Part shown: one piece after another, positions 1 through 64,000 of the stretch
Layout of the letters: each line of letters begins with the position of its first letter
How positions within the stretch are numbered: the first letter of the stretch is position 1
Assembly: GCA_963814845.1 (NCBI GenBank)
Contig: CAWFEP010000008.1
Coordinates: 13,597 to 77,596 of the forward strand
Direction: 5' to 3'
Length of the DNA stretch: 64,000 nt
From: an uncultured Actinomycetota bacterium
Lineage (GTDB): Bacteria; Actinomycetota; Actinomycetes; JAFAQI01
Notes under the pieces: generated by a model
Seen by the model: the letters and a program-made list of their open reading frames with translations, nothing else
What the model was told of the DNA's origin: nothing
Databases searched by the model: none
Position numbers and translations under genes: made by a program

Positions 1-627
1 GTTGCGGCTGTGCGAGTGCGGCTGCTCAGTGAGCAGCAACATCAACAGCCGGCGTTCGAGCCGACGCAACGGAAGTCCGCGCGCCAGCGTGCCGTTGACC
101 TGCTCGGCGCTGACGTCGATCGCTCGCAGTAGGTGTCGCCACAGCGAGGTAGCCGAAGTCGTGAGATCCAACCGCTCCGAGAACTCGATCGGCGCGGTCA
201 CCGTGGTGCCGGTCAAGCGCTCGAGCTCGCGGTGTAACACGTCCTGTGGGAAGGAGACCGCGAGGTGCGAGTAGCCGCTCGCGCAGACCAACTCGACGCC
301 AGCCTCGGTCGAAACGACAATGCCGGTCTGGGGGTTGACCCGCAGCGATCCGCGGCCGGACACGCGCACGCCCGCATGCCCCTCGAGCGGGATGACGACG
401 CGGTAGGCAGACATTCCAGCCAGGCTGATTCGCATTGGTGCGCCGAACCGCAGGAACGCGACTTGGGACTGGCCGAGGCAGAACACCTTGTGACGCGCGT
501 CGAGATCGACACCCTGACCGAGCTGCTCCAGAACGACCGCTGATCCGTCGCCCGCACGCAGTGCGGCCTCAACGGCGCCAAGATCGGAGGTCGTCACGAT
601 CTGGTGGCCGACGATTGGAGCGCCCAT
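1..627 (-). CDS. AraC-family transcriptional regulator, N-terminal ligand-binding domain (runs off window edge; not in ORF track)
   Basis: Manual translation: MGAPIVGHQIVTTSDLGAV...SQVAFLRFGAPMRI...YRVVIPLEG...ELERLTG...PIEFSERLDL...LLTEQPHSHS; GAGGA RBS before ATG; pattern typical of AraC ligand-binding domains that precede the HTH. Confidence 0.7.
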   Translation of the reverse strand, partial: MGAPIVGHQIVTTSDLGAVEAALRAGDGSAVVLEQLGQGVDLDARHKVFCLGQSQVAFLRFGAPMRISLAGMSAYRVVIPLEGHAGVRVSGRGSLRVNPQTGIVVSTEAGVELVCASGYSHLAVSFPQDVLHRELERLTGTTVTAPIEFSERLDLTTSATSLWRHLLRAIDVSAEQVNGTLARGLPLRRLERRLLMLLLTEQPHSHSRN

Positions 628-862
628 TAGTCCTCACGATGGCGACAATGAGCGCTGCAGGCGCTGGGCAGACCCAGAAACGATGTGGCACGAAGGCTCC
701 GTGCTCAGCACTGAAGGTACAGGTATTCATTGGATCTGTCGGCGTCTGAAGGCCAAATAGTAAGGAGATGGCGGCTACCCGTTTAAGTCGGGCCAAACGC
801 CGGACCACTGCAACTCCGGTCGCCGTCGCCGCTGTCGCCGACGTTCGTGGCGTGGAGTTCGC

Positions 863-3016
863 TCATGAGCTCGTGAGAAGGACGAGCTGTTGGGTCGCCC
901 GGGTCATCGCGACGTAGCGGTCGACCGCGCCCTCGACGCCCGTTCCGAACGTCTCCGGGTCGACAAGCACAACTAGGTCGAACTCAAGTCCCTTCGACAA
1001 CTCCGGCGTGAGCGAGCGAACTCGAGATGTTGGTTGGAACGTCGGATCGCCGATCACGCAGGCAGTCCCTTCTGCATGCATCGCAAGCCAAGCGTCGAGG
1101 ACCGCATGAAGATCTGGGGTCGATCCATAGACGATCGCGGCATCAGTGCTGCGGATCGAGGTCGGTACGTTGGCGTCGGGGAGCACAGCCCGGATCACTG
1201 GCTCTGCTGCGTCCATCACGGCTGCTGGTGTCCGGTAGTTGATGCTCAAGGACGCCAGGCTCATCCGATCGATCCCTATTCGCTGGAGCCGCTCCTGCCA
1301 CGACTCCGTGAAGCCGTGTCTGGCCTGGGCGCGGTCGCCGACGATAGTGAAGCTGCGGGACGGGCAGCGCAGCAGCAGCATCTGCCACTCGGCGTCGGTG
1401 AGCTCCTGAGCCTCGTCCACGACGATGTGGGCGAACGGACCGGCAAGCAGATCAGGAGCCGTTCTCGGCACAGCGGATTGGTCGACCAGCGCGTCGTGGA
1501 AGTCCTCACCGCGCAGCATCGTCACCAAGCCCACGCCGTATTCGTCATCGGCGGCTTCCCTCAGGTTGTCGACCACCATCGCCATCTGTTCCCGTTGCGC
1601 TGCTGCGTTGGCCTCCTGGCGGCGCCTGCGCCGAGAGGCCGCCGGGTCGCCGAGCCGCTGTCTTGCAGCGTCCAGCAGCGGGAGGTCGGACACCGTCCAG
1701 GCCTGCGGCTGTGCGCGCTGCAGCATCTGGATGTCATCCGGGCTGAGCCATGGAGCGCACTTGCGCAGATAAGCGGGGACCGACCAGAGGTCACCGACAA
1801 GGTCAGCCGCTTCAACGACAGTCCAGGCGCGGTTGAGGGACCTGCGCAGCTCGCGGTTCTGGAGCAGCGACTTTCGGAGCAGGTCAGGTGATTCGTCACT
1901 GTCGTACTTGTCGATCAGGATCGTGAGCAGCTCCTCCCAGATCTCCGCACGCGCCTCGTTGTGCGCAGTGCCGGGTTCGGCAGCTTCAAATGCCTCAGCC
2001 CAATCCTCGGCGCTTAGCGAAACGTCGCCCCATTCGGTCTCGACCGTCATTCCCGTCGCGGGCGGCTCCTCGTAGATCCCCACGGCGGTTTCGATCGCCT
2101 TCACCATGTCCGCGGAGGACTTCAATCGCGCGACCGTCGGGTTTGATTCGATCGTCGCCCTCGCTCCCTCCGTGACGAGGTCGCGCAGGGTCGCTGTCTG
2201 GACGCCATCCTCGCCGAGGCCAGGCAAGACGTCGCCGACATAGGCCAAATAGGGCTGGTGCGGACCGACGAACAGCACGCCGCCGCGGCGATGACTGAGC
2301 CGAGGGTCGGCGTAGAGGAGATAGGCGGCGCGATGCAGCGCAACGACCGTCTTCCCCGTACCCGGACCGCCGTCGACGATCAGAGCGCCGCTGGATCCGG
2401 CCCGAATGATGGCATCCTGATCGGCCTGGATTGTCGCGAGGACGTCTCGCATTCGGGCCGACCGGCTACTGCCGAGGCTGGCGATGAACGCCGACTGGTC
2501 GTCGAGCGCCGCATGACTTTCAAGCCCCTCCGCGGTGAAGACCTCGTCCCAGTAGTCGCTGACTCGGCCGCGGCTCCAGCGATACCTGCGACGACTCGTC
2601 AGACCCATCGGATTCGCATGCGTGGCACCGAAGAACGGCTCAGCGGTGGGGGACCGCCAGTCGAGCAGTAGCCGATGACCCGTGCTGTCGGTCAGACCAA
2701 GGCGTCCGATGTAGATCGGTTCGGGGTCCGCCGCGCTGATGATGTGTCCGAGGCAGAGGTCCAATCCAAACCGACGCAAGGTACGCAGGCGCGTGGTCAT
2801 CCGGTGGATTGCCATGTCTCGGTCCATCGCCTCCTGGCCAATGCCGCCGGGAGCCTTGCGCTCAACCGCAAGGCGATCGGACAACTCGGCGATGGACTGC
2901 TCGAGGCTCTCGGCGATGGCCGCAAAGTGCTTCTCGTCGACAGCGATCATCGCCGGTTCGGCTTTGGCGGCGAGGTGGTCAGGAAGGTCAAACGCGCTCA
3001 TAACCAGGGGGTACAC
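863..3016 (-). CDS. helR: RNA polymerase recycling motor ATPase HelR (HelD-family SF1 helicase-like protein)
   Basis: N-terminus AFDLPDHLAAKA...RLRTLRRFGLDLCLG; Walker A GGPGTGKT; VDEAQE; SKGLEFD; DRYVAMTRATQQL. Confidence 0.88.
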   Translation of the reverse strand: MYPLVMSAFDLPDHLAAKAEPAMIAVDEKHFAAIAESLEQSIAELSDRLAVERKAPGGIGQEAMDRDMAIHRMTTRLRTLRRFGLDLCLGHIISAADPEPIYIGRLGLTDSTGHRLLLDWRSPTAEPFFGATHANPMGLTSRRRYRWSRGRVSDYWDEVFTAEGLESHAALDDQSAFIASLGSSRSARMRDVLATIQADQDAIIRAGSSGALIVDGGPGTGKTVVALHRAAYLLYADPRLSHRRGGVLFVGPHQPYLAYVGDVLPGLGEDGVQTATLRDLVTEGARATIESNPTVARLKSSADMVKAIETAVGIYEEPPATGMTVETEWGDVSLSAEDWAEAFEAAEPGTAHNEARAEIWEELLTILIDKYDSDESPDLLRKSLLQNRELRRSLNRAWTVVEAADLVGDLWSVPAYLRKCAPWLSPDDIQMLQRAQPQAWTVSDLPLLDAARQRLGDPAASRRRRRQEANAAAQREQMAMVVDNLREAADDEYGVGLVTMLRGEDFHDALVDQSAVPRTAPDLLAGPFAHIVVDEAQELTDAEWQMLLLRCPSRSFTIVGDRAQARHGFTESWQERLQRIGIDRMSLASLSINYRTPAAVMDAAEPVIRAVLPDANVPTSIRSTDAAIVYGSTPDLHAVLDAWLAMHAEGTACVIGDPTFQPTSRVRSLTPELSKGLEFDLVVLVDPETFGTGVEGAVDRYVAMTRATQQLVLLTSS

Positions 3017-3137
3017 CTCACTGACATCAGACTGAGGTTCGTGACCTTAGACCGAAAGCTGTTGGCTCATGAGGGCCGCCGGAATCTGATACAAAGGAAA
3101 TTGAGGGGAAGTGCTCGCCTTGCTGCACATCGCGACG

Positions 3138-3725
3138 CTAACCTCGGACGGCTTGCACGATGCTGTACGTCGAGAGCACGAGCATGATTGCCGCCGCGAC
3201 CCGCGTGACGATGCCGATCGGGACGCGAGCAATCAGGCGATGGCCGCCGTAGATCGCGATAGCCCCAACTGCCCACAGTGCCAGAACAGCGCTAAGACCG
3301 ACCGTCACCGGGTCGTGGTACTTCGCGGCGAGGTTGGCTGTGACGATCTGCGTGAGGTCACCGAACTCCGCCACGAAGATGACCGCGAAGCTGGTGAACA
3401 GTACCCGCGGCGTACTCATACCGGCGCGGTCGAGCGCTTCCTCGCCGTCGTCGGCATGCTCCTCGCGCCCGCGAAGTAGCAGGACCGCGCCGGCGAGGAA
3501 AAGCGCACCAATCACCGCTTCCAAGGCGCGATGCGGCAGCAGGTGCAACAGCGAGCCGGCGACGATCGCGATCACCACATGCACTGCGAAGGCTGCCATC
3601 ATGCCGAGCAGCACCAACGACGGGCGGTACCGCGTGCCGAGGATGAGCGACGCGAGGGCGGTCTTGTCGGGGAGTTCGGCGAGGAAGATCACCGCGAACA
3701 CCGTCAAGGCGATCAGGGGATGCAC
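3138..3725 (-). CDS. TMEM165/GDT1 (UPF0016) family putative Mn2+ exporter
   Basis: Two ExGD-type motifs (AELPDKT, AEFGDLTQ), multiple TM helices; GTG start at 3725 with AGGAG RBS; lies under a Mn riboswitch. Confidence 0.9.
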   Translation of the reverse strand: MHPLIALTVFAVIFLAELPDKTALASLILGTRYRPSLVLLGMMAAFAVHVVIAIVAGSLLHLLPHRALEAVIGALFLAGAVLLLRGREEHADDGEEALDRAGMSTPRVLFTSFAVIFVAEFGDLTQIVTANLAAKYHDPVTVGLSAVLALWAVGAIAIYGGHRLIARVPIGIVTRVAAAIMLVLSTYSIVQAVRG

Positions 3726-3797
3726 GTCGCTCCTCATTCGAGGCGACGGGCCGGTGAGCGGGAATGCCTCCGGCGCCGCCAGCCGTGACTGTCGGTA

Positions 3798-3890
3798 CCG
3801 AAGGTCTCGCCCGACCAGCGAACTGGTCCCGCGCACCGGGCCTTGCGGCCAGTATGTCGACACGCGGCGAGTGGACTACTCCCCTTCACG
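3798..3890 (-). ncRNA. yybP-ykoY manganese riboswitch
   Basis: Minus strand reads GAAGGGGAGTAG...GTCGACATACTGG-CCGCAAGG-CCCGG...GGCGAGACCTTC, the conserved yybP-ykoY elements, directly upstream of a GDT1 exporter. Confidence 0.9.
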
Positions 3891-4024
3891 ACCCAGCATA
3901 CGGACGTGGGGGCACCTGGATTGGCGGCACCCCGTTTGGAGTGCACCGACTCGGCCGATGGCAGTCCAACAGTGTTTCGCCGCTGGCAAACCGGAGTTCA
4001 CCTTGGCTTGGCAGGGTGAGGCTC

Positions 4025-5891
4025 ATGTCTGACTCACCGCGTATTCCTCGTCCGCTGTCTCGTCGTGACTTCCTTCGCGCTGCCGCAGGGGCCGGCGCCG
4101 GCGCCGTAGTCCTGTCGGCCGGCTGGCCCGAGGGCTACGCGTCGGCTGCGGGTGTCGGCGGGATCAGCTCGCTGGGGACAGGCACCACCCCGGAGCAGGT
4201 ACACCTCACCTGGGGACAGGATCCGTCCGCCGAGATGGTCGTGTCATGGGTGTCGCCGTCGCCGCAGCGTGCTCCGCAGGTCGAGTTGGTGTCACGACGA
4301 GGACCTCGACGGGTGGTCGAAGCCATCCGCCGGCCCTACACCGATGGCTTGAGTGGTGAGACGGTGTACAGCTATCACGCGGTGCTTCGCGGGCTGTCGC
4401 CTGCGTCGGGCTACACCTACACCGTGCGTGACGCGGCGTCTCCGGGCGTGAGCTTCACCAGCGAGTTCACAACCGCCGACTCCGGCCGCTTCCCGTTCTC
4501 GTTCACCAGCTTTGGCGACCTTGGCACGCCGGGAACGGGCGCGACGTACACGCTGGCCGACGGGTCGGCCGTGCAGTCGACAACCTATAGCGAGTCGCAG
4601 TGGAACGCCTACAATGCGGTCACCGAGGTTGAGAACCTCGAGCCGCTGTTTCATCTCCTCAATGGCGACCTGTGTTACGCCGACAAGGAGACGATCACGA
4701 GCACGGGCGGCACGACGACTGCGCAGGGGGCGCAGCCTTCGCCTGAGGTGTGGCGGGACTTCGGGCTCAACACGCAACGTTCGGCAGCCAACCGGCCGTG
4801 GATGCCGTGCATCGGCAATCACGAGGCCGAGCTGGACAACGGCCCACATGGATACGCGTCGTTCAACTCCCGGTATTTCCTGCCAGACAACGGCACTCGG
4901 TTCGCGGGCAACTTCTACTCATTCCAGGTGGGCTCGGTTGTCTTCGTTGCCCTCGACGCCAACGACGTCTGCTATCAGGGCGGCGGTGCCTTCAACCCAG
5001 GCGGTGTCGCGACCGTCGACGCCGGTCGGCAATCCGATCTCGGCAACGGCCGCTCAGTACAACCAGCTCTACACCGGCACGTTCGACAGCAACACCGATG
5101 GGACGCTGCGACCAGGCGGCTGGCTGCCAAACCGGCAAACGATTTGGCTCGAGCGGACTCTTGCCCGAGCCAGGGCCGATGCATCCGTCGACTGGATAGT
5201 TGTCCAGATGCATCAATGTGCGTTGTCCTCCTCAACCGACAACGGATGCGACCTCGGCATCCGCGAGGCATGGCTTCCGTTGTTCGACAAGTACGAGGTC
5301 GACCTCGTCGTCAACGGCCACGACCACGACTACGAGCGTTCCTATCCGGTGCGCGGCTTCACGGTGGGACTCGGCACCTCGACCTTCGCTGGCGGCACCA
5401 TCACCAACGCCGCTGGCACTGTCACCCTCCCCTCCACCAAGGGTGAGCCTGTTAACACCCTCACTCCTCAGGTCGTCTCGACCGACATCACCGGTCCCTT
5501 CGACACCTCACAAGGCACCGTCTTCCTTGTGCTCGGTGGGGGAGGGACGAACAAGCGCGACAACGTCTACGGCGCTGACGTTGCCAACGTCACAACGTTC
5601 ACCCAGATCCGCACCGGGTCGACCAAGCCACTTCCCGATGCGATCGAGCCGGCGAACTGGTCGGCAAAGACCGACCCTACGGACGCGTATGGAATCGCGT
5701 TGTTCGCGGTCGACCCGGGACAACCGGGTGGCAGCACGACGATCACCGTCACCTATTGCCACGCGCCAACGCAAGCCTCCGGCACCGCCGACTACAGCGT
5801 TCTGGAGAGCTTCCAGCTGACCCGGCGCCGCCGGGACCAGCGGCCAGGGCACCGCTTCACCTCCGCACGCACGCACGCCGGCGCTCGCTAG
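4025..5891 (+). CDS. Tat-exported purple acid phosphatase-family metallophosphoesterase (one frameshift near 5020-5045)
   Basis: SRRDFL twin-arginine signal; FN3-like PEQVHLTWG domain; all five PAP motifs (GDLG, GDLCY, GNHE, VQMH, GHDH) split across ORFs 3764..5446 and 4512..5891. Confidence 0.85.
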
Positions 5892-6057
5892 AAACGCCAT
5901 CGTCGAATTCGTGGCTACCGGCCGCGACGGCCGTAACGTTCGCTGAAACGCCTCAACGGGTAGTTGTCGATTCGACGGCTACCCGTTCGTAGTCATGGGA
6001 GTGGTCTTAAACAGCCACGGATACAGACACCAGCCGCATCACGACGAAGGAGCGAGC

Positions 6058-6618
6058 ATGCCGCGCACTTTGACCGTCGATCTCTTCCTCTCGGTTGACG
6101 GCTGGGCCGGCTCCGACGGACTACCTGGATACTTTGGTTACCTCGGCCCTGAGGTTGAGAGCTGGGTCGCCACGCAGCTGGCTGCACCGCAGATCGTCGT
6201 CATGGGGCGCCGCACTTATGAGGCTCTCGCGGGCATCCCGAACGACGGCGGCAAATCCCCGGATCCGATGGCTCAGCTGGACAAGGTCGTGTTCTCGAGG
6301 ACCGTGAAGGACGCGGTCTGGCCGAACACGAGGATGTGCAGCGGCGATCTGGTGGCGGAGATCCGGCGGATGAAATCCGAAGGCAACGTTGCGTTGCGGA
6401 CGATCGGGAGCCTGTCGCTGGTGCGGCAATTGACGGGCGCCGGCTTGGTGGATCGGCTGCGGCTCATGACGTTCCCGCTGCTCGCAGGCAGCTCGGGGCG
6501 CGAGGCAGCCTTTGCGGACATGGCGGCTGCCGATCTGGAGCTGGTCGATCACCGAGCGTTAGACGGTCGGGTGCTGCTCCTGGAGTACCGGCCAACCGGT
6601 CGAGACATCCCACGGTAG
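6058..6618 (+). CDS. Dihydrofolate reductase / RibD C-terminal domain family protein
   Basis: FLSVDG, MGRRTYE, GSLSLVRQL..AGLVDRLRL..FP motifs; GAAGGAG RBS. Confidence 0.85.
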   Translation: MPRTLTVDLFLSVDGWAGSDGLPGYFGYLGPEVESWVATQLAAPQIVVMGRRTYEALAGIPNDGGKSPDPMAQLDKVVFSRTVKDAVWPNTRMCSGDLVAEIRRMKSEGNVALRTIGSLSLVRQLTGAGLVDRLRLMTFPLLAGSSGREAAFADMAAADLELVDHRALDGRVLLLEYRPTGRDIPR

Positions 6619-6626
6619 GAGCCGTG

Positions 6627-6943
6627 ATGAGACGCGTAGTACTGCAGATGAGCATGTCCCTGGCCGGTCACGCGAATCGCCCGTGGTGATCTTGCGACCG
6701 AGATCGCCGCGATCAAAACGAAGCGGGGCCGGATGTGATCGCCTACGGCGGCGTTTCGTTCGCCGCATCGTTGGCCAGGCTCGGGCTGATCGACGAGTAT
6801 TGCCTCGCTATCAAGCCGCTTGCGTTGGCAGCGGCCAAGCTCTGTTTGCCGATCTCCCCACCACGCTCAGTTTGGAGCTCACCGAAGCCAGAAGCTTCGA
6901 ATGTGGCGTTGTCGTGCATATCTACCGGCCAACGGTGGACTAG
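6627..6943 (+). pseudogene. Degenerate DHFR/RibD_C-family gene (internal deletion plus frameshifts)
   Basis: MRRVVLQMSMSLAG start joined almost directly to C-terminal YGGVSFAASLARLGLIDEY..GSGQALF..GVVVHIYRP; central region absent. Confidence 0.7.
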
Positions 6944-7860
6944 GGCGCCCGCGTCGGATCGATGAATACCTGGGTGACGACAGGCCAGCGGTGCTGAATC
7001 TCGGCATCGACGTCACTGCTCAGCGCTTCGATTGCGGCCGAGCTGAGACCGTCAGCCAGGTCAACCCGCGCCGCTAGCAGGACGTCGTTCGCACCGATGT
7101 GCATGGTCAGCAGATCGAGCACCTCGTCAATCCCCGGACACTCGTCGTTGAGATAGGCGGTGATGGACTCGGTGAGCTCAGGTGTCGCCGCCTCGCCGAT
7201 CAACAGGCCTTTGGTATCGCGTCCGAGCGCGATCGCGACGACCACGAGCAGCACCGCGATCACTGCCGACGCAGCGCCCTCCCACCAGTTTGAGCCGGTT
7301 GCCTGGTGCAGCGCCAGGCCGGCTGCGGCGAGCATCAGCCCGATCATCGCGGCAGTGTCTTCGCTCACCACCGTCTTAACGCTCGGATCGCTGCTCGTGA
7401 CCACATGCTGCAGGACGCCGACCTCCGCGCTGCGTGCTTCATTGCGTACTTGCTTGATCGCGCGGAGCCATGACGTGCCTTCCGCTATCAGCGCCAGGCC
7501 AAGCACGACGTAGTTGATGAGGTAGTAGTGCGCGCCGATCGTCCCAGTGCCGGTGAACGAGCGGTACGCCTCGACGAGAGAGAAACCGGCGCCGGCAACG
7601 AAGATCCCGACGGCGGCAAGGAGTGACCAGAAGAAGCGCTCCTTGCCGTAGCCAAACGGATGCTGCGGATCGGCGGGTTTGGCGCTGCGCCGCAACGAAG
7701 TCACCAAGAAAACCTCGTTGAGCACATCAGCGACGGAGTGAGCCGACTCCGAGAGCATTGCCGCCGATCCCGTGATCAGCCCGCCCGCGAACTTGATCGC
7801 CGCCACGGCCACGTTGGCGGCGAGTGCCAGCCACACCGTGCGCTTGCTTTCCGAACTCAC
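6940..7860 (-). CDS. Cation diffusion facilitator (CDF) family transporter
   Basis: SAAMLSESAHSVAD, HPFGYGKERFFWS, EDTAA; TM domain plus C-terminal domain. Confidence 0.9.
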   Translation of the reverse strand: MSSESKRTVWLALAANVAVAAIKFAGGLITGSAAMLSESAHSVADVLNEVFLVTSLRRSAKPADPQHPFGYGKERFFWSLLAAVGIFVAGAGFSLVEAYRSFTGTGTIGAHYYLINYVVLGLALIAEGTSWLRAIKQVRNEARSAEVGVLQHVVTSSDPSVKTVVSEDTAAMIGLMLAAAGLALHQATGSNWWEGAASAVIAVLLVVVAIALGRDTKGLLIGEAATPELTESITAYLNDECPGIDEVLDLLTMHIGANDVLLAARVDLADGLSSAAIEALSSDVDAEIQHRWPVVTQVFIDPTRAP

Positions 7861-8088
7861 GCGTCAACTCACTGCGCCGGGGGCGAACGATCTCGAACCG
7901 GGTGATACCCGGCTGGGCGATGAATACACCGAGGGTAGGGACGAGGTCCCACGAGGGAGTCACCTGAGCATGCAACGAGACGACGCCGACGGGACCTCCT
8001 CGCGGGCTCGGCCAATCGCTAGGATTGGTGCTCCGGGTCCCGGTTAAGCAGCAGCCGAGATGCCTGCGGCCGCCATGCGCGGCCATCG

Positions 8089-8868
8089 GTGATGACGAAC
8101 CGATTGGGCAGCGCTGGCAACGGCGGTGCCGAGAAACTGGTGGGCTTGATGGTCGACGAACTAATTGAGTGTGAGCAGATCAACCTGTCCGATGCGGTGG
8201 CGTCGCTGGCGAGCATCGTGTTGGGTCACGACTCGTTCGAATTCGTGATCGAGCGGCTCACCGGGGTCGCGAAAGACTCCATCCCTGGCGCGGCCGAGGT
8301 GTCGGTGACGATGCGCGACCGTAACCCGGTCACGGTGGCGCCGACTGACAGTGTTGCTTCTGCCGCGGATCAGGCGCAGTACGACGCCGGTCATGGGCCG
8401 TGTTTGGACGCCCTACGCACCGGCCAAACCGTGATTGTCGCGGATCAAACCGTCGAAACCCGCTGGCCGCACTACAGTTCCCGGGCAGTCGAGTTGGGCG
8501 TCGGGAGCTCGGTATCGGTGCCACTGGAAATTGCCGGCGAGCACTCGGCAGCCCTCAACATCTATGGCGATCATCCACACGCATTCACGCCATCCGCGGC
8601 GCGAGCCGCTGAGGAACTCGCGGTGTATGCCGCGGTCGTCGTCAACAACGCCGACCTTTACTACACCGCAACCACCCGCGCAGAGCAGATGAACGACGCG
8701 ATGGCCTCACGCGCCGTGATCGAGCAAGCTAAGGGCGTCTTGATGGGCGGGCGACGCTGCAGCGCGGATGACGCGTTCGCGATCCTGGTCTCGTTGTCGC
8801 AGCAGTCGCATCGCAAACTTCGCGATGTCGCGCAGTCCATCATCGAGGGGATTACCCAACCGCGATAA
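8089..8868 (+). CDS. GAF and ANTAR domain-containing RNA-binding regulator (start may be 8149)
   Basis: QYDAGHGPCLDA GAF motif; SRAVIEQAKGVLM...AFAILVSLSQQSHRKLRDVA ANTAR motif. Confidence 0.9.
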   Translation: MMTNRLGSAGNGGAEKLVGLMVDELIECEQINLSDAVASLASIVLGHDSFEFVIERLTGVAKDSIPGAAEVSVTMRDRNPVTVAPTDSVASAADQAQYDAGHGPCLDALRTGQTVIVADQTVETRWPHYSSRAVELGVGSSVSVPLEIAGEHSAALNIYGDHPHAFTPSAARAAEELAVYAAVVVNNADLYYTATTRAEQMNDAMASRAVIEQAKGVLMGGRRCSADDAFAILVSLSQQSHRKLRDVAQSIIEGITQPR

Positions 8869-8953
8869 GTCCAACCATCGTTGCGGGCAGTGATTTAAGT
8901 GCAGCCGAATGGGGATACCACGTCGCAACGACGCGCGACGAGGGGTGTCCTTG

Positions 8954-10337
8954 ATGGCGGTGCAAACGGTCAACACCAAGCGAAGTGAACCCGACTCCCA
9001 GCCTCGTCTCGATCGCGCGGTCTTCTGGTCCTCTGCCATTACCGCCCTGGGCGGGCTGCTGTTCGGTTACGACACGGGTGTCGTCTCGGGCGCATTGTTG
9101 TTCTTGCACAACAGCTTCGGCTCGCTGTCATCGCTGCAAAAGGAGCTGGTGACGAGCCTTCTCCTCGTCGGCGCGGCCGTCGGCGCGGCTGGTACCGGTC
9201 GACTTGCCGACCGGTTCGGGCGGCGACCACTCATCCTCGCTACTGCAGCCGTCTTCGTCGTCGGCGTCCTAGGGGCGGCCTTCGCGCCGACGTACGCGGT
9301 GCTCGTGGCGATGCGTTTCGTTATCGGTCTCGCCGTCGGATCAGCCTCGATGTCGGTGCCGTTGTATATCGGGGAGCTCGCGCCGGCGCGCTATCGCGGC
9401 GCCATGGTGAGCCTTAACCAGCTCGCGATAACCAGCGGGATCCTGTTCTCGTTTCTGATCGACTATTGGCTGTCGTCTTCGCAGAACTGGCGGCTGATGT
9501 TTGGTCTCGCTGCGGTACCGGCGGCGATGCTGTTCATCGGGACGCTGCTGCAACCGGAGAGCCCACACTGGTTGATATCGAAGAATCGGGTGGACGAGGC
9601 GCGCGAGGTCCTGGCCAGGTACCGGCATGGCGATGAAGACGTCGACCGTGAGATCGAGGATGTCCAATCGGTCGCTGGCCGCGACAGTCGCTGGTCGGAC
9701 CTGGTCGAACCGAAGGTTCGCAAACTCCTGGTGATCGGGGTCTCGCTCGCAGTGTTCCAGCAGGTCACCGGCATCAACACCGTGATCTACTATGCGCCGA
9801 CGCTGCTCAAGAACGCGGGCTTCGGCAACTCCGCCGCCCTTTTGGCGAACGTCGGTAATGGTGCGGTCAATGTCGGGATGACAATCGTCGCGATCTTGAT
9901 CATCGACCGAGTCGGACGTCGGCCACTGCTGATCTTCGGCACTGCCGGGATGGCGGTTGCCCTGACGACGATCGGGATCGACTTTGCGGTCGGGTGGCGA
10001 CAATCTTCACGGCGCTGGCGCTGTCGTCGCGATCGTTGCGCTCGCCGTCTATACCGGATCATTCGCGATCGGCCTTGGCCCGGTGTTCTGGTTGCTGATC
10101 AGCGAGCTCTATCCGCAGCGGCTGCGAGGGACCGCAATGAGCGTGGCAACCGTCGCGAACTGGGCGGCGAACTTCGTCGTGACCATCTCATTCTTGACAC
10201 TGCTCAATGCGATCACGAATGCCGGGACGTTCTTCTTGTTCGCCGTGATCACGGTCGCGGCGCTCGGCTACTTCGCTCTGCAGGTCCCCGAGACCAAAGG
10301 TCGGACCTTGCAGGAGATCGAGCGAGACCTGGCCTAA
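8954..10337 (+). CDS. Sugar porter family MFS transporter (frameshift near 9995)
   Basis: GGLLFGYDTGV, DRFGRR, PESP, QQVTGINTVIYY, PETKGRTLQEI. Confidence 0.9.
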
Positions 10338-10825
10338 CGGTGTCCGTGGCGCCAGGCCATGTGAGCGACGACCAGCGAAACGTCGGCGTCGATGGCGTCG
10401 CCGGCGGCAATCCGGCATTCGGGTAGCAACGACGCGTTCGGGCCCGCCGGGGTGTATCTATCCGCCGGTTCTCGCGATCATGGTGGTGGGCCGTTTTCAC
10501 TGCCTTGTGCAAGTGGGGATGGTCAAGGCCCCGTCCGATGCCCCCAACGTCGGGCGGGGCCGCTGTGCGCCCGTGGCGAAGTCGATCAAGGGTTCAACCT
10601 TCGGCGCTTCGGTGTCGATCTTGTCTGTGATCGGGCTTGGATCCCCATCGGGCTCGGTCTAGGCCTCGGGCCGCTGTGTGGGGACATGCGGCCTGAGGCC
10701 GCCTGCGCTGCGGCGTACTATCGGGTTCGGACAGTTGTGTGGTGTCCGCCGTATAACAGCATGCGGGTTGGCCGGTATTGACCGGTCGGCCTTCGGGCCG
10801 ACCTTGTTCCATCTGAGGTGCCCGA

Positions 10826-11109
10826 TGACCTCTCGATCCTCGTCGTTGGCAAGGTTGCAGACCAGCCGGGCGCTTCTCGCCGCAGTTGATCAGCTTGCCG
10901 AAGAGTTTCCCCACCTCTCCTTGCCAGCGATCTACGTCGCGGTGGGAGACGCCCGGGTCTTGGCTGCTCGTCGGTTGCCGAACGTCCGGCTCTATCGAGA
11001 GGCGCTCGAGTCCGAGGCGCGCGCCCGCTTGCGGCTGGAGGCCAACGCAGGCTTGATCGAGGTCAGCGCCGGCACGTCGGGCGCCCGGCTGGACATCGTG
11101 AAGCCGTAA
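10826..11109 (+). CDS. Hypothetical small helical protein (resembles three-helix-bundle dimerization-type proteins)
   Basis: AVDQLAEEFPHL...LESEARARLR pattern; start position uncertain. Confidence 0.4.
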
Positions 11110-11156
11110 GCCCGCGACGACGAGCGAGTGCGTCGCTCTAGTCGGCGTCGGGTCGT

Positions 11157-11536
11157 CTACTCGGGCTGATGCAGGAGCGCCCGGTCTCCGGCGGCCTCAT
11201 CGCGGTCGAGCGCAGCGAAGTGTCGGTCACCAAGCGATGCTTGCCGATCGCGCGCGGCTGCCTCGCGGTCGCCGTCGGTGTCATGGTCGAGTCCGGCGTC
11301 GCGGTGCCCGACGGCCACGAAATCGCGCCGCATAGCTTCGTCATCGCGGGCGCGGGCGGCCCGGTCGCGCCGCACCGCGGCGAGGTCACGCTGGTCGGCT
11401 GCGGCGATTGCCTCCGCCACCGTCCGTCCCCGATCAGCGGACGGGGTGCCCGCGTGGTCGATGGCCAGGTCGCGCGGTTCGGTCTCCGAGTCGGCCTGGC
11501 CGGGAGTCTGGCATCAAGGCGGTCGTCTAAATCCAT
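11157..11536 (-). CDS. Hypothetical protein with DR-xx-AA repeats (probable frameshift near 5' end)
   Basis: DQRDLAAVRRDRAARARD...DREAAARDRQASLGDRHFAALDRDEAAGDR; GAAGGTAGG RBS before ATG at 11536. Confidence 0.5.
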
Positions 11537-11742
11537 GTCGGCACCTACCTTCGTGAGACCTCGATGACCCCATAAAGCAGGCGGCAGGCTCAACGTTTTC
11601 ACGTCGTTGTGCCGTTCATCCGTCACGCGGGGTCTGGGCATGACGCCGACAGGCTACGGTCACGAACGGTGCGTCGCAAGAGGTCGAATGCCCCAATTTG
11701 GGAGGCGCCGTTCGGCCTATGGGTCGGCGTCGACAGGCGAGC

Positions 11743-11964
11743 TCAGATCGATTCCGGCTCGGAGAGTACGACGACGCTGGTGTCCCCGTCCCGCCAGCCG
11801 TATCTGGTGTTGGGTGGCATCGGCTCCCCGCCGAAGGAGTGAGGGGTGCTGAGCGCCGCTTCGTGCTCGCTGTGAGGGCCAGAGAGGTGGCAAAGGGCGC
11901 GTACCGTCAGCCGCTCGTCCGGCACCCGCCGACCACAGATCTCCCGAACATTCGGCTCGATCAC
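11743..11964 (-). CDS. Small hypothetical protein with Cys/His cluster
   Basis: C...CHLSGPHSEH; GTGA overlap with the upstream ORF. Confidence 0.4.
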   Translation of the reverse strand: MIEPNVREICGRRVPDERLTVRALCHLSGPHSEHEAALSTPHSFGGEPMPPNTRYGWRDGDTSVVVLSEPESI

Positions 11965-12107
11965 TCGGCGAGCCAGTCGGGTGCGTCGGCGCGGTAGAGC
12001 CAGACCGACCCGAACTCGTCGCGATACTGGTCAAGCTCCGGCCCGACGGGCGTCGTCCCACGGTGGGGTTCAGGCGCCGGTCCGTCCGCGGGTTCTTCCG
12101 GTTCCAC
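11961..12107 (-). CDS. Small acidic hypothetical protein
   Basis: GGAAGGA RBS before GTG at 12107; MEPEEPADGP...DEFGSVWLYRADAPDWLAE. Confidence 0.4.
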   Translation of the reverse strand: MEPEEPADGPAPEPHRGTTPVGPELDQYRDEFGSVWLYRADAPDWLAE

Positions 12108-12329
12108 TAGCGCAGTCCTTCCAGGCGACCAACGATCAACAGGTAGCCCGCACGCTGCTGGCGGGAGGATCACATCACCGCAAAAACACACAATATCGCG
12201 ACGCCAGCGCGCTGCGCCGCTGGGTTTTGATCACGTTTGCGAGATTGTCGGCGCAACGCACCGCAGCAGTGCTGGCGGTTGGGCCATCGGGCGCATTGAG
12301 CCACGACCGAGTGGCCCGATGCGTTATGT

Positions 12330-12728
12330 ATGGTCAAGGCTTCGGTGGCGCTGGTAGTCGGAATGTCGATCACGCTCGGTCTATCAGGGGCCGCCATCGC
12401 CACTGCCGGCACGGAGCGCCAGGCCCAGTTGCCCCAGGCTCACTGCCTTCATCTGCCGGGCCACGCGCCCGCTCACGCGAGGCGATCGAGCGCCCACCAG
12501 GCGCGGCGGCGAACGGCTCCTCGCGGCTCAGTCGTTGTCTCGGTCCCACGGGCCGTCTTTATCCGGGACGTCGGTGGCTGCGTGACCGTCACGACCAACA
12601 CCGGCGAGCGGCCGCAGCCAGCCGACATCTTCTACGATCTGCGACACGGCCACGCCAAGATCGCCAGCGCAGCCGTTCGGGCCTGGATCCTCGACGATGC
12701 ATCTGGGCGCTCTCGCGACCGCCTGTGA
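12330..12728 (+). CDS. Hypothetical secreted protein
   Basis: Signal-peptide-like hydrophobic N-terminus (..GAAIA); C-terminal VTVTTNTGERP. Confidence 0.45.
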   Translation: MVKASVALVVGMSITLGLSGAAIATAGTERQAQLPQAHCLHLPGHAPAHARRSSAHQARRRTAPRGSVVVSVPRAVFIRDVGGCVTVTTNTGERPQPADIFYDLRHGHAKIASAAVRAWILDDASGRSRDRL

Positions 12729-12833
12729 CGCTCGCAAGGCAGCGCGGGATCGCGAATACGCGCGCTGCCAACGGCGGCCGGTTCGCTCAACCAACCGATG
12801 ACGCACGCAACTTTTGTATTGCTGCCTGCTGCG

Positions 12834-13403
12834 TCAGACGTTGGTGCCGGCGTAGTAGTCAGTGAATGTGCCGGGCGTCGACGCGGCGCACAGGCCAGGA
12901 GCCGAGAAGCGGCCACGCACCGCGGTTGTCTTGTCCTTGACCAGTTTGGTGTGCAGGACGAAGCGCCCGGTGATCTTGACGTGGACTCGATAGCTGATCC
13001 CCGACTGGGTCTCATCCGGAGTCAGCGTGAGGGTCTTGGAGTAGCTGAAGTGTCCGTTCTTGGCGATCGCCACGCTCGCTCCGCGCGGAATATCGATGAG
13101 CTGCACGGCATAGCTCAAGATGCCCTTGCTCACGGCAGTGGGATTGGGCAGGCACGTCGCGCCGCCTGGCCAACCGACTCGTTTGCCGTGCTTTTTGACC
13201 GTCAACTCGACGTCCGCCGAGTGGTACTTCTTGAGGTCCTTGGATGAGGAGGAGAAGAAGCCGTCCGGCGGACGGTTCTTGACCGTCACGGGGTGTGGGT
13301 GTTTGGCTCCAACGGTTCCAGCCGCGAAGGCCACGCTGACGGTGGATATCGCCACGAGCATTGCCGCGGCAAGGACGGCCGTTAGCCGTCGACGTCGTTT
13401 CAT
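12834..13403 (-). CDS. Hypothetical secreted beta-rich protein
   Basis: MKRRRRLTAVLAAAMLVAISTVSVAFA signal peptide; AAAGGGG RBS; two Cys. Confidence 0.65.
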   Translation of the reverse strand: MKRRRRLTAVLAAAMLVAISTVSVAFAAGTVGAKHPHPVTVKNRPPDGFFSSSSKDLKKYHSADVELTVKKHGKRVGWPGGATCLPNPTAVSKGILSYAVQLIDIPRGASVAIAKNGHFSYSKTLTLTPDETQSGISYRVHVKITGRFVLHTKLVKDKTTAVRGRFSAPGLCAASTPGTFTDYYAGTNV

Positions 13404-13464
13404 CGCAGACCCCCTTTGTTGACCGGGCAATGACGTTAGCGCCTGAGGATTAGTACGTGCAGCC

Positions 13465-14109
13465 TTAGCGGCCCGGCGCCTTGATCCCGTCACAGACGAT
13501 ATCGATCATTCGCTGGCTGGCTGCATCGTCGAGACCGGAGTTCTGGGCGGCCTGGCAGGTGCCCATGATCAGCCCGATGATCTCCTCGGCGCCGACATCA
13601 GAGCGGATGGCGCCGGCAGCCTTGACGCGCGTCGACGAGACGGTCGACGGCGCGCTTCATGCTCGTCGACGGTTTCTGCGCACTGCGACTTGATGTCAAA
13701 GCCGGCCGCGCCCATGGCGTCAAACAGGTCGTGCTTGGCCGACGCCTGGCTCGCGAAGTGGCGAAGGAACGCGAACAGCGCCGCGGTCGGGTCCTCGGCG
13801 TCGGCGGCACTCGCAGCTTCGGCGACCAGATCCTCGAGGCGGGTCATGACGATCGCTTCGAACAGCGCTTCCTTGGTGGGGAAGTGGCGATAGAGCGTCC
13901 CGACTCCGACGCCGGCCCGCTCGGCGACGGTGTCGACCGGCACCGCAAGGCCCTCGCTGGCGAAGGTGGCTTCGGCGGCCTCGAGGATCCGCTGCCGGTT
14001 CTTGACCGCATCGGCGCGCACCGCCCTGGGCGCACCGACGCTGGCGTCGGCGTCGATCGTCACGGTCGGCGGGCGCGTGCGCTCGCTGTACCGCTGGCTT
14101 CGTTGCCAT
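13465..14109 (-). CDS. TetR/AcrR family regulator (frameshifted at both ends)
   Basis: RADAVKNRQRIL, VAERAGVGVGTLYRHFPTKEAL HTH; C-terminus AGAIRSDV...IVCDGI in another frame. Confidence 0.85.
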
Positions 14110-14149
14110 CGAGTCGTCTCCGTTCATGCCGTTCGACAAACATAAGTGT

Positions 14150-14205
14150 TTGACAAACGGAACCATCGCTCCGTATTGTCTCCATAGACGGAGCGCTCGT
14201 TCCGA
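14150..14205 (+). promoter_or_regulatory. Sigma70-type promoter overlapped by two TetR operator palindromes
   Basis: TTGACA(14150)-N18-TATTGT; ACGGA-N8-TCCGT at 14157-14174 and ACGGA-N8-TCCGA at 14188-14205, between divergent tetR and MFS genes. Confidence 0.7.
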
Positions 14206-14289
14206 TTGTAGCCCCAAGAACCGTGGGACGCCACCGGATCAGCGTCTGAACCGGGATATTTCACCGCAAGCTGCGCAAGGAGATCGACA

Positions 14290-15811
14290 GTGACAACCAA
14301 CGCGATAGCCCAGACAAGTACGTCAGCCGGCTCGGGTCCCGACCCGCGCCGGTATTGGTCGCTCGGTGTGATCGCGATCGCCCAGCTCATGATCGTGCTC
14401 GACGCCTCGGTCGTGGTTGTGGCGCTGCCATCCGCGCAGCGGGCGCTGCACATCTCGCTTGCCGATCGGCAGTGGGTGATGAGCGCATACACCCTCGCCT
14501 TCGGCAGTCTGCTGCTGCTGGGCGGGCGGATCGCCGACTATCTCGGCCGCCGGCGAATGTTCATCGTCGGGCTAATCGGTTTCGGCGCCGCATCTGCGTT
14601 GGGTGGACTGGCCCAGGACCCGGCAATGCTGTTCGGTGCACGTGCGCTGCAAGGCGCCTTCGCTGCGGTGATGGCACCGGCCGCACTATCGCTGCTCACC
14701 GTCACGTTCACCGAGCCCCGCGAGCGGGCCCGAGCATTCGGCGTTTACGGCGCAATCGCGGGCGGTGGCGCGGCGATCGGTCTGGTTCTCGGTGGCACGC
14801 TTGACGCAGCTCGCATCGTGGCGCTGGACGTTGCTGATCAACGTCCCGATCGCGCTTGTCGCGGCTGTGGCCGCGAGCCGCTTCATCCGCGAGAGTCGCG
14901 TCCACGTGCAGGTCCGGTTACGACATTCCAGGAGCCATCGCGGTGACGAGCGGACTGTTCCTTCTTGTCTATGGCTTCACCACGGCCGGCACCGACGGCT
15001 GGGGAGCGCTCGTTGACGGTGGCGCTGCTGGTCGGCGCGGTCATCGCGCTCGGCTCGTTCATCGCCATCGAGCTGCGCTCGGCACACCCGCTGCTTCCGA
15101 TGCGAGTGATGCTTGACCGCAACCGTGGTGGCTCGTTCCTGGCATCGCTCCTCGTCGGCAGTGCGATGCTCGGCACGTTCTTGTTCTTGACCTACTTCAT
15201 GCAAGGCACGCTGGGATATTCCGCGCTGAAGACTGGGTTCGCGTTCCTCCCGTTCTCCTTCGGGATCATCGCCGGAGCCGGCATTGCCAGCCGACTGCTG
15301 CCTCGCGTCGGTCCGCGCCGCCTCATCGTGGTCGGGCTGGTCCTCGCCGCCGGCGGGCTGCTGTGGTTCACCGGCCTCGGCCGTTGACAGCACCTTCGTC
15401 GCGAACGTGCTGCCACCGGAGATCCTGGTCAGCATCGGGATGGGCATGGCGTTCGTCTCGCTGAGCAACACCGCACTGGTCGGGGTGGACCCGTCCGACG
15501 CAGGTGTGGCCAGTGCACTGGTCAACGCCACGCAACAGGTCGGTGGCGCGCTCGGGACGGCGCTGCTCAATACCGTTGCCGCGACCGCCGCCACCACGTA
15601 TCTCGCCCATCACGTCCTGGGTGCGGCCAACGTGCAGAAGGCTGCGGTGCACGGCTACACCACGGCATTCAGCATCAGCGCAGGGCTGTTGCTGCTCGCT
15701 GCTCTGACCGCCGGACTCCTCATCCGTAGCACCGAGGACGCGATGGTTGTCGACCCAATCGACATGGCAGAGCTCGAGCAACTTGACCCTGAGCCCGCGA
15801 CCGCCTTCTAG
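14290..15811 (+). CDS. DHA2 (14-TM) MFS efflux transporter, several frameshifts
   Basis: QLMIVLDASVVVVALP, GGRIADYLGRRR, WRWTLLINVP, ASALVNATQQVGGALG across four frame segments. Confidence 0.85.
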
Positions 15812-16033
15812 CAGCCGGCGAAAATCACGGCCGGGGGTGGTCGGCCGGCTCGCCGGATTCGAACTGGGCCCGCGCGAGCCAGCACCTGCAGCAGTAGGTG
15901 TCGATCTCCTGGTACCGCTGACGGCATGACCGACAGATCGGCGAAGCCTCAGGTAGCCGGACCGGTTCGTGACCAGCGGTCTGGGCGGACTCGGCTAACT
16001 CTCGTCGATCAGCTGTCGTCTCGGGCGGGCGTG

Positions 16034-16243
16034 TCAGTGAACGCCTTGCGGTAGTCGACGGAGCCGCATGACGGCCTCGCGCTGGATCAGGACGGGCACG
16101 TAGGTCCGGATCCGCGCGTCGCGGAACATCGCTCGGGTCGCCTCGACCTCGGCGTGAACCATCTCTTCGGAGAGCCTGCCGTCGAACTTGCGGAGCAGTG
16201 AGTCCTCGACGCTGCGGATCTGTGAATCCTCGGTCACCTGCAT
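16034..16243 (-). CDS. Three-helix bundle dimerization domain small protein
   Basis: L..KFDGRLSEEMV...FRDARIRTYVPVLIQREA motif; GGAGG RBS. Confidence 0.7.
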   Translation of the reverse strand: MQVTEDSQIRSVEDSLLRKFDGRLSEEMVHAEVEATRAMFRDARIRTYVPVLIQREAVMRLRRLPQGVH

Positions 16244-16448
16244 GTGACACAACCTCCGTGGTGGGGAGCACGGACAGCAGAGTTGTATCTACCTCAGGTG
16301 AACACAAGGTGAACAGAACCTCAACCGGGGCCGAGGCGAGCCGCCGAGGACCGCCTCTGCGCTGTGACGCTGGTGTGACGCCGGGTCGCCACTGTTGACG
16401 CGAAGCCCGGCATCGAGCCGGGGAAAGCTGTCAGCGAGGGAGTGCGGG

Positions 16449-17114
16449 ATGGCAGTCGAAGCCGAGCGATACACGAGTCAGACGAGGCCGGCGGGTCGGT
16501 GGTCCACGGTTGCGCCACTGCTCGGATTGTTGTTCGTCGTGCTCGTGATCGGGTCAGTCACGTTTGGCAACACCCCGGCCACAAGCAAGTCGCCAGCGGT
16601 GGTGTTGGCCTTTTACAAGGCACACCGAAGCCGCGAGTACGTCTCGGCTTTCATTGGGGCGCCTGCAGTGGTCGTTGGGCTGTTCTGGTTTGCCTACCTT
16701 CGGCAGTGGCTACAGCGACGCGACGTGAACGAGCGGTGGGGTGCGGTGGCGTTCGCCGGTGGGATCTTGTTCGCCGTACTTGGCGGCATCGCGGTTGGCC
16801 TCGAGTTGGCACTTGTCGACACTCCGAAGTACCTCACCCCCGACACCGCAGCGGCGTTGAACTTCCTTGAGTCCGACGTCCCATTCATCCTGGCGTCGAT
16901 GGCACTCGGCGTCATCGCCATCGCGGCTGGCATCGCGGCGTTGAAGACTCAGTACCTGCCGACCTGGGTGGGCTGGGTCAGCCTCGTGGTCGGGGTGATC
17001 GCTGTGGCACCCGTTGGCGATTTCATCTCGCTACCCGCGATCGGGGTCTGGGTGCTGTTCATTTGCGCAGTGATGTGGTTCCGCGACGATCCCGACGGCG
17101 CCCTCGCTCCCTAG
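16449..17114 (+). CDS. Integral membrane protein of unknown function
   Basis: About 6 hydrophobic helices; LPTWVGWVS motif; AGGGAG RBS. Confidence 0.7.
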   Translation: MAVEAERYTSQTRPAGRWSTVAPLLGLLFVVLVIGSVTFGNTPATSKSPAVVLAFYKAHRSREYVSAFIGAPAVVVGLFWFAYLRQWLQRRDVNERWGAVAFAGGILFAVLGGIAVGLELALVDTPKYLTPDTAAALNFLESDVPFILASMALGVIAIAAGIAALKTQYLPTWVGWVSLVVGVIAVAPVGDFISLPAIGVWVLFICAVMWFRDDPDGALAP

Positions 17115-17159
17115 AGGCCGCGACAACGCCGCTCCCCGCGCTGCGGTTGACTAACGAAC

Positions 17160-18020
17160 ATGACGTCATGGTTCATTACGGGTGCCGCACGGGGCCTCGG
17201 CCGAGAAATCGCTGAGGCGGCCCTGCGCTTTGGTGATCAGGTTGCTGCGACAGCGCGCGATCCTCAGGTGCTCGCTGCCTTAGGCGACCGGTACGGGGAC
17301 CGGGTTTTGGCGCTGCGCCTCGATGTGACGAATCTGGGGGAGGCGGCTGCGGCACTCGCGGCCGCGCGCGAACGGTTCGGGCGCCTCGACGTGGTCGTTA
17401 ACAACGCGGGCTACGCCAACGTGTCCGCGATCGAGACCACCACGGACGAGGACTTTCGGACGCAGTTCGAGACGAATTTCTGGGGCGTGGTGAACGTGAC
17501 GAAGGCGGCGATTCCGTTGTTGCGTGATCAAGGCGGTGGGCTTGTCATGCAGGTCTCCTCGGTCGGCGGCCGGGTCGGCGGCTCGCCGGGGATCGCGTCA
17601 TACCAAGCCGCGAAGTTCGCTGTCGACGGGTTTAGTCGAGTGCTCGCGGTGGAGACTGCGCCGTTCGGCATCTCGGTCGTGGTTGTGGAGCCGAGCGGGT
17701 TCGCGACCGACTGGGCCGGCTCGTCGATGACGGTGCAGGACGTCGCGCCCGACTACCAACAGACGATTGGTGCAATGAACACGCGCATGAGACAGAATCC
17801 GCAAGGCCCAGCTGGTGATCCGGTGCGCGCGGCCGAGATCATCGTGCGGGTTGCGCACTCCCAGAACCCGCCGACACATCTCCTGCTCGGTGTGAACGCC
17901 GTGGAGATGTCGCTGGACTACTCGCGTCGCCAGATCGCCGAGGCGCAGTCATGGGAAGCGGTCAGCAGGTCCGCGGACTTCAGCGAGCCCTATCCCGCCG
18001 ACCTTCCGGTGTCCGGCTAG
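17160..18020 (+). CDS. SDR family oxidoreductase
   Basis: WFITGAARGLG, NNAG, YQAAK. Confidence 0.9.
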   Translation: MTSWFITGAARGLGREIAEAALRFGDQVAATARDPQVLAALGDRYGDRVLALRLDVTNLGEAAAALAAARERFGRLDVVVNNAGYANVSAIETTTDEDFRTQFETNFWGVVNVTKAAIPLLRDQGGGLVMQVSSVGGRVGGSPGIASYQAAKFAVDGFSRVLAVETAPFGISVVVVEPSGFATDWAGSSMTVQDVAPDYQQTIGAMNTRMRQNPQGPAGDPVRAAEIIVRVAHSQNPPTHLLLGVNAVEMSLDYSRRQIAEAQSWEAVSRSADFSEPYPADLPVSG

Positions 18021-18633
18021 CGCGCTCAACCTGAGCGGGCGCGACGCCGGCGACCACGATGTCGACGACGGCCTGCGCGAACCGATCAGTGAGCGCGAGG
18101 TGCGACTGCAACAGCCGGTGGTAGGCAGCGCCGAAGATCAAGTCGAGCACGACCTCCGGGTCGGTGTCCGGCGAGGCCTCGCCTCGCTCGATGGCTCGCT
18201 CCACCAGCACACGGTGTTGCGCGCGTACCCGGCTCAGGAAACCCTCGCGCCAGATCTCCGCCAACTCGGGGTCTCGCTGGACTTCGGCGACGAGTCCGAC
18301 CAGAGTGCGGCCGGTCACAGTTCCCTTGACGACCTTGATCCACCCGCGCAGGGCAGCCAGCAGGTCGCCGCGAAACGACCCGGTGTCAGGGAGTGGTTGT
18401 CGATTGAGGAAGTCCGTCGCAAACGCCTCGAACACGAGCATGCCCTTGCTCGGCCATCGACGGTAGATGGTGGTCTTGCCGACTCCTGCGCGCTGTGAGA
18501 CTTCGTCAATTGTCAGGTCGGCGAGGCCACGTTCTGCGAGCAGCTCGTTAGCTGCGTCAAGGATGGCGCGATGCGAACGCTCACTGCGGGGCCGACCGCG
18601 TGGTGCGGGTGCTGGCGCCGCAGAATTGACCAT
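17980..18633 (-). CDS. TetR/AcrR family regulator
   Basis: RGRPRS, AGVGKTTIYRRWPSK, PDTGSFRGDL. Confidence 0.9.
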   Translation of the reverse strand: MVNSAAPAPAPRGRPRSERSHRAILDAANELLAERGLADLTIDEVSQRAGVGKTTIYRRWPSKGMLVFEAFATDFLNRQPLPDTGSFRGDLLAALRGWIKVVKGTVTGRTLVGLVAEVQRDPELAEIWREGFLSRVRAQHRVLVERAIERGEASPDTDPEVVLDLIFGAAYHRLLQSHLALTDRFAQAVVDIVVAGVAPAQVERASRTPEGRRDRAR

Positions 18634-18658
18634 GGGACGAATCCTAGCATGCTTATGA

Positions 18659-18679
18659 TACGCTACGGATCGTCTCGTT
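18659..18679. promoter_or_regulatory. Putative TetR operator palindrome
   Basis: ACG-ct-ACG-gat-CGT-ct-CGT in the 67-bp gap between divergent tetR and dehydrogenase genes. Confidence 0.6.
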
Positions 18680-18700
18680 AATAGGTCAGGAGGAACGGCC

Positions 18701-19537
18701 ATGAAGGTCACGATTCTGGGTGCTGGCGGCATGGGTTCGGCGATGGCGAAGCGCCTCTCCGAAACCGGTCATCAGGTGACGAGCTGGGACCGTCACCCCG
18801 ACCACGCGGAGCGCCTCGGCAGTTTCGGTGTGAGGCAGGCTGGCGACGTGGCGTCGGCCGTCGCTGACGCGTCGGTCGTCATCACCATGGTGACGAATGG
18901 TGAAGCGGTGCACGCGGTCGCGGTGAAGATGCTGCCGGCGATGACGTCCGATGTCGTGTGGGTGCAAGCCTCCACCGTCGGGGCCGACTGGGCCGACCGG
19001 CTTCGGGCGCTAGCAGATGCGAACGGTCGGGCAATGCTCGATGCCCCGGTTTCAGGCAGCACCGGGCCGGCGCGGGCCGGAAAGCTGAGTTGGATCGTCG
19101 CGGGTCCAGCGACTGCGGTCGAAACGGCCCGGCCGGTGCTCGACGCACTTGGCGAGCGGGTTCTCGTTGTCGGTGCGGCTGGAGAGGCGAGCCGGCTCAA
19201 GCTCGTCGTCAACACGTGGATGACTGCAGCAACTGTGGCGATGGCAGACGCGCTCGCCGCGTGTGACCGGCTCGGCCTTGCGCGATCGGCGCTGCTCGAG
19301 GTGCTCGAGGGTGGTCCGCTCGCGATGCCCTACGCGTTGCAAAAGGCGCAGCTGATGACGGACCGCGAGTTCACCGCGGGATTCCCGGTCGAGCTTGCGC
19401 TCAAAGATATTCGGCTCGCTGAGGAGGCTGAGGGCGAGCAGCCGCCATTTGTGCACGCGGTTGAGGAACGGCTGCAACGCGCCGTCGATGCCGGCCACGC
19501 ACGCGATGACGTTGCTGCTGTCGCCGCCGTCAACTAA
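18701..19537 (+). CDS. NAD(P)-dependent oxidoreductase, beta-hydroxyacid dehydrogenase family
   Basis: ILGAGGMG, DAPVSGS, LKLVVN, LALKD. Confidence 0.88.
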   Translation: MKVTILGAGGMGSAMAKRLSETGHQVTSWDRHPDHAERLGSFGVRQAGDVASAVADASVVITMVTNGEAVHAVAVKMLPAMTSDVVWVQASTVGADWADRLRALADANGRAMLDAPVSGSTGPARAGKLSWIVAGPATAVETARPVLDALGERVLVVGAAGEASRLKLVVNTWMTAATVAMADALAACDRLGLARSALLEVLEGGPLAMPYALQKAQLMTDREFTAGFPVELALKDIRLAEEAEGEQPPFVHAVEERLQRAVDAGHARDDVAAVAAVN

Positions 19538-19562
19538 CCACGGAACAGAAAGGGAGCCTCCG

Positions 19563-20636
19563 ATGGACATCGCAACGGCGTTCGTGGCGGGGAGCGATCG
19601 GTATTCCAAGCTCGCTTATCGGCGTTCGGGCCGAAGTGGAGTTGAGCTGCCGCTGGTGTCGCTAGGGTTTTGGCAGAACTTCGGCGCAGATCGCCCCATC
19701 GAGGTCCAGCGAGCGATCGTGCGTCGCGCGTTCGACCTCGGCATCACGCACTTCGATCTCGCCAACAACTACGGTCCGCCGTACGGAGTGGCGGAGTCCA
19801 ACGTTGGTCGACTGCTGGCCGAGGACTTCGGGCGTTACCGGGACGAGTTGATCATCAGCACGAAGGCAGGCTGGGACATGTGGCCCGGCCCGTACGGCGA
19901 CCGCGGGTCTCGGAAGTATCTGCTGGCCAGCCTCGACCAGTCGCTGTCCCGGCTTGGGCTGGACTACGTCGACATCTTCTATTCGCATCGTCCCGACCCC
20001 ACGACACCCCTTGAGGAGACGATGGGCGCGCTGCACACCGCGGTGCAGCAAGGCAAAGCGCTCTACGTCGGCATCTCCTCCTACGGCCCCGAGCGCACGA
20101 AGCAGGCCGCGGCGATCCTCCGTGATCTGGGAACCCCGTTGCTCATCCACCAGCCGTCTTACTCGATGCTCAACCGCTGGGTCGAACACGGCCTGCTCGA
20201 CGTGCTGGAAGACGTCGGCGCGGGCTGCATCGCGTTCACCGCGCTGGCGCAGGGGTTGCTCACCCCGAAGTACCTCGACGGCATCCCGGCAGACTCGCGG
20301 GCGGCCGCGCGTAACTCGACGCTGTCCTCAGCAGCGTTGACCGCACACCGCGAGGGGTTGCGTCGGCTCAACCAGCTCGCAGCTGCCCGCGGGCAGTCGC
20401 TGGCACAGCTGGCACTGTCCTGGGTGCTCCGCGACCCGCGCGTCACGTCGGTCGTCGTCGGCGCGAGCTCGGTGCAGCAACTTGAGGACAATATCGCGGC
20501 GACCGAGGAGCTCGAGTTCACCGCAGCCGAGCTCGACTCGATCGATGCAATTGCCGTTGACGACCCGGGCATCGACCTGTGGCGAGAGCAGTCACAGATC
20601 GGCGCCGACAGCAAGGCCCCACATCAGCCGAACTGA
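19563..20636 (+). CDS. mgrA: Aldo/keto reductase, L-glyceraldehyde-3-phosphate reductase type
   Basis: FDLGITHFDLANNYGPPYG, ISTKAGWDMWPGPYG, LLIHQPSYSM. Confidence 0.85.
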   Translation: MDIATAFVAGSDRYSKLAYRRSGRSGVELPLVSLGFWQNFGADRPIEVQRAIVRRAFDLGITHFDLANNYGPPYGVAESNVGRLLAEDFGRYRDELIISTKAGWDMWPGPYGDRGSRKYLLASLDQSLSRLGLDYVDIFYSHRPDPTTPLEETMGALHTAVQQGKALYVGISSYGPERTKQAAAILRDLGTPLLIHQPSYSMLNRWVEHGLLDVLEDVGAGCIAFTALAQGLLTPKYLDGIPADSRAAARNSTLSSAALTAHREGLRRLNQLAAARGQSLAQLALSWVLRDPRVTSVVVGASSVQQLEDNIAATEELEFTAAELDSIDAIAVDDPGIDLWREQSQIGADSKAPHQPN

Positions 20637-20729
20637 TCGTGCCGGAAGCTCTGGATGGCGTTCGAGCTTGGCGCCCCAGAACGCAACGCCCAACTACCTT
20701 GCACTGGTACGCACTGAGTCTGGAGAAGG

Positions 20730-21941
20730 ATGTCCGTGGTCGCCGCGACGAGAGTCGAGACCCATGAGCGCCTGGGGCGCGCAATGGTGCTGCTCTTCGC
20801 GGTGGCGTGCGGTCTGTCGGCCGCGAATCTGTACTACGCCCAACCCATCCTGCCGAGCATTGCGAGCACGTTCGGAACCAGCTCGAGGACAGCAGGCCTG
20901 ATCGTGACGTTCGCTCAGATCGGGTACGCCGCGGGCCTCGTCCTGCTGGTTCCGCTCGGTGATCTGCTGGCGCGCCGACGCCTGGTGCCGGCGCTGCTCG
21001 CTCTGACCACCGTTGGCCTTCTCGTGTCCGCGACGGCACCGGATGTCGGCATCTTGGTCGTGGTTTCGCTCTTTATCGGCGCCGGCTCGGTGGCGGCGCA
21101 GGTCCTGGTGCCGATGGCCGCCACGCTGGCCGGAGAGGCGCGCCGCGGTCATGTCGTCGGTACCGTCATGAGCGGGCTGCTGCTCGGCATCCTGCTCGCG
21201 CGCACGGTGTCGGGAGTAGTCGCCGGAATCTCCAGCTGGCGGGTCGTTTATGCCGTCGCCGCGGTGCTGTGCCTGTCCCTTGCCATCATCCTGGGTCGAC
21301 TCTTGCCACGCGAAGACGAACGCCCTCACATCAGCTATGCCAACTTGATCGGTACCGCTTGGCGGCTGTTGGTCACCGAACCGCTCTTGCAACGGCGGGT
21401 GTTGTTCGGTGCGCTGGGCTTCGCGGCGTTCAGCGTCTTCTGGACCACGATGGCGTTCGTGCTGGCCGGCCCGCCGTATCACTACGGCGACGTGAGCATT
21501 GGTCTGTTCGGACTTGTCGGAGCCGGGGGCGCCCTGTGCGCCAACTTCGCTGGCCGCTGGGCCGACCGCGAGCTGACGAAGCTCACGACGTTGATATTTG
21601 CTGCCTGCATCGCGGTCTCGTTCCTTCCGCTGTGGGCAGGTCGTCACAGCATCGTCATGCTGATCATCGGAATCTTGGTCCTCGACATCGGTGTCCAGGG
21701 CCTGCAGGTCACCAACCAATCGATGATCTACCGGCTAGCGCCGCATCTGCGCAGCCGCATCACGTCTGCGTATATGGCCTGTTACTTCGTCGGCGGCGCG
21801 ATCGGGTCAGCAGTCGGAGGCACGGTCTACTCCAGCCATGGCTGGTCCGGTGTATGCGTGCTCGGTGCCGGCATAGGCGTCGTCGCGTGCGTCGCGGCCG
21901 TTGTCGACTCGATGCGCGACCACCCGGTCATGGTGGGCTGA
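20730..21941 (+). CDS. MFS transporter
   Basis: ANLYYAQPIL, LLVPLGD, 12 TM pattern. Confidence 0.9.
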   Translation: MSVVAATRVETHERLGRAMVLLFAVACGLSAANLYYAQPILPSIASTFGTSSRTAGLIVTFAQIGYAAGLVLLVPLGDLLARRRLVPALLALTTVGLLVSATAPDVGILVVVSLFIGAGSVAAQVLVPMAATLAGEARRGHVVGTVMSGLLLGILLARTVSGVVAGISSWRVVYAVAAVLCLSLAIILGRLLPREDERPHISYANLIGTAWRLLVTEPLLQRRVLFGALGFAAFSVFWTTMAFVLAGPPYHYGDVSIGLFGLVGAGGALCANFAGRWADRELTKLTTLIFAACIAVSFLPLWAGRHSIVMLIIGILVLDIGVQGLQVTNQSMIYRLAPHLRSRITSAYMACYFVGGAIGSAVGGTVYSSHGWSGVCVLGAGIGVVACVAAVVDSMRDHPVMVG

Positions 21942-21952
21942 CCGGGAGTCAC

Positions 21953-23107
21953 CTAGTCGATGCCGCCACGGCTCACTAGCTGGCGCACGATGACGTTGCG
22001 TTGGATTTCATTGGTTCCCTCGCCGACGATCATCAACGGCGCATCGCGGAAGTAGCGCTCCACGTCGACATCGGTGGAGTAGCCGTGGCCACCATGTATG
22101 CGAATGGCGTCAAGCGCCACCTCCATACACGCTTCCGAGGCGTAAAGCTTCGCCATACCTGCCTCGAGGTCGCAGCGTTCGCCGGCGTCGAGACGTTCGG
22201 CCGCGTGCCGAATCAGGAGTTTCGCTGCGGTGATCTTGGTGGCCATGTCGGCGAGCAGATTCCCGATTGATTGGTGTTTCCAGATCGGCTTGCCGAATGC
22301 CTCTCGTTCTTGGGCGTAGCTCAAGGAGTCGTCGAACGCCGCCTGCGCGACTCCAAGTGCCCTGGCCGCGACCTGGATCCGACCGATCTCGAGGCCTTTC
22401 ATCATCTGGGTAAAGCCTTCACCCTGCTCGGCGCCCAGCAGGCTGTCTGCGGGCGCTCGGTAGTCGTCAAAGAACAACTCGCAGCTCTCGACACCCTTGT
22501 AGCCGAGTTTCGGCAACGCCGGCCCGACGGTCAGGCCTGGGCCCTTCTCGACAAGCAGGATGCTGATTCCTCGGTGTGCTGGCGTTGCCTGCGGATCGGT
22601 CTTGCACAACAAGGCGATCAGGCCTGAGCGCTCGGCGTTGGTGATCCAGGTCTTTGAGCCGTTGACCACGTAGTCGCCAGCATCACGCAGTGCGACGGTT
22701 CGGATTGACTGCAGATCCGAGCCGCCGCTCGGCTCGGTGAGCGCCATTGTGGCGCGCAATTCGCCGGTGGCGAGTTGCGGGAGATAGCGCGTCTTTTGCT
22801 CGCTCGTGCCGAACGCGACGATGAGCTTTGCAACGACGGTGTGGCCGCCCATCGCCCCGGCCAAGCTCATCCAGCCGCGCGAGAGCTCGGCGGTGACCGC
22901 GGCGTAGCAACCGGTTGAGACGAGTGAGCTTCCGTACGGCTCAGGAACAGCGAGTCCGAAGACGCCCATCTCTTTCATGACGTCGATGAGCTTCTCGGGG
23001 TAGACGTCGTCGTGCTCGAGCTCGCGAACCACGGGCCGCACTTCGGAGTCGACGAACTCACGCACGACGTCGACGATTACCGATTCCTCGTCTGACAGAT
23101 CCGTCAC
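21953..23107 (-). CDS. Acyl-CoA dehydrogenase
   Basis: ALTEPSGGSD, NGSKTWITNA, IHGGHGY, GEGTNEIQR. Confidence 0.92.
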   Translation of the reverse strand: MTDLSDEESVIVDVVREFVDSEVRPVVRELEHDDVYPEKLIDVMKEMGVFGLAVPEPYGSSLVSTGCYAAVTAELSRGWMSLAGAMGGHTVVAKLIVAFGTSEQKTRYLPQLATGELRATMALTEPSGGSDLQSIRTVALRDAGDYVVNGSKTWITNAERSGLIALLCKTDPQATPAHRGISILLVEKGPGLTVGPALPKLGYKGVESCELFFDDYRAPADSLLGAEQGEGFTQMMKGLEIGRIQVAARALGVAQAAFDDSLSYAQEREAFGKPIWKHQSIGNLLADMATKITAAKLLIRHAAERLDAGERCDLEAGMAKLYASEACMEVALDAIRIHGGHGYSTDVDVERYFRDAPLMIVGEGTNEIQRNVIVRQLVSRGGID

Positions 23108-23152
23108 GTGCCCGCCTCCGGCCCAATATGTCGTAGCATATATCCTATTGAA

Positions 23153-24421
23153 TTATTGCCCGGGGCGCCAGCGCCGCTCGTCGCGCGGCTGCGACGCCAA
23201 CCCGGTCAACACTTCCAATGCGGTGCTCCAGCCCGTCGCTAGCACGGCCTCGGCATCATCGCCGCAACAGTCCACGGCCTTCTCGCGAAGCGCTGCGTCT
23301 GTGAATGGACGCGACGGGGCGCCCAACGGCTGGGCAAGCGCGACGTGCCGGATCTCGCCATCGTGCAGGTGGATGTCCGCCTCGAACTCGCCAACAAGAA
23401 GGTCGGTGTCCTCGGGCGAGGTCAATTCGTTCTGCCCAAGGTCCGAGGTGTCGATGTCGATCAACCCGATCAGGGCCTGAGCGGCTGGGCGTCGGACGGC
23501 GGTGTCCTCGAAGCTGGCAAAGCCAGTCCTGGTATCGAGCAGCGCCGCGACGATTCCATATTCGAGACTGAACTTGCCGGTGAGGCCATCAGTCGGCCGA
23601 TGGTGAATCAACGGTTGGACGCAAGCGGCTGGCGTCCGCACCTCAATCCTGGTGATGTCCATCGGATCGAGCGGCTTCACCGTCTGGATCGCACAGATCG
23701 GGCGCTGTAGGGCGTAGCAGCACGGAAAGACCTTGATCGCCAGGCCGCCAGGGATCGCGGCCGGCTCGGCCACCTCAAGCTCGACTGCCCCTGCCTCTAT
23801 CGGGCGGCCTCGACCGAGAGCTAACCACTCGTCAACGGCTGAGGTGTCGGCGGTCGCGCCGTCACGCGCAAGCTCGGCAGCACGCACGCCTGCAGCGGCC
23901 GCGAATCCGACCTGAAGCGACTTAGCCATCGTGCCGAATGCGCGCTGCACACCGCCAGCGCCGGGCACAGCCAAGGCCAGCGCACGCGCGAGTGCTGCCT
24001 CGTCGAGGTCGAAAGCGATACCGGCCGATACAGCCGCCCCGAACGCACCCGCGGTGCAGGTCGCGTGCCAGCCGCTGGCGTAGTGCGACCAGCCGAGCAA
24101 GCGACCAACTCGGGCCATGACGCCCGCTCCGGCGAGATACGCACGACTGTCGCCGCCGGCGGCGAGGGTGGCAGGCACACACACCACGCTGATGTGGCTA
24201 GTGGACGGAATGTGCAGGTCGTCATAGTCCAGTGCGTGGCCGATCGTGGCCCAACGTGCAGCGATGGGCGTATCGGTGACGAGTGCAGCGACGGGCTCGC
24301 GCAGCGCCGCGACAGCGACAGCGGTGGTATCGATCAGCGCGCGGTCGGCCAGCCCGAATTCATCGGTTGTTGGCCGGAGACCGAGCGCCCACGTAGCGAG
24401 GCGAGAGGCGGTGTCGATCAT
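23153..24421 (-). CDS. MmgE/PrpD family protein
   Basis: HALDYDDLH..SH, GWHATCT, KVFPCC, KFSLEY. Confidence 0.88.
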   Translation of the reverse strand: MIDTASRLATWALGLRPTTDEFGLADRALIDTTAVAVAALREPVAALVTDTPIAARWATIGHALDYDDLHIPSTSHISVVCVPATLAAGGDSRAYLAGAGVMARVGRLLGWSHYASGWHATCTAGAFGAAVSAGIAFDLDEAALARALALAVPGAGGVQRAFGTMAKSLQVGFAAAAGVRAAELARDGATADTSAVDEWLALGRGRPIEAGAVELEVAEPAAIPGGLAIKVFPCCYALQRPICAIQTVKPLDPMDITRIEVRTPAACVQPLIHHRPTDGLTGKFSLEYGIVAALLDTRTGFASFEDTAVRRPAAQALIGLIDIDTSDLGQNELTSPEDTDLLVGEFEADIHLHDGEIRHVALAQPLGAPSRPFTDAALREKAVDCCGDDAEAVLATGWSTALEVLTGLASQPRDERRWRPGQ

Positions 24422-24543
24422 GGCTGTCCCATCGTGTCGCATGGCTGGCGCAGCGTCCCCTAGTGAGCGCTTTCGGCGGATCGTATATTCAGTTTTCAAC
24501 TGTAGATAGAAAACGGGAAATGAAGACAGAGTATCGAGAGTCC

Positions 24544-24575
24544 TTGACACCGGCCGTCGAGACGGGCTCTACTAC
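24544..24575 (+). promoter_or_regulatory. Putative sigma70-type promoter for the catabolic operon
   Basis: TTGACA at 24544 in an AT-rich divergent intergenic region; the -10 element is weak. Confidence 0.4.
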
Positions 24576-24676
24576 CGGCATTCGGCTCATGGTCATCACG
24601 GCATCCGAGGCATGAAATCCGGCTGGCTGTGGTGTGCCAGGGGGACTGGATTCATCGAGCGGAAGGCTCCTGAGAC

Positions 24677-26197
24677 ATGGCCACTACGTCGCCCGCGACG
24701 CCACACGCACCTGCCGACGGACAGAAGCTCGAGAAGGGCATCCTGAGTCTCAGGAACTGCCTGGCGCTTTCCGCCGCGGTCATGGCGCCTGTTCTGGCTG
24801 TCATCCTGAACGCGCCTGCCGGAGGCGCCGACGCCGGCGCGGCCCTGCCGCTCGCGTTCTTGCTTGCCTTCATCGCGGCGCTGTTCGTTGGGAACACCGT
24901 CATCGAGTTCGCCAAGAAACTGCCGACCGCCGGCTCGTTCTATACCTTCTGCAGCCGCTCGCTCGGCAGCCTCGCCGGTTTCTTTACCGGGTGGCTTTAC
25001 GCTGCCGCGTTCGTCGTCTTGACGATCGGCCTGTTCACCGCAAACGGCGCGTTTCTCCGGTCCTACCTGCAGTCCACGTGGTCGTGGAACGTGCCGTGGT
25101 GGATCTTGGGCATCATCCTCGTCGCTATCGCGACGACGTTGTCGGTCCGCAGCATCAGAACTTCAGTGCGCCTTGACCTCATCCTGCTGGGCCTGGAGAT
25201 GTTCATCTTCGCCTTGCTCGCGCTGATCTCCATCATCAAGGCCGGCAGCGGCAACAGCTTCACCTACTTCAACCCGTCCTCGGGGCCGACCGGATACAAC
25301 GGCGTCGGCCTGGCGGTGGTCTTCGGCTTGTTGTCGTTCATCGGGTTCGAAGCCGCGGCTGTACTTGGTGAAGAGACGAACAATCCAAGGCGCAACGTTC
25401 CACTCGCCGTACGCGGCGCATTGATCGGCGTCGGTGTCTTCTTCGTGTTCGTTCTGTACGGGTTGGCGGCCGGCTTCCACTTGAACACCGCCCAAGGCCT
25501 GAAGAACTTCCTGGCCAGCCCGGCGCAGTTCACCACCTTGGCGCAGCAGAATGCGTCCTGGCTCAAGCAGCCGGTCCAGATCGCCGCGGTGTGCGGGCTG
25601 TTCTCATGCCTGCTCGCGGTGATGAACACGACCGTGCGGGTGATGTTCGCGATGGCGCGGGAGCGGATCCTGCCGCCGGCGCTCTCGCGGGTGCACCCGA
25701 AGTTCCGCTCCCCGTTCGTGTCGATCTACGCGCTGGTCGTTTTCTCCGTTGTCGTCGGACTGCTTCTCTCGAAGTGGCTCGGCTCGGGGCTCACCGACGT
25801 CTACGGCTTCACCGGCTCGGTCGGGACGATCGCGATCATCCTGGTGTATGCGATGGCCAACATCGGCTTGATCAGGTTCTATTGGGGCACAGCCGACTAC
25901 AACATCTGGCGGCACATGATCGCGCCGATCATCGGAACGGCCGTGCTGATCTACCCGCTGTACGAAACCGTGAAGCCGGGGCAGTCCTTCCCGTACAACC
26001 ACGTCAGCGAAGTGGTTATTGTCTGGATCGTCATTGGGCTCGCCGTATTTGCCTATCTGAAGAGCAAGTCACCCGAGAAGCTCGCTGCGCTCGGCGCGAC
26101 AATGGCCACCGATGAGATCGACTTCGCCGAGGCGCACTCGCCGAGCCTGTCTTCAGGAGGGCCGACTAACGTGCACCCCGCACCCGAGACGCCATGA
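24677..26197 (+). CDS. APC family amino acid/amine permease
   Basis: PTAGSFYTF, SFIGFEAAAVLGEE, RVMFAMARE; about 12 TM. Confidence 0.92.
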   Translation: MATTSPATPHAPADGQKLEKGILSLRNCLALSAAVMAPVLAVILNAPAGGADAGAALPLAFLLAFIAALFVGNTVIEFAKKLPTAGSFYTFCSRSLGSLAGFFTGWLYAAAFVVLTIGLFTANGAFLRSYLQSTWSWNVPWWILGIILVAIATTLSVRSIRTSVRLDLILLGLEMFIFALLALISIIKAGSGNSFTYFNPSSGPTGYNGVGLAVVFGLLSFIGFEAAAVLGEETNNPRRNVPLAVRGALIGVGVFFVFVLYGLAAGFHLNTAQGLKNFLASPAQFTTLAQQNASWLKQPVQIAAVCGLFSCLLAVMNTTVRVMFAMARERILPPALSRVHPKFRSPFVSIYALVVFSVVVGLLLSKWLGSGLTDVYGFTGSVGTIAIILVYAMANIGLIRFYWGTADYNIWRHMIAPIIGTAVLIYPLYETVKPGQSFPYNHVSEVVIVWIVIGLAVFAYLKSKSPEKLAALGATMATDEIDFAEAHSPSLSSGGPTNVHPAPETP

Positions 26198-26862
26198 TCG
26201 AAGTTGCGGGCAAGCAGGTCTTCACTGAACTGGCAGAGATCGTCGATCCGGCGCACACCGCGTTGGTAGTCATCGACATGCAGCGTGACTTCTGTTGCCC
26301 GGGCGGCAGCTTCGATGCTGTCGGCGTTGACCTGTCGATGTATCCGCCGGTGATCGAAACGATTGGCGAGTTGATGGCTTCGGCGCGCGAAGCCGGCGTG
26401 ATGCTCGTGTTCATCCAGATGACCGTGCTGCCCAATCAGGCCAGCGACTCACCGGCGCAGATCAGGTTCAACCTACGGATGCACGACGAGCACCACGGCG
26501 ATGTGGATCCGCTTCGCTACACCCTCGACGGGTCCGAGGGACAGAGGTTCGTGCCTGGCCTCGAGCCGCTCGACGGCGAAGTTGTCGTGAAGAAATACCG
26601 CTCGAGCGGCTTCTGGGGCACAAACCTCGACCTGGTGCTGCGGAGCAACGGCATCAAGTCCGTTGTGATCGCCGGATGTACGACCGAGGGCTGCGTCGAG
26701 TCGACCGCTCGTGATGCGATGTTCAACGACTACTACGTGGTTATCGCCACTGACGCAGTCGCCAGCGACGATCGCTTGCAACACGATGCGTCGATGTATC
26801 TCATGGCGCGCCGCTTCGACCTCGCCACCTCCGAGTTGATTCGCAAGAACTGGGCGGCGTAG
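26194..26862 (+). CDS. Isochorismatase-family cysteine hydrolase (amidase)
   Basis: ALVVIDMQRDF, KYRSSGF, TEGCVESTARD (Asp-Lys-Cys triad). Confidence 0.9.
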   Translation: MIEVAGKQVFTELAEIVDPAHTALVVIDMQRDFCCPGGSFDAVGVDLSMYPPVIETIGELMASAREAGVMLVFIQMTVLPNQASDSPAQIRFNLRMHDEHHGDVDPLRYTLDGSEGQRFVPGLEPLDGEVVVKKYRSSGFWGTNLDLVLRSNGIKSVVIAGCTTEGCVESTARDAMFNDYYVVIATDAVASDDRLQHDASMYLMARRFDLATSELIRKNWAA

Positions 26863-26952
26863 TCACGATCGCGCCCCTCTCGTTGTGCCGGTGCGGTCCA
26901 CGGTGAGCGATTCGGCAGTCATCAGATTTCACCGGGGAACGAAGGAGTTGGC

Positions 26953-27705
26953 ATGACGGGAAAGCTCGAATCGAAGATCGCAATCGTCACTGGTGGAGCA
27001 CGAGGCATCGGCGGTGAGATCGCGATGGCGTTTGCCGCTGAAGGCGCCGACGTCGTTATCGCAGATCGCCTCGACGAAGCCGCAGCGGCGCCCGTGTTGG
27101 CAGCGATCGCCGCGTCCGGTCGCCGCGCGCTGTTCGTCAACACCGACGTGTCCGACGAGCAGCAAGTGCGCAGGATGGTCGACACGGCAATTGCCGAGTT
27201 CGGCAGGGTCGACGTTCTGGTCAACGATGCCGGCACCGTCAGTCAGGTCGCCTTCGACGAGCTGGACGTCGCGGAGTTCGATCGGGTGCTTGGCGTCAAC
27301 CTGCGGGGAGTGTTCCTCTGTAGCCGGTTCGTGATCGGCGGCATGCTGGAGCGCGAGAGCGGCGTGATCATCAACGTTGCCTCACAGCTGGGCCAGATCG
27401 GCGGCATCGAGATGGTTCACTACAGCGCGAGCAAGGCCGGGGTGATCGGCCTCACGAAAGCGCTGGCGCGCGAGGTGTCGACCAGGGGCATCCGGGTCAA
27501 CGCGATCGCGCCAGGGCCGATCTTGACGGACATGATGGCCGAGGAGACCGAGGAGTGGGCGGCGCGGAAGCTCGCTGAGCTCCCCATGGGACGGTTCGGT
27601 CAGCCGCACGAAGTGGCGCCGACCGCGGTGTTCCTGGCGAGTGACGACTCCTCTTATTACGTCGGACAGACGCTCTGTCCCAATGGCGGGGACGTCATGC
27701 TCTAA
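26953..27705 (+). CDS. SDR family oxidoreductase (FabG-like)
   Basis: TGGARGIG, YSASK, NAIAPG. Confidence 0.9.
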   Translation: MTGKLESKIAIVTGGARGIGGEIAMAFAAEGADVVIADRLDEAAAAPVLAAIAASGRRALFVNTDVSDEQQVRRMVDTAIAEFGRVDVLVNDAGTVSQVAFDELDVAEFDRVLGVNLRGVFLCSRFVIGGMLERESGVIINVASQLGQIGGIEMVHYSASKAGVIGLTKALAREVSTRGIRVNAIAPGPILTDMMAEETEEWAARKLAELPMGRFGQPHEVAPTAVFLASDDSSYYVGQTLCPNGGDVML

Positions 27706-27716
27706 GGAGGCACAAC

Positions 27717-28493
27717 ATGTTTGAACTTGATGGTCGGGTCGCCCTCATCACAGGCGCCGCCTCCGGCATTGGTGCTGCCACGGCCCGGGTCTTTGCGGAA
27801 GCCGGCGCGAATGTTGCGCTCGCGTGGTACCCGCCGGACGGTCACGACGTCGGGCTGGTGGAGGAGGCGGTCGCGAAGGCCGGCGGTCGATCGATTGCCG
27901 TCGAGGTCGATGTGCGACGAACGGCGGACGTGGATGCGATCGTTGCTCAGGCCGTCGCTGAGTTCGGCAGTCTGGACATCGTCGTCGCAAACGCCGGGAT
28001 CGCGCGCAAGGTCGCGTTGGAAGACCTCGACGACGAGGCGTGGAACACCGTGATCGACGTGGATCTCAACGGTGCCTGGCGCTGCTTCCGGGCGGCGTTG
28101 CCGCACATGCGTAGCGCGGGTTACGGCCGCTTGATCGCGACGTCGTCGATCGCCGGCACCGTGCAGGCGTGGCCGGCTCACCCGCATTACACCGCGGCGA
28201 AGGCGGGCCTCGTCGGCCTCATCAAGACAATGGCGGTGGAGTACGGCCCTGACGGAGTCACCGCGAATGCCGTCGCGCCGGGCGTGATCGATACGCCGCA
28301 GGCGAACGACCCGGTCAACTCTCTCGGCCCGGATGGCGTACGCGCGGTCGCGCCGAAGGTGCCATCCGGTCGGGTCGGCCAGCCCGAGGACATTGCCTAC
28401 CTCTACCAATATCTCGCCAGCGAGCAGGCGTCCTACGTCAGCGGTCAGCTGATCGTGGCTGATGGGGCGCGTTACCTCTCGGGGCTGGACTAA
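27717..28493 (+). CDS. SDR family oxidoreductase
   Basis: TGAASGIG, ANAG, YTAAK. Confidence 0.9.
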   Translation: MFELDGRVALITGAASGIGAATARVFAEAGANVALAWYPPDGHDVGLVEEAVAKAGGRSIAVEVDVRRTADVDAIVAQAVAEFGSLDIVVANAGIARKVALEDLDDEAWNTVIDVDLNGAWRCFRAALPHMRSAGYGRLIATSSIAGTVQAWPAHPHYTAAKAGLVGLIKTMAVEYGPDGVTANAVAPGVIDTPQANDPVNSLGPDGVRAVAPKVPSGRVGQPEDIAYLYQYLASEQASYVSGQLIVADGARYLSGLD

Positions 28494-28496
28494 CCG

Positions 28497-29633
28497 GTGT
28501 CAGTGCTTCCGACACCCGGGATCATCTCTTTCGCGCGCGGCATTCCTGCGCCGGAGATGTTCCCGACCGTCGAGCTTGCCGAGGCTTCGCGGCGAGCGTT
28601 TCAGAAGCACGGCGCCACGGCGCTTAACTATGGTCGGCCCGGAGGCTTCCCGCCGCTGCAGGATTGGATCGCTGAGCGCCATTGCGCCAGGCCGGATCAG
28701 GTCATGATCTCGCCGGGATCCTGCCTGCTGTTGAGCCTTCTGGTCCGGGCGCTGGTGCCGACCCCGCGCCCGGTGCTCGTCGAGTCGCCGACCTATGACC
28801 GGATGAACACGCTGCTGCAGCGGGCCGGAGCGCAGGTCGTGCCCATCGATCGTGGTCACGACGGGCTCGATCTCGTCGCTGTCGAGGCCAATCTCAACAC
28901 TGGCGCGCGCCCAGCGTTCTTCTACGTCATGCCGACATTGCACAACCCCACCGGGACATCGCTTCAGTTGGCAGAGCGGGAACGGCTCGCAGCCTTGGCA
29001 ATTCACCACGACCTGCTGCTTGTCGAGGACGATCCGTACGGCCTGCTTCAGGTGGACGGGCCGGTGCTGCCGTCGATGCGCGAACTGCTCGAAGCAAGAG
29101 GCTTCGGGCATCTCAGCGTGTTTATTTCGTCGTTCTCGAAGATCATCGCGCCTGGTCTGCGGGTCGGCTACGCGGTGTTGCCCGCATCCCTGATCGAGCC
29201 GCTGTCCGCGCTCGCGCTTGAGACCTACGTCTCGCCGCCGTTGTGGCCGCAGGCCGAGATCTACGAGTTCGTCACGGCAGGCTTCCTGACGCCGCAGCTA
29301 GAGCGGCTTCGGTTCCTCCTCCGCGCCAAGCGCGATGCCCTCCTGGATGGGCTGAGCGCAGGCTTGGCCGGGTCCGCGCGGTGGACGCACCCGTCAGGCG
29401 GCTACTTCTCCTGGCTGGAACTGCCGGAGGGGATCCGCGCGAGTGAGCTGTTGATCGACTGCGAGAGTGCGGGCGTGAGCTTCATCGCAGGATCGGGCTT
29501 CTTCGTCGGGGGCGGCGGCGAGCAGGCGGCCCGGCTCTCATTCAGTTATCCGGCCGTCGAGGACATTGGAGCCGGTGCCAGCCTCTTGGCCGATGCGGTG
29601 AAGCGGCAGCAGCACAAAGTCGGAGCGGGTTGA
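28497..29633 (+). CDS. PLP-dependent class I aminotransferase (2-aminoadipate transaminase-like)
   Basis: ISFARGIP, HNPTG, EDDPY, SFSKIIAPGLRVG; no N-terminal HTH. Confidence 0.88.
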   Translation: MSVLPTPGIISFARGIPAPEMFPTVELAEASRRAFQKHGATALNYGRPGGFPPLQDWIAERHCARPDQVMISPGSCLLLSLLVRALVPTPRPVLVESPTYDRMNTLLQRAGAQVVPIDRGHDGLDLVAVEANLNTGARPAFFYVMPTLHNPTGTSLQLAERERLAALAIHHDLLLVEDDPYGLLQVDGPVLPSMRELLEARGFGHLSVFISSFSKIIAPGLRVGYAVLPASLIEPLSALALETYVSPPLWPQAEIYEFVTAGFLTPQLERLRFLLRAKRDALLDGLSAGLAGSARWTHPSGGYFSWLELPEGIRASELLIDCESAGVSFIAGSGFFVGGGGEQAARLSFSYPAVEDIGAGASLLADAVKRQQHKVGAG

Positions 29634-30070
29634 TGGACGAACGACGAGGCGACTTGCTGCTCACGGATGACCAATCACAGCTGGACCTGCCCACGATTCA
29701 TGGCTGGTTGTGTGACGAGGCGTACTGGTCGCTCGGCCGCTCTCTCGAAGCGGTCACGGCATCCATCCGCCATTCTGATTCCTACGGTGTGCTGAAGGCG
29801 GGGAAGCAGGTTGGCTTCGCCCGCGTGATCAGCGATGGCGTGAGTTTCGCCTACATCTGCGACGTATTCGTTGCTGCGGCCAACCGTCGGCAAGGCATTG
29901 GCCGCTGGTTGGTGGAGCGGATGATCGCCGACTTGCGCGCGAAAGACGTCAGGCAGGTGTTGCTCGCCACTCGAGACGCCCACGCGCTTTACCAGCGGGC
30001 AGGATTCCATACCTTGACCCGACCAGAGCGTTGGCTCGAGCTTGACCCGACCGTTGCAGGAACGACATGA
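29630..30070 (+). CDS. GNAT family N-acetyltransferase
   Basis: QVGFARVISD, RRQGIG, DAHALY..GF. Confidence 0.88.
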   Translation: MMDERRGDLLLTDDQSQLDLPTIHGWLCDEAYWSLGRSLEAVTASIRHSDSYGVLKAGKQVGFARVISDGVSFAYICDVFVAAANRRQGIGRWLVERMIADLRAKDVRQVLLATRDAHALYQRAGFHTLTRPERWLELDPTVAGTT

Positions 30071-30080
30071 GGAGACCCTG

Positions 30081-31037
30081 ATGACCGAAGACGTTTCATT
30101 CCTGCGGCGGACCGATGTCGCCGGCTTTGCCGGGCCGCCGCGTGAGCTGGTCGGCTACGGCGAGCATCCGCCGCGGATCCGGTGGGACGGCGACGTGAAG
30201 GTCGCCATCCAGGCCGTCGTCAACTACGAGGAAGGCTCAGAGAAGACCTACGCGATGGGCGACGACGAGAACGACGGACTCTACGAGCTCCCGTTCGCCG
30301 TTGAGGGTCAACGCGACCTCGCGGTTGAGTCGATGTATGAGTACGGCTCCCGCGCGGGGATCTGGCGGTTGTTCCGGGTCTTCGACAACGCGGGCATCCC
30401 GGTGACCTTCTTTGCGGCGGCCGTTGCGCTCGAGCGCAATCCTGACGTCGCGGCCAAGTTGGCAGCGCGCGGCGATGAGCCGGCAGGTCACGGCTATCGG
30501 TGGAGCAACCACTTCGAGATGACCCGCGACCAGGAACGCGAGGCGATCAAGCGGGCTATCGCGTCCATCGAGGCGACCACGGGCACCCGGCCGGTCGGCT
30601 GGTACTGCCGCGAAATGAGTACCAACACCCGCGAGTTGGTTGTCGAGGAGGGCGGCTTCGAGTATGACTCGGACTGCTACAGCGACGACCTGCCGTACTG
30701 GACCAAGATTCATGACAAGCCTCATCTCGTCGTGCCGTACTCCTTGGTGGTCAACGACGCGAGATACATCGTCGGAACCGGCTACGCCAACCCCGACGAC
30801 TTCTTCCTCACCGCCAAGGCCACGCTGGACCGGCTGCGCAACGACGGCGACGATCTTGGCCGCATGATGTCGATCGGTATTCATCCGCGCGTGAGCGGCA
30901 ATCCGGCGCGGTCGGATGGGCTTGCGCGGTTCATCGAATATGCCCAGCAGTTCTCCGATGTCGCGTTCAAACGGCGCGTCGACATCGCCCGAGAGTTCGT
31001 GGCGCAGCACCCAGCGGCAACTGCGCTGGCTCAATAG
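30081..31037 (+). CDS. Polysaccharide deacetylase family protein, PuuE allantoinase-like
   Basis: VNYEEG, ESMYEYGSRAG, HGYRW, MMSIGIHPR. Confidence 0.85.
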   Translation: MTEDVSFLRRTDVAGFAGPPRELVGYGEHPPRIRWDGDVKVAIQAVVNYEEGSEKTYAMGDDENDGLYELPFAVEGQRDLAVESMYEYGSRAGIWRLFRVFDNAGIPVTFFAAAVALERNPDVAAKLAARGDEPAGHGYRWSNHFEMTRDQEREAIKRAIASIEATTGTRPVGWYCREMSTNTRELVVEEGGFEYDSDCYSDDLPYWTKIHDKPHLVVPYSLVVNDARYIVGTGYANPDDFFLTAKATLDRLRNDGDDLGRMMSIGIHPRVSGNPARSDGLARFIEYAQQFSDVAFKRRVDIAREFVAQHPAATALAQ

Positions 31038-31097
31038 CCCGAAACGCCGAAGACGCCGAAGACATCGACCGCACGAGAACGAGAAGAGGACAGCGCA

Positions 31098-31859
31098 GTG
31101 GCGACAGAGGACGAGCTCGCGGGCATCCGCGACCGGCTGTTCGGTCTGGTCAGCGAGGACCAGATCAGGCAGGTCACCTTTGCCCGTCCCGATCCCGCGA
31201 TCGTCGCGTCGTTCCAGGCGATCGAAGACGTCTCGTCCATGATCTCCGATGCGATGGACCACCTCGGGATTGGCGCCAGGGTCGGCGCGAGCGAGCTGCG
31301 GCCGCTGACCAAAGGCCAGCGCATCTGCGGGCCGGCGATCACCATTCGTTATACCCAGCATGGCGGTGACGTGAGCGGGCTACGTCAGCGCGGCGAGCGA
31401 TCGCGACTCGGGGAGCGTGACATGTACGCCGCCGGCCGCGCCGGCGATGTTGCGGTCTTTGATTGCGGCGGCGTGACAGTTGGTTCGGTGATGGGGTCGA
31501 TCTCAGCAAGGTGGGCCCGGCGCTTAGAGATTGCAGGTTGCGTCGTTGACGGCGCGGTGCGTGACGTGGAGGGGATTGAGGCCGAAGCCGTCCAGGTGTG
31601 GTCGCGCGGGGTGACGCCGAGCAGCGGCAATCACCGGATGAGTGCGGTTGAGGTCAACGCAACCGTGGCGATAGCCGGCATGGTGGTCCGGCCGGGCGAC
31701 CTCATCGTCGCGGACGGCACTGGTGTGTGCGTCGTGCCGATTGAGCACGTGTCGGCCGTCGCTGCGGAGGTAGCCCAGATCCAGGCAGGTGAGCAGTCAG
31801 TCATCGATGCGATCGAGGCCGGAGTCGCGCCACGCGACCTGCCGGCGTACACGATTTGA
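31098..31859 (+). CDS. RraA family protein (HMG aldolase/decarboxylase-like)
   Basis: ISDAMD, GPAITIRY, VVDGAVRD, VRPGDLIVADGTGV. Confidence 0.85.
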   Translation: MATEDELAGIRDRLFGLVSEDQIRQVTFARPDPAIVASFQAIEDVSSMISDAMDHLGIGARVGASELRPLTKGQRICGPAITIRYTQHGGDVSGLRQRGERSRLGERDMYAAGRAGDVAVFDCGGVTVGSVMGSISARWARRLEIAGCVVDGAVRDVEGIEAEAVQVWSRGVTPSSGNHRMSAVEVNATVAIAGMVVRPGDLIVADGTGVCVVPIEHVSAVAAEVAQIQAGEQSVIDAIEAGVAPRDLPAYTI

Positions 31860-31863
31860 TCGG

Positions 31864-32673
31864 ATGGTTATGCGAGTCGGACTAGTTCAGTGCGCGCCAG
31901 TCCTCGGCGACGTCGAGGGCAACGTTGAGCGCTGTGTTGCCTACCTCGCGGACGCGAGCAGCCAGGGCTGCGATCTGGTGGTATTCCCGGAGTGCGCCTT
32001 GTCTGGCTACATGTTCGCCTCGCTCGCCGATGCCCAGGCGGCGGCCGTGACGGTCGATGGTGACGCAGTCAGTCGGCTGGTCGAGACCTGTCATCGGCTG
32101 GCTGTGCACTGCGTCATCGGGGTCCTCATCCACGACGACGACGGTCGACTGTGGAACACCGCCCTGCTGGTGGGGCCCGACGGGCTGATCGGTCGGTACG
32201 ACAAGACCCACATCCCACCGCTCGGCGCCGATCAGTACGTCACAGCTGGCCAGGGCCCGTACCAGGTGCACCCGACGGCGATCGGGCAAATCGGGCTGCA
32301 GATCTGTTACGACTGGCGATTCCCTGAGGTCACCCGATCACTGGCGCTCGAGGGTGCTGATGTCGTCGTCATGCCGACCTGCTCACCGGCGTCGTCGAGC
32401 GAACTCGCTGATTATGTTCCGCGCACCCGCGCAGTCGAGAATGCAGTGTTCTTCGTGATGGTCAACCGGATTGGTCCGGACGGGTCGGCGGACTTTCTCG
32501 GGCGCAGCCAAGTCGTCAATCCGGCCGGTCAGGTGCTGGTCGATGCAGCTGACCTGCAAGGCATCGTCACTGCCGACATCGACGTCGCACAGGCCCGAGA
32601 CAAGGACCGCGAGCAGGGCGCCTTCGCGCTCGCGATCATGGCCGATCGCCGACCTGACCTCTACCGAATCTGA
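31864..32673 (+). CDS. Carbon-nitrogen hydrolase (nitrilase superfamily amidase)
   Basis: VFPEC, YDKTH, QICYDWRFPE (Glu-Lys-Cys triad). Confidence 0.9.
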   Translation: MVMRVGLVQCAPVLGDVEGNVERCVAYLADASSQGCDLVVFPECALSGYMFASLADAQAAAVTVDGDAVSRLVETCHRLAVHCVIGVLIHDDDGRLWNTALLVGPDGLIGRYDKTHIPPLGADQYVTAGQGPYQVHPTAIGQIGLQICYDWRFPEVTRSLALEGADVVVMPTCSPASSSELADYVPRTRAVENAVFFVMVNRIGPDGSADFLGRSQVVNPAGQVLVDAADLQGIVTADIDVAQARDKDREQGAFALAIMADRRPDLYRI

Positions 32674-32697
32674 CCTACCGAGGCAAGGAGAAACAGC

Positions 32698-33651
32698 ATG
32701 GGTATCGCCGCCTACGAGCCGCTCTTCGAGCGCGACGGCGTCACGGTCTCTCGGAGCCCTTGGGGCCCCGATGACAACATCGGCCGGCTCAACTTGATGA
32801 CTGCTGAGTCACGGCAGGCGGTGCTCGCCCGTGCCGACGGCAGCCGGGTGTTCGACCTCGCGGTCGACTACTTCCTCGGCATGCCGTCGTGGGCCGCGGC
32901 CGGTGACCCTCGCTACCAGGTGTGGATGACCCACACGCCGGAAGGCTCGGTCAACGATCGGCTCTCCGGCGCATCGGCAACGGTGCACGAGAAGTACAGC
33001 TATTGCGGTGACTCCATCAGCATGTACACCCACACCGGCACGCACATGGACATGCTTAACCACTTCGGCCACTTCGGCCAGTTCTGGAACGGTCGGACGC
33101 CGGCGGCGGACCTTGGGAGTCGGCAGTGGCTGCAGGGCGGCGCCGACGAATGCCCGCCGATCGTGGCTCGCGCCGTCATGCTCGACATCGCCCGGCTCAA
33201 GGGCGTGGAACGCTTGCCCGACGGCTACTGCATTCAGCCTGCCGACCTGGCCGCAGCGGCAGCGGCACAGGGCACGGAGCTCTCGGTCGGCGACATCGCG
33301 CTGATTCGCACCGGCAAGATGTCCGAGTGGCCGGACTTCGACGGCTACCTGCGCTCATCGCCTGGCATCGGGCTCGCGGCCGCGAAGTACCTCTGCGAGG
33401 ACATCGGCGTCATGTGCATCGGCACCGACGCGATCAGCATCGACGTCGACCCACATGAGGACGCTGACACGTTCGTGCCGGTCCATGCCTACCTCTTCGC
33501 AACGGTCGGCACCCCGGTGATCGAGGTGATGAACCTCGAGGAGCTGAGCTCGGCCAAGGTCTTCGAGATCGCGTTCATCGGGATGCCGATCAAACTGCGC
33601 GGCGCGACCGGTTCGCCGATCCGACCGATCGGGATGGCGCTGTCGAATTGA
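32698..33651 (+). CDS. Cyclase family (kynurenine formamidase-like) metal hydrolase
   Basis: HTGTHMDMLNH (HxGTHxDxxxH), WGPDDNIGRLN, GATGSPIRP. Confidence 0.88.
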   Translation: MGIAAYEPLFERDGVTVSRSPWGPDDNIGRLNLMTAESRQAVLARADGSRVFDLAVDYFLGMPSWAAAGDPRYQVWMTHTPEGSVNDRLSGASATVHEKYSYCGDSISMYTHTGTHMDMLNHFGHFGQFWNGRTPAADLGSRQWLQGGADECPPIVARAVMLDIARLKGVERLPDGYCIQPADLAAAAAAQGTELSVGDIALIRTGKMSEWPDFDGYLRSSPGIGLAAAKYLCEDIGVMCIGTDAISIDVDPHEDADTFVPVHAYLFATVGTPVIEVMNLEELSSAKVFEIAFIGMPIKLRGATGSPIRPIGMALSN

Positions 33652-33673
33652 TGGACGGGGAAGGCGGATCGAC

Positions 33674-34528
33674 ATGATGGCGGGGCGGGCTGGGTTGCGT
33701 CTTGCATTGGGGCAGTTCTGCGCCTCGGCGGGCGACGTCGCGGCCAACCTCGCTCAACTAGAGACCATGCTTGCCTCCGCGGTGCGGGCGGGCGCAGACC
33801 TGGTGTGTTTCCCAGAGCTGTGCCTGCCGGGCTATGTCCTCGAGCCGTCGTTCTACTCGGCTGCGCTGGTCAGTGAGCTGGCCGCGGCAGACGACGTCAT
33901 CGCGACCGCCGCGCGCGACTACGGCGTGCGGGTGATGTATGGAACCGCGATGGCCTGGGATGGCGACCTGCACAACAGCGTCGTCATGGTTGACCCGAGC
34001 GGCGATCGAACCGTTTATGCCAAGTCGCATGTGCCTGTGCTCGAGCGGGCGATCTTCACTGCTGGTGAGGACATTGTGGTGACGGCCGACGGAGATCTCG
34101 CTCTGGCATGTTGCTACGACCTCGCGTTCCCAGCGTTCTGTGCGGGGCTCGCCGACACCGGAGCACGAGCGCTGATCTTCCCGATGGCGTGGGAGAAGCA
34201 GCGGGCGTTCGTCTTCGAGGGTCTTGTCGCGGCACGCGCGATCGAGAACGTTGCCTACGTCGTGTGTGTGAATCAGACCGGCTCGATGGGGGACACCCAC
34301 TACTACGGCAGGAGCCGCGTCGTCGACCCACTTGGCGCGGTGGTGGTGGAGATGGCCGAGGAGGTCGGCCTGGTCACTGCGGACCTCGACCTCGACTGGG
34401 TCAGCCGGCTCCGGAGCTCGGCTGATCCCGCAACCTACCCGCTGCTGTCCGACCGGCTGCCGCAGCTTGCTGCCCGGCGGGGCCCGACGAGCGACCAGAA
34501 GGCTCTCAAGGAGGCAATGGAGTTGTGA
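33674..34528 (+). CDS. Second carbon-nitrogen hydrolase
   Basis: CFPEL, YAKSH, CCYDLAFP, ARAIEN. Confidence 0.88.
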   Translation: MMAGRAGLRLALGQFCASAGDVAANLAQLETMLASAVRAGADLVCFPELCLPGYVLEPSFYSAALVSELAAADDVIATAARDYGVRVMYGTAMAWDGDLHNSVVMVDPSGDRTVYAKSHVPVLERAIFTAGEDIVVTADGDLALACCYDLAFPAFCAGLADTGARALIFPMAWEKQRAFVFEGLVAARAIENVAYVVCVNQTGSMGDTHYYGRSRVVDPLGAVVVEMAEEVGLVTADLDLDWVSRLRSSADPATYPLLSDRLPQLAARRGPTSDQKALKEAMEL

Positions 34529-35276
34529 TGACCCGCTACATTGACACCGTGACGGACCCGATCTGGCGACCTTGGGACGGGCCTCGCAAGCACAGTTTGC
34601 ATCGCCCCCAGTTGGGCGCCGAGGCCGCGTCGTACGTGCGGGATCTCATCGTGTCTGGCCAACTGCAGGGCGGCGACTTCATCCGGCCCGAGTCGGTGGC
34701 CCAGGAGTTGCAGATCTCCGCGACGCCAGTGCGCGAGGGCCTGCTTGCGCTGCGTACCCAGGGATTCGTCCGACTCGAGCCACGGCGCGGGTTCGTAGTC
34801 ATCCCGCTGACGGGTGAGGACATCCGCGATCTGTTCGCCGGCCAGGCGCTGCTCGCTGGTGAGTTGGCAGCTCGCGCGGTGAAGCTCAGCGATGCTGCGT
34901 GCGATCGCCGATCTCGAAGCGCTTCACGCCGAGCTCGAGGGCGCCGCCGGACGAGGCGCGAACGACGACCTTGAGGAGCTCAACTTCCGCTTCCACCGCG
35001 CCGTCAACCTGCTGGCTGATGCGCCCGAAGATCGCATGGTTGCTGGGCATGGCTGTTTGCTATGTGCCGGTGCGTTTCTACTCGTCGATCGACGGGTGGC
35101 CGGCGGCGACGGTGCATGACCATCGCGCGGTGCTCGATGCCTTCCGTCGCGGCGCGTCGAAGTCGGCGCGAACCGCGATGACCGAACACATCGTGCACGC
35201 GGGAGAGCTGCTCGCGATCCATATCGAAAGTGGCGCCGCGCAACGAGGGCAAGGATCCGCGCTGAGGCACTCCTGA
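34528..35276 (+). CDS. GntR/FadR (FCD) family regulator, frameshifted
   Basis: ISATPVREGL wHTH; NFRFH and HDH..V..H FCD motifs across frames. Confidence 0.85.
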
Positions 35277-35281
35277 CCGCG

Positions 35282-36297
35282 ATGAGCAGCGACCCGATCG
35301 TGGATATTTCGAGAATCGGGCTGCGGCCGAACGGCTGCGGGGTCATGCGCATCTGACTCCCGTCCTGACCTCCGCCACGCTGGACAACCGGGCTGGCGCC
35401 CAGATCTTTCTCAAGTGCGAGAGCTTTCAGCGGGCCGGCGCATTCAAGTTTCGGGGCGCATACAACGCAATCGCTTGCTTGAGCGCCGACCAGCGCAACC
35501 GCGGCGTCGCGACGTACTCCTCGGGTAACCATGGTCAGGCGCTGTCCCTTGCGGCGCGGGAATTCGGAGTACGGGCTGTCGTCCTCATGCCTGCAGACGC
35601 GCCGGCGAGCAAGGTCGCCGCGGTTCGGTCCTACGGCGGTGAGGTCGTCAGCTACGACCGCTACACCGAAGACCGCAAGGCGCTCGGTGAGCAGCTCGCG
35701 GCGTCGGGCGGCATGGCGTTGATCCCCCCGTACGAACATCCGGATGTCATTGCCGGGCAAGGCACAGTCGGTCTTGAGCTGCTGGCACAGGCACCTCCGC
35801 TCGACGTCGTGATCGCGCCACTCGGCGGTGGCGGGCTGATGGCCGGCGTGGCGACGGCCATGACCTCCGGTCGGCCCGGCCTCAGGGTGATCGGAGTGGA
35901 GCCGGTGGCGGGAAACGACCACGCGCAGTCGATCGCGGCGGGAGAGCGCGTGCGCATCCCGATGCCGCGCACGATTGCCGATGGGCTCGCGGTGGACTGC
36001 CCTGGCGAGCTGACCTTCTCGATCAACCGGCGCCTCGTCGATGAGATTGTCCTCGTCACCGACGAGGAAATTGTTGCGGCGATGGGCTTTCTCTTTGATC
36101 GGATGAAGATCGTCGTTGAGCCGAGCGGGGCCGCAGCTGTTGCTGCGGTGCTGGCCGGGCGGTTGTCTCTTAACGACGCGAGAGTCGGGATTGTCATCTC
36201 GGGCGGCAATGTCGACACCGCCAGATTCGTCGATTTGATCCGTGGCTCGGCAGGATGCGACGGGGTCGTGACGGGTGGCGACGCCCGCATAAAATAA
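35282..36297 (+). CDS. PLP serine/threonine dehydratase family; threo-3-hydroxyaspartate ammonia-lyase-like (frameshift near start)
   Basis: TPVLTS, KCESFQRAGAFKFRGAYN, YSSGNHGQ, YDRYTEDR, PPYEHPDVIAGQGT, ISGGN. Confidence 0.8.
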
Positions 36298-36365
36298 GAT
36301 ATTGTCCACATGATCTAGGCGCGGGGCTGAGAGTCGGGCTACCGGGCACGACCGAATGAGGGCCC

Positions 36366-36920
36366 ATGGACGATCGCGAGGCCGACGACGCTGCGCGCCA
36401 AGCGACGTCCCCGCTCGACTGGTCCACGGCAGTCGCCGACACGTTGGTCCGACGTGGCGTGACAGTCGCGGCCTTCGTGCCGGACACCCGGCTTCAGGGG
36501 ATCCTGCAACGCTTGGCCGAGTGCAATGTCTGCCTCCGCTCGCTGACCCGCGAGGAGGAGTGCGTTGGTTATGCCGCTGGTCAGCGGATCGCAGGGAAGC
36601 GACCGGTTGTCTTGATGCAGAGCTCGGGTCTGGGCAATGCGATCAACGCATTGGGGAGCTTGGTCGTGCCCTACCGGCTGGGCATCCCGCTCGTCGTGTC
36701 GATGCGAGGCACGCTCGGTGAGGCCAATCCCAGCCAAGTGCCCATGGGTCGCGCGACTGTTCCGTTGCTCAACGCCTTAGGCATCCAGGCGTTTGCGCTA
36801 CGCGTCGCGGCGGCTGCCGCCCAGGTGACCGAGGGCGTACTGACGCTTGCATATGAAGCTGGCGAGTGCACCGCGATGCTGCTTGAGGCAGAGCTAGGTG
36901 GTGGTCGTGAAAGCCACTGA
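36366..36920 (+). CDS. ThDP-dependent decarboxylase alpha subunit (ComD / phosphonopyruvate decarboxylase N-half-like)
   Basis: FVPDT, TREEECVG, LMQSSGLGNAINAL, EANPSQVPMG. Confidence 0.82.
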   Translation: MDDREADDAARQATSPLDWSTAVADTLVRRGVTVAAFVPDTRLQGILQRLAECNVCLRSLTREEECVGYAAGQRIAGKRPVVLMQSSGLGNAINALGSLVVPYRLGIPLVVSMRGTLGEANPSQVPMGRATVPLLNALGIQAFALRVAAAAAQVTEGVLTLAYEAGECTAMLLEAELGGGRESH

Positions 36921-37464
36921 GGTCGCGACTGTGATTGTGGCGACGCTGCCCGACGCGGTGTGCGTGTCGTCGCTCGGCACGGCGACGTCAGCGCTGCGGT
37001 TAGCGTCGAACGACGGACCGCACCTCTATCTCGGTGCCTCGATGGGTTCGGCCCTTGCGACCGCTATGGGCGTCGCCGAGGCCGTGCCCGAACGCACAGT
37101 CGTGGCATTGCTCGGCGACGGCGAGCTGCTGATGGGTGCAGGTGCGTTGTGGTCGGTGTCGGCCTACCGGCCGCACAACCTGCTGACTGTCGTGCTCTGC
37201 GATGGTGCGTATGCCATCACCGGGGGCCAGCCACTTAGCGGACCCACTCGCTTCAGCGAAGTCGCCGTGGCTCTCGGTGGTATGTCGGGACGTCGAGTGG
37301 ACAGCGGTGACGAGTTGCGCCGAGCACTCGTCGACCTTGACCGGCCGGGTGTAATCGAAGTCGAGCTGAGTGGTCGTGAGTGGCCGGGACCGTCACCATT
37401 CGTCGATCCGGCCAGAGTGCGCCGCGAGTTCGAGACGGGTCTCGCCGGACCGGCCGCCTCATGA
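36907..37464 (+). CDS. ThDP-dependent decarboxylase beta subunit (ComE-like)
   Basis: ASMG, GDGELLMG, YAITGGQ; overlaps the alpha-subunit stop. Confidence 0.8.
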   Translation: MKATEVATVIVATLPDAVCVSSLGTATSALRLASNDGPHLYLGASMGSALATAMGVAEAVPERTVVALLGDGELLMGAGALWSVSAYRPHNLLTVVLCDGAYAITGGQPLSGPTRFSEVAVALGGMSGRRVDSGDELRRALVDLDRPGVIEVELSGREWPGPSPFVDPARVRREFETGLAGPAAS

Positions 37465-37501
37465 ACCCGAACACCGGCGACACGAATGGTGGGAGCCTGC
37501 T

Positions 37502-38983
37502 GTGACGGCAACCGAGTTGCCCGAGTATCAGCTGCTGATTGGCGACGGTTGGTCGCCGGCGGCCGGTGACCGGACATATGACAGCGACAATCCCTACACC
37601 GGCGCACCTTGGGCGACGGTGGCCGACGCTGGCGCGGCGGACGTCGACGCCGCTGTCGCGGCCGCGCGAGCCGCGCTTGCCGGTCCATGGGGCGCCATGA
37701 CCGGCTTCGAGCGGGCGGACCTGATGCGACGGCTCGGCGCACTGATCGCTCGTGACGCGCAGGCCCTGGCTGAGATCGAGACTCGTGACAACGGCAAACT
37801 GCTCCGCGAGATGCTCGGCCAGATGCAATACCTGCCGAAGTGGCTGGACTATTTCGCGGGCATAGCTGACAAGCTCGAAGGCGAGACGATCCCGTCGGAC
37901 CGGACCAATTTTCTGATCTACACCCGCCATGAGCCTGCTGGCGTGGTCGGTGCGATCGTGCCGTGGAACTCCCCGCTGCTGTTGTTGATGTGGAAGCTCG
38001 CGCCGGCGCTCGCGGCAGGCTGTGTGCTCGTGGTGAAGCCGTCTGACTACACACCGGTGTCGACGTTGGAGCTGGGAAAGCGCGTGCTCGAGGCCGGCTT
38101 TCCGCCGGGCGTGTTCAACGTCGTCACTGGCAACGGACCTGAGGTGGGTCAGGCACTCGTTGCCCACCCCGGCGTCGACCGGATCGCGTTCACCGGCTCG
38201 ACCGCAGTGGGGAAAGCCGTAGCGCGGGCAGCAGCCGAGAACCTGACCCGGACATCGTTGGAGCTGGGTGGGAAGTCCGCCCAACTTGTGTTCCCGGACT
38301 CCGATCTCGACGCCGTGTGCAACGGGGTCATCGCGGGAATCTTCGCAGCGACCGGTCAAACCTGCATCGCGGGCTCGCGCCTCATCGTGCACCACAGCGT
38401 GCACGATGAGCTGATCCGCAAGCTCGCTGACCGGGCGGGAACGATCGTGCTGGGTGATCCGCTCGATCCCGCGACCGAGATGGGCCCACTGGCCAACGCC
38501 AACCAGATGGCGACGGTGCTCGGCTTCATCGAGCGGGCTGTTGGCGCCGGGGTCACGGTGGCGGCCGGTGGCCGGCGAAGTGACGAGACTGGCGAGCTGT
38601 TCTTCGAACCCACTGTTTTGACCGGCGTGACGCCAGACATGGAGGTGGCCCGAGAGGAGATCTTCGGGCCGGTCTTGTCGGTCCTGACGTTCACCGAGGA
38701 GGCCGAGGCGATCGCGCTCGCGAATGACACCAGATATGGCCTCGCCGCCGGGGTCTGGACTCGCGACCTGGGTCGCGCGCACCGGGTCGCCCACCAGCTG
38801 CGCGTCGGCACGGTGTGGGTCAACTCCTACCGGGTCGTCGCTCCGAACGTGCCGTTCGGTGGTGTCGGATCCAGCGGCTGGGGGCGTGAGAACGGCATCG
38901 CTGCGGTGAAGGAGTACACCGAAACCAAAGCGGTCTGGATCGAGCTTGAAGGCGCGACGCGCGACCCGTTCCGGATGGGCTGA
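37502..38983 (+). CDS. Aldehyde dehydrogenase
   Basis: PWNSP, FTGST, LELGGKS, GQTCIAG, EEIFGPV. Confidence 0.92.
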   Translation: MTATELPEYQLLIGDGWSPAAGDRTYDSDNPYTGAPWATVADAGAADVDAAVAAARAALAGPWGAMTGFERADLMRRLGALIARDAQALAEIETRDNGKLLREMLGQMQYLPKWLDYFAGIADKLEGETIPSDRTNFLIYTRHEPAGVVGAIVPWNSPLLLLMWKLAPALAAGCVLVVKPSDYTPVSTLELGKRVLEAGFPPGVFNVVTGNGPEVGQALVAHPGVDRIAFTGSTAVGKAVARAAAENLTRTSLELGGKSAQLVFPDSDLDAVCNGVIAGIFAATGQTCIAGSRLIVHHSVHDELIRKLADRAGTIVLGDPLDPATEMGPLANANQMATVLGFIERAVGAGVTVAAGGRRSDETGELFFEPTVLTGVTPDMEVAREEIFGPVLSVLTFTEEAEAIALANDTRYGLAAGVWTRDLGRAHRVAHQLRVGTVWVNSYRVVAPNVPFGGVGSSGWGRENGIAAVKEYTETKAVWIELEGATRDPFRMG

Positions 38984-38993
38984 CGAGAAATCG

Positions 38994-40588
38994 ATGGGTG
39001 ATGTTGCAGGGCTCGCGCAGTCGGCCGCGGAGGCAGTGTCACGCGCCGGGTCGGACGTGATGTTCGGCGTGCCCGGCGGCGGCAACAACCTGGAGATCAT
39101 TGGTGCGGCTGACGCCGCCGGCCTGCGGTTTGTGTTGACCCACACCGAGACCGCTGCGGCGGTGATGGCCGGCGTCTACAGCGAGCTGACCCGCACTCCC
39201 ACCGCATGCGTCGTGACGCGCGGGCCGGGTGCGGCGAGCAGCATCAACGGCGTCGCGCAGGCGATGCTCGATCGCCAAGCCGTCATCGTGCTCTCCGATG
39301 CGGTGCCGGTGTCAGAGGCGGTCGCGGATTTCACACCAACGTCTAGACCAGGCCGCGCTGTTTGAGCCCGGTCACGAAATGGAGCACGCCGTTCGGTGGG
39401 TGTGAGGTCGAGCAGACCATCTCGGCGGCACTCACCTCGGCGATGTCGCCCCGACCGGGCCCAGTCCATCTGGACATCGACCCCAGTGCGTCCCGGCAGT
39501 CGGCGGCCCCCGGAGCCCATCCGCCCAAGCGGCAGTCTCGCCGAGGCGAACGTGGCTCTCGCTCGTGCGAACCGACCGGTGGTGGTCGTTGGCCTCGGCG
39601 CGAGGCACGCCACCGCCGAAATCCGCCAGCTTCTGAGTCGGGACGAACATGCCAGTGCTCCAGACCTACAAAGCCGCGGGTGTCGTCGCCGACAGTTCGC
39701 CGAATGCGGCCGGGCTGCTCACCGGAGCCACTATCGAAGGGCCCGTCTTAGACGCGGCAGACGTCATCCTCGCGATCGGCCTCGACGCCGTCGAGCTGAT
39801 CCCGGCGTCGTGGCCCTACGCCGCGCCAGTTGTCGCCCTGAGCGGCTGGCCGGAGGACAGCCCGTACTACGAGCCCGCGATAGAGGTGGTCGGGCCGCTT
39901 TCGGAGTTGATCGGCGGGCTCAGATCCCCTGACGGATGGCTGGGACGCGTCGTTTGCGCAGCATCACCGCGGTCAGGGTTTGGCCGCACTGGTCGACGGA
40001 CCGACCTCGCGGTCAGGGCTGGCGCCGTGGGATGTCGTCAGTCGAGTACGCGAGATCGCGCCACCGGGCTCCGTCGCGACTGTCGACGCCGGCGCTCACA
40101 TGCTCGTCGCGATGCCGTTGTGGTCAGCCGATAACCCCGGCGAGCTGCTGGTTTCGTCCGGTCTTGCGACAATGGGTTTTGCGCTGCCTGCAGCGATTGC
40201 GGCTGCGTTAGCGACTCCAGACGTCCGAGTGTTCTGTTTCGTCGGTGACGGTGGCCTCGGCATGGTGCTCGCTGAGCTTGAGACGCTTGCGCGGCTGGCA
40301 CTGCGCGTCACGGTGGTGGTCTTCAACGACAGTGCGCTGAGCCTGATCAAGATCAAACAGCGCCCGACGGGTCATGGCGGAGACAGCGCGGTTGCCTACC
40401 GAGCGACGGACTTTGCCGCGGTTGCTTCCGGGTGCGGGGTGCCGGCACATCGGGTCGCGACCGGCCACGAGCTCGACGAGGCGGTTCTGAGCAGTCTCGA
40501 AGTGCCGGGGCCGGTTCTGATCGACGCACTCGTCGATCCCACTGGCTATCCCCATGTCTTACACGCGATCCGCGGCGGGCGTCGTTGA
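38994..40588 (+). CDS. Acetolactate-synthase-like ThDP-binding enzyme, multiple frameshifts
   Basis: FGVPGGG, HTETAA, TRGPGA, RPGPVHLD, GLATMGFALP, GDGG..VFND. Confidence 0.8.
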
Positions 40589-40619
40589 TGAGGCTTGCCG
40601 TGAGAAAGGGACCGTGCTG

Positions 40620-41891
40620 ATGACCATGCGTCGCATCGTGGACATCCTGACCGTGCCGGGGCGCACTGGCTTCTTCGCCGACGATCAGCTCGCGATCCGG
40701 GAAGGCGCGACGCATGACGGATTCGGCTACGTCGGCAAGCCACTGACGCCGGGGTTCAGTGATATCCGCCAACCCGGCGAGGCGTTGTCCGTGTTGCTCG
40801 TCTTGGATAACGGCGACATCGCGCACGGCGACTGCGCGAGTGTGCAGTATTCGGGAGCCGGGGGACGAGATCCAGTGTTCTCATCGGCGGCGGCTGCGAC
40901 CGCAGTGGCTGAGCATGTTGCGCCCCTGCTGGTGGGCGCCGAGGCGGACAGCTTCCGGGCGATGACGGCGAGGATCGACACGATCCAGGCCGATGGCCGG
41001 CCGTTGCACACAGCGGTTCGATATGGCGTGAGCCAGGCGATCCTCGATGCGGTGGCACGCGTCGGTACATGACGATGGCCGAGGTTGTTCGGGACGAGTA
41101 CGACACCGGGATCGACATCGCACCGGTGCCGATGTTCGTGCAGTCGGGCGACGAGCGGCACGACTCGGTCGACAAGATGATTCTCAAGGAAGCCGGCGCG
41201 TTGCCGCACGGCTTGATCAACAGTGTTGAGGGCAAGCTCGGTGTGCGCGGTGAGTTGCTTGCTGACTATGTGACCTGGGTCCGTGATCGGGTGCTCGCTC
41301 TGCGGCGGCGGCCGGACTACGAGCCGACGCTGCACTTCGACACGTACGGCACGATCGGCTTGATCTTCGATGCGGACATCATGCGGATGGCGACGTATCT
41401 CGCCGAGCTTGGTGTGCGAGCGGCGCCCTTCCGCCTCCGGATCGAGCATCCGGTCGATGCCGGTAGCCGTGACGGGCAAGTCGCGGCGCTGGCCTCGCTT
41501 CGAACCGAGCTACGCCGTCTCGGTTCACCGGTCGAGCTGGTGGTGGACGAATGGTGCAACACGCTCGCCGACATCGAGGTGTTCGTCACGGCGCAAGCTG
41601 CCGATATGATTCACGTCAAGACGCCAGATCTCGGCGGGGTCAACCACACCGCCGAGGCGCTGCTGCTCGTTCGCGCGCAACGGCCTGGCCGCGTATTGCG
41701 GCGGGACGTGCAACGAGACTGATCGCTCTGCTCAGGTGACCGCGCATGTTGCGATGGCCTGCGGGGCAGACCAGATTCTGGCCAAGCCGGGTATGGGCGG
41801 TGACGAAGGCATGATGATCGTCGGCAACGAGATGGCGCGCACGGCCGCCCTCGTGCGTGCTCGTGGCGAGGCAACGACGGTGCTGCCGTGA
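40620..41891 (+). CDS. mal: Methylaspartate ammonia-lyase (two frameshifts)
   Basis: GFFADDQLAI, GDCASVQYSGAGGRDP, QSGDER, LPHGLIN, HFDTYG, DEWCNT, KTPDLGG, AYCGGTCNETD, LAKPGMG. Confidence 0.9.
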
Positions 41892-43110
41892 AGCCGCTCG
41901 AGGATGTGCGGATCCTCGCGATCGAGCAGTTCGGCGCTGGTCCGTTCGGCAGCGTCCACCTCGCCGACCTCGGCGCCGAGGTCATCAAGATCGAGGATGC
42001 CGCGAACCGGAGGCGACGTCGGTCGGTACATGCCGCCGTTCCAGGACGGGCGAGGACAGCCTGTTCTTCGAGACGTTCAACCGCAACAAGAAGAGTCTGA
42101 GCCTGGACCTTGCGCAGCCGGCCGGCCGACGGGTGTTCGAGGATCTGGTACGCGTCAGCGACGTCGTCTACTCCAACCTCCGTGGGGACGTGCCGGCGAA
42201 GATCGGGATCACGCTACGACGACCTGCGCGAGCTCAACCCGGCGATCGTCTGCTGCTCGCTGAGCGCGTTCGGCATGACCGGCCCGAGCCGCGACGAGCC
42301 GGGTTATGACTACGTGCTTCAGGGCATCGCCGGATGGATGTCGTTGACCGGTGAGCCGGAGGGCCCGCCGAGCAAGTCAGGCTTGTCGATGGTCGACTTC
42401 TCCGGCGGACTGGTCGCCGGGCATGGCCATCCTGGCCGGAGCTGCACGCCGCGCGCCGCGACGGCGTCGGTGCGGACTGTGACGTGTCGTTGTTCGATAC
42501 CGCGCTCTCGATGTTGTCCTACCAGGCGACCTGGCATCTCACCGGAGGGGTTCGTGCCGCAGCGTAAGGGCCGATCCGCGCACCCGTCGCTGGTGCCGTT
42601 CCAGGCGTTCAACGACCGCGGATCGGTGGATCGTGGTCGCCTGTGCGAAGGAGAAGTTCTTCCCGCGACTGGCTCGAGGTGCTCGGCCGGCCCGATCTCG
42701 CCAGCGATCCGAGGTTCGTCGGCTTCGCGGAGCGTAGGGCGAAGCCGCTGAGCTGCAGGCGATTCTCGATGAGATCTTCGCCAGTCGCGGCGCCGAGGAG
42801 TGGCTGACGTTGCTGGCCGCCGCCGGCGTGCCTTGCGGTCCGGTCAACAGCGTGGCCGAGGCGTTGGCCGAACCACAGACGGCGGCGCGCGACATGATCG
42901 TCACGACCGAGCACCCGCACTTCGGACGGTACGCTCAGGTCGCGAGCCCGGTTCGCGTGGGTGACGACGACGCCGGTCGTATGGCCGGGCGTCCGCGACG
43001 ACATGAGAACGCCGACGAGCTGTTCACCGAACTGCTTGGCTACGACGAGACAACCGTCCGTGACCTGGTCTGGCGGGGGAGCCTTCGGACCAGGGGAGGG
43101 GCACGCATGA
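41888..43110 (+). CDS. Family III (CaiB/BaiF) CoA-transferase, multiple frameshifts
   Basis: AGPFG..LADLGAEVIKIE, NRNKKSLSLDL, PGYD..QG, GVPCGPVN; GTGA overlap with mal. Confidence 0.85.
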
Positions 43111-43664
43111 CGCTGCGAGCCGGCTGGCAGGGCCGGTACTTCGAGGACTTCGAGGTCGGTGACGTCTATCGCCACCCACTCGGCCGGACCGTGAGCGCGA
43201 CCGACAACACGTGGTTCACGATGCTGACCCAGAACACTGCGCGGGTGCACTTCGACGCCCACTACGCGAGCCAGACGGAGTTCGGTCAGCCGCTGGTCGA
43301 ACTCCACCCTGACTCTTGCGCTTGTCACCGGCCAGTCGGTGACCGACGTCTCGCAGAACGTCTTCGCCAACCTCGGCTGGGACGAGGTGCGGCTGCCCCA
43401 TCCGCTGTTCGAGGGCGAAACGGTCTACTCGAGCTCCGAGGTGCTGTCGAGGCTCGCCAGTCGCGAAGCCGGCCGCAAACTGGGCTCGTCACGGTTCGCA
43501 CGAAAGGATTCACCCCGGAGGGCAAGGTGGTGATCACCTTCAAGCGCACGGTGATGGTCTACCTGCGCGGCCACGGGCCGACCCAGCCGGAGCCGACCGG
43601 TGAGGCAGCTGGACTGGCAGCTGCCAGGGCCGGCGATGCTGTTCTGCCCGGCCGATCGCCCTGA
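43107..43664 (+). CDS. MaoC-family acyl-CoA hydratase (itaconyl/mesaconyl-CoA hydratase-like), frameshifted
   Basis: GRYFEDFEVGD..H..GRTV..TDNTWFT.LT.N...HFD, ANLGWDEVR; ATGA overlap with the CoA-transferase. Confidence 0.82.
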   Translation: MTLRAGWQGRYFEDFEVGDVYRHPLGRTVSATDNTWFTMLTQNTARVHFDAHYASQTEFGQPLVELHPDSCACHRPVGDRRLAERLRQPRLGRGAAAPSAVRGRNGLLELRGAVEARQSRSRPQTGLVTVRTKGFTPEGKVVITFKRTVMVYLRGHGPTQPEPTGEAAGLAAARAGDAVLPGRSP

Positions 43665-44435
43665 CCGATTCGCGAAGGCGGCGGCGGTCGCTGACGTGCG
43701 TCATCCTCGACCTCGAGGACGGCGTCGCGCCGTCCGCCAAGGAGCTTGCCCGAGCGCGCTGCGAGAGTCCGCGCTCGACCCGGCAGCACCGTCGTACGCA
43801 TCAACGCGCCAGCACGGAGGACCACGTCCGCTCGATCTCGACGCACTCGGCGGCGACACCGTACGACGTGGTGATGTTCGCGAAGACCGAACGTCGCAGC
43901 GCAAGATTCAGGCGTTGTCGTCGTTCCAGGTGATCGCGCTCGTCGAGACGCCGGTTGGCGTGCTGGCGGCGCCCGAGATCACGCCGCAGGTGTCGTTGGA
44001 GTCATGTGGGGCGCTGAAGACTTGGTCGCTGCTCTGGGTGGCCGATCAAGCCGACTGCCCGATGGTCGGTTCCGCGATGTCGCGCAGCACGCCCGGTCTA
44101 TCGGTGTTGCTCGCCGCCGGAGCGAACGGCGTCTGGGCGATCGATTCGGTGTTCATCGACATCAGCGACCTCGCCGGCGTTGCCGAGCAGGCTGACGACG
44201 CCGCGGCGTCAGGGTTCGACGCAGTGGCCTGCATTCACCCTTCGCAGGTCGACGTGGTCCGGGATGCCTTTCGCCCCACTGCCGACGAGGTCGACTGGGC
44301 GAGCCGGGTGGTCGCAGCGGCAGTAGGTGCGCGCCGGGGTCTTCACGGTGCGACGGACACATGGTCGATGTCCCGGTGATACGCCATGCGCAGAACATCC
44401 TCGACCGATCCGCGCGAGCACAGCACCAAGCGTGA
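43600..44435 (+). CDS. citE: HpcH/HpaI/CitE family acyl-CoA lyase (citramalyl-CoA lyase-like), frameshifted
   Basis: GPAMLFCPADRPDRFAKA, ILDLEDGV, LVET..G, MWGAEDL, ACIHPSQV, MVDVPVIRHA. Confidence 0.82.
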
Positions 44436-44457
44436 ATCGAACGGTGAATCGTTGCGA

Positions 44458-45633
44458 TCAGTAGACCATCGCGGTCGGCACCGGCGCCGCGTCGCCGTCG
44501 AAGCGCGCCAGCTGAAGGCTCCGGACATCCAGGCTGGTGATGGCGCCGTCGACGACCTGCTCAGCGACGAGGCGCCCGAGCTCAGGCGCTTGCATGACGC
44601 CGTGACCAGACAGCCCGCACACGTTGATCCACGTCGGCGCACCCGGATATGGCCCGACGATTGCGCGCAGGTCAGGGGAGTTGTCGTACGTGCCGGCCCA
44701 GGCGCCGGTGCGGTCGAGCGGCAGGTCGCACAGCCAGGGGAACCGTTCGGCCGCGATTCCCAGCACAGACTCCATCCACGGCCAGTCCAGGGCGATGTTG
44801 TAGCCGTCCACCTCGTCCGGCCGGCTTGCTCCGAACAGCAACCGCGGACCGTCGCTGCGCAGATACACCCCGGTGGCAAGGTCGATCGTCATCGGGAGGG
44901 ACCTGGCGATGGCGCCGGGCGCGGTCGAATAGATGTTGCGTCGCGAGTGCACCACCGGCACGACCAAGCCCGCCAGCGCTGCCAGCTCACCCGACCAGCC
45001 ACCCGCGGCGTTGACCACGTGCTGGCTGCGGATGGTCGTGTCGCCGGCGGTCAGGACCCATTCCGCCGTGGCGTGGTTGGTCTCGATCGCTGTCACGCGG
45101 TGCCGGTAGGAGACCCGCGCGCCGAGCTCGCGCGCCATAGACAGGAACGCGGCAGTCGCGAGGTGCGGGTCGACCATGCCATCGGCCGACCCCCACGTCG
45201 CGCCGGCGATGCCATCTCCGGCAAACGGGGTGATGCGTTGCGCCGCTTCGACGCTCAGGACGTCGACCGGCACCCCGTGCGCTCGCTGCAGTTCGACAGC
45301 GGCAAGATGCTCGGCCCAGCTGGTGGCTGGCACCAGCAGGAGATAACCGGTTGGTCGATACCCCACGTCATGCCCATGGTCGGCCGCGAAGTCGCGGTAG
45401 CGACAGATGCTGCGCCACGAGATTTCGATGTTCAGCGAATCGGCCCATTGGCCGCGTACGGAGGCGAACGAGCGTCCGGAGTTTCCCTCCGCAGGGCCGT
45501 TGAAGGCTTCGAGCACCGTGACGTTGAGCCCGCGGCGCGCCAGCTCGTAGGCGCAGGCGGCCCCAATGATGCCGGCGCCGACGACCGTCACGTCACTGCA
45601 GAGCGCCCGGTCCTGCGCAATCTCGGAGCCCAC
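44458..45633 (-). CDS. FAD-dependent oxidoreductase, DAO/sarcosine oxidase beta family
   Basis: VVGAGIIG, VVNAAGGWS, WAGTYD..PD, GLSGHGVMQAP. Confidence 0.88.
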   Translation of the reverse strand: MGSEIAQDRALCSDVTVVGAGIIGAACAYELARRGLNVTVLEAFNGPAEGNSGRSFASVRGQWADSLNIEISWRSICRYRDFAADHGHDVGYRPTGYLLLVPATSWAEHLAAVELQRAHGVPVDVLSVEAAQRITPFAGDGIAGATWGSADGMVDPHLATAAFLSMARELGARVSYRHRVTAIETNHATAEWVLTAGDTTIRSQHVVNAAGGWSGELAALAGLVVPVVHSRRNIYSTAPGAIARSLPMTIDLATGVYLRSDGPRLLFGASRPDEVDGYNIALDWPWMESVLGIAAERFPWLCDLPLDRTGAWAGTYDNSPDLRAIVGPYPGAPTWINVCGLSGHGVMQAPELGRLVAEQVVDGAITSLDVRSLQLARFDGDAAPVPTAMVY

Positions 45634-45695
45634 CGTGACAGCCTAGGACGGTCACCAATGACTGCGACCCATCTCAACTCCGGGGAGACCACAAG

Positions 45696-47324
45696 ATGAG
45701 CGTTCCTGCCGCCCGGACCGGGCTCTTCCCGATCGGACCGACCACCCCGCGCGGGTACGCGCTGGACTCACCTGAGCGGGCCACAACGGCCAAGGCGCTC
45801 GATGAGGTACGCGGTGCCAGCTATGACATTCCGCATCTGATCGGTGGACGGGAGGACTTCACTGGTCGCGCGCGAGCGGTCGTCACGCCCCATGAGCACG
45901 CCACTGCACTCGGCCAGTTTCACAGCGGCGGCCGGGCCGAAGCTGAAGCGGCCATCGAGGCAGCTGCCGATGCGGCGACGTGGTGGAGCGAGCTGCCGTG
46001 GGAGCAACGTGCGGCACCGTTCCTGCGTGCCGCTGACCTGCTCCAATCCGGGCAGTGGCGAGACCGACTGAACGCCGCCACGATGTTGGAGCTGTCCAAG
46101 ACGACCTATCAGGCCGACATCGACGCCGCCTGCGAAACCATCGATTTCATCCGGTTCAACGTCAAAAACATGTTGGCGATGTATGACGTGCAGCCCGGAT
46201 CCCTGCCGGGGATGTGGAACCAGGCGGAATATCGACCGCTTGAGGGTTTCGTCTTCGCGGTCACCCCGTTCAACTTCACCTGCATGAACAATCTTGCGTT
46301 CGGTCCGGCGTTGCTCGGCAACACCGTGGTGTGGAAGCCCGCCGAGAGCGCCTCGCTTGTGGCTCACCTGTCGATGCAGTTGCTGCGCGAGGCAGGGCTG
46401 CCGGATGGCGTGGTCAACGTGGTCTACGGCGACGGTGCGGAGATCGGCGCCGAGGTCCTCAAGCACCGCGACCTTGCCGCCGTGCACTTCACCGGCTCAA
46501 CCGCGACGTTCCAGCACATCTGGCGCACCGTCGGCAACAACGTCGCCAACTACCGCAACTATCCGCGCGTGGTGGGGGAGACCGGCGGCAAGGATTTCAT
46601 CGTGGCCCACCCAAGCGCCGACGTGGACGCGCTCGCGGTCGCGTGCATCCGGGGGGCATACGAATACCAAGGTCAGAAGTGCTCAGCGCCCTCCAGGCTC
46701 TACGCGCCTCGCAGCATGTGGCCGTCACTCAAGGAGCGACTCGTCACGTTGACTGAGTCAGTGGTGGTCGGCGATCCGACCGAGGCCAGCACCTACGTCG
46801 GCGCGGTCATCAATGCCCGCCAGCACGCGAAGCACGCAGCCGCACTTGCCCGGGCCCGCGCCGAGGGTCTCGTCGTTGTCGGTGGCAACACCGACGACTC
46901 GGTTGGCTGGTTCGTCGACCCGACCATCCTGGAGGTGACCGATCCGCTGTCTTCGTTCATGACCGACGAGTTGTTCGCACCGGTGCTGACCACCTACGTC
47001 TACGACGACGCAGACTGGGCGGCCACACTGCGGCTCGTCGATTCATCGACCGCTTATGGCCTGACGGGTGCAGTCTTCGTCAACGACCGAGTTGCCGAGC
47101 AGCAGGCCGATGAGATCTTGCGCTATGCCGCCGGGAATTACTACATCAACGACAAGCCCACCGGATCGGTTGTGGGACAGCAACCGTTCGGCGGCGCGCG
47201 AGCCTCGGGCACCAACGACAAGGCCGGAACAGTATGGAACCTGATCCGCTTCGCCAGCCCCAGGTCGATCAAGCGCAACCATCTGTCCGTCACCGACTAC
47301 CGCTACCCCCACCTCGACAGCTAG
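45696..47324 (+). CDS. pruA: L-glutamate gamma-semialdehyde (P5C) dehydrogenase-like ALDH
   Basis: DAACETIDF, YRPLEGFV, YPRVVGETGGKDF, EYQGQKCSA, INDKPTG.VVGQQPFGG.R.SGTNDKAG. Confidence 0.85.
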   Translation: MSVPAARTGLFPIGPTTPRGYALDSPERATTAKALDEVRGASYDIPHLIGGREDFTGRARAVVTPHEHATALGQFHSGGRAEAEAAIEAAADAATWWSELPWEQRAAPFLRAADLLQSGQWRDRLNAATMLELSKTTYQADIDAACETIDFIRFNVKNMLAMYDVQPGSLPGMWNQAEYRPLEGFVFAVTPFNFTCMNNLAFGPALLGNTVVWKPAESASLVAHLSMQLLREAGLPDGVVNVVYGDGAEIGAEVLKHRDLAAVHFTGSTATFQHIWRTVGNNVANYRNYPRVVGETGGKDFIVAHPSADVDALAVACIRGAYEYQGQKCSAPSRLYAPRSMWPSLKERLVTLTESVVVGDPTEASTYVGAVINARQHAKHAAALARARAEGLVVVGGNTDDSVGWFVDPTILEVTDPLSSFMTDELFAPVLTTYVYDDADWAATLRLVDSSTAYGLTGAVFVNDRVAEQQADEILRYAAGNYYINDKPTGSVVGQQPFGGARASGTNDKAGTVWNLIRFASPRSIKRNHLSVTDYRYPHLDS

Positions 47325-47344
47325 CACTGAAAGGAGCGGGACGC

Positions 47345-47794
47345 ATGGTGAACAAATCACTTCAGACGCTTCATCATCTCTGCATCGTGGTTCACGACAT
47401 CGACGCCTCGGTCGCTTTCTACACCTCGATCGGGATCGGCCCATGGCAGGACTATCCACCGCTTGATCAATACACCGTCCTGTCGGTGCCGGACCCGGAT
47501 GCCTTCATGGCGTTGAAATACAAGTTCGTCAATCTTGGCAACGTGCAGCTTCAGCTGTGCGAGCCGCCCCAGCGTGATTGCGCGCAGCGTCGTTTTCTCG
47601 ACGCCAAGGGCGAAGGAGTGTTCCATCTCGGGTTCGAGGCGGATCTCGATACCGCGGTGGCTGACGCAACCGCAGTCGGCCTCGACGTCATGATGCGAGG
47701 CGAGCGAGAGAACGGATCTGGCTTCGTCTACTACGACACGCTCGACGCAGCCGGGGTCGTGATCGTGAACCGCAAGACCGTCACGCCGGCATGA
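47345..47794 (+). CDS. VOC family protein (methylmalonyl-CoA epimerase-like)
   Basis: LHHLCIVVHDID, QLCEP, FLDAKGEGVFHLGF. Confidence 0.8.
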   Translation: MVNKSLQTLHHLCIVVHDIDASVAFYTSIGIGPWQDYPPLDQYTVLSVPDPDAFMALKYKFVNLGNVQLQLCEPPQRDCAQRRFLDAKGEGVFHLGFEADLDTAVADATAVGLDVMMRGERENGSGFVYYDTLDAAGVVIVNRKTVTPA

Positions 47795-47817
47795 GCCGGC
47801 GATAGGGAGATCACCAG

Positions 47818-48258
47818 ATGTCGACAGCAGCCAGCTTGCCCCCGTTCCATCTCGCGATACCGGTCGTGGACATCGACGCCGCCAGACACTTCTACGGTGA
47901 CGTGATGGGGCTCGCGCAGGGGAGATCCGACCTCCGATGGACAGACTGGAACCTGTTCGGTCATCAGCTGGTGACTCACGAGGTGTCTGACTCGGTCGGC
48001 TTCGAGCCTGTTGCGGGCATGAGTGCCGTCGATGGTCATGAGGTGCCCGTGCCGCATTTCGGGGTGGTTCTGACCGTTGATCAGTTTCAGGAGTTGGCCG
48101 CGCGACTTGACGCCATGCACGTGAACTTCGTGATCCGGCCATACCTGCGTTTTGCGGGCGATCCAGGCGAGCAGTGGACGATGTTCTTCCTGGATCCGTC
48201 CGGCAACGCCCTGGAGTTCAAGGCGTTCGCGGACATCGAGCAGCTCTTCGCGACGTAG
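47818..48258 (+). CDS. VOC/glyoxalase family protein
   Basis: PFHLAIPV, GHQLVTH, VPVPHFG, DPSGNALEFKAF. Confidence 0.88.
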   Translation: MSTAASLPPFHLAIPVVDIDAARHFYGDVMGLAQGRSDLRWTDWNLFGHQLVTHEVSDSVGFEPVAGMSAVDGHEVPVPHFGVVLTVDQFQELAARLDAMHVNFVIRPYLRFAGDPGEQWTMFFLDPSGNALEFKAFADIEQLFAT

Positions 48259-48496
48259 CGACCTGCGCTGAGATGTCTTATATTCAAGCGACTCGCGACC
48301 GGTGACAGTGGTGTATCCGGGTGTGTGGTGGGCAAATGAGAGGAATGACTCCGTCGTATGTGGAAAGTGAGTTGAACACCCAAGCGATGCCTGGACAGAA
48401 CGGGTTGACCTACGGCGTGCGCGACGAACGCGAAGCGCAAAACCGTGCCATTCGCCGCGTCGAGGCACGACGCGCGGCCAACAACCACCGCTCGCA

Positions 48497-50074
48497 GTGA
48501 CAACGGCAGAACCCGCGGCGTTGAGCGCCGCAGGCGGCGCGGAGCCTCCTGGCAACGCCCCACAAGCAGCTCACAGCAAGTGGCTGACTCTGGTCGCTGT
48601 GTGCCTCGGCACGTTCATGCTGTTGCTGGACATCACGATCGTCAATGTCGCGCTCCCCGACATCCAGATGTCGTTGTCAGCGTCGTTCTCCGACTTGCAG
48701 TGGGTGGTCGACGCATACGCTTTGACGCTGGCCGCGATGCTGCTCACCACTGGGTCGCTGGCAGACATGTACGGCCGTCGGCGCCTGTACGCGATGGGGT
48801 TGGTCGTCTTCACCGTCGCCTCGCTGCTCTGCGGCGTCGCGACGGACATCCGGTTTCTCGAGATTGCTCGCGCGGTGCAAGGGATCGGCGGTGCGACGAT
48901 GTTTGCCGTCTCGCTGGCATTGCTCGCCAACGCGTTCCGTGGCAGGGAGCGCGGCGTCGCGTTCGGCATCTGGGGAGCGATCACCGGTCTGGCGGTCGCG
49001 ATCGGGCCGCTGCTGGGCGGTGCCTTGACCTCGGGGCTGTCGTGGCGATGGATATTTCTCGTCAATCTTCCACTTGGAGTGGTGGCGCTGGTCATCACCC
49101 TGCGCAAGATCGATGAGTCCAAGGCCGAACAGGCGCGGCGCCCTGACTGGCTCGGCTTCCTCACGTTCACGGCAGCGCTTGCCAGCCTGGTCTACGCGCT
49201 GATCGAGTCCAACGAGAGGTCGTTCTCGAGCGGCCGCGTGATCGGTTGCTTCGTCGCCGCGGCGGTTCTTATCGTCCTGTTCTTGGTTGCGGAGGTGAAG
49301 GGACGTCAGCCGATGTTCGATCTGGAGCTGTTCAGGCTCCCGACGTTCACGGGCGGACTGATCGTGGCCTTCGGGCTCAGCGCGTCGATCTTCTCGTTGC
49401 TCCTCTACCTGGTGCTGTATGTCCAAGACATCCTTGGCTACAGCCCGTTCGGCACTGGTCTGCGACTGCTCGTTCTTTCCGGCGGGATTCTCCTGACCTC
49501 AACGATCGCTGGTCGGCTCACCTCGCGCGTACCGGTCCGGTTACTCGTCGGGCCCGGACTGATCATCGTGAGCATCGGCATCATGCTGATGCGCGGGCTG
49601 TCCGTGTCCAGCCACTGGACGCATCTCATCCCGGGCTTCATCGTGGCCGGAGCGGGGGTCGGGCTTGTGAACCCGCCACTGGCGTCGACCGCCGTCGGCG
49701 TTGTCCAGCCGCAACGCGCGGGCATGGCCTCGGGCATCAACTCCACCTTCCGGCAGGTCGGCATTGCGACCGGCATCGCATTGCTGGGAACGCTGTTCGC
49801 CACGCAGACACACCACGTCGTGACGTCACGGCTCAGCGCCAACCCTGCCACTCAAGGACACAGTGCCGCAATCGCGACCGCGCTGCAGTCCGGCGAGCTC
49901 AGCCAGGCGTTGCAGTCACTGCCGGCGCACACAAGGCCGCTCGTCGAGGCCACCGCTCGCGCCGCCTTCGCGTCCGGACTCGATCGGATCTTCCTGGTCG
50001 CCGCAATCATCGCGTTCGTCGCGGGTGTGCTCGCGCTGATCCTCATCCGCGGCAAGGACTTCGCCAACACCTAA
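48497..50074 (+). CDS. DHA2 family MFS efflux transporter
   Basis: MLLLDITIVNVALP, WRWIFLVNLP, ASGINSTFRQVG. Confidence 0.9.
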   Translation: MTTAEPAALSAAGGAEPPGNAPQAAHSKWLTLVAVCLGTFMLLLDITIVNVALPDIQMSLSASFSDLQWVVDAYALTLAAMLLTTGSLADMYGRRRLYAMGLVVFTVASLLCGVATDIRFLEIARAVQGIGGATMFAVSLALLANAFRGRERGVAFGIWGAITGLAVAIGPLLGGALTSGLSWRWIFLVNLPLGVVALVITLRKIDESKAEQARRPDWLGFLTFTAALASLVYALIESNERSFSSGRVIGCFVAAAVLIVLFLVAEVKGRQPMFDLELFRLPTFTGGLIVAFGLSASIFSLLLYLVLYVQDILGYSPFGTGLRLLVLSGGILLTSTIAGRLTSRVPVRLLVGPGLIIVSIGIMLMRGLSVSSHWTHLIPGFIVAGAGVGLVNPPLASTAVGVVQPQRAGMASGINSTFRQVGIATGIALLGTLFATQTHHVVTSRLSANPATQGHSAAIATALQSGELSQALQSLPAHTRPLVEATARAAFASGLDRIFLVAAIIAFVAGVLALILIRGKDFANT

Positions 50075-50214
50075 CGCGCGAGTTGACGGCCGATGGGCGG
50101 CCGCTGAGCTCACGACGCTGCGTAACCATCGAACGTGATGCGCCTGGCGCACGGTCCTGCCGGCGTCACTAGCCTCGGCTTTCCCGAGTCTGACAGCCAT
50201 CTGGGAGGCGACGC

Positions 50215-50400
50215 ATGAGCGACACGGATCCGCAGACCGCAGCCGCCAAGGTGCTGTGGCATTTCGCGATGTCGCTGGACGGCTTTGCGGCCGGACCGAA
50301 CCATGAGATGGACTGGATGAGTGGGGTCTCATTCCCGGGGCCTGGTTGAGGAGTAGGTCACGACGACGGGCGCCGTCCTCGGCGAGGGCATCCGGCTATA
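50215..50400 (+). pseudogene. DHFR/RibD_C family N-terminal remnant
   Basis: GGAGG RBS; MSDTDPQTAAAKVLWHFAMSLDGFAAGPNHEMDW, then frameshift, stop and truncation. Confidence 0.65.
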
Positions 50401-50508
50401 CGACAACCCCGGCGCTGATCCGATCCGCCTCGACCGGGTCGACGCCGGTGACCCGATCGCGGCCGTCAACGTGCGATGCCGACCCAGGTCGCCTGCCGCC
50501 ACCGACTC

Positions 50509-51366
50509 CTAGCGTCTGGCGGGATCCGCGACGCGCAGCAATGCCCGTAGCCCGGCGTCGAGGATGAGCTCGGCAGCCGCGATCGTGATGATGCCGGAGA
50601 ACACGATTGCGGTGTCGAGGTAGTTGCCGGCTTGCATGATGAGGAAGCCGACACCGCTTGTCGCTGCGAGCATCTCTGCTGCCACGATCGACGTCCACGC
50701 CCCGCCCAGGGCGATCCTCATCCCGGTGATGATGCCGGGCAGCGCCGCTCTGATTTGCACCTGCCACAGTGCATATGCCGGTGAGGCGCCAAGGGTCAGC
50801 GCGCACAAGTTGAGGTCCTCGGTGACCTCGTCCAGGGCGCTGAGGGTTGCGATGATCATGATCGGTACGACCCCGAGCACAATGAGCGCCTCTTTGGGCA
50901 GTTCACCTATCCCGAACCACACGATGAGCAGCGGAATGAACGCCAGCGGTGGCAGCGGCCGGATGATCTCGATGACCGGATCGGTCAGCTGGCGGATGGT
51001 GCGGTTGGAAAACATCAGCGCGCCAATGAGCACGCCTGCGGTGACACCGATGACGAACCCGACGAGGATCCGGCGGAGGCTGATCAGCAAGTCCTGCCAA
51101 AGCGGCGGGCTGAGGCTCGGATAGCGGTGGTTGAAATAATGCGCGAACGTGTGCGCGGTCTGGGTCACGGTCGGGAAGATGACCGAGTCGTTGAGGATGA
51201 GGGCAGCGATCTCCCACAAAACAACGAATCCGGCGACGCCTGACGTACCGATAAGCACGCGGCGAAGCTGTGCCCGTCTTCTGAGCTGGCGAGCGAAGGC
51301 GAGGTCAGTGGCGTCGTCCAGCCACACCGTCGTCGGCGCCTCAGATGTTGAGGAGACCACGGACAT
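50509..51366 (-). CDS. ABC transporter permease (TauC/SsuC family)
   Basis: RPLPPLAFIPLLIVWFGIGE, WTSIVAAEM. Confidence 0.9.
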   Translation of the reverse strand: MSVVSSTSEAPTTVWLDDATDLAFARQLRRRAQLRRVLIGTSGVAGFVVLWEIAALILNDSVIFPTVTQTAHTFAHYFNHRYPSLSPPLWQDLLISLRRILVGFVIGVTAGVLIGALMFSNRTIRQLTDPVIEIIRPLPPLAFIPLLIVWFGIGELPKEALIVLGVVPIMIIATLSALDEVTEDLNLCALTLGASPAYALWQVQIRAALPGIITGMRIALGGAWTSIVAAEMLAATSGVGFLIMQAGNYLDTAIVFSGIITIAAAELILDAGLRALLRVADPARR

Positions 51367-52204
51367 GGCGTTTGGTGGCGAGAAAATGGGGGGTGTCGAC
51401 CGCATGTGCATCGCGGGGGCGACCCAACGGGATGTCAAGCACTTCTGCAATGCCAGGCGGGCGTCCCCCCATCACCGCGACCCGGTCGCCGAGCAAGATC
51501 GCCTCCTCGATGTCGTGCGTGACGAACAGAATGGTGACCGGATACTGCTCTCTGATTGAGAGCAGAAACTGTTGCATCCGGAGCCGGGTGATGGCGTCGA
51601 GCGCTCCGAATGGCTCGTCCATCAACAGCACATCGGGCCGGGTGATCAGGGCCCGGGCAAACGCCGCTCGGTGTTGCATCCCACCGGACAGCTCGTGGGG
51701 GAACGCCTCGGCGAACTCGGCGAGGCCCACGGTCGCCAGCATGAGGTCGGCTTCGTGACGCAGCTCATCATCGGAAAGGTCGATGAGTCCCCGAGACCGT
51801 TGGGCGCGAGGTCCGAAGAGCACATTGTCGCGGGCGGTGAGCCAGGGGAACAGCAGTGGCGTTTGGAACAGCATCCCCCGGTCGGGTCCCGGCCCGTTGA
51901 TGGGTCGGGACCCGACGGCGACCGTGCCTTCGTCGGCGGCGAGAATTCCCGCCACCACCCGAAGCAACGTCGACTTGCCGCAGCCTGATGGTCCGAGCAG
52001 ACAGACGAACTCACCGGGCTCGACCGTCAGATCGACGCCAGTGAAGGCGACGGTACGCCGGCCGTTGCGACGGAACGTCTTCCCGAGTGACTCCAGGCGG
52101 ATGGCCGCGCCGCCACCGTGAGTCGGCGCGCGTGATGATGCGGAGTCAGACCCACGGTGGGCCATCAACGCGCCGGATGATTGCTTCGGCATATCAGCAG
52201 TCAC
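51341..52204 (-). CDS. ABC transporter ATP-binding protein (TauB/SsuB family)
   Basis: GPSGCGKST, LSGGMQ, LLMDEPFGALD. Confidence 0.92.
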   Translation of the reverse strand: MTADMPKQSSGALMAHRGSDSASSRAPTHGGGAAIRLESLGKTFRRNGRRTVAFTGVDLTVEPGEFVCLLGPSGCGKSTLLRVVAGILAADEGTVAVGSRPINGPGPDRGMLFQTPLLFPWLTARDNVLFGPRAQRSRGLIDLSDDELRHEADLMLATVGLAEFAEAFPHELSGGMQHRAAFARALITRPDVLLMDEPFGALDAITRLRMQQFLLSIREQYPVTILFVTHDIEEAILLGDRVAVMGGRPPGIAEVLDIPLGRPRDAHAVDTPHFLATKRHVRGLLNI

Positions 52205-53315
52205 CAGCGAGCGCGTTCTTCACGAACGACGAGTCGATGTGGGACGCGAGCACCTGGGTCGACGGGACGGAGGTGATCCGGCCTTGGCCGAGCAGGAACG
52301 TCGCGGTCTGTGCATATGCCTTGACGATCGGGCTCGATGTGTCGTTGGCAGTGCTGCCGAGCCAATAGAGCTGCTGGTTCAGCGGGATGAACGGATAGCT
52401 CTTCGTCGCGCTGACAATCAGGTTGCCGGGCACGCCCTGCGCCGCGGCGCTTTGGTTCAGATACGTGCCGGCATTCGGGCCGGTGAAGTCCTTCGTCGCC
52501 TGGACCTCGGCGCACACGTACTTCTGCACAACCTGGGGGTTGTTCTTGATCAGGTTCTGTGACACGGCAACGACGTTGAGGCCGGGGATGCCGAGCTTTG
52601 CGATCTTCTGGGCGTCCGTCAGCGCGTGACCCCCTCTCGCGACGAGCTGTGCCTCGGGACCAGCCTGGACATACGCGCCTTGCAGCTTGCCCGCGAGATA
52701 CGCCGCTGCGACGGCTTGCTCGCTGGCGAGACCGACGACCTTGACCGAGTTGGTCAGGTGTTGCAGTCCGAGCCAGCCACGCAACTCGAAGTCTTCGGAC
52801 GAGCCAACGAGCACACCGATCGACTTCCCTGCGAGCTGGCCCGGTGCGGTGACTGATGCTGGAACGATCAGCGCGTCTGCGTCGAAGCTCTGCGCGATGA
52901 CGACTGATACTGCTGTGCCGTTGGCGATGGCGCCCACGACGGGTGGGTTTCCCACGCCACTGATGGCCTGCAGCGAGCCGCCTCGCATTTCGGCGATCGC
53001 CGTGACACCAGCGTTGAACGGCACGAACTTCAAATGAGCCGGGATCGTGCCGCGCAGTGAAGGCTGAGTGTCGATCACGCTGTCAGAGTTGGCAACGTTG
53101 CCCTGGCCGTACGCGACGGTGAACTGCGGCTCGGAGCTCGAGCTGCCGGTCGTCAGGACCACGACGACGATCGCGACTGCGGCGACTGCGATGACCGAAA
53201 CGGCCGCGATCCAACGCCGCCTTCGACGGCGCTGGAAGGTGGTGGTGGTGCCGCGTTCGCCAGGCGTTGCGGACGGGTGGGATGAGTCAGAGGTAGTGGT
53301 AGTGGTAGTGGTCAT
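52194..53315 (-). CDS. ABC substrate-binding protein (TauA-like), N-terminal membrane anchor
   Basis: Basic stretch plus hydrophobic helix; F.AG..AI..M, GNPP, LAGKSIGV..GSS; operon context. Confidence 0.8.
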   Translation of the reverse strand: MTTTTTTTSDSSHPSATPGERGTTTTFQRRRRRRWIAAVSVIAVAAVAIVVVVLTTGSSSSEPQFTVAYGQGNVANSDSVIDTQPSLRGTIPAHLKFVPFNAGVTAIAEMRGGSLQAISGVGNPPVVGAIANGTAVSVVIAQSFDADALIVPASVTAPGQLAGKSIGVLVGSSEDFELRGWLGLQHLTNSVKVVGLASEQAVAAAYLAGKLQGAYVQAGPEAQLVARGGHALTDAQKIAKLGIPGLNVVAVSQNLIKNNPQVVQKYVCAEVQATKDFTGPNAGTYLNQSAAAQGVPGNLIVSATKSYPFIPLNQQLYWLGSTANDTSSPIVKAYAQTATFLLGQGRITSVPSTQVLASHIDSSFVKNALAGDC

Positions 53316-53397
53316 GACGAGGAACCTCGTTCCGGATCGGAGACGGGTAGACAAGATCGACAGATGGCCTGGTGGCCAAGGCGGCCTGGGAGACTGC

Positions 53398-54321
53398 TCA
53401 GGCGTTCGCGGCGTAGTACTCGCTGGCGTCGCCCTCGAGCGCGGTCGAGAGCCTGCCGTCGACCCCAACCGGGACGGGGCCAGCGACTGTGACGCGCTCG
53501 CCTCGGCGATGAGCGTCGCCGTAGTCATACACCGCGATGTGCTGCGTGGCGCGGTTGTCCCAAAAGGCGATATCGCCGACCCGCCATTGCCAACGGACGG
53601 TGTTTTCGGGCCTGACGATGTAATCCTGAAAGATGCGAATGAGATCGCGTGAGGCCTGCGGCCCGAACCCCACTACCGACTGCGCGAAGCCGCCGAGAAT
53701 GAGCGAGCGTTCGCCGGTCTCGGGGTGGACCCGCACCAGTGGATGCTCGGTCTTGTAGACGGTCCGGGTGAACTCCTGTCGCCTCGCCGTCAGCAGCGGG
53801 TTTGTTGCCTCAGCTCGCGAGTGCGGCTGCGCGTAGTCGTGCGCATTGGTGTGAACGATGCGGAGCTTGTCTGCGAACTCGCGCAGCTCCTCAGGAAGCG
53901 TCCGATAGGCAGCCACCGTGTTCGCCCACACGGTGTCGCCGCCGACAGCCGGGATGATCACGCCGTGCAAGAACGTGAACGCCACTGGTCGGTCGACGAA
54001 TGTGACGTCGGTGTGCCACTGGTTGGCGGGACCACCCTTGTGGGAGTCGATCTCCTCGAGCAGCGGCTGGTCCGGCGGTGAGGCGATCGTCGGGTGCCCG
54101 AGTGTGAGGGAGCCGAACCGTTCGGCGAAACGAACCTCGCTGGCATAGTCCAACGTCTGATCGCGTAGGAACACGACGCGGTGCTCGAGCAACGCTTGCC
54201 GGATCCAGGCGATGGTCTCCTCCGAGAGATCGCTTGAGGCGTCTATCCCGGTCAGTTCCGCTCCGATGCGTCCGGCGAGTTGGCGGACCTGTGGGCGGAC
54301 CGAGGTATCGATGGCAGTCAT
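53398..54321 (-). CDS. TauD/TfdA Fe(II)/2-oxoglutarate dioxygenase (alkylsulfatase/sulfonatase type)
   Basis: WHTDVTF (HxD), GGDTVWAN, HPLVRVHPETG, WDNRATQH. Confidence 0.92.
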   Translation of the reverse strand: MTAIDTSVRPQVRQLAGRIGAELTGIDASSDLSEETIAWIRQALLEHRVVFLRDQTLDYASEVRFAERFGSLTLGHPTIASPPDQPLLEEIDSHKGGPANQWHTDVTFVDRPVAFTFLHGVIIPAVGGDTVWANTVAAYRTLPEELREFADKLRIVHTNAHDYAQPHSRAEATNPLLTARRQEFTRTVYKTEHPLVRVHPETGERSLILGGFAQSVVGFGPQASRDLIRIFQDYIVRPENTVRWQWRVGDIAFWDNRATQHIAVYDYGDAHRRGERVTVAGPVPVGVDGRLSTALEGDASEYYAANA

Positions 54322-54451
54322 AGAAAGTCCTTTCGGATTGGACGCGCGAGACGCCAACGCGAGCGCGCGTCAACCACATAGCGCTGCGTGCGCTTCGTGG
54401 CTGGAGTGAAGTGAACGGTCGGGTATCAGCGACCCGGAAAGTGATGCGGTG

Positions 54452-54529
54452 TCAGGACGGACACAGCGCGCTGGTCAGCCGTTTGTAGTCGACGTAACGA
54501 CGTCGAACCAACAACCAACGGCGTGCCAC
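54452..54529 (-). CDS. Leaderless putative cis-regulatory leader peptide (25 aa)
   Basis: GTG-start MARRWLLVRRRYVDYKRLTSALCPS*, matching the actinobacterial L-x-x-RR-(H/Y)-VD-x-x-R-x-x-SA-x-C leader pattern; too short for the ORF track. Confidence 0.8.
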   Translation of the reverse strand: MARRWLLVRRRYVDYKRLTSALCPS

Positions 54530-54535
54530 GAATTG

Positions 54536-54564
54536 AACCTACGAAACGCTTTGCTATTTGTCAA
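54536..54564 (-). promoter_or_regulatory. Sigma70-type promoter giving a leaderless transcript
   Basis: Minus strand TTGACA-N17-TAGGTT-N6-GTG (start of the leader peptide). Confidence 0.75.
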
Positions 54565-54634
54565 GCATCTTACTCAAGTTAGAACAGTAAGATCATCTGC
54601 GTCACCGCTGCGCGGCTTGTTGAACCTCGACCGG

Positions 54635-55381
54635 CTAGGAGTGTCGGGGTTGATTGAGCCGGAGCACGTTGTGGCCGGCGATGGTTTGGGTCCGGACGGT
54701 GCAGTCCGAGTTGGCTCTCGCCCAGGTTTCGATGACGTCGTGCATCGTCGTCGGGTCGCCCCACGTGCCGTACCACTTCTTCGCTGTCAGCGCGATCGGG
54801 ACAGGGCCGCCCAAGGCCGTTGCGCCCCAGACGGCAGCGGCAACGCCTGGCGTGTGCGGAGTCTGATAGTCGTCGAAGACGACGATGCCATCTTCGCGAA
54901 GCATCGTTGCCGCGGACGCGATGTCGGTCACGACGTGCTCGTAGAGGTGCGAAGCATCGACGTGGACGAACCTCGCAGCATCGGCGGCGACGTGGTCGAG
55001 GATGTGTGATGTCGGGAGCTGCAGAACAACGGGCAGGTGGGGATGGAACTGTAGGTAGTTGCGTTCGAACTGTTCGCGGTTCAATGTCGCGTACGACGCG
55101 TCGTTCTCGGCCGCGTTCGCAGCGTCTGTGGCGCGATCGCCGAAAAGGTCACAGACCGTGAACGTTTCGTCGGGCTGAACCGACTCGCCGATGACGATTG
55201 CACTCTTGCCGAGGTAGCAGCCGAGTTCGACGAGGTCCCCTGGCGGCTCGTTAGCGACCTGCCACGCCAGCACCAATCGGAAGAGGGCACGGTCGATCGG
55301 GCGGAACCAGCCTGGGACGTCGGCGAGAGTCGGGCGCTGGCCACTGTCACTTTCCGTCAACGCCGCTCCCGAGATGGGCAT
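54635..55381 (-). CDS. Class I SAM-dependent methyltransferase
   Basis: LVELGCYLGKS, FVHVDASHLYE, GIVVFDDY. Confidence 0.85.
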   Translation of the reverse strand: MPISGAALTESDSGQRPTLADVPGWFRPIDRALFRLVLAWQVANEPPGDLVELGCYLGKSAIVIGESVQPDETFTVCDLFGDRATDAANAAENDASYATLNREQFERNYLQFHPHLPVVLQLPTSHILDHVAADAARFVHVDASHLYEHVVTDIASAATMLREDGIVVFDDYQTPHTPGVAAAVWGATALGGPVPIALTAKKWYGTWGDPTTMHDVIETWARANSDCTVRTQTIAGHNVLRLNQPRHS

Positions 55382-55480
55382 AGCTTCACGTTGACCGGCA
55401 AGGCTGAGAGTTTGCTGAGAGGTTGCTGGGGGCGGTGGGGACGCGGAGTGAGCTGCTATGGGCGGGACGCGTTGTCCCGG

Positions 55481-55558
55481 TCAGGGTTTGGCGAGCAGTC
55501 CGTACCACACTGCGCAGATCACAGCGCCGACCACGCCACCGAGTGCTAGCGCGGTCAT
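55481..55558 (-). CDS. Putative small single-TM protein
   Basis: MTALALGGVVGAVICAVWYGLLAKP*; ATGA overlap with a 14-aa upstream ORF (55555-55599). Confidence 0.4.
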   Translation of the reverse strand: MTALALGGVVGAVICAVWYGLLAKP

Positions 55559-55726
55559 GCGCCGACTCGTTCGACCGGCGATTCAGGCGATGTGGTCATT
55601 TGGCTCTTCCAGCTCGTGAGTAGATCCTTCAACGATGCGGCCAATCGCAAAGTATGTCAAGTGGTTTACTTTAGAAAGCCGCGGCAAGAGGGCGGGAATG
55701 CCGTTCTTCAGTGGAGAGCCCTCGAC

Positions 55727-56599
55727 TTAGCGCGACTCGCTGACCCCGATTTCCGTGGCGACCAGCGTGAGGACCGAGAGATGGTCGTCGACGGTTGCCG
55801 GTCCTGCCCGCATGGTGTTGATCGACAGGTGCGTCGCCCCGCTCTCGCGCCATCGAATTGCTTCCGCGGCCAGGTCGCCGATGCTGCCGGCCCAACTGAC
55901 TCGACCTTCGATGCCGAGACTGCTCGGGTCCCGCCCGGCCGCGATAGCTGACTCCTCGACGATCGCGCGTGCCTCGTCGAGCCCTTGACCCGGGCGAACC
56001 TGGGGAAACCAGCCATCGCCGAGCCGCCCCGCGCGCCGATAGGCCGCAGGTGACTGGGCGCCGAACCAGATCGGGATCGGACGCTGGATCGGCAGTGGCG
56101 CGATTCCGGCGCCCGTGACGTGCTCGTCGACACCGTCGAAGGTCACACTCGGTTCGGTCCACAACCGCCGCAGCAACTCGACCTGCTCGTCGGCGCGCCG
56201 CCCTCGAGTCGTGAAGTCCTTGCCAAGTGCGTCGTACTCGACGGCGTTCCAGCCCAATCCGACGCCGAGCCGGAAGCGACCGCCAGTGAGCAGGTCAACC
56301 TCGGCAGCCTGCTTGGCGACGAGCGCGGTTTGTCGCTGCGGCAGAATGATGATGCCGGTGACGAGTTCGAGCGACGTCAATGCCGCGAGGTAGCCAAAGA
56401 GCACGAGCGGTTCGTGGAAGGTCGTCTCGACGTCGTACGGACCCTGCCAGCCGGTGTGGACGGTCGGATCCGCGCCGAGCACGTGGTCGTAGGCGGCCAG
56501 GTGGTGAAAGCCAAGGTGTTCGACTCCTTGCGCGTACGCGCGTACCGCGCCGGCATCAGCGCCGAGCTCGGTCTGCGGGAAGACCACTCCGATCTGCAT
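55727..56599 (-). CDS. LLM class F420-dependent oxidoreductase
   Basis: MQIGVVFPQTE, YDHVLG, ILPQRQTALVAKQAA, LGVGLGWN..EY. Confidence 0.88.
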   Translation of the reverse strand: MQIGVVFPQTELGADAGAVRAYAQGVEHLGFHHLAAYDHVLGADPTVHTGWQGPYDVETTFHEPLVLFGYLAALTSLELVTGIIILPQRQTALVAKQAAEVDLLTGGRFRLGVGLGWNAVEYDALGKDFTTRGRRADEQVELLRRLWTEPSVTFDGVDEHVTGAGIAPLPIQRPIPIWFGAQSPAAYRRAGRLGDGWFPQVRPGQGLDEARAIVEESAIAAGRDPSSLGIEGRVSWAGSIGDLAAEAIRWRESGATHLSINTMRAGPATVDDHLSVLTLVATEIGVSESR

Positions 56600-56705
56600 G
56601 ACACCACTATCCAACGTGGCCAGTCACAACGGTAGGCGCCTAGGCGACATCATCCAATCTGGCGAAGACCGGAATGCGAGCGCTGGTGGCGGGCATTTAG
56701 TGCTC

Positions 56706-57113
56706 ATGGACATTGATGACATCCCCGAAAGCCATCGCGACCTGCTCCAAGCCGACGTCGCCACTCTCGCGACCATCGGTCCTGATGGGCGTCCGCAACT
56801 GTCGGCCGTGTGGTTCCTCGTCGGAAGCGACTCGGTGGCGCTCTCCCTGAACAGCACTCGGCAGAAGGTGTCGAACCTTCGAGCCAACCCCGCGGTGAAC
56901 CTGTTCATCCTCGATCGCGAGCGCCCAAGCCGGTACCTCGAAATACGCGGGGACGCTGAGCTCGCCGAGGACTCCGACTACTCCTTCGCTCAACAGGTCG
57001 GTGCCAAGTACGGTGCTGACTTGCGGGAGTACGACGGGCCTGACGCGACGCGGCTCGTGGTCACGATCCGACCCACCCGGATCAACGCTGTCGACATGGA
57101 AGCCGGCAACTGA
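56706..57113 (+). CDS. PPOX class F420-dependent oxidoreductase
   Basis: ATLATIGPDGRPQLSAVWF, RQKVSNLRANP, RYLEIRG. Confidence 0.88.
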   Translation: MDIDDIPESHRDLLQADVATLATIGPDGRPQLSAVWFLVGSDSVALSLNSTRQKVSNLRANPAVNLFILDRERPSRYLEIRGDAELAEDSDYSFAQQVGAKYGADLREYDGPDATRLVVTIRPTRINAVDMEAGN

Positions 57114-57123
57114 GCGCTGTGCG

Positions 57124-57471
57124 TTAAGACTGCGGCGTCGAAGGGCCTCGTGTCGCAGGTTCTCGGGTCGAAGGTCCCCGTTCGGCCTGGAGCTGGATCT
57201 CTGCGTCGATGAATCCGAGTGCACGATAGATGCGCACCGCGACGTAGTCCGGGTCGGCAACCATGACGAGTGTCTGCGCGCCGAGCTCGGCGAAACCGAA
57301 CTGACTCGCGGCATGGACCAGCGTGCTGGCCAGACCGCGGCCGTGGTGCGCCGGATGGGTTTCGACGCTTTGGAATCGGGCGAGGCCGGGGCTCGCTGAG
57401 ACCAGGCCGAGCTGGCTCACGAGGACGTCGTCGAGGAACGCGCCGAACCAGCCAGGAGGAAGTTGCCCCAC
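57124..57471 (-). pseudogene. GNAT acetyltransferase C-terminal fragment
   Basis: ARFQSVETHPAHHGRGLAS..ADPDY.A.RIYRALGF; no convincing N-terminus or start. Confidence 0.55.
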
Positions 57472-57627
57472 CAGAAACTCGGGTTATCAGGACAGCGCAC
57501 CACGAGATGGTCGCCGCAGTCCGTGATTTGTGATCCACCGAGCTGCAGCAGAGCGAGGTCTGTGCGGAACGCCAGCGAGGTCACCTCCACGGCTCGACAC
57601 TAGAACCGCGCAACCCTGGGCTAGCGA

Positions 57628-58551
57628 TCAGTCGGGCAGGCGAGCCGCGTTCTTGGCAACATCGGCGAACAGATCACCGTGGGTTTCGACTCGTTGCAAG
57701 GTTTGGTCGGCGGTGTAGACGAGGTCGTCAGGCGCGGTGCACTCGGCGACCTCGTCCCAGGTGATCGGGGTGGACACAGTGGGCCGCGGTCGGGCCCGCA
57801 GCGAGTAGGGCGCGATCGTGGTCTTGGCGGCGTTGTTCTGTGACCAGTCGATGAGGATCTTGCCGTCTCGAAGGTCCTTCTTCATCTGCCAGACCACGAG
57901 GTCGGGCGCGTTCCTCGGCGAGGCGTTGCGCGAGCTGCTTGGCGTAGGCGTGGATGTGCTGCCAGGTCGCTCGCGTCACCGGGACGTAGAGCTGCAGGCC
58001 CTTTGGAGCCACTGGTCTTCGGGTACGCGGTCAGCCCGTCCTCGGCGAGCACGGTGCGCAGCAGCTGCGCGACCTCGCAGCACTCGACGATCGTCGCCGG
58101 CGGTCCAGGGTCAAGATCGAACACGAGCAGGTCCGGGTCGATGCACTTTGCCGCGCGGCCCGACCCGCCACATCGGGATGTGCAGCTCGAGCGCCGCGAG
58201 GTTGGCCGCCCACACCAGCGTGGGCAGGTCCTGGATGACGGTGTAGTCAATGGTTTCGCGGGACTTCGTCGAACCCGGGGATGGCAACGTCACGCTGCGT
58301 ACCCATGAGGGCGCATGGGACGGCATGTTTTTCTCGAAGAAGAACTTGCCGTCGACGCCATTCGGATACCGCTTGAAGGTGGCGGCTCGGTTGGCCAGGT
58401 GCGGCAGCATGACCGGCGCGATTTTCGCGTAGTAGTCGATGACCTCGCCCTTGGTGAACCCCGCCTCCGGGTAGAGCACCTTGTCGAGGTTGGTCAGGGT
58501 GAGTGTCCGTCCGTCGACTTCGACGTTGACCTTTGCTGAATCAGGACTCAC
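57628..58551 (-). CDS. ligD: NHEJ LigD polymerase (PolDom) standalone protein, frameshifted
   Basis: TNLDKVLYP, KRYPNG, FFEK, FDLDPG, KTSGSKG, IDWSQN, PYSLRAR. Confidence 0.88.
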
Positions 58552-59980
58552 GACGCACGTCGCTTGCTGGTTTGTCAGGACGCAGCCCACGCCAGGAGGG
58601 CTGCCGGAGCCGGCCGTCGCGGGTCCATTCGGCAAAGGTGACTTCGCCTACCAGGCTCGGCTGCACCCAGTGCGCGTCGCGCGCCTGGGCTCGCGGGATA
58701 GGCGTCGAGAACGGAGACTCGCCAATGGCGAGCGGCTTGAGGTCGGAGGCCAGCGACTTCAGCGCTGCATCGGTGAACCCGGTGCCGACGTTGCCGACGT
58801 AGATGAGGTCCCCGTCGTCGTTGAGCACGCCTAACAGTAGCGAGCCAATGGAGCCCTCTCGGTGGCCTTCACCGGGCTTCCAGCCCGCGATCACGACCTC
58901 CTGCATCCGCTGATTCTTCAACTTCAGCCAGGACTTCGATCGGATGCCGGGGGAGTACGTCGAATCCAGCCGCTTCATCACGATGCCCTCGAGGTGCTGC
59001 TCCTTCGACGCCTCAAAGACCGCCTTGCCGTCTCCGGCAAACCACGGTGGGGTCTGCCAGGACTCGCCCGACAGCTTCAGGTCTGCGAGAAGCCCGCGCC
59101 GTTCTGAGTACGGTGCGTCGAGCAGCGAGCGCCCGTCGAGGTAGAGCAGGTCGAAGACCATGTAGGTGACTGGCGTCTGAGCCATCAGCCGACGGACCGC
59201 GGCGTCATCGCCGACATGCATCCGCGCTTGTAGCGCGCTGAACGATGGGCGACCGTCTTTGTCCAGGGCGACGAGCTCACCGTCCAGCACAACCCGTCGT
59301 GAGCCGAGCGACGCGGCCATCGTGCGAAGCTCGGGGTACGTGGCAGTGATGTCCTTGTCGTTTCGCGACATCGCGCGCGGGCGGCCGCCGTCGACATATA
59401 CAACCGCGCGGACGCCGTCCCACTTGAACTCATAGCCCCAGTTGGCGTCGTCGCTCGGCAGCCCGTCAGTCAAGGTCACGAGCATCGGCGCGATGCGTTG
59501 TGCCATTGGGACGAACCCAGCCTCGGGTGGATCCATTCGGTGCACCATCCAGTCACGATCGCCTGACCCGGTCTTGAACAGCACGTAGCGTCCCGAGATC
59601 CGGCTGCCGGACAACACCACCTTGACCTCACGGTCGGACCACTTCTCGGACTCATAGGTGCCGTGATCCCAGATGCTGACCGAGCCGCCGCCGTACTCGC
59701 CGGCCGGTATGTTGCCCTCGAAGCTGGCGTACTCCAGCGGATGGTCCTCGGTATGCACAGCGAGATGATTGGTCGCTGGGTCCACGGGCAGGTTCTTCGG
59801 GATCGCCCACGACACCAGCACGCCGTCGCGTTCTAGCCGGAAGTCCCAGTGCAATGCTCGGGCGTGATGCTCCTGGATGACGAACTTGTCACCGCCGGAC
59901 CCGGCGGCGTCGCCGTCCGGCACCGGCTCCGGGGTTTTGGCCGCGTCACGTTTGGACCGGTACGTCCTCAACTCCGGCAT
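58541..59980 (-). CDS. ligD: NHEJ LigD phosphoesterase + ATP-dependent ligase
   Basis: FVIQEHHARALHWDFRLE (PE domain); EFKWDG, LDGEL, EGIVMKR, RQPSWRGLRPDK (ligase). Confidence 0.92.
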   Translation of the reverse strand: MPELRTYRSKRDAAKTPEPVPDGDAAGSGGDKFVIQEHHARALHWDFRLERDGVLVSWAIPKNLPVDPATNHLAVHTEDHPLEYASFEGNIPAGEYGGGSVSIWDHGTYESEKWSDREVKVVLSGSRISGRYVLFKTGSGDRDWMVHRMDPPEAGFVPMAQRIAPMLVTLTDGLPSDDANWGYEFKWDGVRAVVYVDGGRPRAMSRNDKDITATYPELRTMAASLGSRRVVLDGELVALDKDGRPSFSALQARMHVGDDAAVRRLMAQTPVTYMVFDLLYLDGRSLLDAPYSERRGLLADLKLSGESWQTPPWFAGDGKAVFEASKEQHLEGIVMKRLDSTYSPGIRSKSWLKLKNQRMQEVVIAGWKPGEGHREGSIGSLLLGVLNDDGDLIYVGNVGTGFTDAALKSLASDLKPLAIGESPFSTPIPRAQARDAHWVQPSLVGEVTFAEWTRDGRLRQPSWRGLRPDKPASDVRRES

Positions 59981-60079
59981 AACCCGCCACTCTCGATGGT
60001 CACCGACACCTGCAAGGGATCATGCTGCCACTTGCACAGCCGGGGTGGGCCGCTGAGTTGGCTGCGGGAGAATCGGCGG

Positions 60080-60451
60080 ATGGATGACGTCACTTTCTCT
60101 CATGTCGCCCCGGTGATCGCAGTACGCGATCTCGACCGCGCGCTGCGCCGTTACCGCAAACTCGGTTTCTCCGCTCGTGCCTACGACGGTCCCGACCGCT
60201 ATGGCTTTGTCGAACGCGACGGCGTCGAGCTCCACCTCAGTGAGTCACCTGAGCATGACCGCACCAGGGACGGTGCTGAGATTTATCTCTACGTCTCGGA
60301 TGCTGACGCGCTCTACACGGCCTGGTCCGCTGCCGGGGTGAAGGGCCGCTTCATCGTGCCGCATGACACGCCCTACGGGCTGCGGGAGTTCGCCTTCGTG
60401 GACCGAGACGGAACCGCGCACCGCGTCGGATCGCCGCTGCTGCAGGCATGA
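60080..60451 (+). CDS. VOC/bleomycin resistance family protein
   Basis: PVIAVRDL, YLYVSDAD, TPYGLREFAFVDRDG. Confidence 0.85.
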   Translation: MDDVTFSHVAPVIAVRDLDRALRRYRKLGFSARAYDGPDRYGFVERDGVELHLSESPEHDRTRDGAEIYLYVSDADALYTAWSAAGVKGRFIVPHDTPYGLREFAFVDRDGTAHRVGSPLLQA

Positions 60452-60540
60452 TGGCGTCCCGGTAGACAGCGGAGAGCTGTCCCGGGTTCGCGCGAGCAGT
60501 CCTCGTGTGGCGCACTGAGCGCTGTCTGCGGCGAGGGTCG

Positions 60541-61818
60541 TTACTTTCCCTTGGCTCCACTCCCAGGCCCGGGTCCCGGCCCGGGCGGCCCGTGGCCGTG
60601 CTTGTTCTTGGGTCCGTGGGCCTTGGCATGGCCAGGCGGGACGTGGCCCGGGCCGTGGACTGTCGAGGGTGCGGGCACCACGACCGCACTCGCTGACGGT
60701 TTGGTGGCAGTTCTCGCGTGGGCGAGTGCGGTCGGCGTGTTGGCGGTCGATGACGCGGCAACATGGGGTGCCGGTGTCTGAGTCCCAGAACCACCTTGCG
60801 TGCCTGAGTGCCCTAATGCGCCTGACAGGGCCAGGGCCACACCCGCGAGGAGGACCAAACCGGTGATCGTCGCAAGCGCAACCGAGCGACGACTGCCGTG
60901 TCGACGCCCCCCGAGCGTGGGCCGCATGAGTCGAGTCGTGCCAGCGAGCGCACCCACGGGCAACACCCGGGTTGGTGCGACATCGGTTTCTGGGGCCAGG
61001 GCGGATTGGGAGATGACCGCTGCGCTCGGACGCAGGTCGGGGTCCTCGGCAAGCATCCCCGTCACGAGGTCAGCGATTCCCAGTGGCACGGTCGCGGGCA
61101 GCGGCGGCGCACTGTGCTGCAGTCTGGCCAGAGCCGTCGCGATCTCGCCGTCCGCCACAAACGGCGGCTGACCGCTCAAGCACTGGTAGGCAACAACTCC
61201 CAGACTGAAGATGTCGGTCGCAGGTGTCAGAGAGTGGCCATGCACCTGTTCCGGAGATAGGTACGTCGCGGTGCCGAGCAGCGCTCCTGTCGCGGTCAAT
61301 CTGGTGGCGTCTTGAGCACGCGCGATGCCGAAATCGGCCACCTTGACGCGGCCGTCGCGCCCGATCAAGAGATTGGCGGGCTTGATGTCGCGGTGCACGA
61401 CGCCGCAACTGTGGGCGTGCATCAGCGCGGTTGCGACGTCTTGGATCAGCCGGGCGACGTGACGTGGCGCCAGCGTGTATTCGCGGGCAAGGAGTGTCGA
61501 GACCGTCTCGCCGTCGATCAGCTCCATGACGATGAACGACATCCATCGACCGTCGTCGTCACATTCCTCGCCCCAGTCGTAGACCGCCACCACTCGCTCA
61601 GACGTGATCGACGCCGCGGCTCGCGCCTCGACCCGCAGTCGGGCGCGAAACTCGGCGCTGTCGGCATGCTCAGGCCGCAACAGCTTTACCGCGATGGCAC
61701 GCTGGAGACGCTCATCGCGACCCCGCCAGACCTCGCCCATCCCGCCGCCGGCGATCCGAGCGGTCAGGCGGTAGCGGCCCGCGATGCACGCATCTCTCAC
61801 GATCACAGGATTTGTCAT
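60541..61818 (-). CDS. Hanks-type Ser/Thr protein kinase with TM helix and Pro/Gly/His/Lys-rich tail
   Basis: GGGMGEVW, AVKLL, HRDIKPANLL, DFGIA, YLSPEQ. Confidence 0.92.
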   Translation of the reverse strand: MTNPVIVRDACIAGRYRLTARIAGGGMGEVWRGRDERLQRAIAVKLLRPEHADSAEFRARLRVEARAAASITSERVVAVYDWGEECDDDGRWMSFIVMELIDGETVSTLLAREYTLAPRHVARLIQDVATALMHAHSCGVVHRDIKPANLLIGRDGRVKVADFGIARAQDATRLTATGALLGTATYLSPEQVHGHSLTPATDIFSLGVVAYQCLSGQPPFVADGEIATALARLQHSAPPLPATVPLGIADLVTGMLAEDPDLRPSAAVISQSALAPETDVAPTRVLPVGALAGTTRLMRPTLGGRRHGSRRSVALATITGLVLLAGVALALSGALGHSGTQGGSGTQTPAPHVAASSTANTPTALAHARTATKPSASAVVVPAPSTVHGPGHVPPGHAKAHGPKNKHGHGPPGPGPGPGSGAKGK

Positions 61819-61893
61819 ACCCCCGACAGGGCGGCGTAACTCCTGACCGATGATCGGTCCGCGCCACATGAGCGCTCGACCAGCGAAATCGCG

Positions 61894-62844
61894 TCAGGTG
61901 ACGCTGCTCCACGTACCGCGCGGGCGCTCGAGCTGCGCTCGGCTCCAACTGCCACTGTCGGCCGCCGCATCGTAGGTGCTCTGCAGGAACGCAAGCAGCG
62001 TCCGGTCCGGGTCATCAGCAGTTCTGACTGCCTCGTAGGGAAGGACGAACTCACCGAGATCCAGCTGGTACGCCGCGTCCGTCGGCTGGACCCTTGAACT
62101 CCGGAACTCAGCTGGCTCGGGATAGGTATAGGAGTAGTAGCAGCCGTTGCCCGTTGGGCCGGGCCAATATCCTGCGCTGCTGACTTCCCGCGAGTACGCC
62201 TCGAGCATGACGTGAGGTCCGCAGTTCGGTGCGCCGCCGGGATGGGGCGGGGCTTCCCGTCCTGAAAACCTGCTCGTCGCTAGGTCGAGCGCACCCCAGA
62301 AGAGGTGAACGGGACTTGTCTTCCCGACGAACCGGCTTCGGAAGATCTCCAGGACCCGCTTGGATTCGACCAACGTGTGCCAGAACCGCTCGACCTGCGC
62401 AGCGTCGTAGCTTGCGTGGATCTCGTCCTGGTCGAACGGGATGGCGTCGGCGATCTCGACCGGCATGGTCCAGATCTGCACCGGCACGCCGAGCTCGTCG
62501 AGCAATGTCATGACACCGCGATAGAAGTCGGCGACCGATTCAGGTCGGAGAGCATGACGGCGCCGATCGCCCGCTGTCGTCACGATGAGGAGCTGATGCT
62601 CGACGAGATCGAAGTCGATCTGGAAGCCTTGTCCGACGCCGTGAGGGATCAGCGATGTCGTCAGGCCGGTGGCAGTCAGGTAGAGCGGGGTGTTCCACCA
62701 GTGACTCGTGACCGGCGTCTGGGCCATACGAACCTTGCCGATGACTTGGGTCCACAGGTGGAAGGTCGCGCGGGTGTCCTCCCAGTCGCTCGGAGGCTCC
62801 GGCCACCTCCGGCCTGGTTCAGCTTGCGGGTGTCGGGACGTCAC
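61894..62844 (-). CDS. DUF5996 family protein
   Basis: HLWTQVIGK, HWWN, FVGKTSPVHLFWG..DLA..RFSGR.AP.HPGG, EAYS.E.SSAGYWPG. Confidence 0.8.
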   Translation of the reverse strand: MTSRHPQAEPGRRWPEPPSDWEDTRATFHLWTQVIGKVRMAQTPVTSHWWNTPLYLTATGLTTSLIPHGVGQGFQIDFDLVEHQLLIVTTAGDRRRHALRPESVADFYRGVMTLLDELGVPVQIWTMPVEIADAIPFDQDEIHASYDAAQVERFWHTLVESKRVLEIFRSRFVGKTSPVHLFWGALDLATSRFSGREAPPHPGGAPNCGPHVMLEAYSREVSSAGYWPGPTGNGCYYSYTYPEPAEFRSSRVQPTDAAYQLDLGEFVLPYEAVRTADDPDRTLLAFLQSTYDAAADSGSWSRAQLERPRGTWSSVT

Positions 62845-62881
62845 TGGTCGAATAATATTGCGGTCACGGAAGGCGGAGCTT

Positions 62882-63562
62882 TCAGGCGCCGTACGTCGGC
62901 ACGATCGCGCCGCTGATCGGTGCGGCTGCGTCACTGACCAGAAACGCGATCACTTCCGCGATCGCCTCGGGAGTCACTGCGTGCTCCAGGGCCTCAGGAG
63001 GCGCCCACGCCTTGTTCTTCTCCGTGGCGATCAGCGCCGGTGCGACTGCGTTCACGCGAATTCCCTGAGGTCGGAGCTCCAGGTCGAGGACACGGACGAG
63101 TTGGGCGAGTGCCGCCTTGCTGGCACTGTACGCAGCAACTCCTGGGGTCGGCTCGATGCCGGGGCGCGCCGTGACGTGCACGATCGATCCGGATCCGCGC
63201 TTCGTCATGTGCGGCGCCACCGCCTGCGTCAGCCACAAAGCCGGCCCGACGTTCACGTCGAACATCCGGCTGAGCGTCTCGGCTGTGGCGGAGAGCGCGT
63301 CGCTGACGTCGTAGGCACCCACCGTGTTCACCAGGATGTCCGGGGGACCGACCTGCCCGACGATCCGTTCGACGAGCGGTGTGGCCGCGGCAGGGTCGGT
63401 GGCGTCCGCGACCTCACGTCGGATGTCGTCAGGGAGCTTGCTCAGACCCTCCTCGTTGCGGTCGACGGCGACGACGACCGCGCCGGTGCTGCCGAGTCTC
63501 ACGGCGGTTGCTTGTCCCAACCCGCTTCCGGCACCAACCACCACAGCAATCTGGGCGCTCAT
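62882..63562 (-). CDS. SDR family oxidoreductase
   Basis: GAGSGLG, YSASK, VNAVAP. Confidence 0.88.
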   Translation of the reverse strand: MSAQIAVVVGAGSGLGQATAVRLGSTGAVVVAVDRNEEGLSKLPDDIRREVADATDPAAATPLVERIVGQVGPPDILVNTVGAYDVSDALSATAETLSRMFDVNVGPALWLTQAVAPHMTKRGSGSIVHVTARPGIEPTPGVAAYSASKAALAQLVRVLDLELRPQGIRVNAVAPALIATEKNKAWAPPEALEHAVTPEAIAEVIAFLVSDAAAPISGAIVPTYGA

Positions 63563-64000
63563 GAGGCCCCTCCTTCGGGAGATTCTTTGAATCGGCGTCC
63601 GAGCAGCGCCCAGCCCGAGGCGGACACGCCAACCGCGACGAGGATGGCGAACCCGAAGACAGTGTTGGGCGCGCTGGCGCCTCTGTCGAGCGCGATTCCG
63701 GCGCCGATCACGGGAACCGAGAGCCCGACGAACAGTGCGATCAAGAGGTCGGACGTCATGGCCAGCCGGTTTTCCGGTGCGCTTGTTTCGAGCACGATTC
63801 CGGTGGTGCCCTTGAAGACCGCCCCGGCGCCGGCGCCGATGAGCGCGCCCGCGACCAAGAACAAGGCGAGGCTCGGCGTTGAGAGCCTGACCGAAACAAC
63901 GAGCAGCACCAGACCGATGAGCATCGACGCGGTGCCGAGTCCGAGCACGCGTGCCGCGGCCAGCCGGTTCGTCGCTAACTGGGATGCCACTCCGCAGGTA
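63559..64000 (-). CDS. MFS transporter C-terminal part (5' end outside window)
   Basis: Hydrophobic helices, GAGAGAVFKG, GLSVPVIGAG. Confidence 0.7.
   Translation of the reverse strand, partial: TCGVASQLATNRLAAARVLGLGTASMLIGLVLLVVSVRLSTPSLALFLVAGALIGAGAGAVFKGTTGIVLETSAPENRLAMTSDLLIALFVGLSVPVIGAGIALDRGASAPNTVFGFAILVAVGVSASGWALLGRRFKESPEGGAS

Follow-up and report, generated by a model that had tools for sequence, protein, structure and literature searches.

A layered actinobacterial gene cluster around methylaspartate ammonia-lyase and its predicted role in the catabolism of a small nitrogen compound

A long row of co-oriented genes in an uncultured soil actinobacterium raised the question of whether genes for uptake, C–N bond hydrolysis and methylaspartate chemistry belong together and, if so, what they degrade. 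In the analysed stretch of 64,000 nucleotides, hereafter the window, open reading frames and Pfam and NCBIfam profiles bore out the original prediction of 21 plus-strand genes with named families at 24677–44435 (Table 1). Start and stop codons overlap by 4 nucleotides at 26194, where the permease stop meets the start of the isochorismatase-like gene, and at 29630 and 34525. Because the same gene sets recur in other loci, this co-orientation exceeds chance. The flanks were as first named for ACAD, MmgE/PrpD, PruA and VOC, with the correction that DAO lies on the minus strand; the plus-strand frame overlapping it (44386–45699) has no family match. DAO, PruA and VOC genes stand beside none of the related loci examined and are probably not members of the cluster. 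The cluster is shared in part with many other actinobacteria and is made of three layers, namely a core operon, an extended form and a resident five-family module.

Table 1 Genes of the cluster and its flanks in window coordinates
Feature	Position	Strand	Remarks
Acyl-CoA dehydrogenase (ACAD)	21953–23107	−	Pfam; left flank of the 21-gene row
MmgE/PrpD family protein	23153–24550	−	Weak domain scores, ~66 bits each
APC-family permease	24677–26197	+	First gene of the operon; Pfam/NCBIfam
Isochorismatase-like cysteine amidohydrolase	26194–26862	+	Pfam/NCBIfam; Asp-Lys-Cys triad
SDR1 (FabG-like)	26953–27705	+	Pfam/NCBIfam
SDR2	27717–28493	+	Pfam/NCBIfam
Class I/II aminotransferase (MocR-type AT domain)	28497–29633	+	Pfam/NCBIfam
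GNAT acetyltransferase	29630–30070	+	Pfam/NCBIfam
PuuE-like metal-independent CE4 cyclic amide/imide hydrolase (predicted)	30042–31037	+	NYEEG, GHGYRW and IGIHPR motifs
RraA-like (HMG/CHA aldolase or oxaloacetate decarboxylase family)	31098–31859	+	Pfam/NCBIfam
Nitrilase-superfamily C–N hydrolase 1 (CNH1)	31789–32673	+	Homology from 31870
Cyclase-family hydrolase PF04199, kynurenine formamidase/isatin hydrolase type	32698–33651	+	Pfam
Nitrilase-superfamily C–N hydrolase 2 (CNH2)	33674–34528	+	Pfam/NCBIfam
GntR/FCD regulator	34525–35276	+	Three frames; breaks near 34902 and 35027
PALP, threo-3-hydroxy-L-aspartate ammonia-lyase-like PLP enzyme	35283–36297	+	434 bits versus cut-off 452
ComD-like half of split ThDP 2-oxoacid decarboxylase	36366–36920	+	Below cut-offs
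ComE-like half of split ThDP 2-oxoacid decarboxylase	36898–37464	+	Below cut-offs
Aldehyde dehydrogenase (ALDH)	37370–38983	+	Homology from 37505
Acetolactate-synthase-like ThDP enzyme	38946–40588	+	At least three frame breaks: near 39320, 39537–39638 and 39921
Methylaspartate ammonia-lyase (MAL)	40554–41891	+	Three frame segments; two breaks, ~41060 and ~41674
Family III CoA-transferase	41888–~43090	+	Several frame breaks
MaoC/Ich-like enoyl-CoA hydratase	~43095–43664	+	Two frame changes, 43298–43455
CitE/Ccl-like acyl-CoA lyase	~43600–44435	+	Several frame changes
DAO	44458–45633	−	Right flank
PruA	45696–47324		Right flank
Two VOC genes	47234–48258		Right flank

The core layer comprises the permease, the isochorismatase-like amidase, an SDR, MAL, the CoA-transferase, another SDR and the PuuE-like hydrolase. 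Its conservation was assessed at 72 non-Bacillota MAL loci by counting partners within 9 kb of MAL. The CoA-transferase is found at 43 of them, SDR1 at 36 (at least 55% identity), the isochorismatase-like gene at 32, GntR at 30, MaoC at 25, the PuuE-like gene at 22, SDR2 at 21 and the APC permease at 20. All five core partners adjoin MAL in 14 of the 72, in fixed order, and permease, isochorismatase, SDR and PuuE-like genes accompany MAL in many other genomes, as had been proposed. Elsewhere SDR1 is encoded directly upstream of MAL and SDR2 directly upstream of the PuuE-like gene; in the window the aminotransferase and GNAT genes stand between SDR2 and the PuuE-like gene. Other genomes carry a Liv-type ABC system in place of the permease, and other MAL loci place a different ring hydrolase (Amidohydro_1, creatininase) and a different linear amidase (amidase signature, M20, Asparaginase_2) at the corresponding positions. 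At two loci, L021 and L053, a CitE-like lyase adjoins MaoC as well.

The extended form adds to the core two nitrilase-family amidases, the cyclase-family hydrolase, GntR, ComDE and ALDH. Three metagenome contigs, L116, L114 and L120, carry this operon co-linear and intact, with amino acid identities of 50–85%; by tblastn, identity to L116 is 72% for the permease, 82% for the PuuE-like protein and 71% for ACAD, whose gene follows that of the CoA-transferase there. Both L116 and L114 carry the hydrolase block together with GntR, ComDE, ALDH, MAL, CoA-transferase and ACAD as closely packed genes of one orientation, under a single regulator. The suspected link between MAL and the hydrolase block was thus recovered as one co-linear operon, and because MAL loci also share the core, the sub-blocks do co-occur outside the window. 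The GNAT gene recurs in L111 (70% identity) and at the end of the L116 operon. RraA and CNH1 replace one another, RraA being present in L111 and L112 (77% identity) and absent from L114 and L116, and CNH1 present in L113–L120; the acetolactate-synthase-like enzyme occurs in L112 and is missing from L114 and L116. Neighbours of the cyclase gene are shared by 10 of 35 metagenome relatives, and it is from these 10 contigs only, several apparently of one project, that the add-on genes are known.

The third layer, which we call resident, holds ACAD, MmgE/PrpD, CoA-transferase, MaoC and CitE, the five families of the itaconate/methylsuccinate cluster. ACAD and MmgE/PrpD, initially taken for a mere divergent flank, are therefore two of these five families. 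Comparison with congeners identifies MaoC and CitE as resident genes, together with ACAD (77% amino acid identity to congener G004 by tblastx) and PALP (73%). In three congeners PALP is joined directly to MaoC and the segments corresponding to 23.1–35.3 kb and 36.3–43.1 kb of the window are missing, in support of the predicted mosaic make-up. As part of the overall reading that we favour, an imported operon was probably integrated, as two pieces, into a resident ACAD/PALP–MaoC–CitE locus.

A mosaic could also consist of modules that work independently, each on its own substrate, juxtaposed without forming one pathway: the core MAL operon, an aminotransferase/RraA/omega-amidase set, a ComDE/ALDH/ThDP set and the itaconate/methylsuccinate genes. 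Gene content does differ between loci, RraA and CNH1 interchange, and congeners carry PALP–MaoC–CitE alone. Furthermore, none of the 72 MAL loci has the aminotransferase, RraA, CNH1, CNH2, cyclase, ComDE, ALDH, ThDP enzyme, ACAD, MmgE/PrpD or CitE as a neighbour; MmgE/PrpD adjoins none of the related loci, and the aminotransferase, also absent from all 35 cyclase loci, was seen in the window's version only. However, the blocks stand under a single regulator in L116 and L114, and the window genes overlap or abut. We consider juxtaposition unlikely, though a serious contender.

Seven of the 21 genes, overlooked as broken in the original gene list, are not open as assembled: GntR, PALP, the ThDP enzyme, MAL, CoA-transferase, MaoC and CitE. 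The PALP start is shifted (ATG at 35283, in a different frame from the body, which runs from 35320), and the CoA-transferase frame, with at least one break and probably four, reaches no stop codon ahead of MaoC. With at least 14 frame changes in the 9.5 kb at 34.9–44.4 kb, none in the genes of the preceding 13 kb (21.9–34.9 kb) and a genome-wide mean of just 0.33 per kb, this half could be read as a decaying, pseudogenized cluster. But rpoB, an essential gene of the same genome, is likewise spread over three frames, and 31 of 139 orthologues are split by 60 frame changes in a patchy distribution. Orthologues 94–95% identical to G004 carry two to four breaks each, and a second error-rich patch lies at C3:278–294 kb. 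Every segment of MAL and the other split genes is present at high identity, with no deletions or premature truncations. Near-identical soil-metagenome contigs lack these errors: they differ by 1-nucleotide indels at 41060, 41674, 39921 and 39318, all in the frame-restoring direction, that at 39921 being found in three runs and the other three resting on single contigs at a depth of 2.4–3.5. Because rpoB and many orthologues are split and the soil contigs restore the frame, the breaks are, on sequence comparison, assembly errors; decay is quite improbable.

What, then, does the cluster degrade? We think it probable that it catabolizes a small nitrogen compound, likeliest an imide or ureide with a saturated ring, or the corresponding amide, via L-threo-3-methylaspartate. 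The outline first proposed (uptake, ring opening and deamidation, a β-substituted aspartate, C5-dicarboxylate cleavage) is thereby retained as an outline, its chemistry being predicted. On the basis of families, residues and gene order, the APC permease would import the substrate, oxidation of a ring carbinol by SDR2 would produce an acyl-urea or cyclic imide whose ring the PuuE-like metal-independent CE4 hydrolase would open, and the isochorismatase-like amidohydrolase would strip the amide or carbamoyl nitrogen; SDR1 would act at some unassigned step. The add-on layer of some lineages (two nitrilase-family amidases, cyclase-family hydrolase, aminotransferase, RraA, ALDH, ThDP enzyme and ComDE, a pair of the sulfopyruvate/phosphonopyruvate decarboxylase family) may handle regio-isomeric half-amides by a transaminase/omega-amidase/decarboxylase side route, a tentative suggestion.

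The sequence SDR, CE4 imidase, amidase is an established module of the Aspergillus nidulans nicotinate pathway, as outlined in PMC9304392, where HxnW is an SDR, HxnM a cyclic imide hydrolase related to PuuE and HpPgdA, and HxnN an amidase. The proposed logic is the same: SDR oxidation of a hydroxy-lactam to a cyclic imide, CE4-type ring opening and release of ammonia by an amidase. Among the bacterial loci, 21–22 have an SDR gene immediately next to that for the CE4 enzyme. Unlike the fungal system, the amidase here is isochorismatase-like rather than of the amidase-signature type, the product must be an amino-dicarboxylate accepted by MAL and not 2-hydroxyglutarate, and the window operon, which is bacterial, has no ring-reducing or hydroxylating enzymes. 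The isochorismatase-like protein shares its triad with BiuH, TrtA, RutB and N-carbamoylsarcosine amidase, its best structure matches (the first three the nearest), at just 96–115 bits; it scores 126 against the BiuH cut-off of 370 and falls under every equivalog cut-off.

Variant loci with gamma-glutamyl ligase and hydrolase genes suggest a parallel in which GNAT acetylation of a diamine or amino alcohol would precede oxidation by the SDRs and deacetylation by the CE4 enzyme to 3-methylaspartate. In these type-2 loci (L015 and others), a GS-like ligase, Amidohydro_2, SDR and GATase_4 replace SDR2 and the PuuE-like gene, and the window, L045 and L111 each have GNAT as a neighbour of the CE4 gene. 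GNAT is near MAL at only 3 of 72 loci, however, and the active site of the CE4 protein is of the metal-independent Glu-His-Trp type known from PuuE and the imidases, whereas deacetylases bind a metal through Asp-His-His (PMC11424739); we regard such N-acyl protection as highly unlikely.

The PuuE-like protein could instead be a true allantoinase, the left block being ordinary purine-derived ureide catabolism that merely neighbours MAL. It matches PuuE structures at 296–298 bits and, over its full length, PuuE and the imidase BpIH at 264–298 bits (PDB 3CL6, 1Z7A, 3S6O; PMC11424739), with the Glu-His-Trp positions in the NYEEG, HGYRW and IGxHxR motifs kept, and its isochorismatase-like partner resembles ureide amidohydrolases. 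Yet relatives of PuuE include cyclic imidases, according to the same source, and the protein scores 334 against the NCBIfam PuuE cut-off of 425. It is always paired with SDR2 within the MAL operon (21–22 of 72 loci), and no allantoicase, ureidoglycolate lyase, uricase or other purine-degradation gene was seen in the annotated loci. An allantoinase is accordingly hard to credit, and ring opening of an imide or ureide stays the preferred role.

MAL is the only cluster enzyme to reach an equivalog cut-off (two fragments of 179 and 260 bits versus 286 for TIGR01502), and family evidence and conserved active-site residues strongly suggest that it would remove the amino group to yield mesaconate. 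A gap-free alignment with 1KCZ shows catalytic and methyl-pocket residues kept (Q73, F170, Q172, H194, D238, E273, D307, K331, Y356, T360, C361 and L384), with His replacing Gln329, so the substrate could be other than 3-methylaspartate. The methylaspartate pathway and the haloarchaeal cycle comprise glutamate mutase, MAL, a mesaconate CoA-transferase, mesaconyl-CoA hydratase and a lyase, and the predicted route shares with them MAL followed by CoA activation, hydration and C5-dicarboxylate cleavage; here, by contrast, MAL, a single-copy gene, shares its operon with a permease and C–N hydrolases. To our knowledge MAL is otherwise known from the glutamate mutase pathway, but classical glutamate catabolism with a mutase encoded elsewhere is extremely improbable: the eight Bacillota MAL loci show no synteny with the cluster, and a six-frame search of the genome did not find the mutase E subunit (PF06368), which at 55% rated completeness is no proof of absence.

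Downstream of MAL, the CoA-transferase, whose nearest relatives are succinate–glutarate and succinyl-CoA:mesaconate transferases, would form mesaconyl-CoA, the Ich-like MaoC hydratase would convert this to citramalyl-CoA, and the Ccl-like CitE lyase would release pyruvate and acetyl-CoA. G004 orthologues of MaoC and CitE have RipB/Ich and RipC/Ccl as best NCBIfam matches. As outlined in PMC12290011, the itaconate/methylsuccinate cluster of Pseudomonas and Cupriavidus unites Ict, Ich and Ccl with methylsuccinyl-CoA dehydrogenase and an MmgE/PrpD methylsuccinate isomerase; the same five families lie in one locus here, and the end products would match. In contrast to that proteobacterial cluster, the five genes of this actinobacterium have stretches of 12 kb and 6.7 kb occupied by other genes between them, the module would be fed by an ammonia-lyase, and hydratase and lyase score far under the cut-offs (188 versus 340 for Ich; 129 versus 375 for Ccl). 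By analogy, ACAD and MmgE/PrpD are candidates for a methylsuccinyl-CoA-type dehydrogenase and a methylsuccinate isomerase-like enzyme, and would admit methylsuccinate-type acids to the same hub. ACAD would be superfluous should MAL itself deliver an unsaturated product.

Open reading frames and Pfam and NCBIfam scans agree with the gene inventory of the original prediction: 21 co-oriented genes fill the + strand from 24677 to 44435, divergent acyl-CoA dehydrogenase (ACAD) and MmgE/PrpD genes lie on the left, and DAO, PruA and VOC genes are present on the right. Judged by its sequence, the methylaspartate ammonia-lyase (MAL) is a genuine member of its family. Its domains exceed the family cut-offs (PF05034, 204 bits; PF07476, 235 bits), and TIGR01502 (cut-off 286) matches the two window fragments with 179 and 260 bits. 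The MAL of a related locus (L011:9560-10828) aligns to 1KCZ without gaps, and in this alignment and in the window fragments the catalytic and Mg residues H194, K331, D238, E273 and D307 are kept, as are the methyl-pocket residues F170, Y356 and L384. The sole change among the active-site residues checked is Gln329, which is His in both the window MAL (41063-41674) and the L011 protein; numbering and residue roles follow the C. tetanomorphum enzyme, in which Gln329 binds the enolate. The only physiological partner of MAL known to us is glutamate mutase, with which it acts in glutamate fermentation and the methylaspartate cycle. The glutamate mutase E subunit (PF06368) has no match in the source genome, an assembly rated 55% complete, so the operon itself, through its upstream enzymes, should be the source of methylaspartate.

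As assembled, 7 of the 21 cluster proteins are not encoded in a single frame. The GntR regulator is spread across three frames, and the PLP enzyme resembling threo-3-hydroxy-L-aspartate ammonia-lyase (PALP) has its ATG (35283) in another frame than the main part, read from 35320; at least three frame breaks interrupt the ThDP enzyme, two each MAL and MaoC, several CitE and probably four the CoA-transferase. Comparison with intact relatives shows every gene between 21953 and 34528 in one frame from end to end. The assembly itself (3.6 Mb, 18 contigs, 66% G+C) has its low completeness rating despite long contigs and a genus-typical size, and its rpoB lies in three frames. Translations of 230 long ORFs, drawn from 400 kb of a congener (G004), were compared with the source genome, and 139 had an orthologue there (≥60% identity, ≥60% cover). 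At least one frame change interrupts 31 of these orthologues; in total 60 changes fall within 181 kb (0.33 per kb), some of them in genes that are 94-95% identical and hold two to four. A greedy ORF-length statistic did not show the problem that this orthologue-based count did. The indel errors of the assembly are strongly clustered, with seven split genes and about 17 changes in G000:C3:278-294 kb of the source genome, at up to 95% identity to G004.

Contigs from four soil-metagenome runs, each of a different study, were aligned to 36300-44500. These runs cover small shares of the window (5-15% of words) and stretches free of contigs are uninformative; some short pieces match the window almost throughout, with 0-6 other letters over 150-380 nt. 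Single-base indels in these pieces fall exactly at the two MAL breaks (an added A behind 41060 and -1 at 41674, one contig each) and at breaks of the ThDP enzyme (-1 at 39921 in three runs and -1 at 39318), restoring the frame; further indels at 42418/42442 and 43699-43906 occur in more divergent contigs. Every frame-restoring indel except that at 39921 stands on one contig with a depth of 2.4-3.5. The frame breaks of the cluster are most likely not real decay but an artefact of assembly. From the end of the CoA-transferase to the start Met of MaoC (…RGGARMTLRAG…) the assembled frame (42738-43664) contains no stop codon; an indel concealed at a 4-nt overlap may explain this, or the two genes may be naturally fused. 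Outside the cluster, further genes look broken by frame errors: an MFS gene occupies two ORFs, the primase-polymerase domain of LigD falls into two parts preceding the ligase, and a sugar transporter stops at profile position 338 of 452. The MAL of a few-contig genome of the class (G083:C4:300387-301128) also lies in two frames and may be the same kind of artefact. For genome scans, patchy indel errors in long-contig MAGs can imitate pseudogenised islands.

A genome-collection scan with the C-terminal fragment of MAL returned 80 loci, 8 from Bacillota and 72 from elsewhere. The latter belong to Actinomycetota (Acidimicrobiales, Microbacteriaceae, Cryobacterium, Nocardioides, Nonomuraea and others) and a few MAGs with other labels, including two Gammaproteobacteria and one Acidobacteria. 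Window genes recur beside these MALs (see the table), all five core partners together at 14 of the 72 loci, and their order is fixed: [PALP-][MaoC-][GntR-] / APC, isochorismatase-like, SDR1, MAL, CoA-transferase, SDR2, PuuE-like, (GNAT). None of these neighbours was found at any of the 8 Bacillota loci. A CitE-like lyase adjoins MaoC at L021 and L053, and L021 has a Liv-type ABC transporter in place of the permease. Clustering all ORFs from 21 such loci gave no additional widely shared gene.

Features of the window and recurrence of cluster genes beside MAL. Neighbours were counted with intact query proteins up to 9 kb from MAL, at a minimum identity of 38% (55% for the SDRs), over the 72 non-Bacillota loci; the figures are undercounts because 22 loci have <4 kb of flank on one side.
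Feature	Position	Strand	Place	Loci with neighbour near MAL
GAF-ANTAR regulator and MFS sugar-type transporter	8023-10426			
Sugar transporter	8894-10426			
MFS gene	14212-15387			
APC permease		+	cluster	20/72
Isochorismatase-like protein		+	cluster	32/72
SDR1	26953-27705	+	cluster	36/72
SDR2	27717-28493	+	cluster	21/72
PuuE-like CE4 hydrolase	30042-31037	+	cluster	22/72
GNAT		+	cluster	3/72
GntR		+	cluster	30/72
PALP		+	cluster	4/72
CoA-transferase		+	cluster	43/72
MaoC		+	cluster	25/72
FAD oxidase, DAO family	44458-45633	-	right flank	
TauD-family dioxygenase and ABC transporter	50509-54369	-		
Luciferase-like monooxygenase	55727-56623			
LigD	57628-60019			

In variant MAL loci, equivalent positions are taken by different ring hydrolases (Amidohydro_1, creatininase) and by linear amidases of other kinds (amidase signature, M20, Asparaginase_2). 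There is also a second common type, in which SDR2 and the PuuE-like gene give way to a gamma-glutamyl ligase-like enzyme, Amidohydro_2, an SDR and GATase_4. Its order at L015:1833-12030 is APC, isochorismatase-like, SDR1, gamma-glutamylputrescine-synthetase-like ligase, Amidohydro_2, SDR, GATase_4 (EgtC-like), MAL, CoA-transferase, and it is also found at L017, L018, L020, L031, L033, L036, L043, L044, L046 and L054. By this arrangement, the same MAL step may be reached through gamma-glutamylation. In the two gammaproteobacterial MAGs (L048 and L051), the core operon comprises CoA-transferase, isochorismatase-like, SDR1, MAL, SDR2, PuuE-like and PALP genes, with an APC permease further on; at L048, the annotated one of the two, it adjoins a TonB-dependent receptor. 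Its presence in these MAGs points to transfer between phyla. Within a class-wide sample of 301 genomes, a strong MAL match occurs in four, the source genome and G255, G290 and G083, the last three with variant contexts; no such match occurs in the 12 remaining genomes from the family of the source genome. The class-wide tally, like the DNA search in relatives, takes in the unpublished genomes G032, G040, G049, G055, G060, G067 and G278, which gave no strong match and support none of the other claims made here.

The original prediction called for a check on whether MAL co-occurs with the hydrolase block, and a metagenome scan with the cyclase-family protein as query places both in one row. Ten of its 35 loci (L111-L120, 77-82% identity) have neighbouring genes in common with the window, and the other 25 share the cyclase only. 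The metagenome contig L116 carries an intact row of about 16 genes: APC, isochorismatase-like, SDR1, SDR2, PuuE-like, CNH1, cyclase, CNH2, GntR, ComD, ComE, ALDH, MAL, CoA-transferase, ACAD, hotdog hydratase and GNAT, CNH1 and CNH2 being nitrilase-superfamily C-N hydrolases. L114 and L120 match this arrangement; in L111 and L112, RraA replaces CNH1 and a ThDP enzyme follows ComE. In a DNA search of relatives, the complete region had no syntenic counterpart. In the congeners G004, G003 and G001, PALP is directly followed by MaoC (and CitE), with an ACAD gene just upstream in G004; this junction implies that 23.1-35.3 kb and 36.3-43.1 kb of the window are two insertions, or that the congeners have lost them. 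No mobile-element boundary was found at the cluster; the window ORFs scanned with Pfam hold no transposase or integrase family, and no tRNA lies within the window. Promoter and terminator sites are no commoner than in shuffles.

For the upstream half, the PuuE-like CE4 hydrolase scores 296-298 bits against PuuE allantoinase structures and 264 bits against 3S6O, and keeps the NYEEG, GHGYRW and IGxHxR positions when aligned with the motifs of both. It misses the NCBIfam allantoinase PuuE equivalog (333.8 bits versus a cut-off of 424.6). PMC11424739 describes a metal-independent Glu-His-Trp triad in PuuE, common to the imidase BpIH, which is 61% identical to PuuE and 91% to 3S6O; by the motif alignment, the window protein likewise has Glu-His-Trp instead of the Asp-His-His metal triad. 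The isochorismatase-like protein, with BiuH, TrtA and RutB as nearest relatives, retains a full Asp-Lys-Cys triad in alignment with RutB and TrtA (D in VIDMQRDF, K in VVKKYRSSGF, C in TTEGCVEST) and stays below the equivalogs BiuH (125.6 versus 370) and RutB (109.3 versus 378).

These families recall a fungal route. According to PMC9304392, a hydroxy-lactam is turned into a cyclic imide in Aspergillus nidulans by the SDR HxnW; the PuuE/HpPgdA-related imidase HxnM opens the ring and the amidase HxnN releases ammonia. Likewise, in MAL loci of the first type SDR2 lies directly upstream of the PuuE-like gene and an amidase is in the cluster; in the window, SDR2 and the PuuE-like gene are 1.5 kb apart. 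The amidase is of another family than HxnN. The constant SDR2/PuuE-like pair and the isochorismatase-like triad fit this three-step logic. The ComDE pair misses the sulfopyruvate/phosphonopyruvate decarboxylase equivalogs (alpha 125.8 versus 148, beta 79 versus 221.5), as do its counterparts in L116. Sulfonate or phosphonate catabolism via ComDE was set aside, the ThDP enzyme being generically acetolactate-synthase-like; plain allantoin catabolism, an N-acetyl protection route and classical glutamate fermentation were also weighed and set aside.

Downstream, the tight coupling of MAL with a family III CoA-transferase, an Ich-like MaoC hydratase and, where present, a CitE-like lyase favours mesaconate or another non-TCA dicarboxylate over fumarate as the product of MAL. 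The best NCBIfam matches are the succinyl-CoA:mesaconate and succinate-glutarate transferases, RipB/Ich and RipC/Ccl, all below cut-off; the G004 orthologues reach 188 bits for RipB/Ich (cut-off 340) and 129 bits for RipC/Ccl (cut-off 375), and the MaoC of locus L045 reaches 208 bits for RipB/Ich. All five families of the itaconate/methylsuccinate cluster outlined in PMC12290011 occur within 21953-44435 of the window, though not contiguously and with Ich/Ccl likeness below equivalog level. That paper assigns the ACAD as methylsuccinyl-CoA dehydrogenase and the MmgE/PrpD protein as methylsuccinate isomerase, and the window ACAD and MmgE/PrpD may be candidate counterparts by family. The cluster would also extend the recently described methylsuccinate/itaconate hub to actinobacteria.

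Ring or amide hydrolysis would thus yield 3-methylaspartate, which MAL would deaminate; we chose this order for the SDR/CE4/amidase likeness to Hxn and for the variant ring hydrolases and amidases at MAL loci. A side branch of transaminase, omega-amidase and decarboxylase is a guess for the add-on enzymes, which comprise the two nitrilase-family amidases, the cyclase-family hydrolase, an aminotransferase, RraA, ComDE, ALDH and the ThDP enzyme. Every enzyme family and sub-module has a known counterpart; the combination is real, recurrent and uncharacterised. As read from gene content, it is a predicted hydrolytic funnel, linked to a permease and leading into MAL, in a genome where no glutamate mutase was found. 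Many actinobacteria of soils and cold habitats have the operon of MAL, permease and C-N hydrolases; cultured carriers of the core operon include Cryobacterium aureum Hh31 (L021), Cryobacterium ruanii Sr36 (L028) and Nocardioides allogilvus KCTC 49020 (L042). We found no description of a MAL operon of this kind in the open-access full-text literature on MAL. Its conservation and recurrence, with no mutase found, imply that 3-methylaspartate has a natural source so far unrecognised and that nitrogen is scavenged by a pathway not yet characterised. One specific version, which we put forward tentatively and regard as rather unlikely, is a B12-independent route to 3-methylaspartate in soil actinobacteria, in which an unrecognised natural 3-methyl-branched cyclic imide or ureide would be oxidised, opened by the PuuE-like imidase, deamidated and passed through MAL to the itaconate/methylsuccinate hub. 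Candidate substrates would be a 3-amino-4-methyl-succinimide-type, 5-methyl-dihydroorotate-type or carboxyethyl-hydantoin-type compound, or a matching amide. If this is true, MAL would gain a second physiological role, and the route would point to an environmentally common, so far unrecognised nitrogen compound. The cluster also supplies new members of enzyme families with known biocatalysts, namely MAL and PuuE-type imidases such as BpIH.

In the right flank, the DAO-family oxidase, PruA, which exceeds its equivalog cut-off, and two VOC genes are common to no related locus and probably have a separate function. Elsewhere in the window, a GAF-ANTAR antitermination regulator stands directly upstream of an MFS sugar-type transporter. 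A TauD-family dioxygenase and an ABC transporter (NMT1-like binding protein, permease and ATPase), followed by a luciferase-like monooxygenase, look like a sulfonate or similar scavenging cluster.
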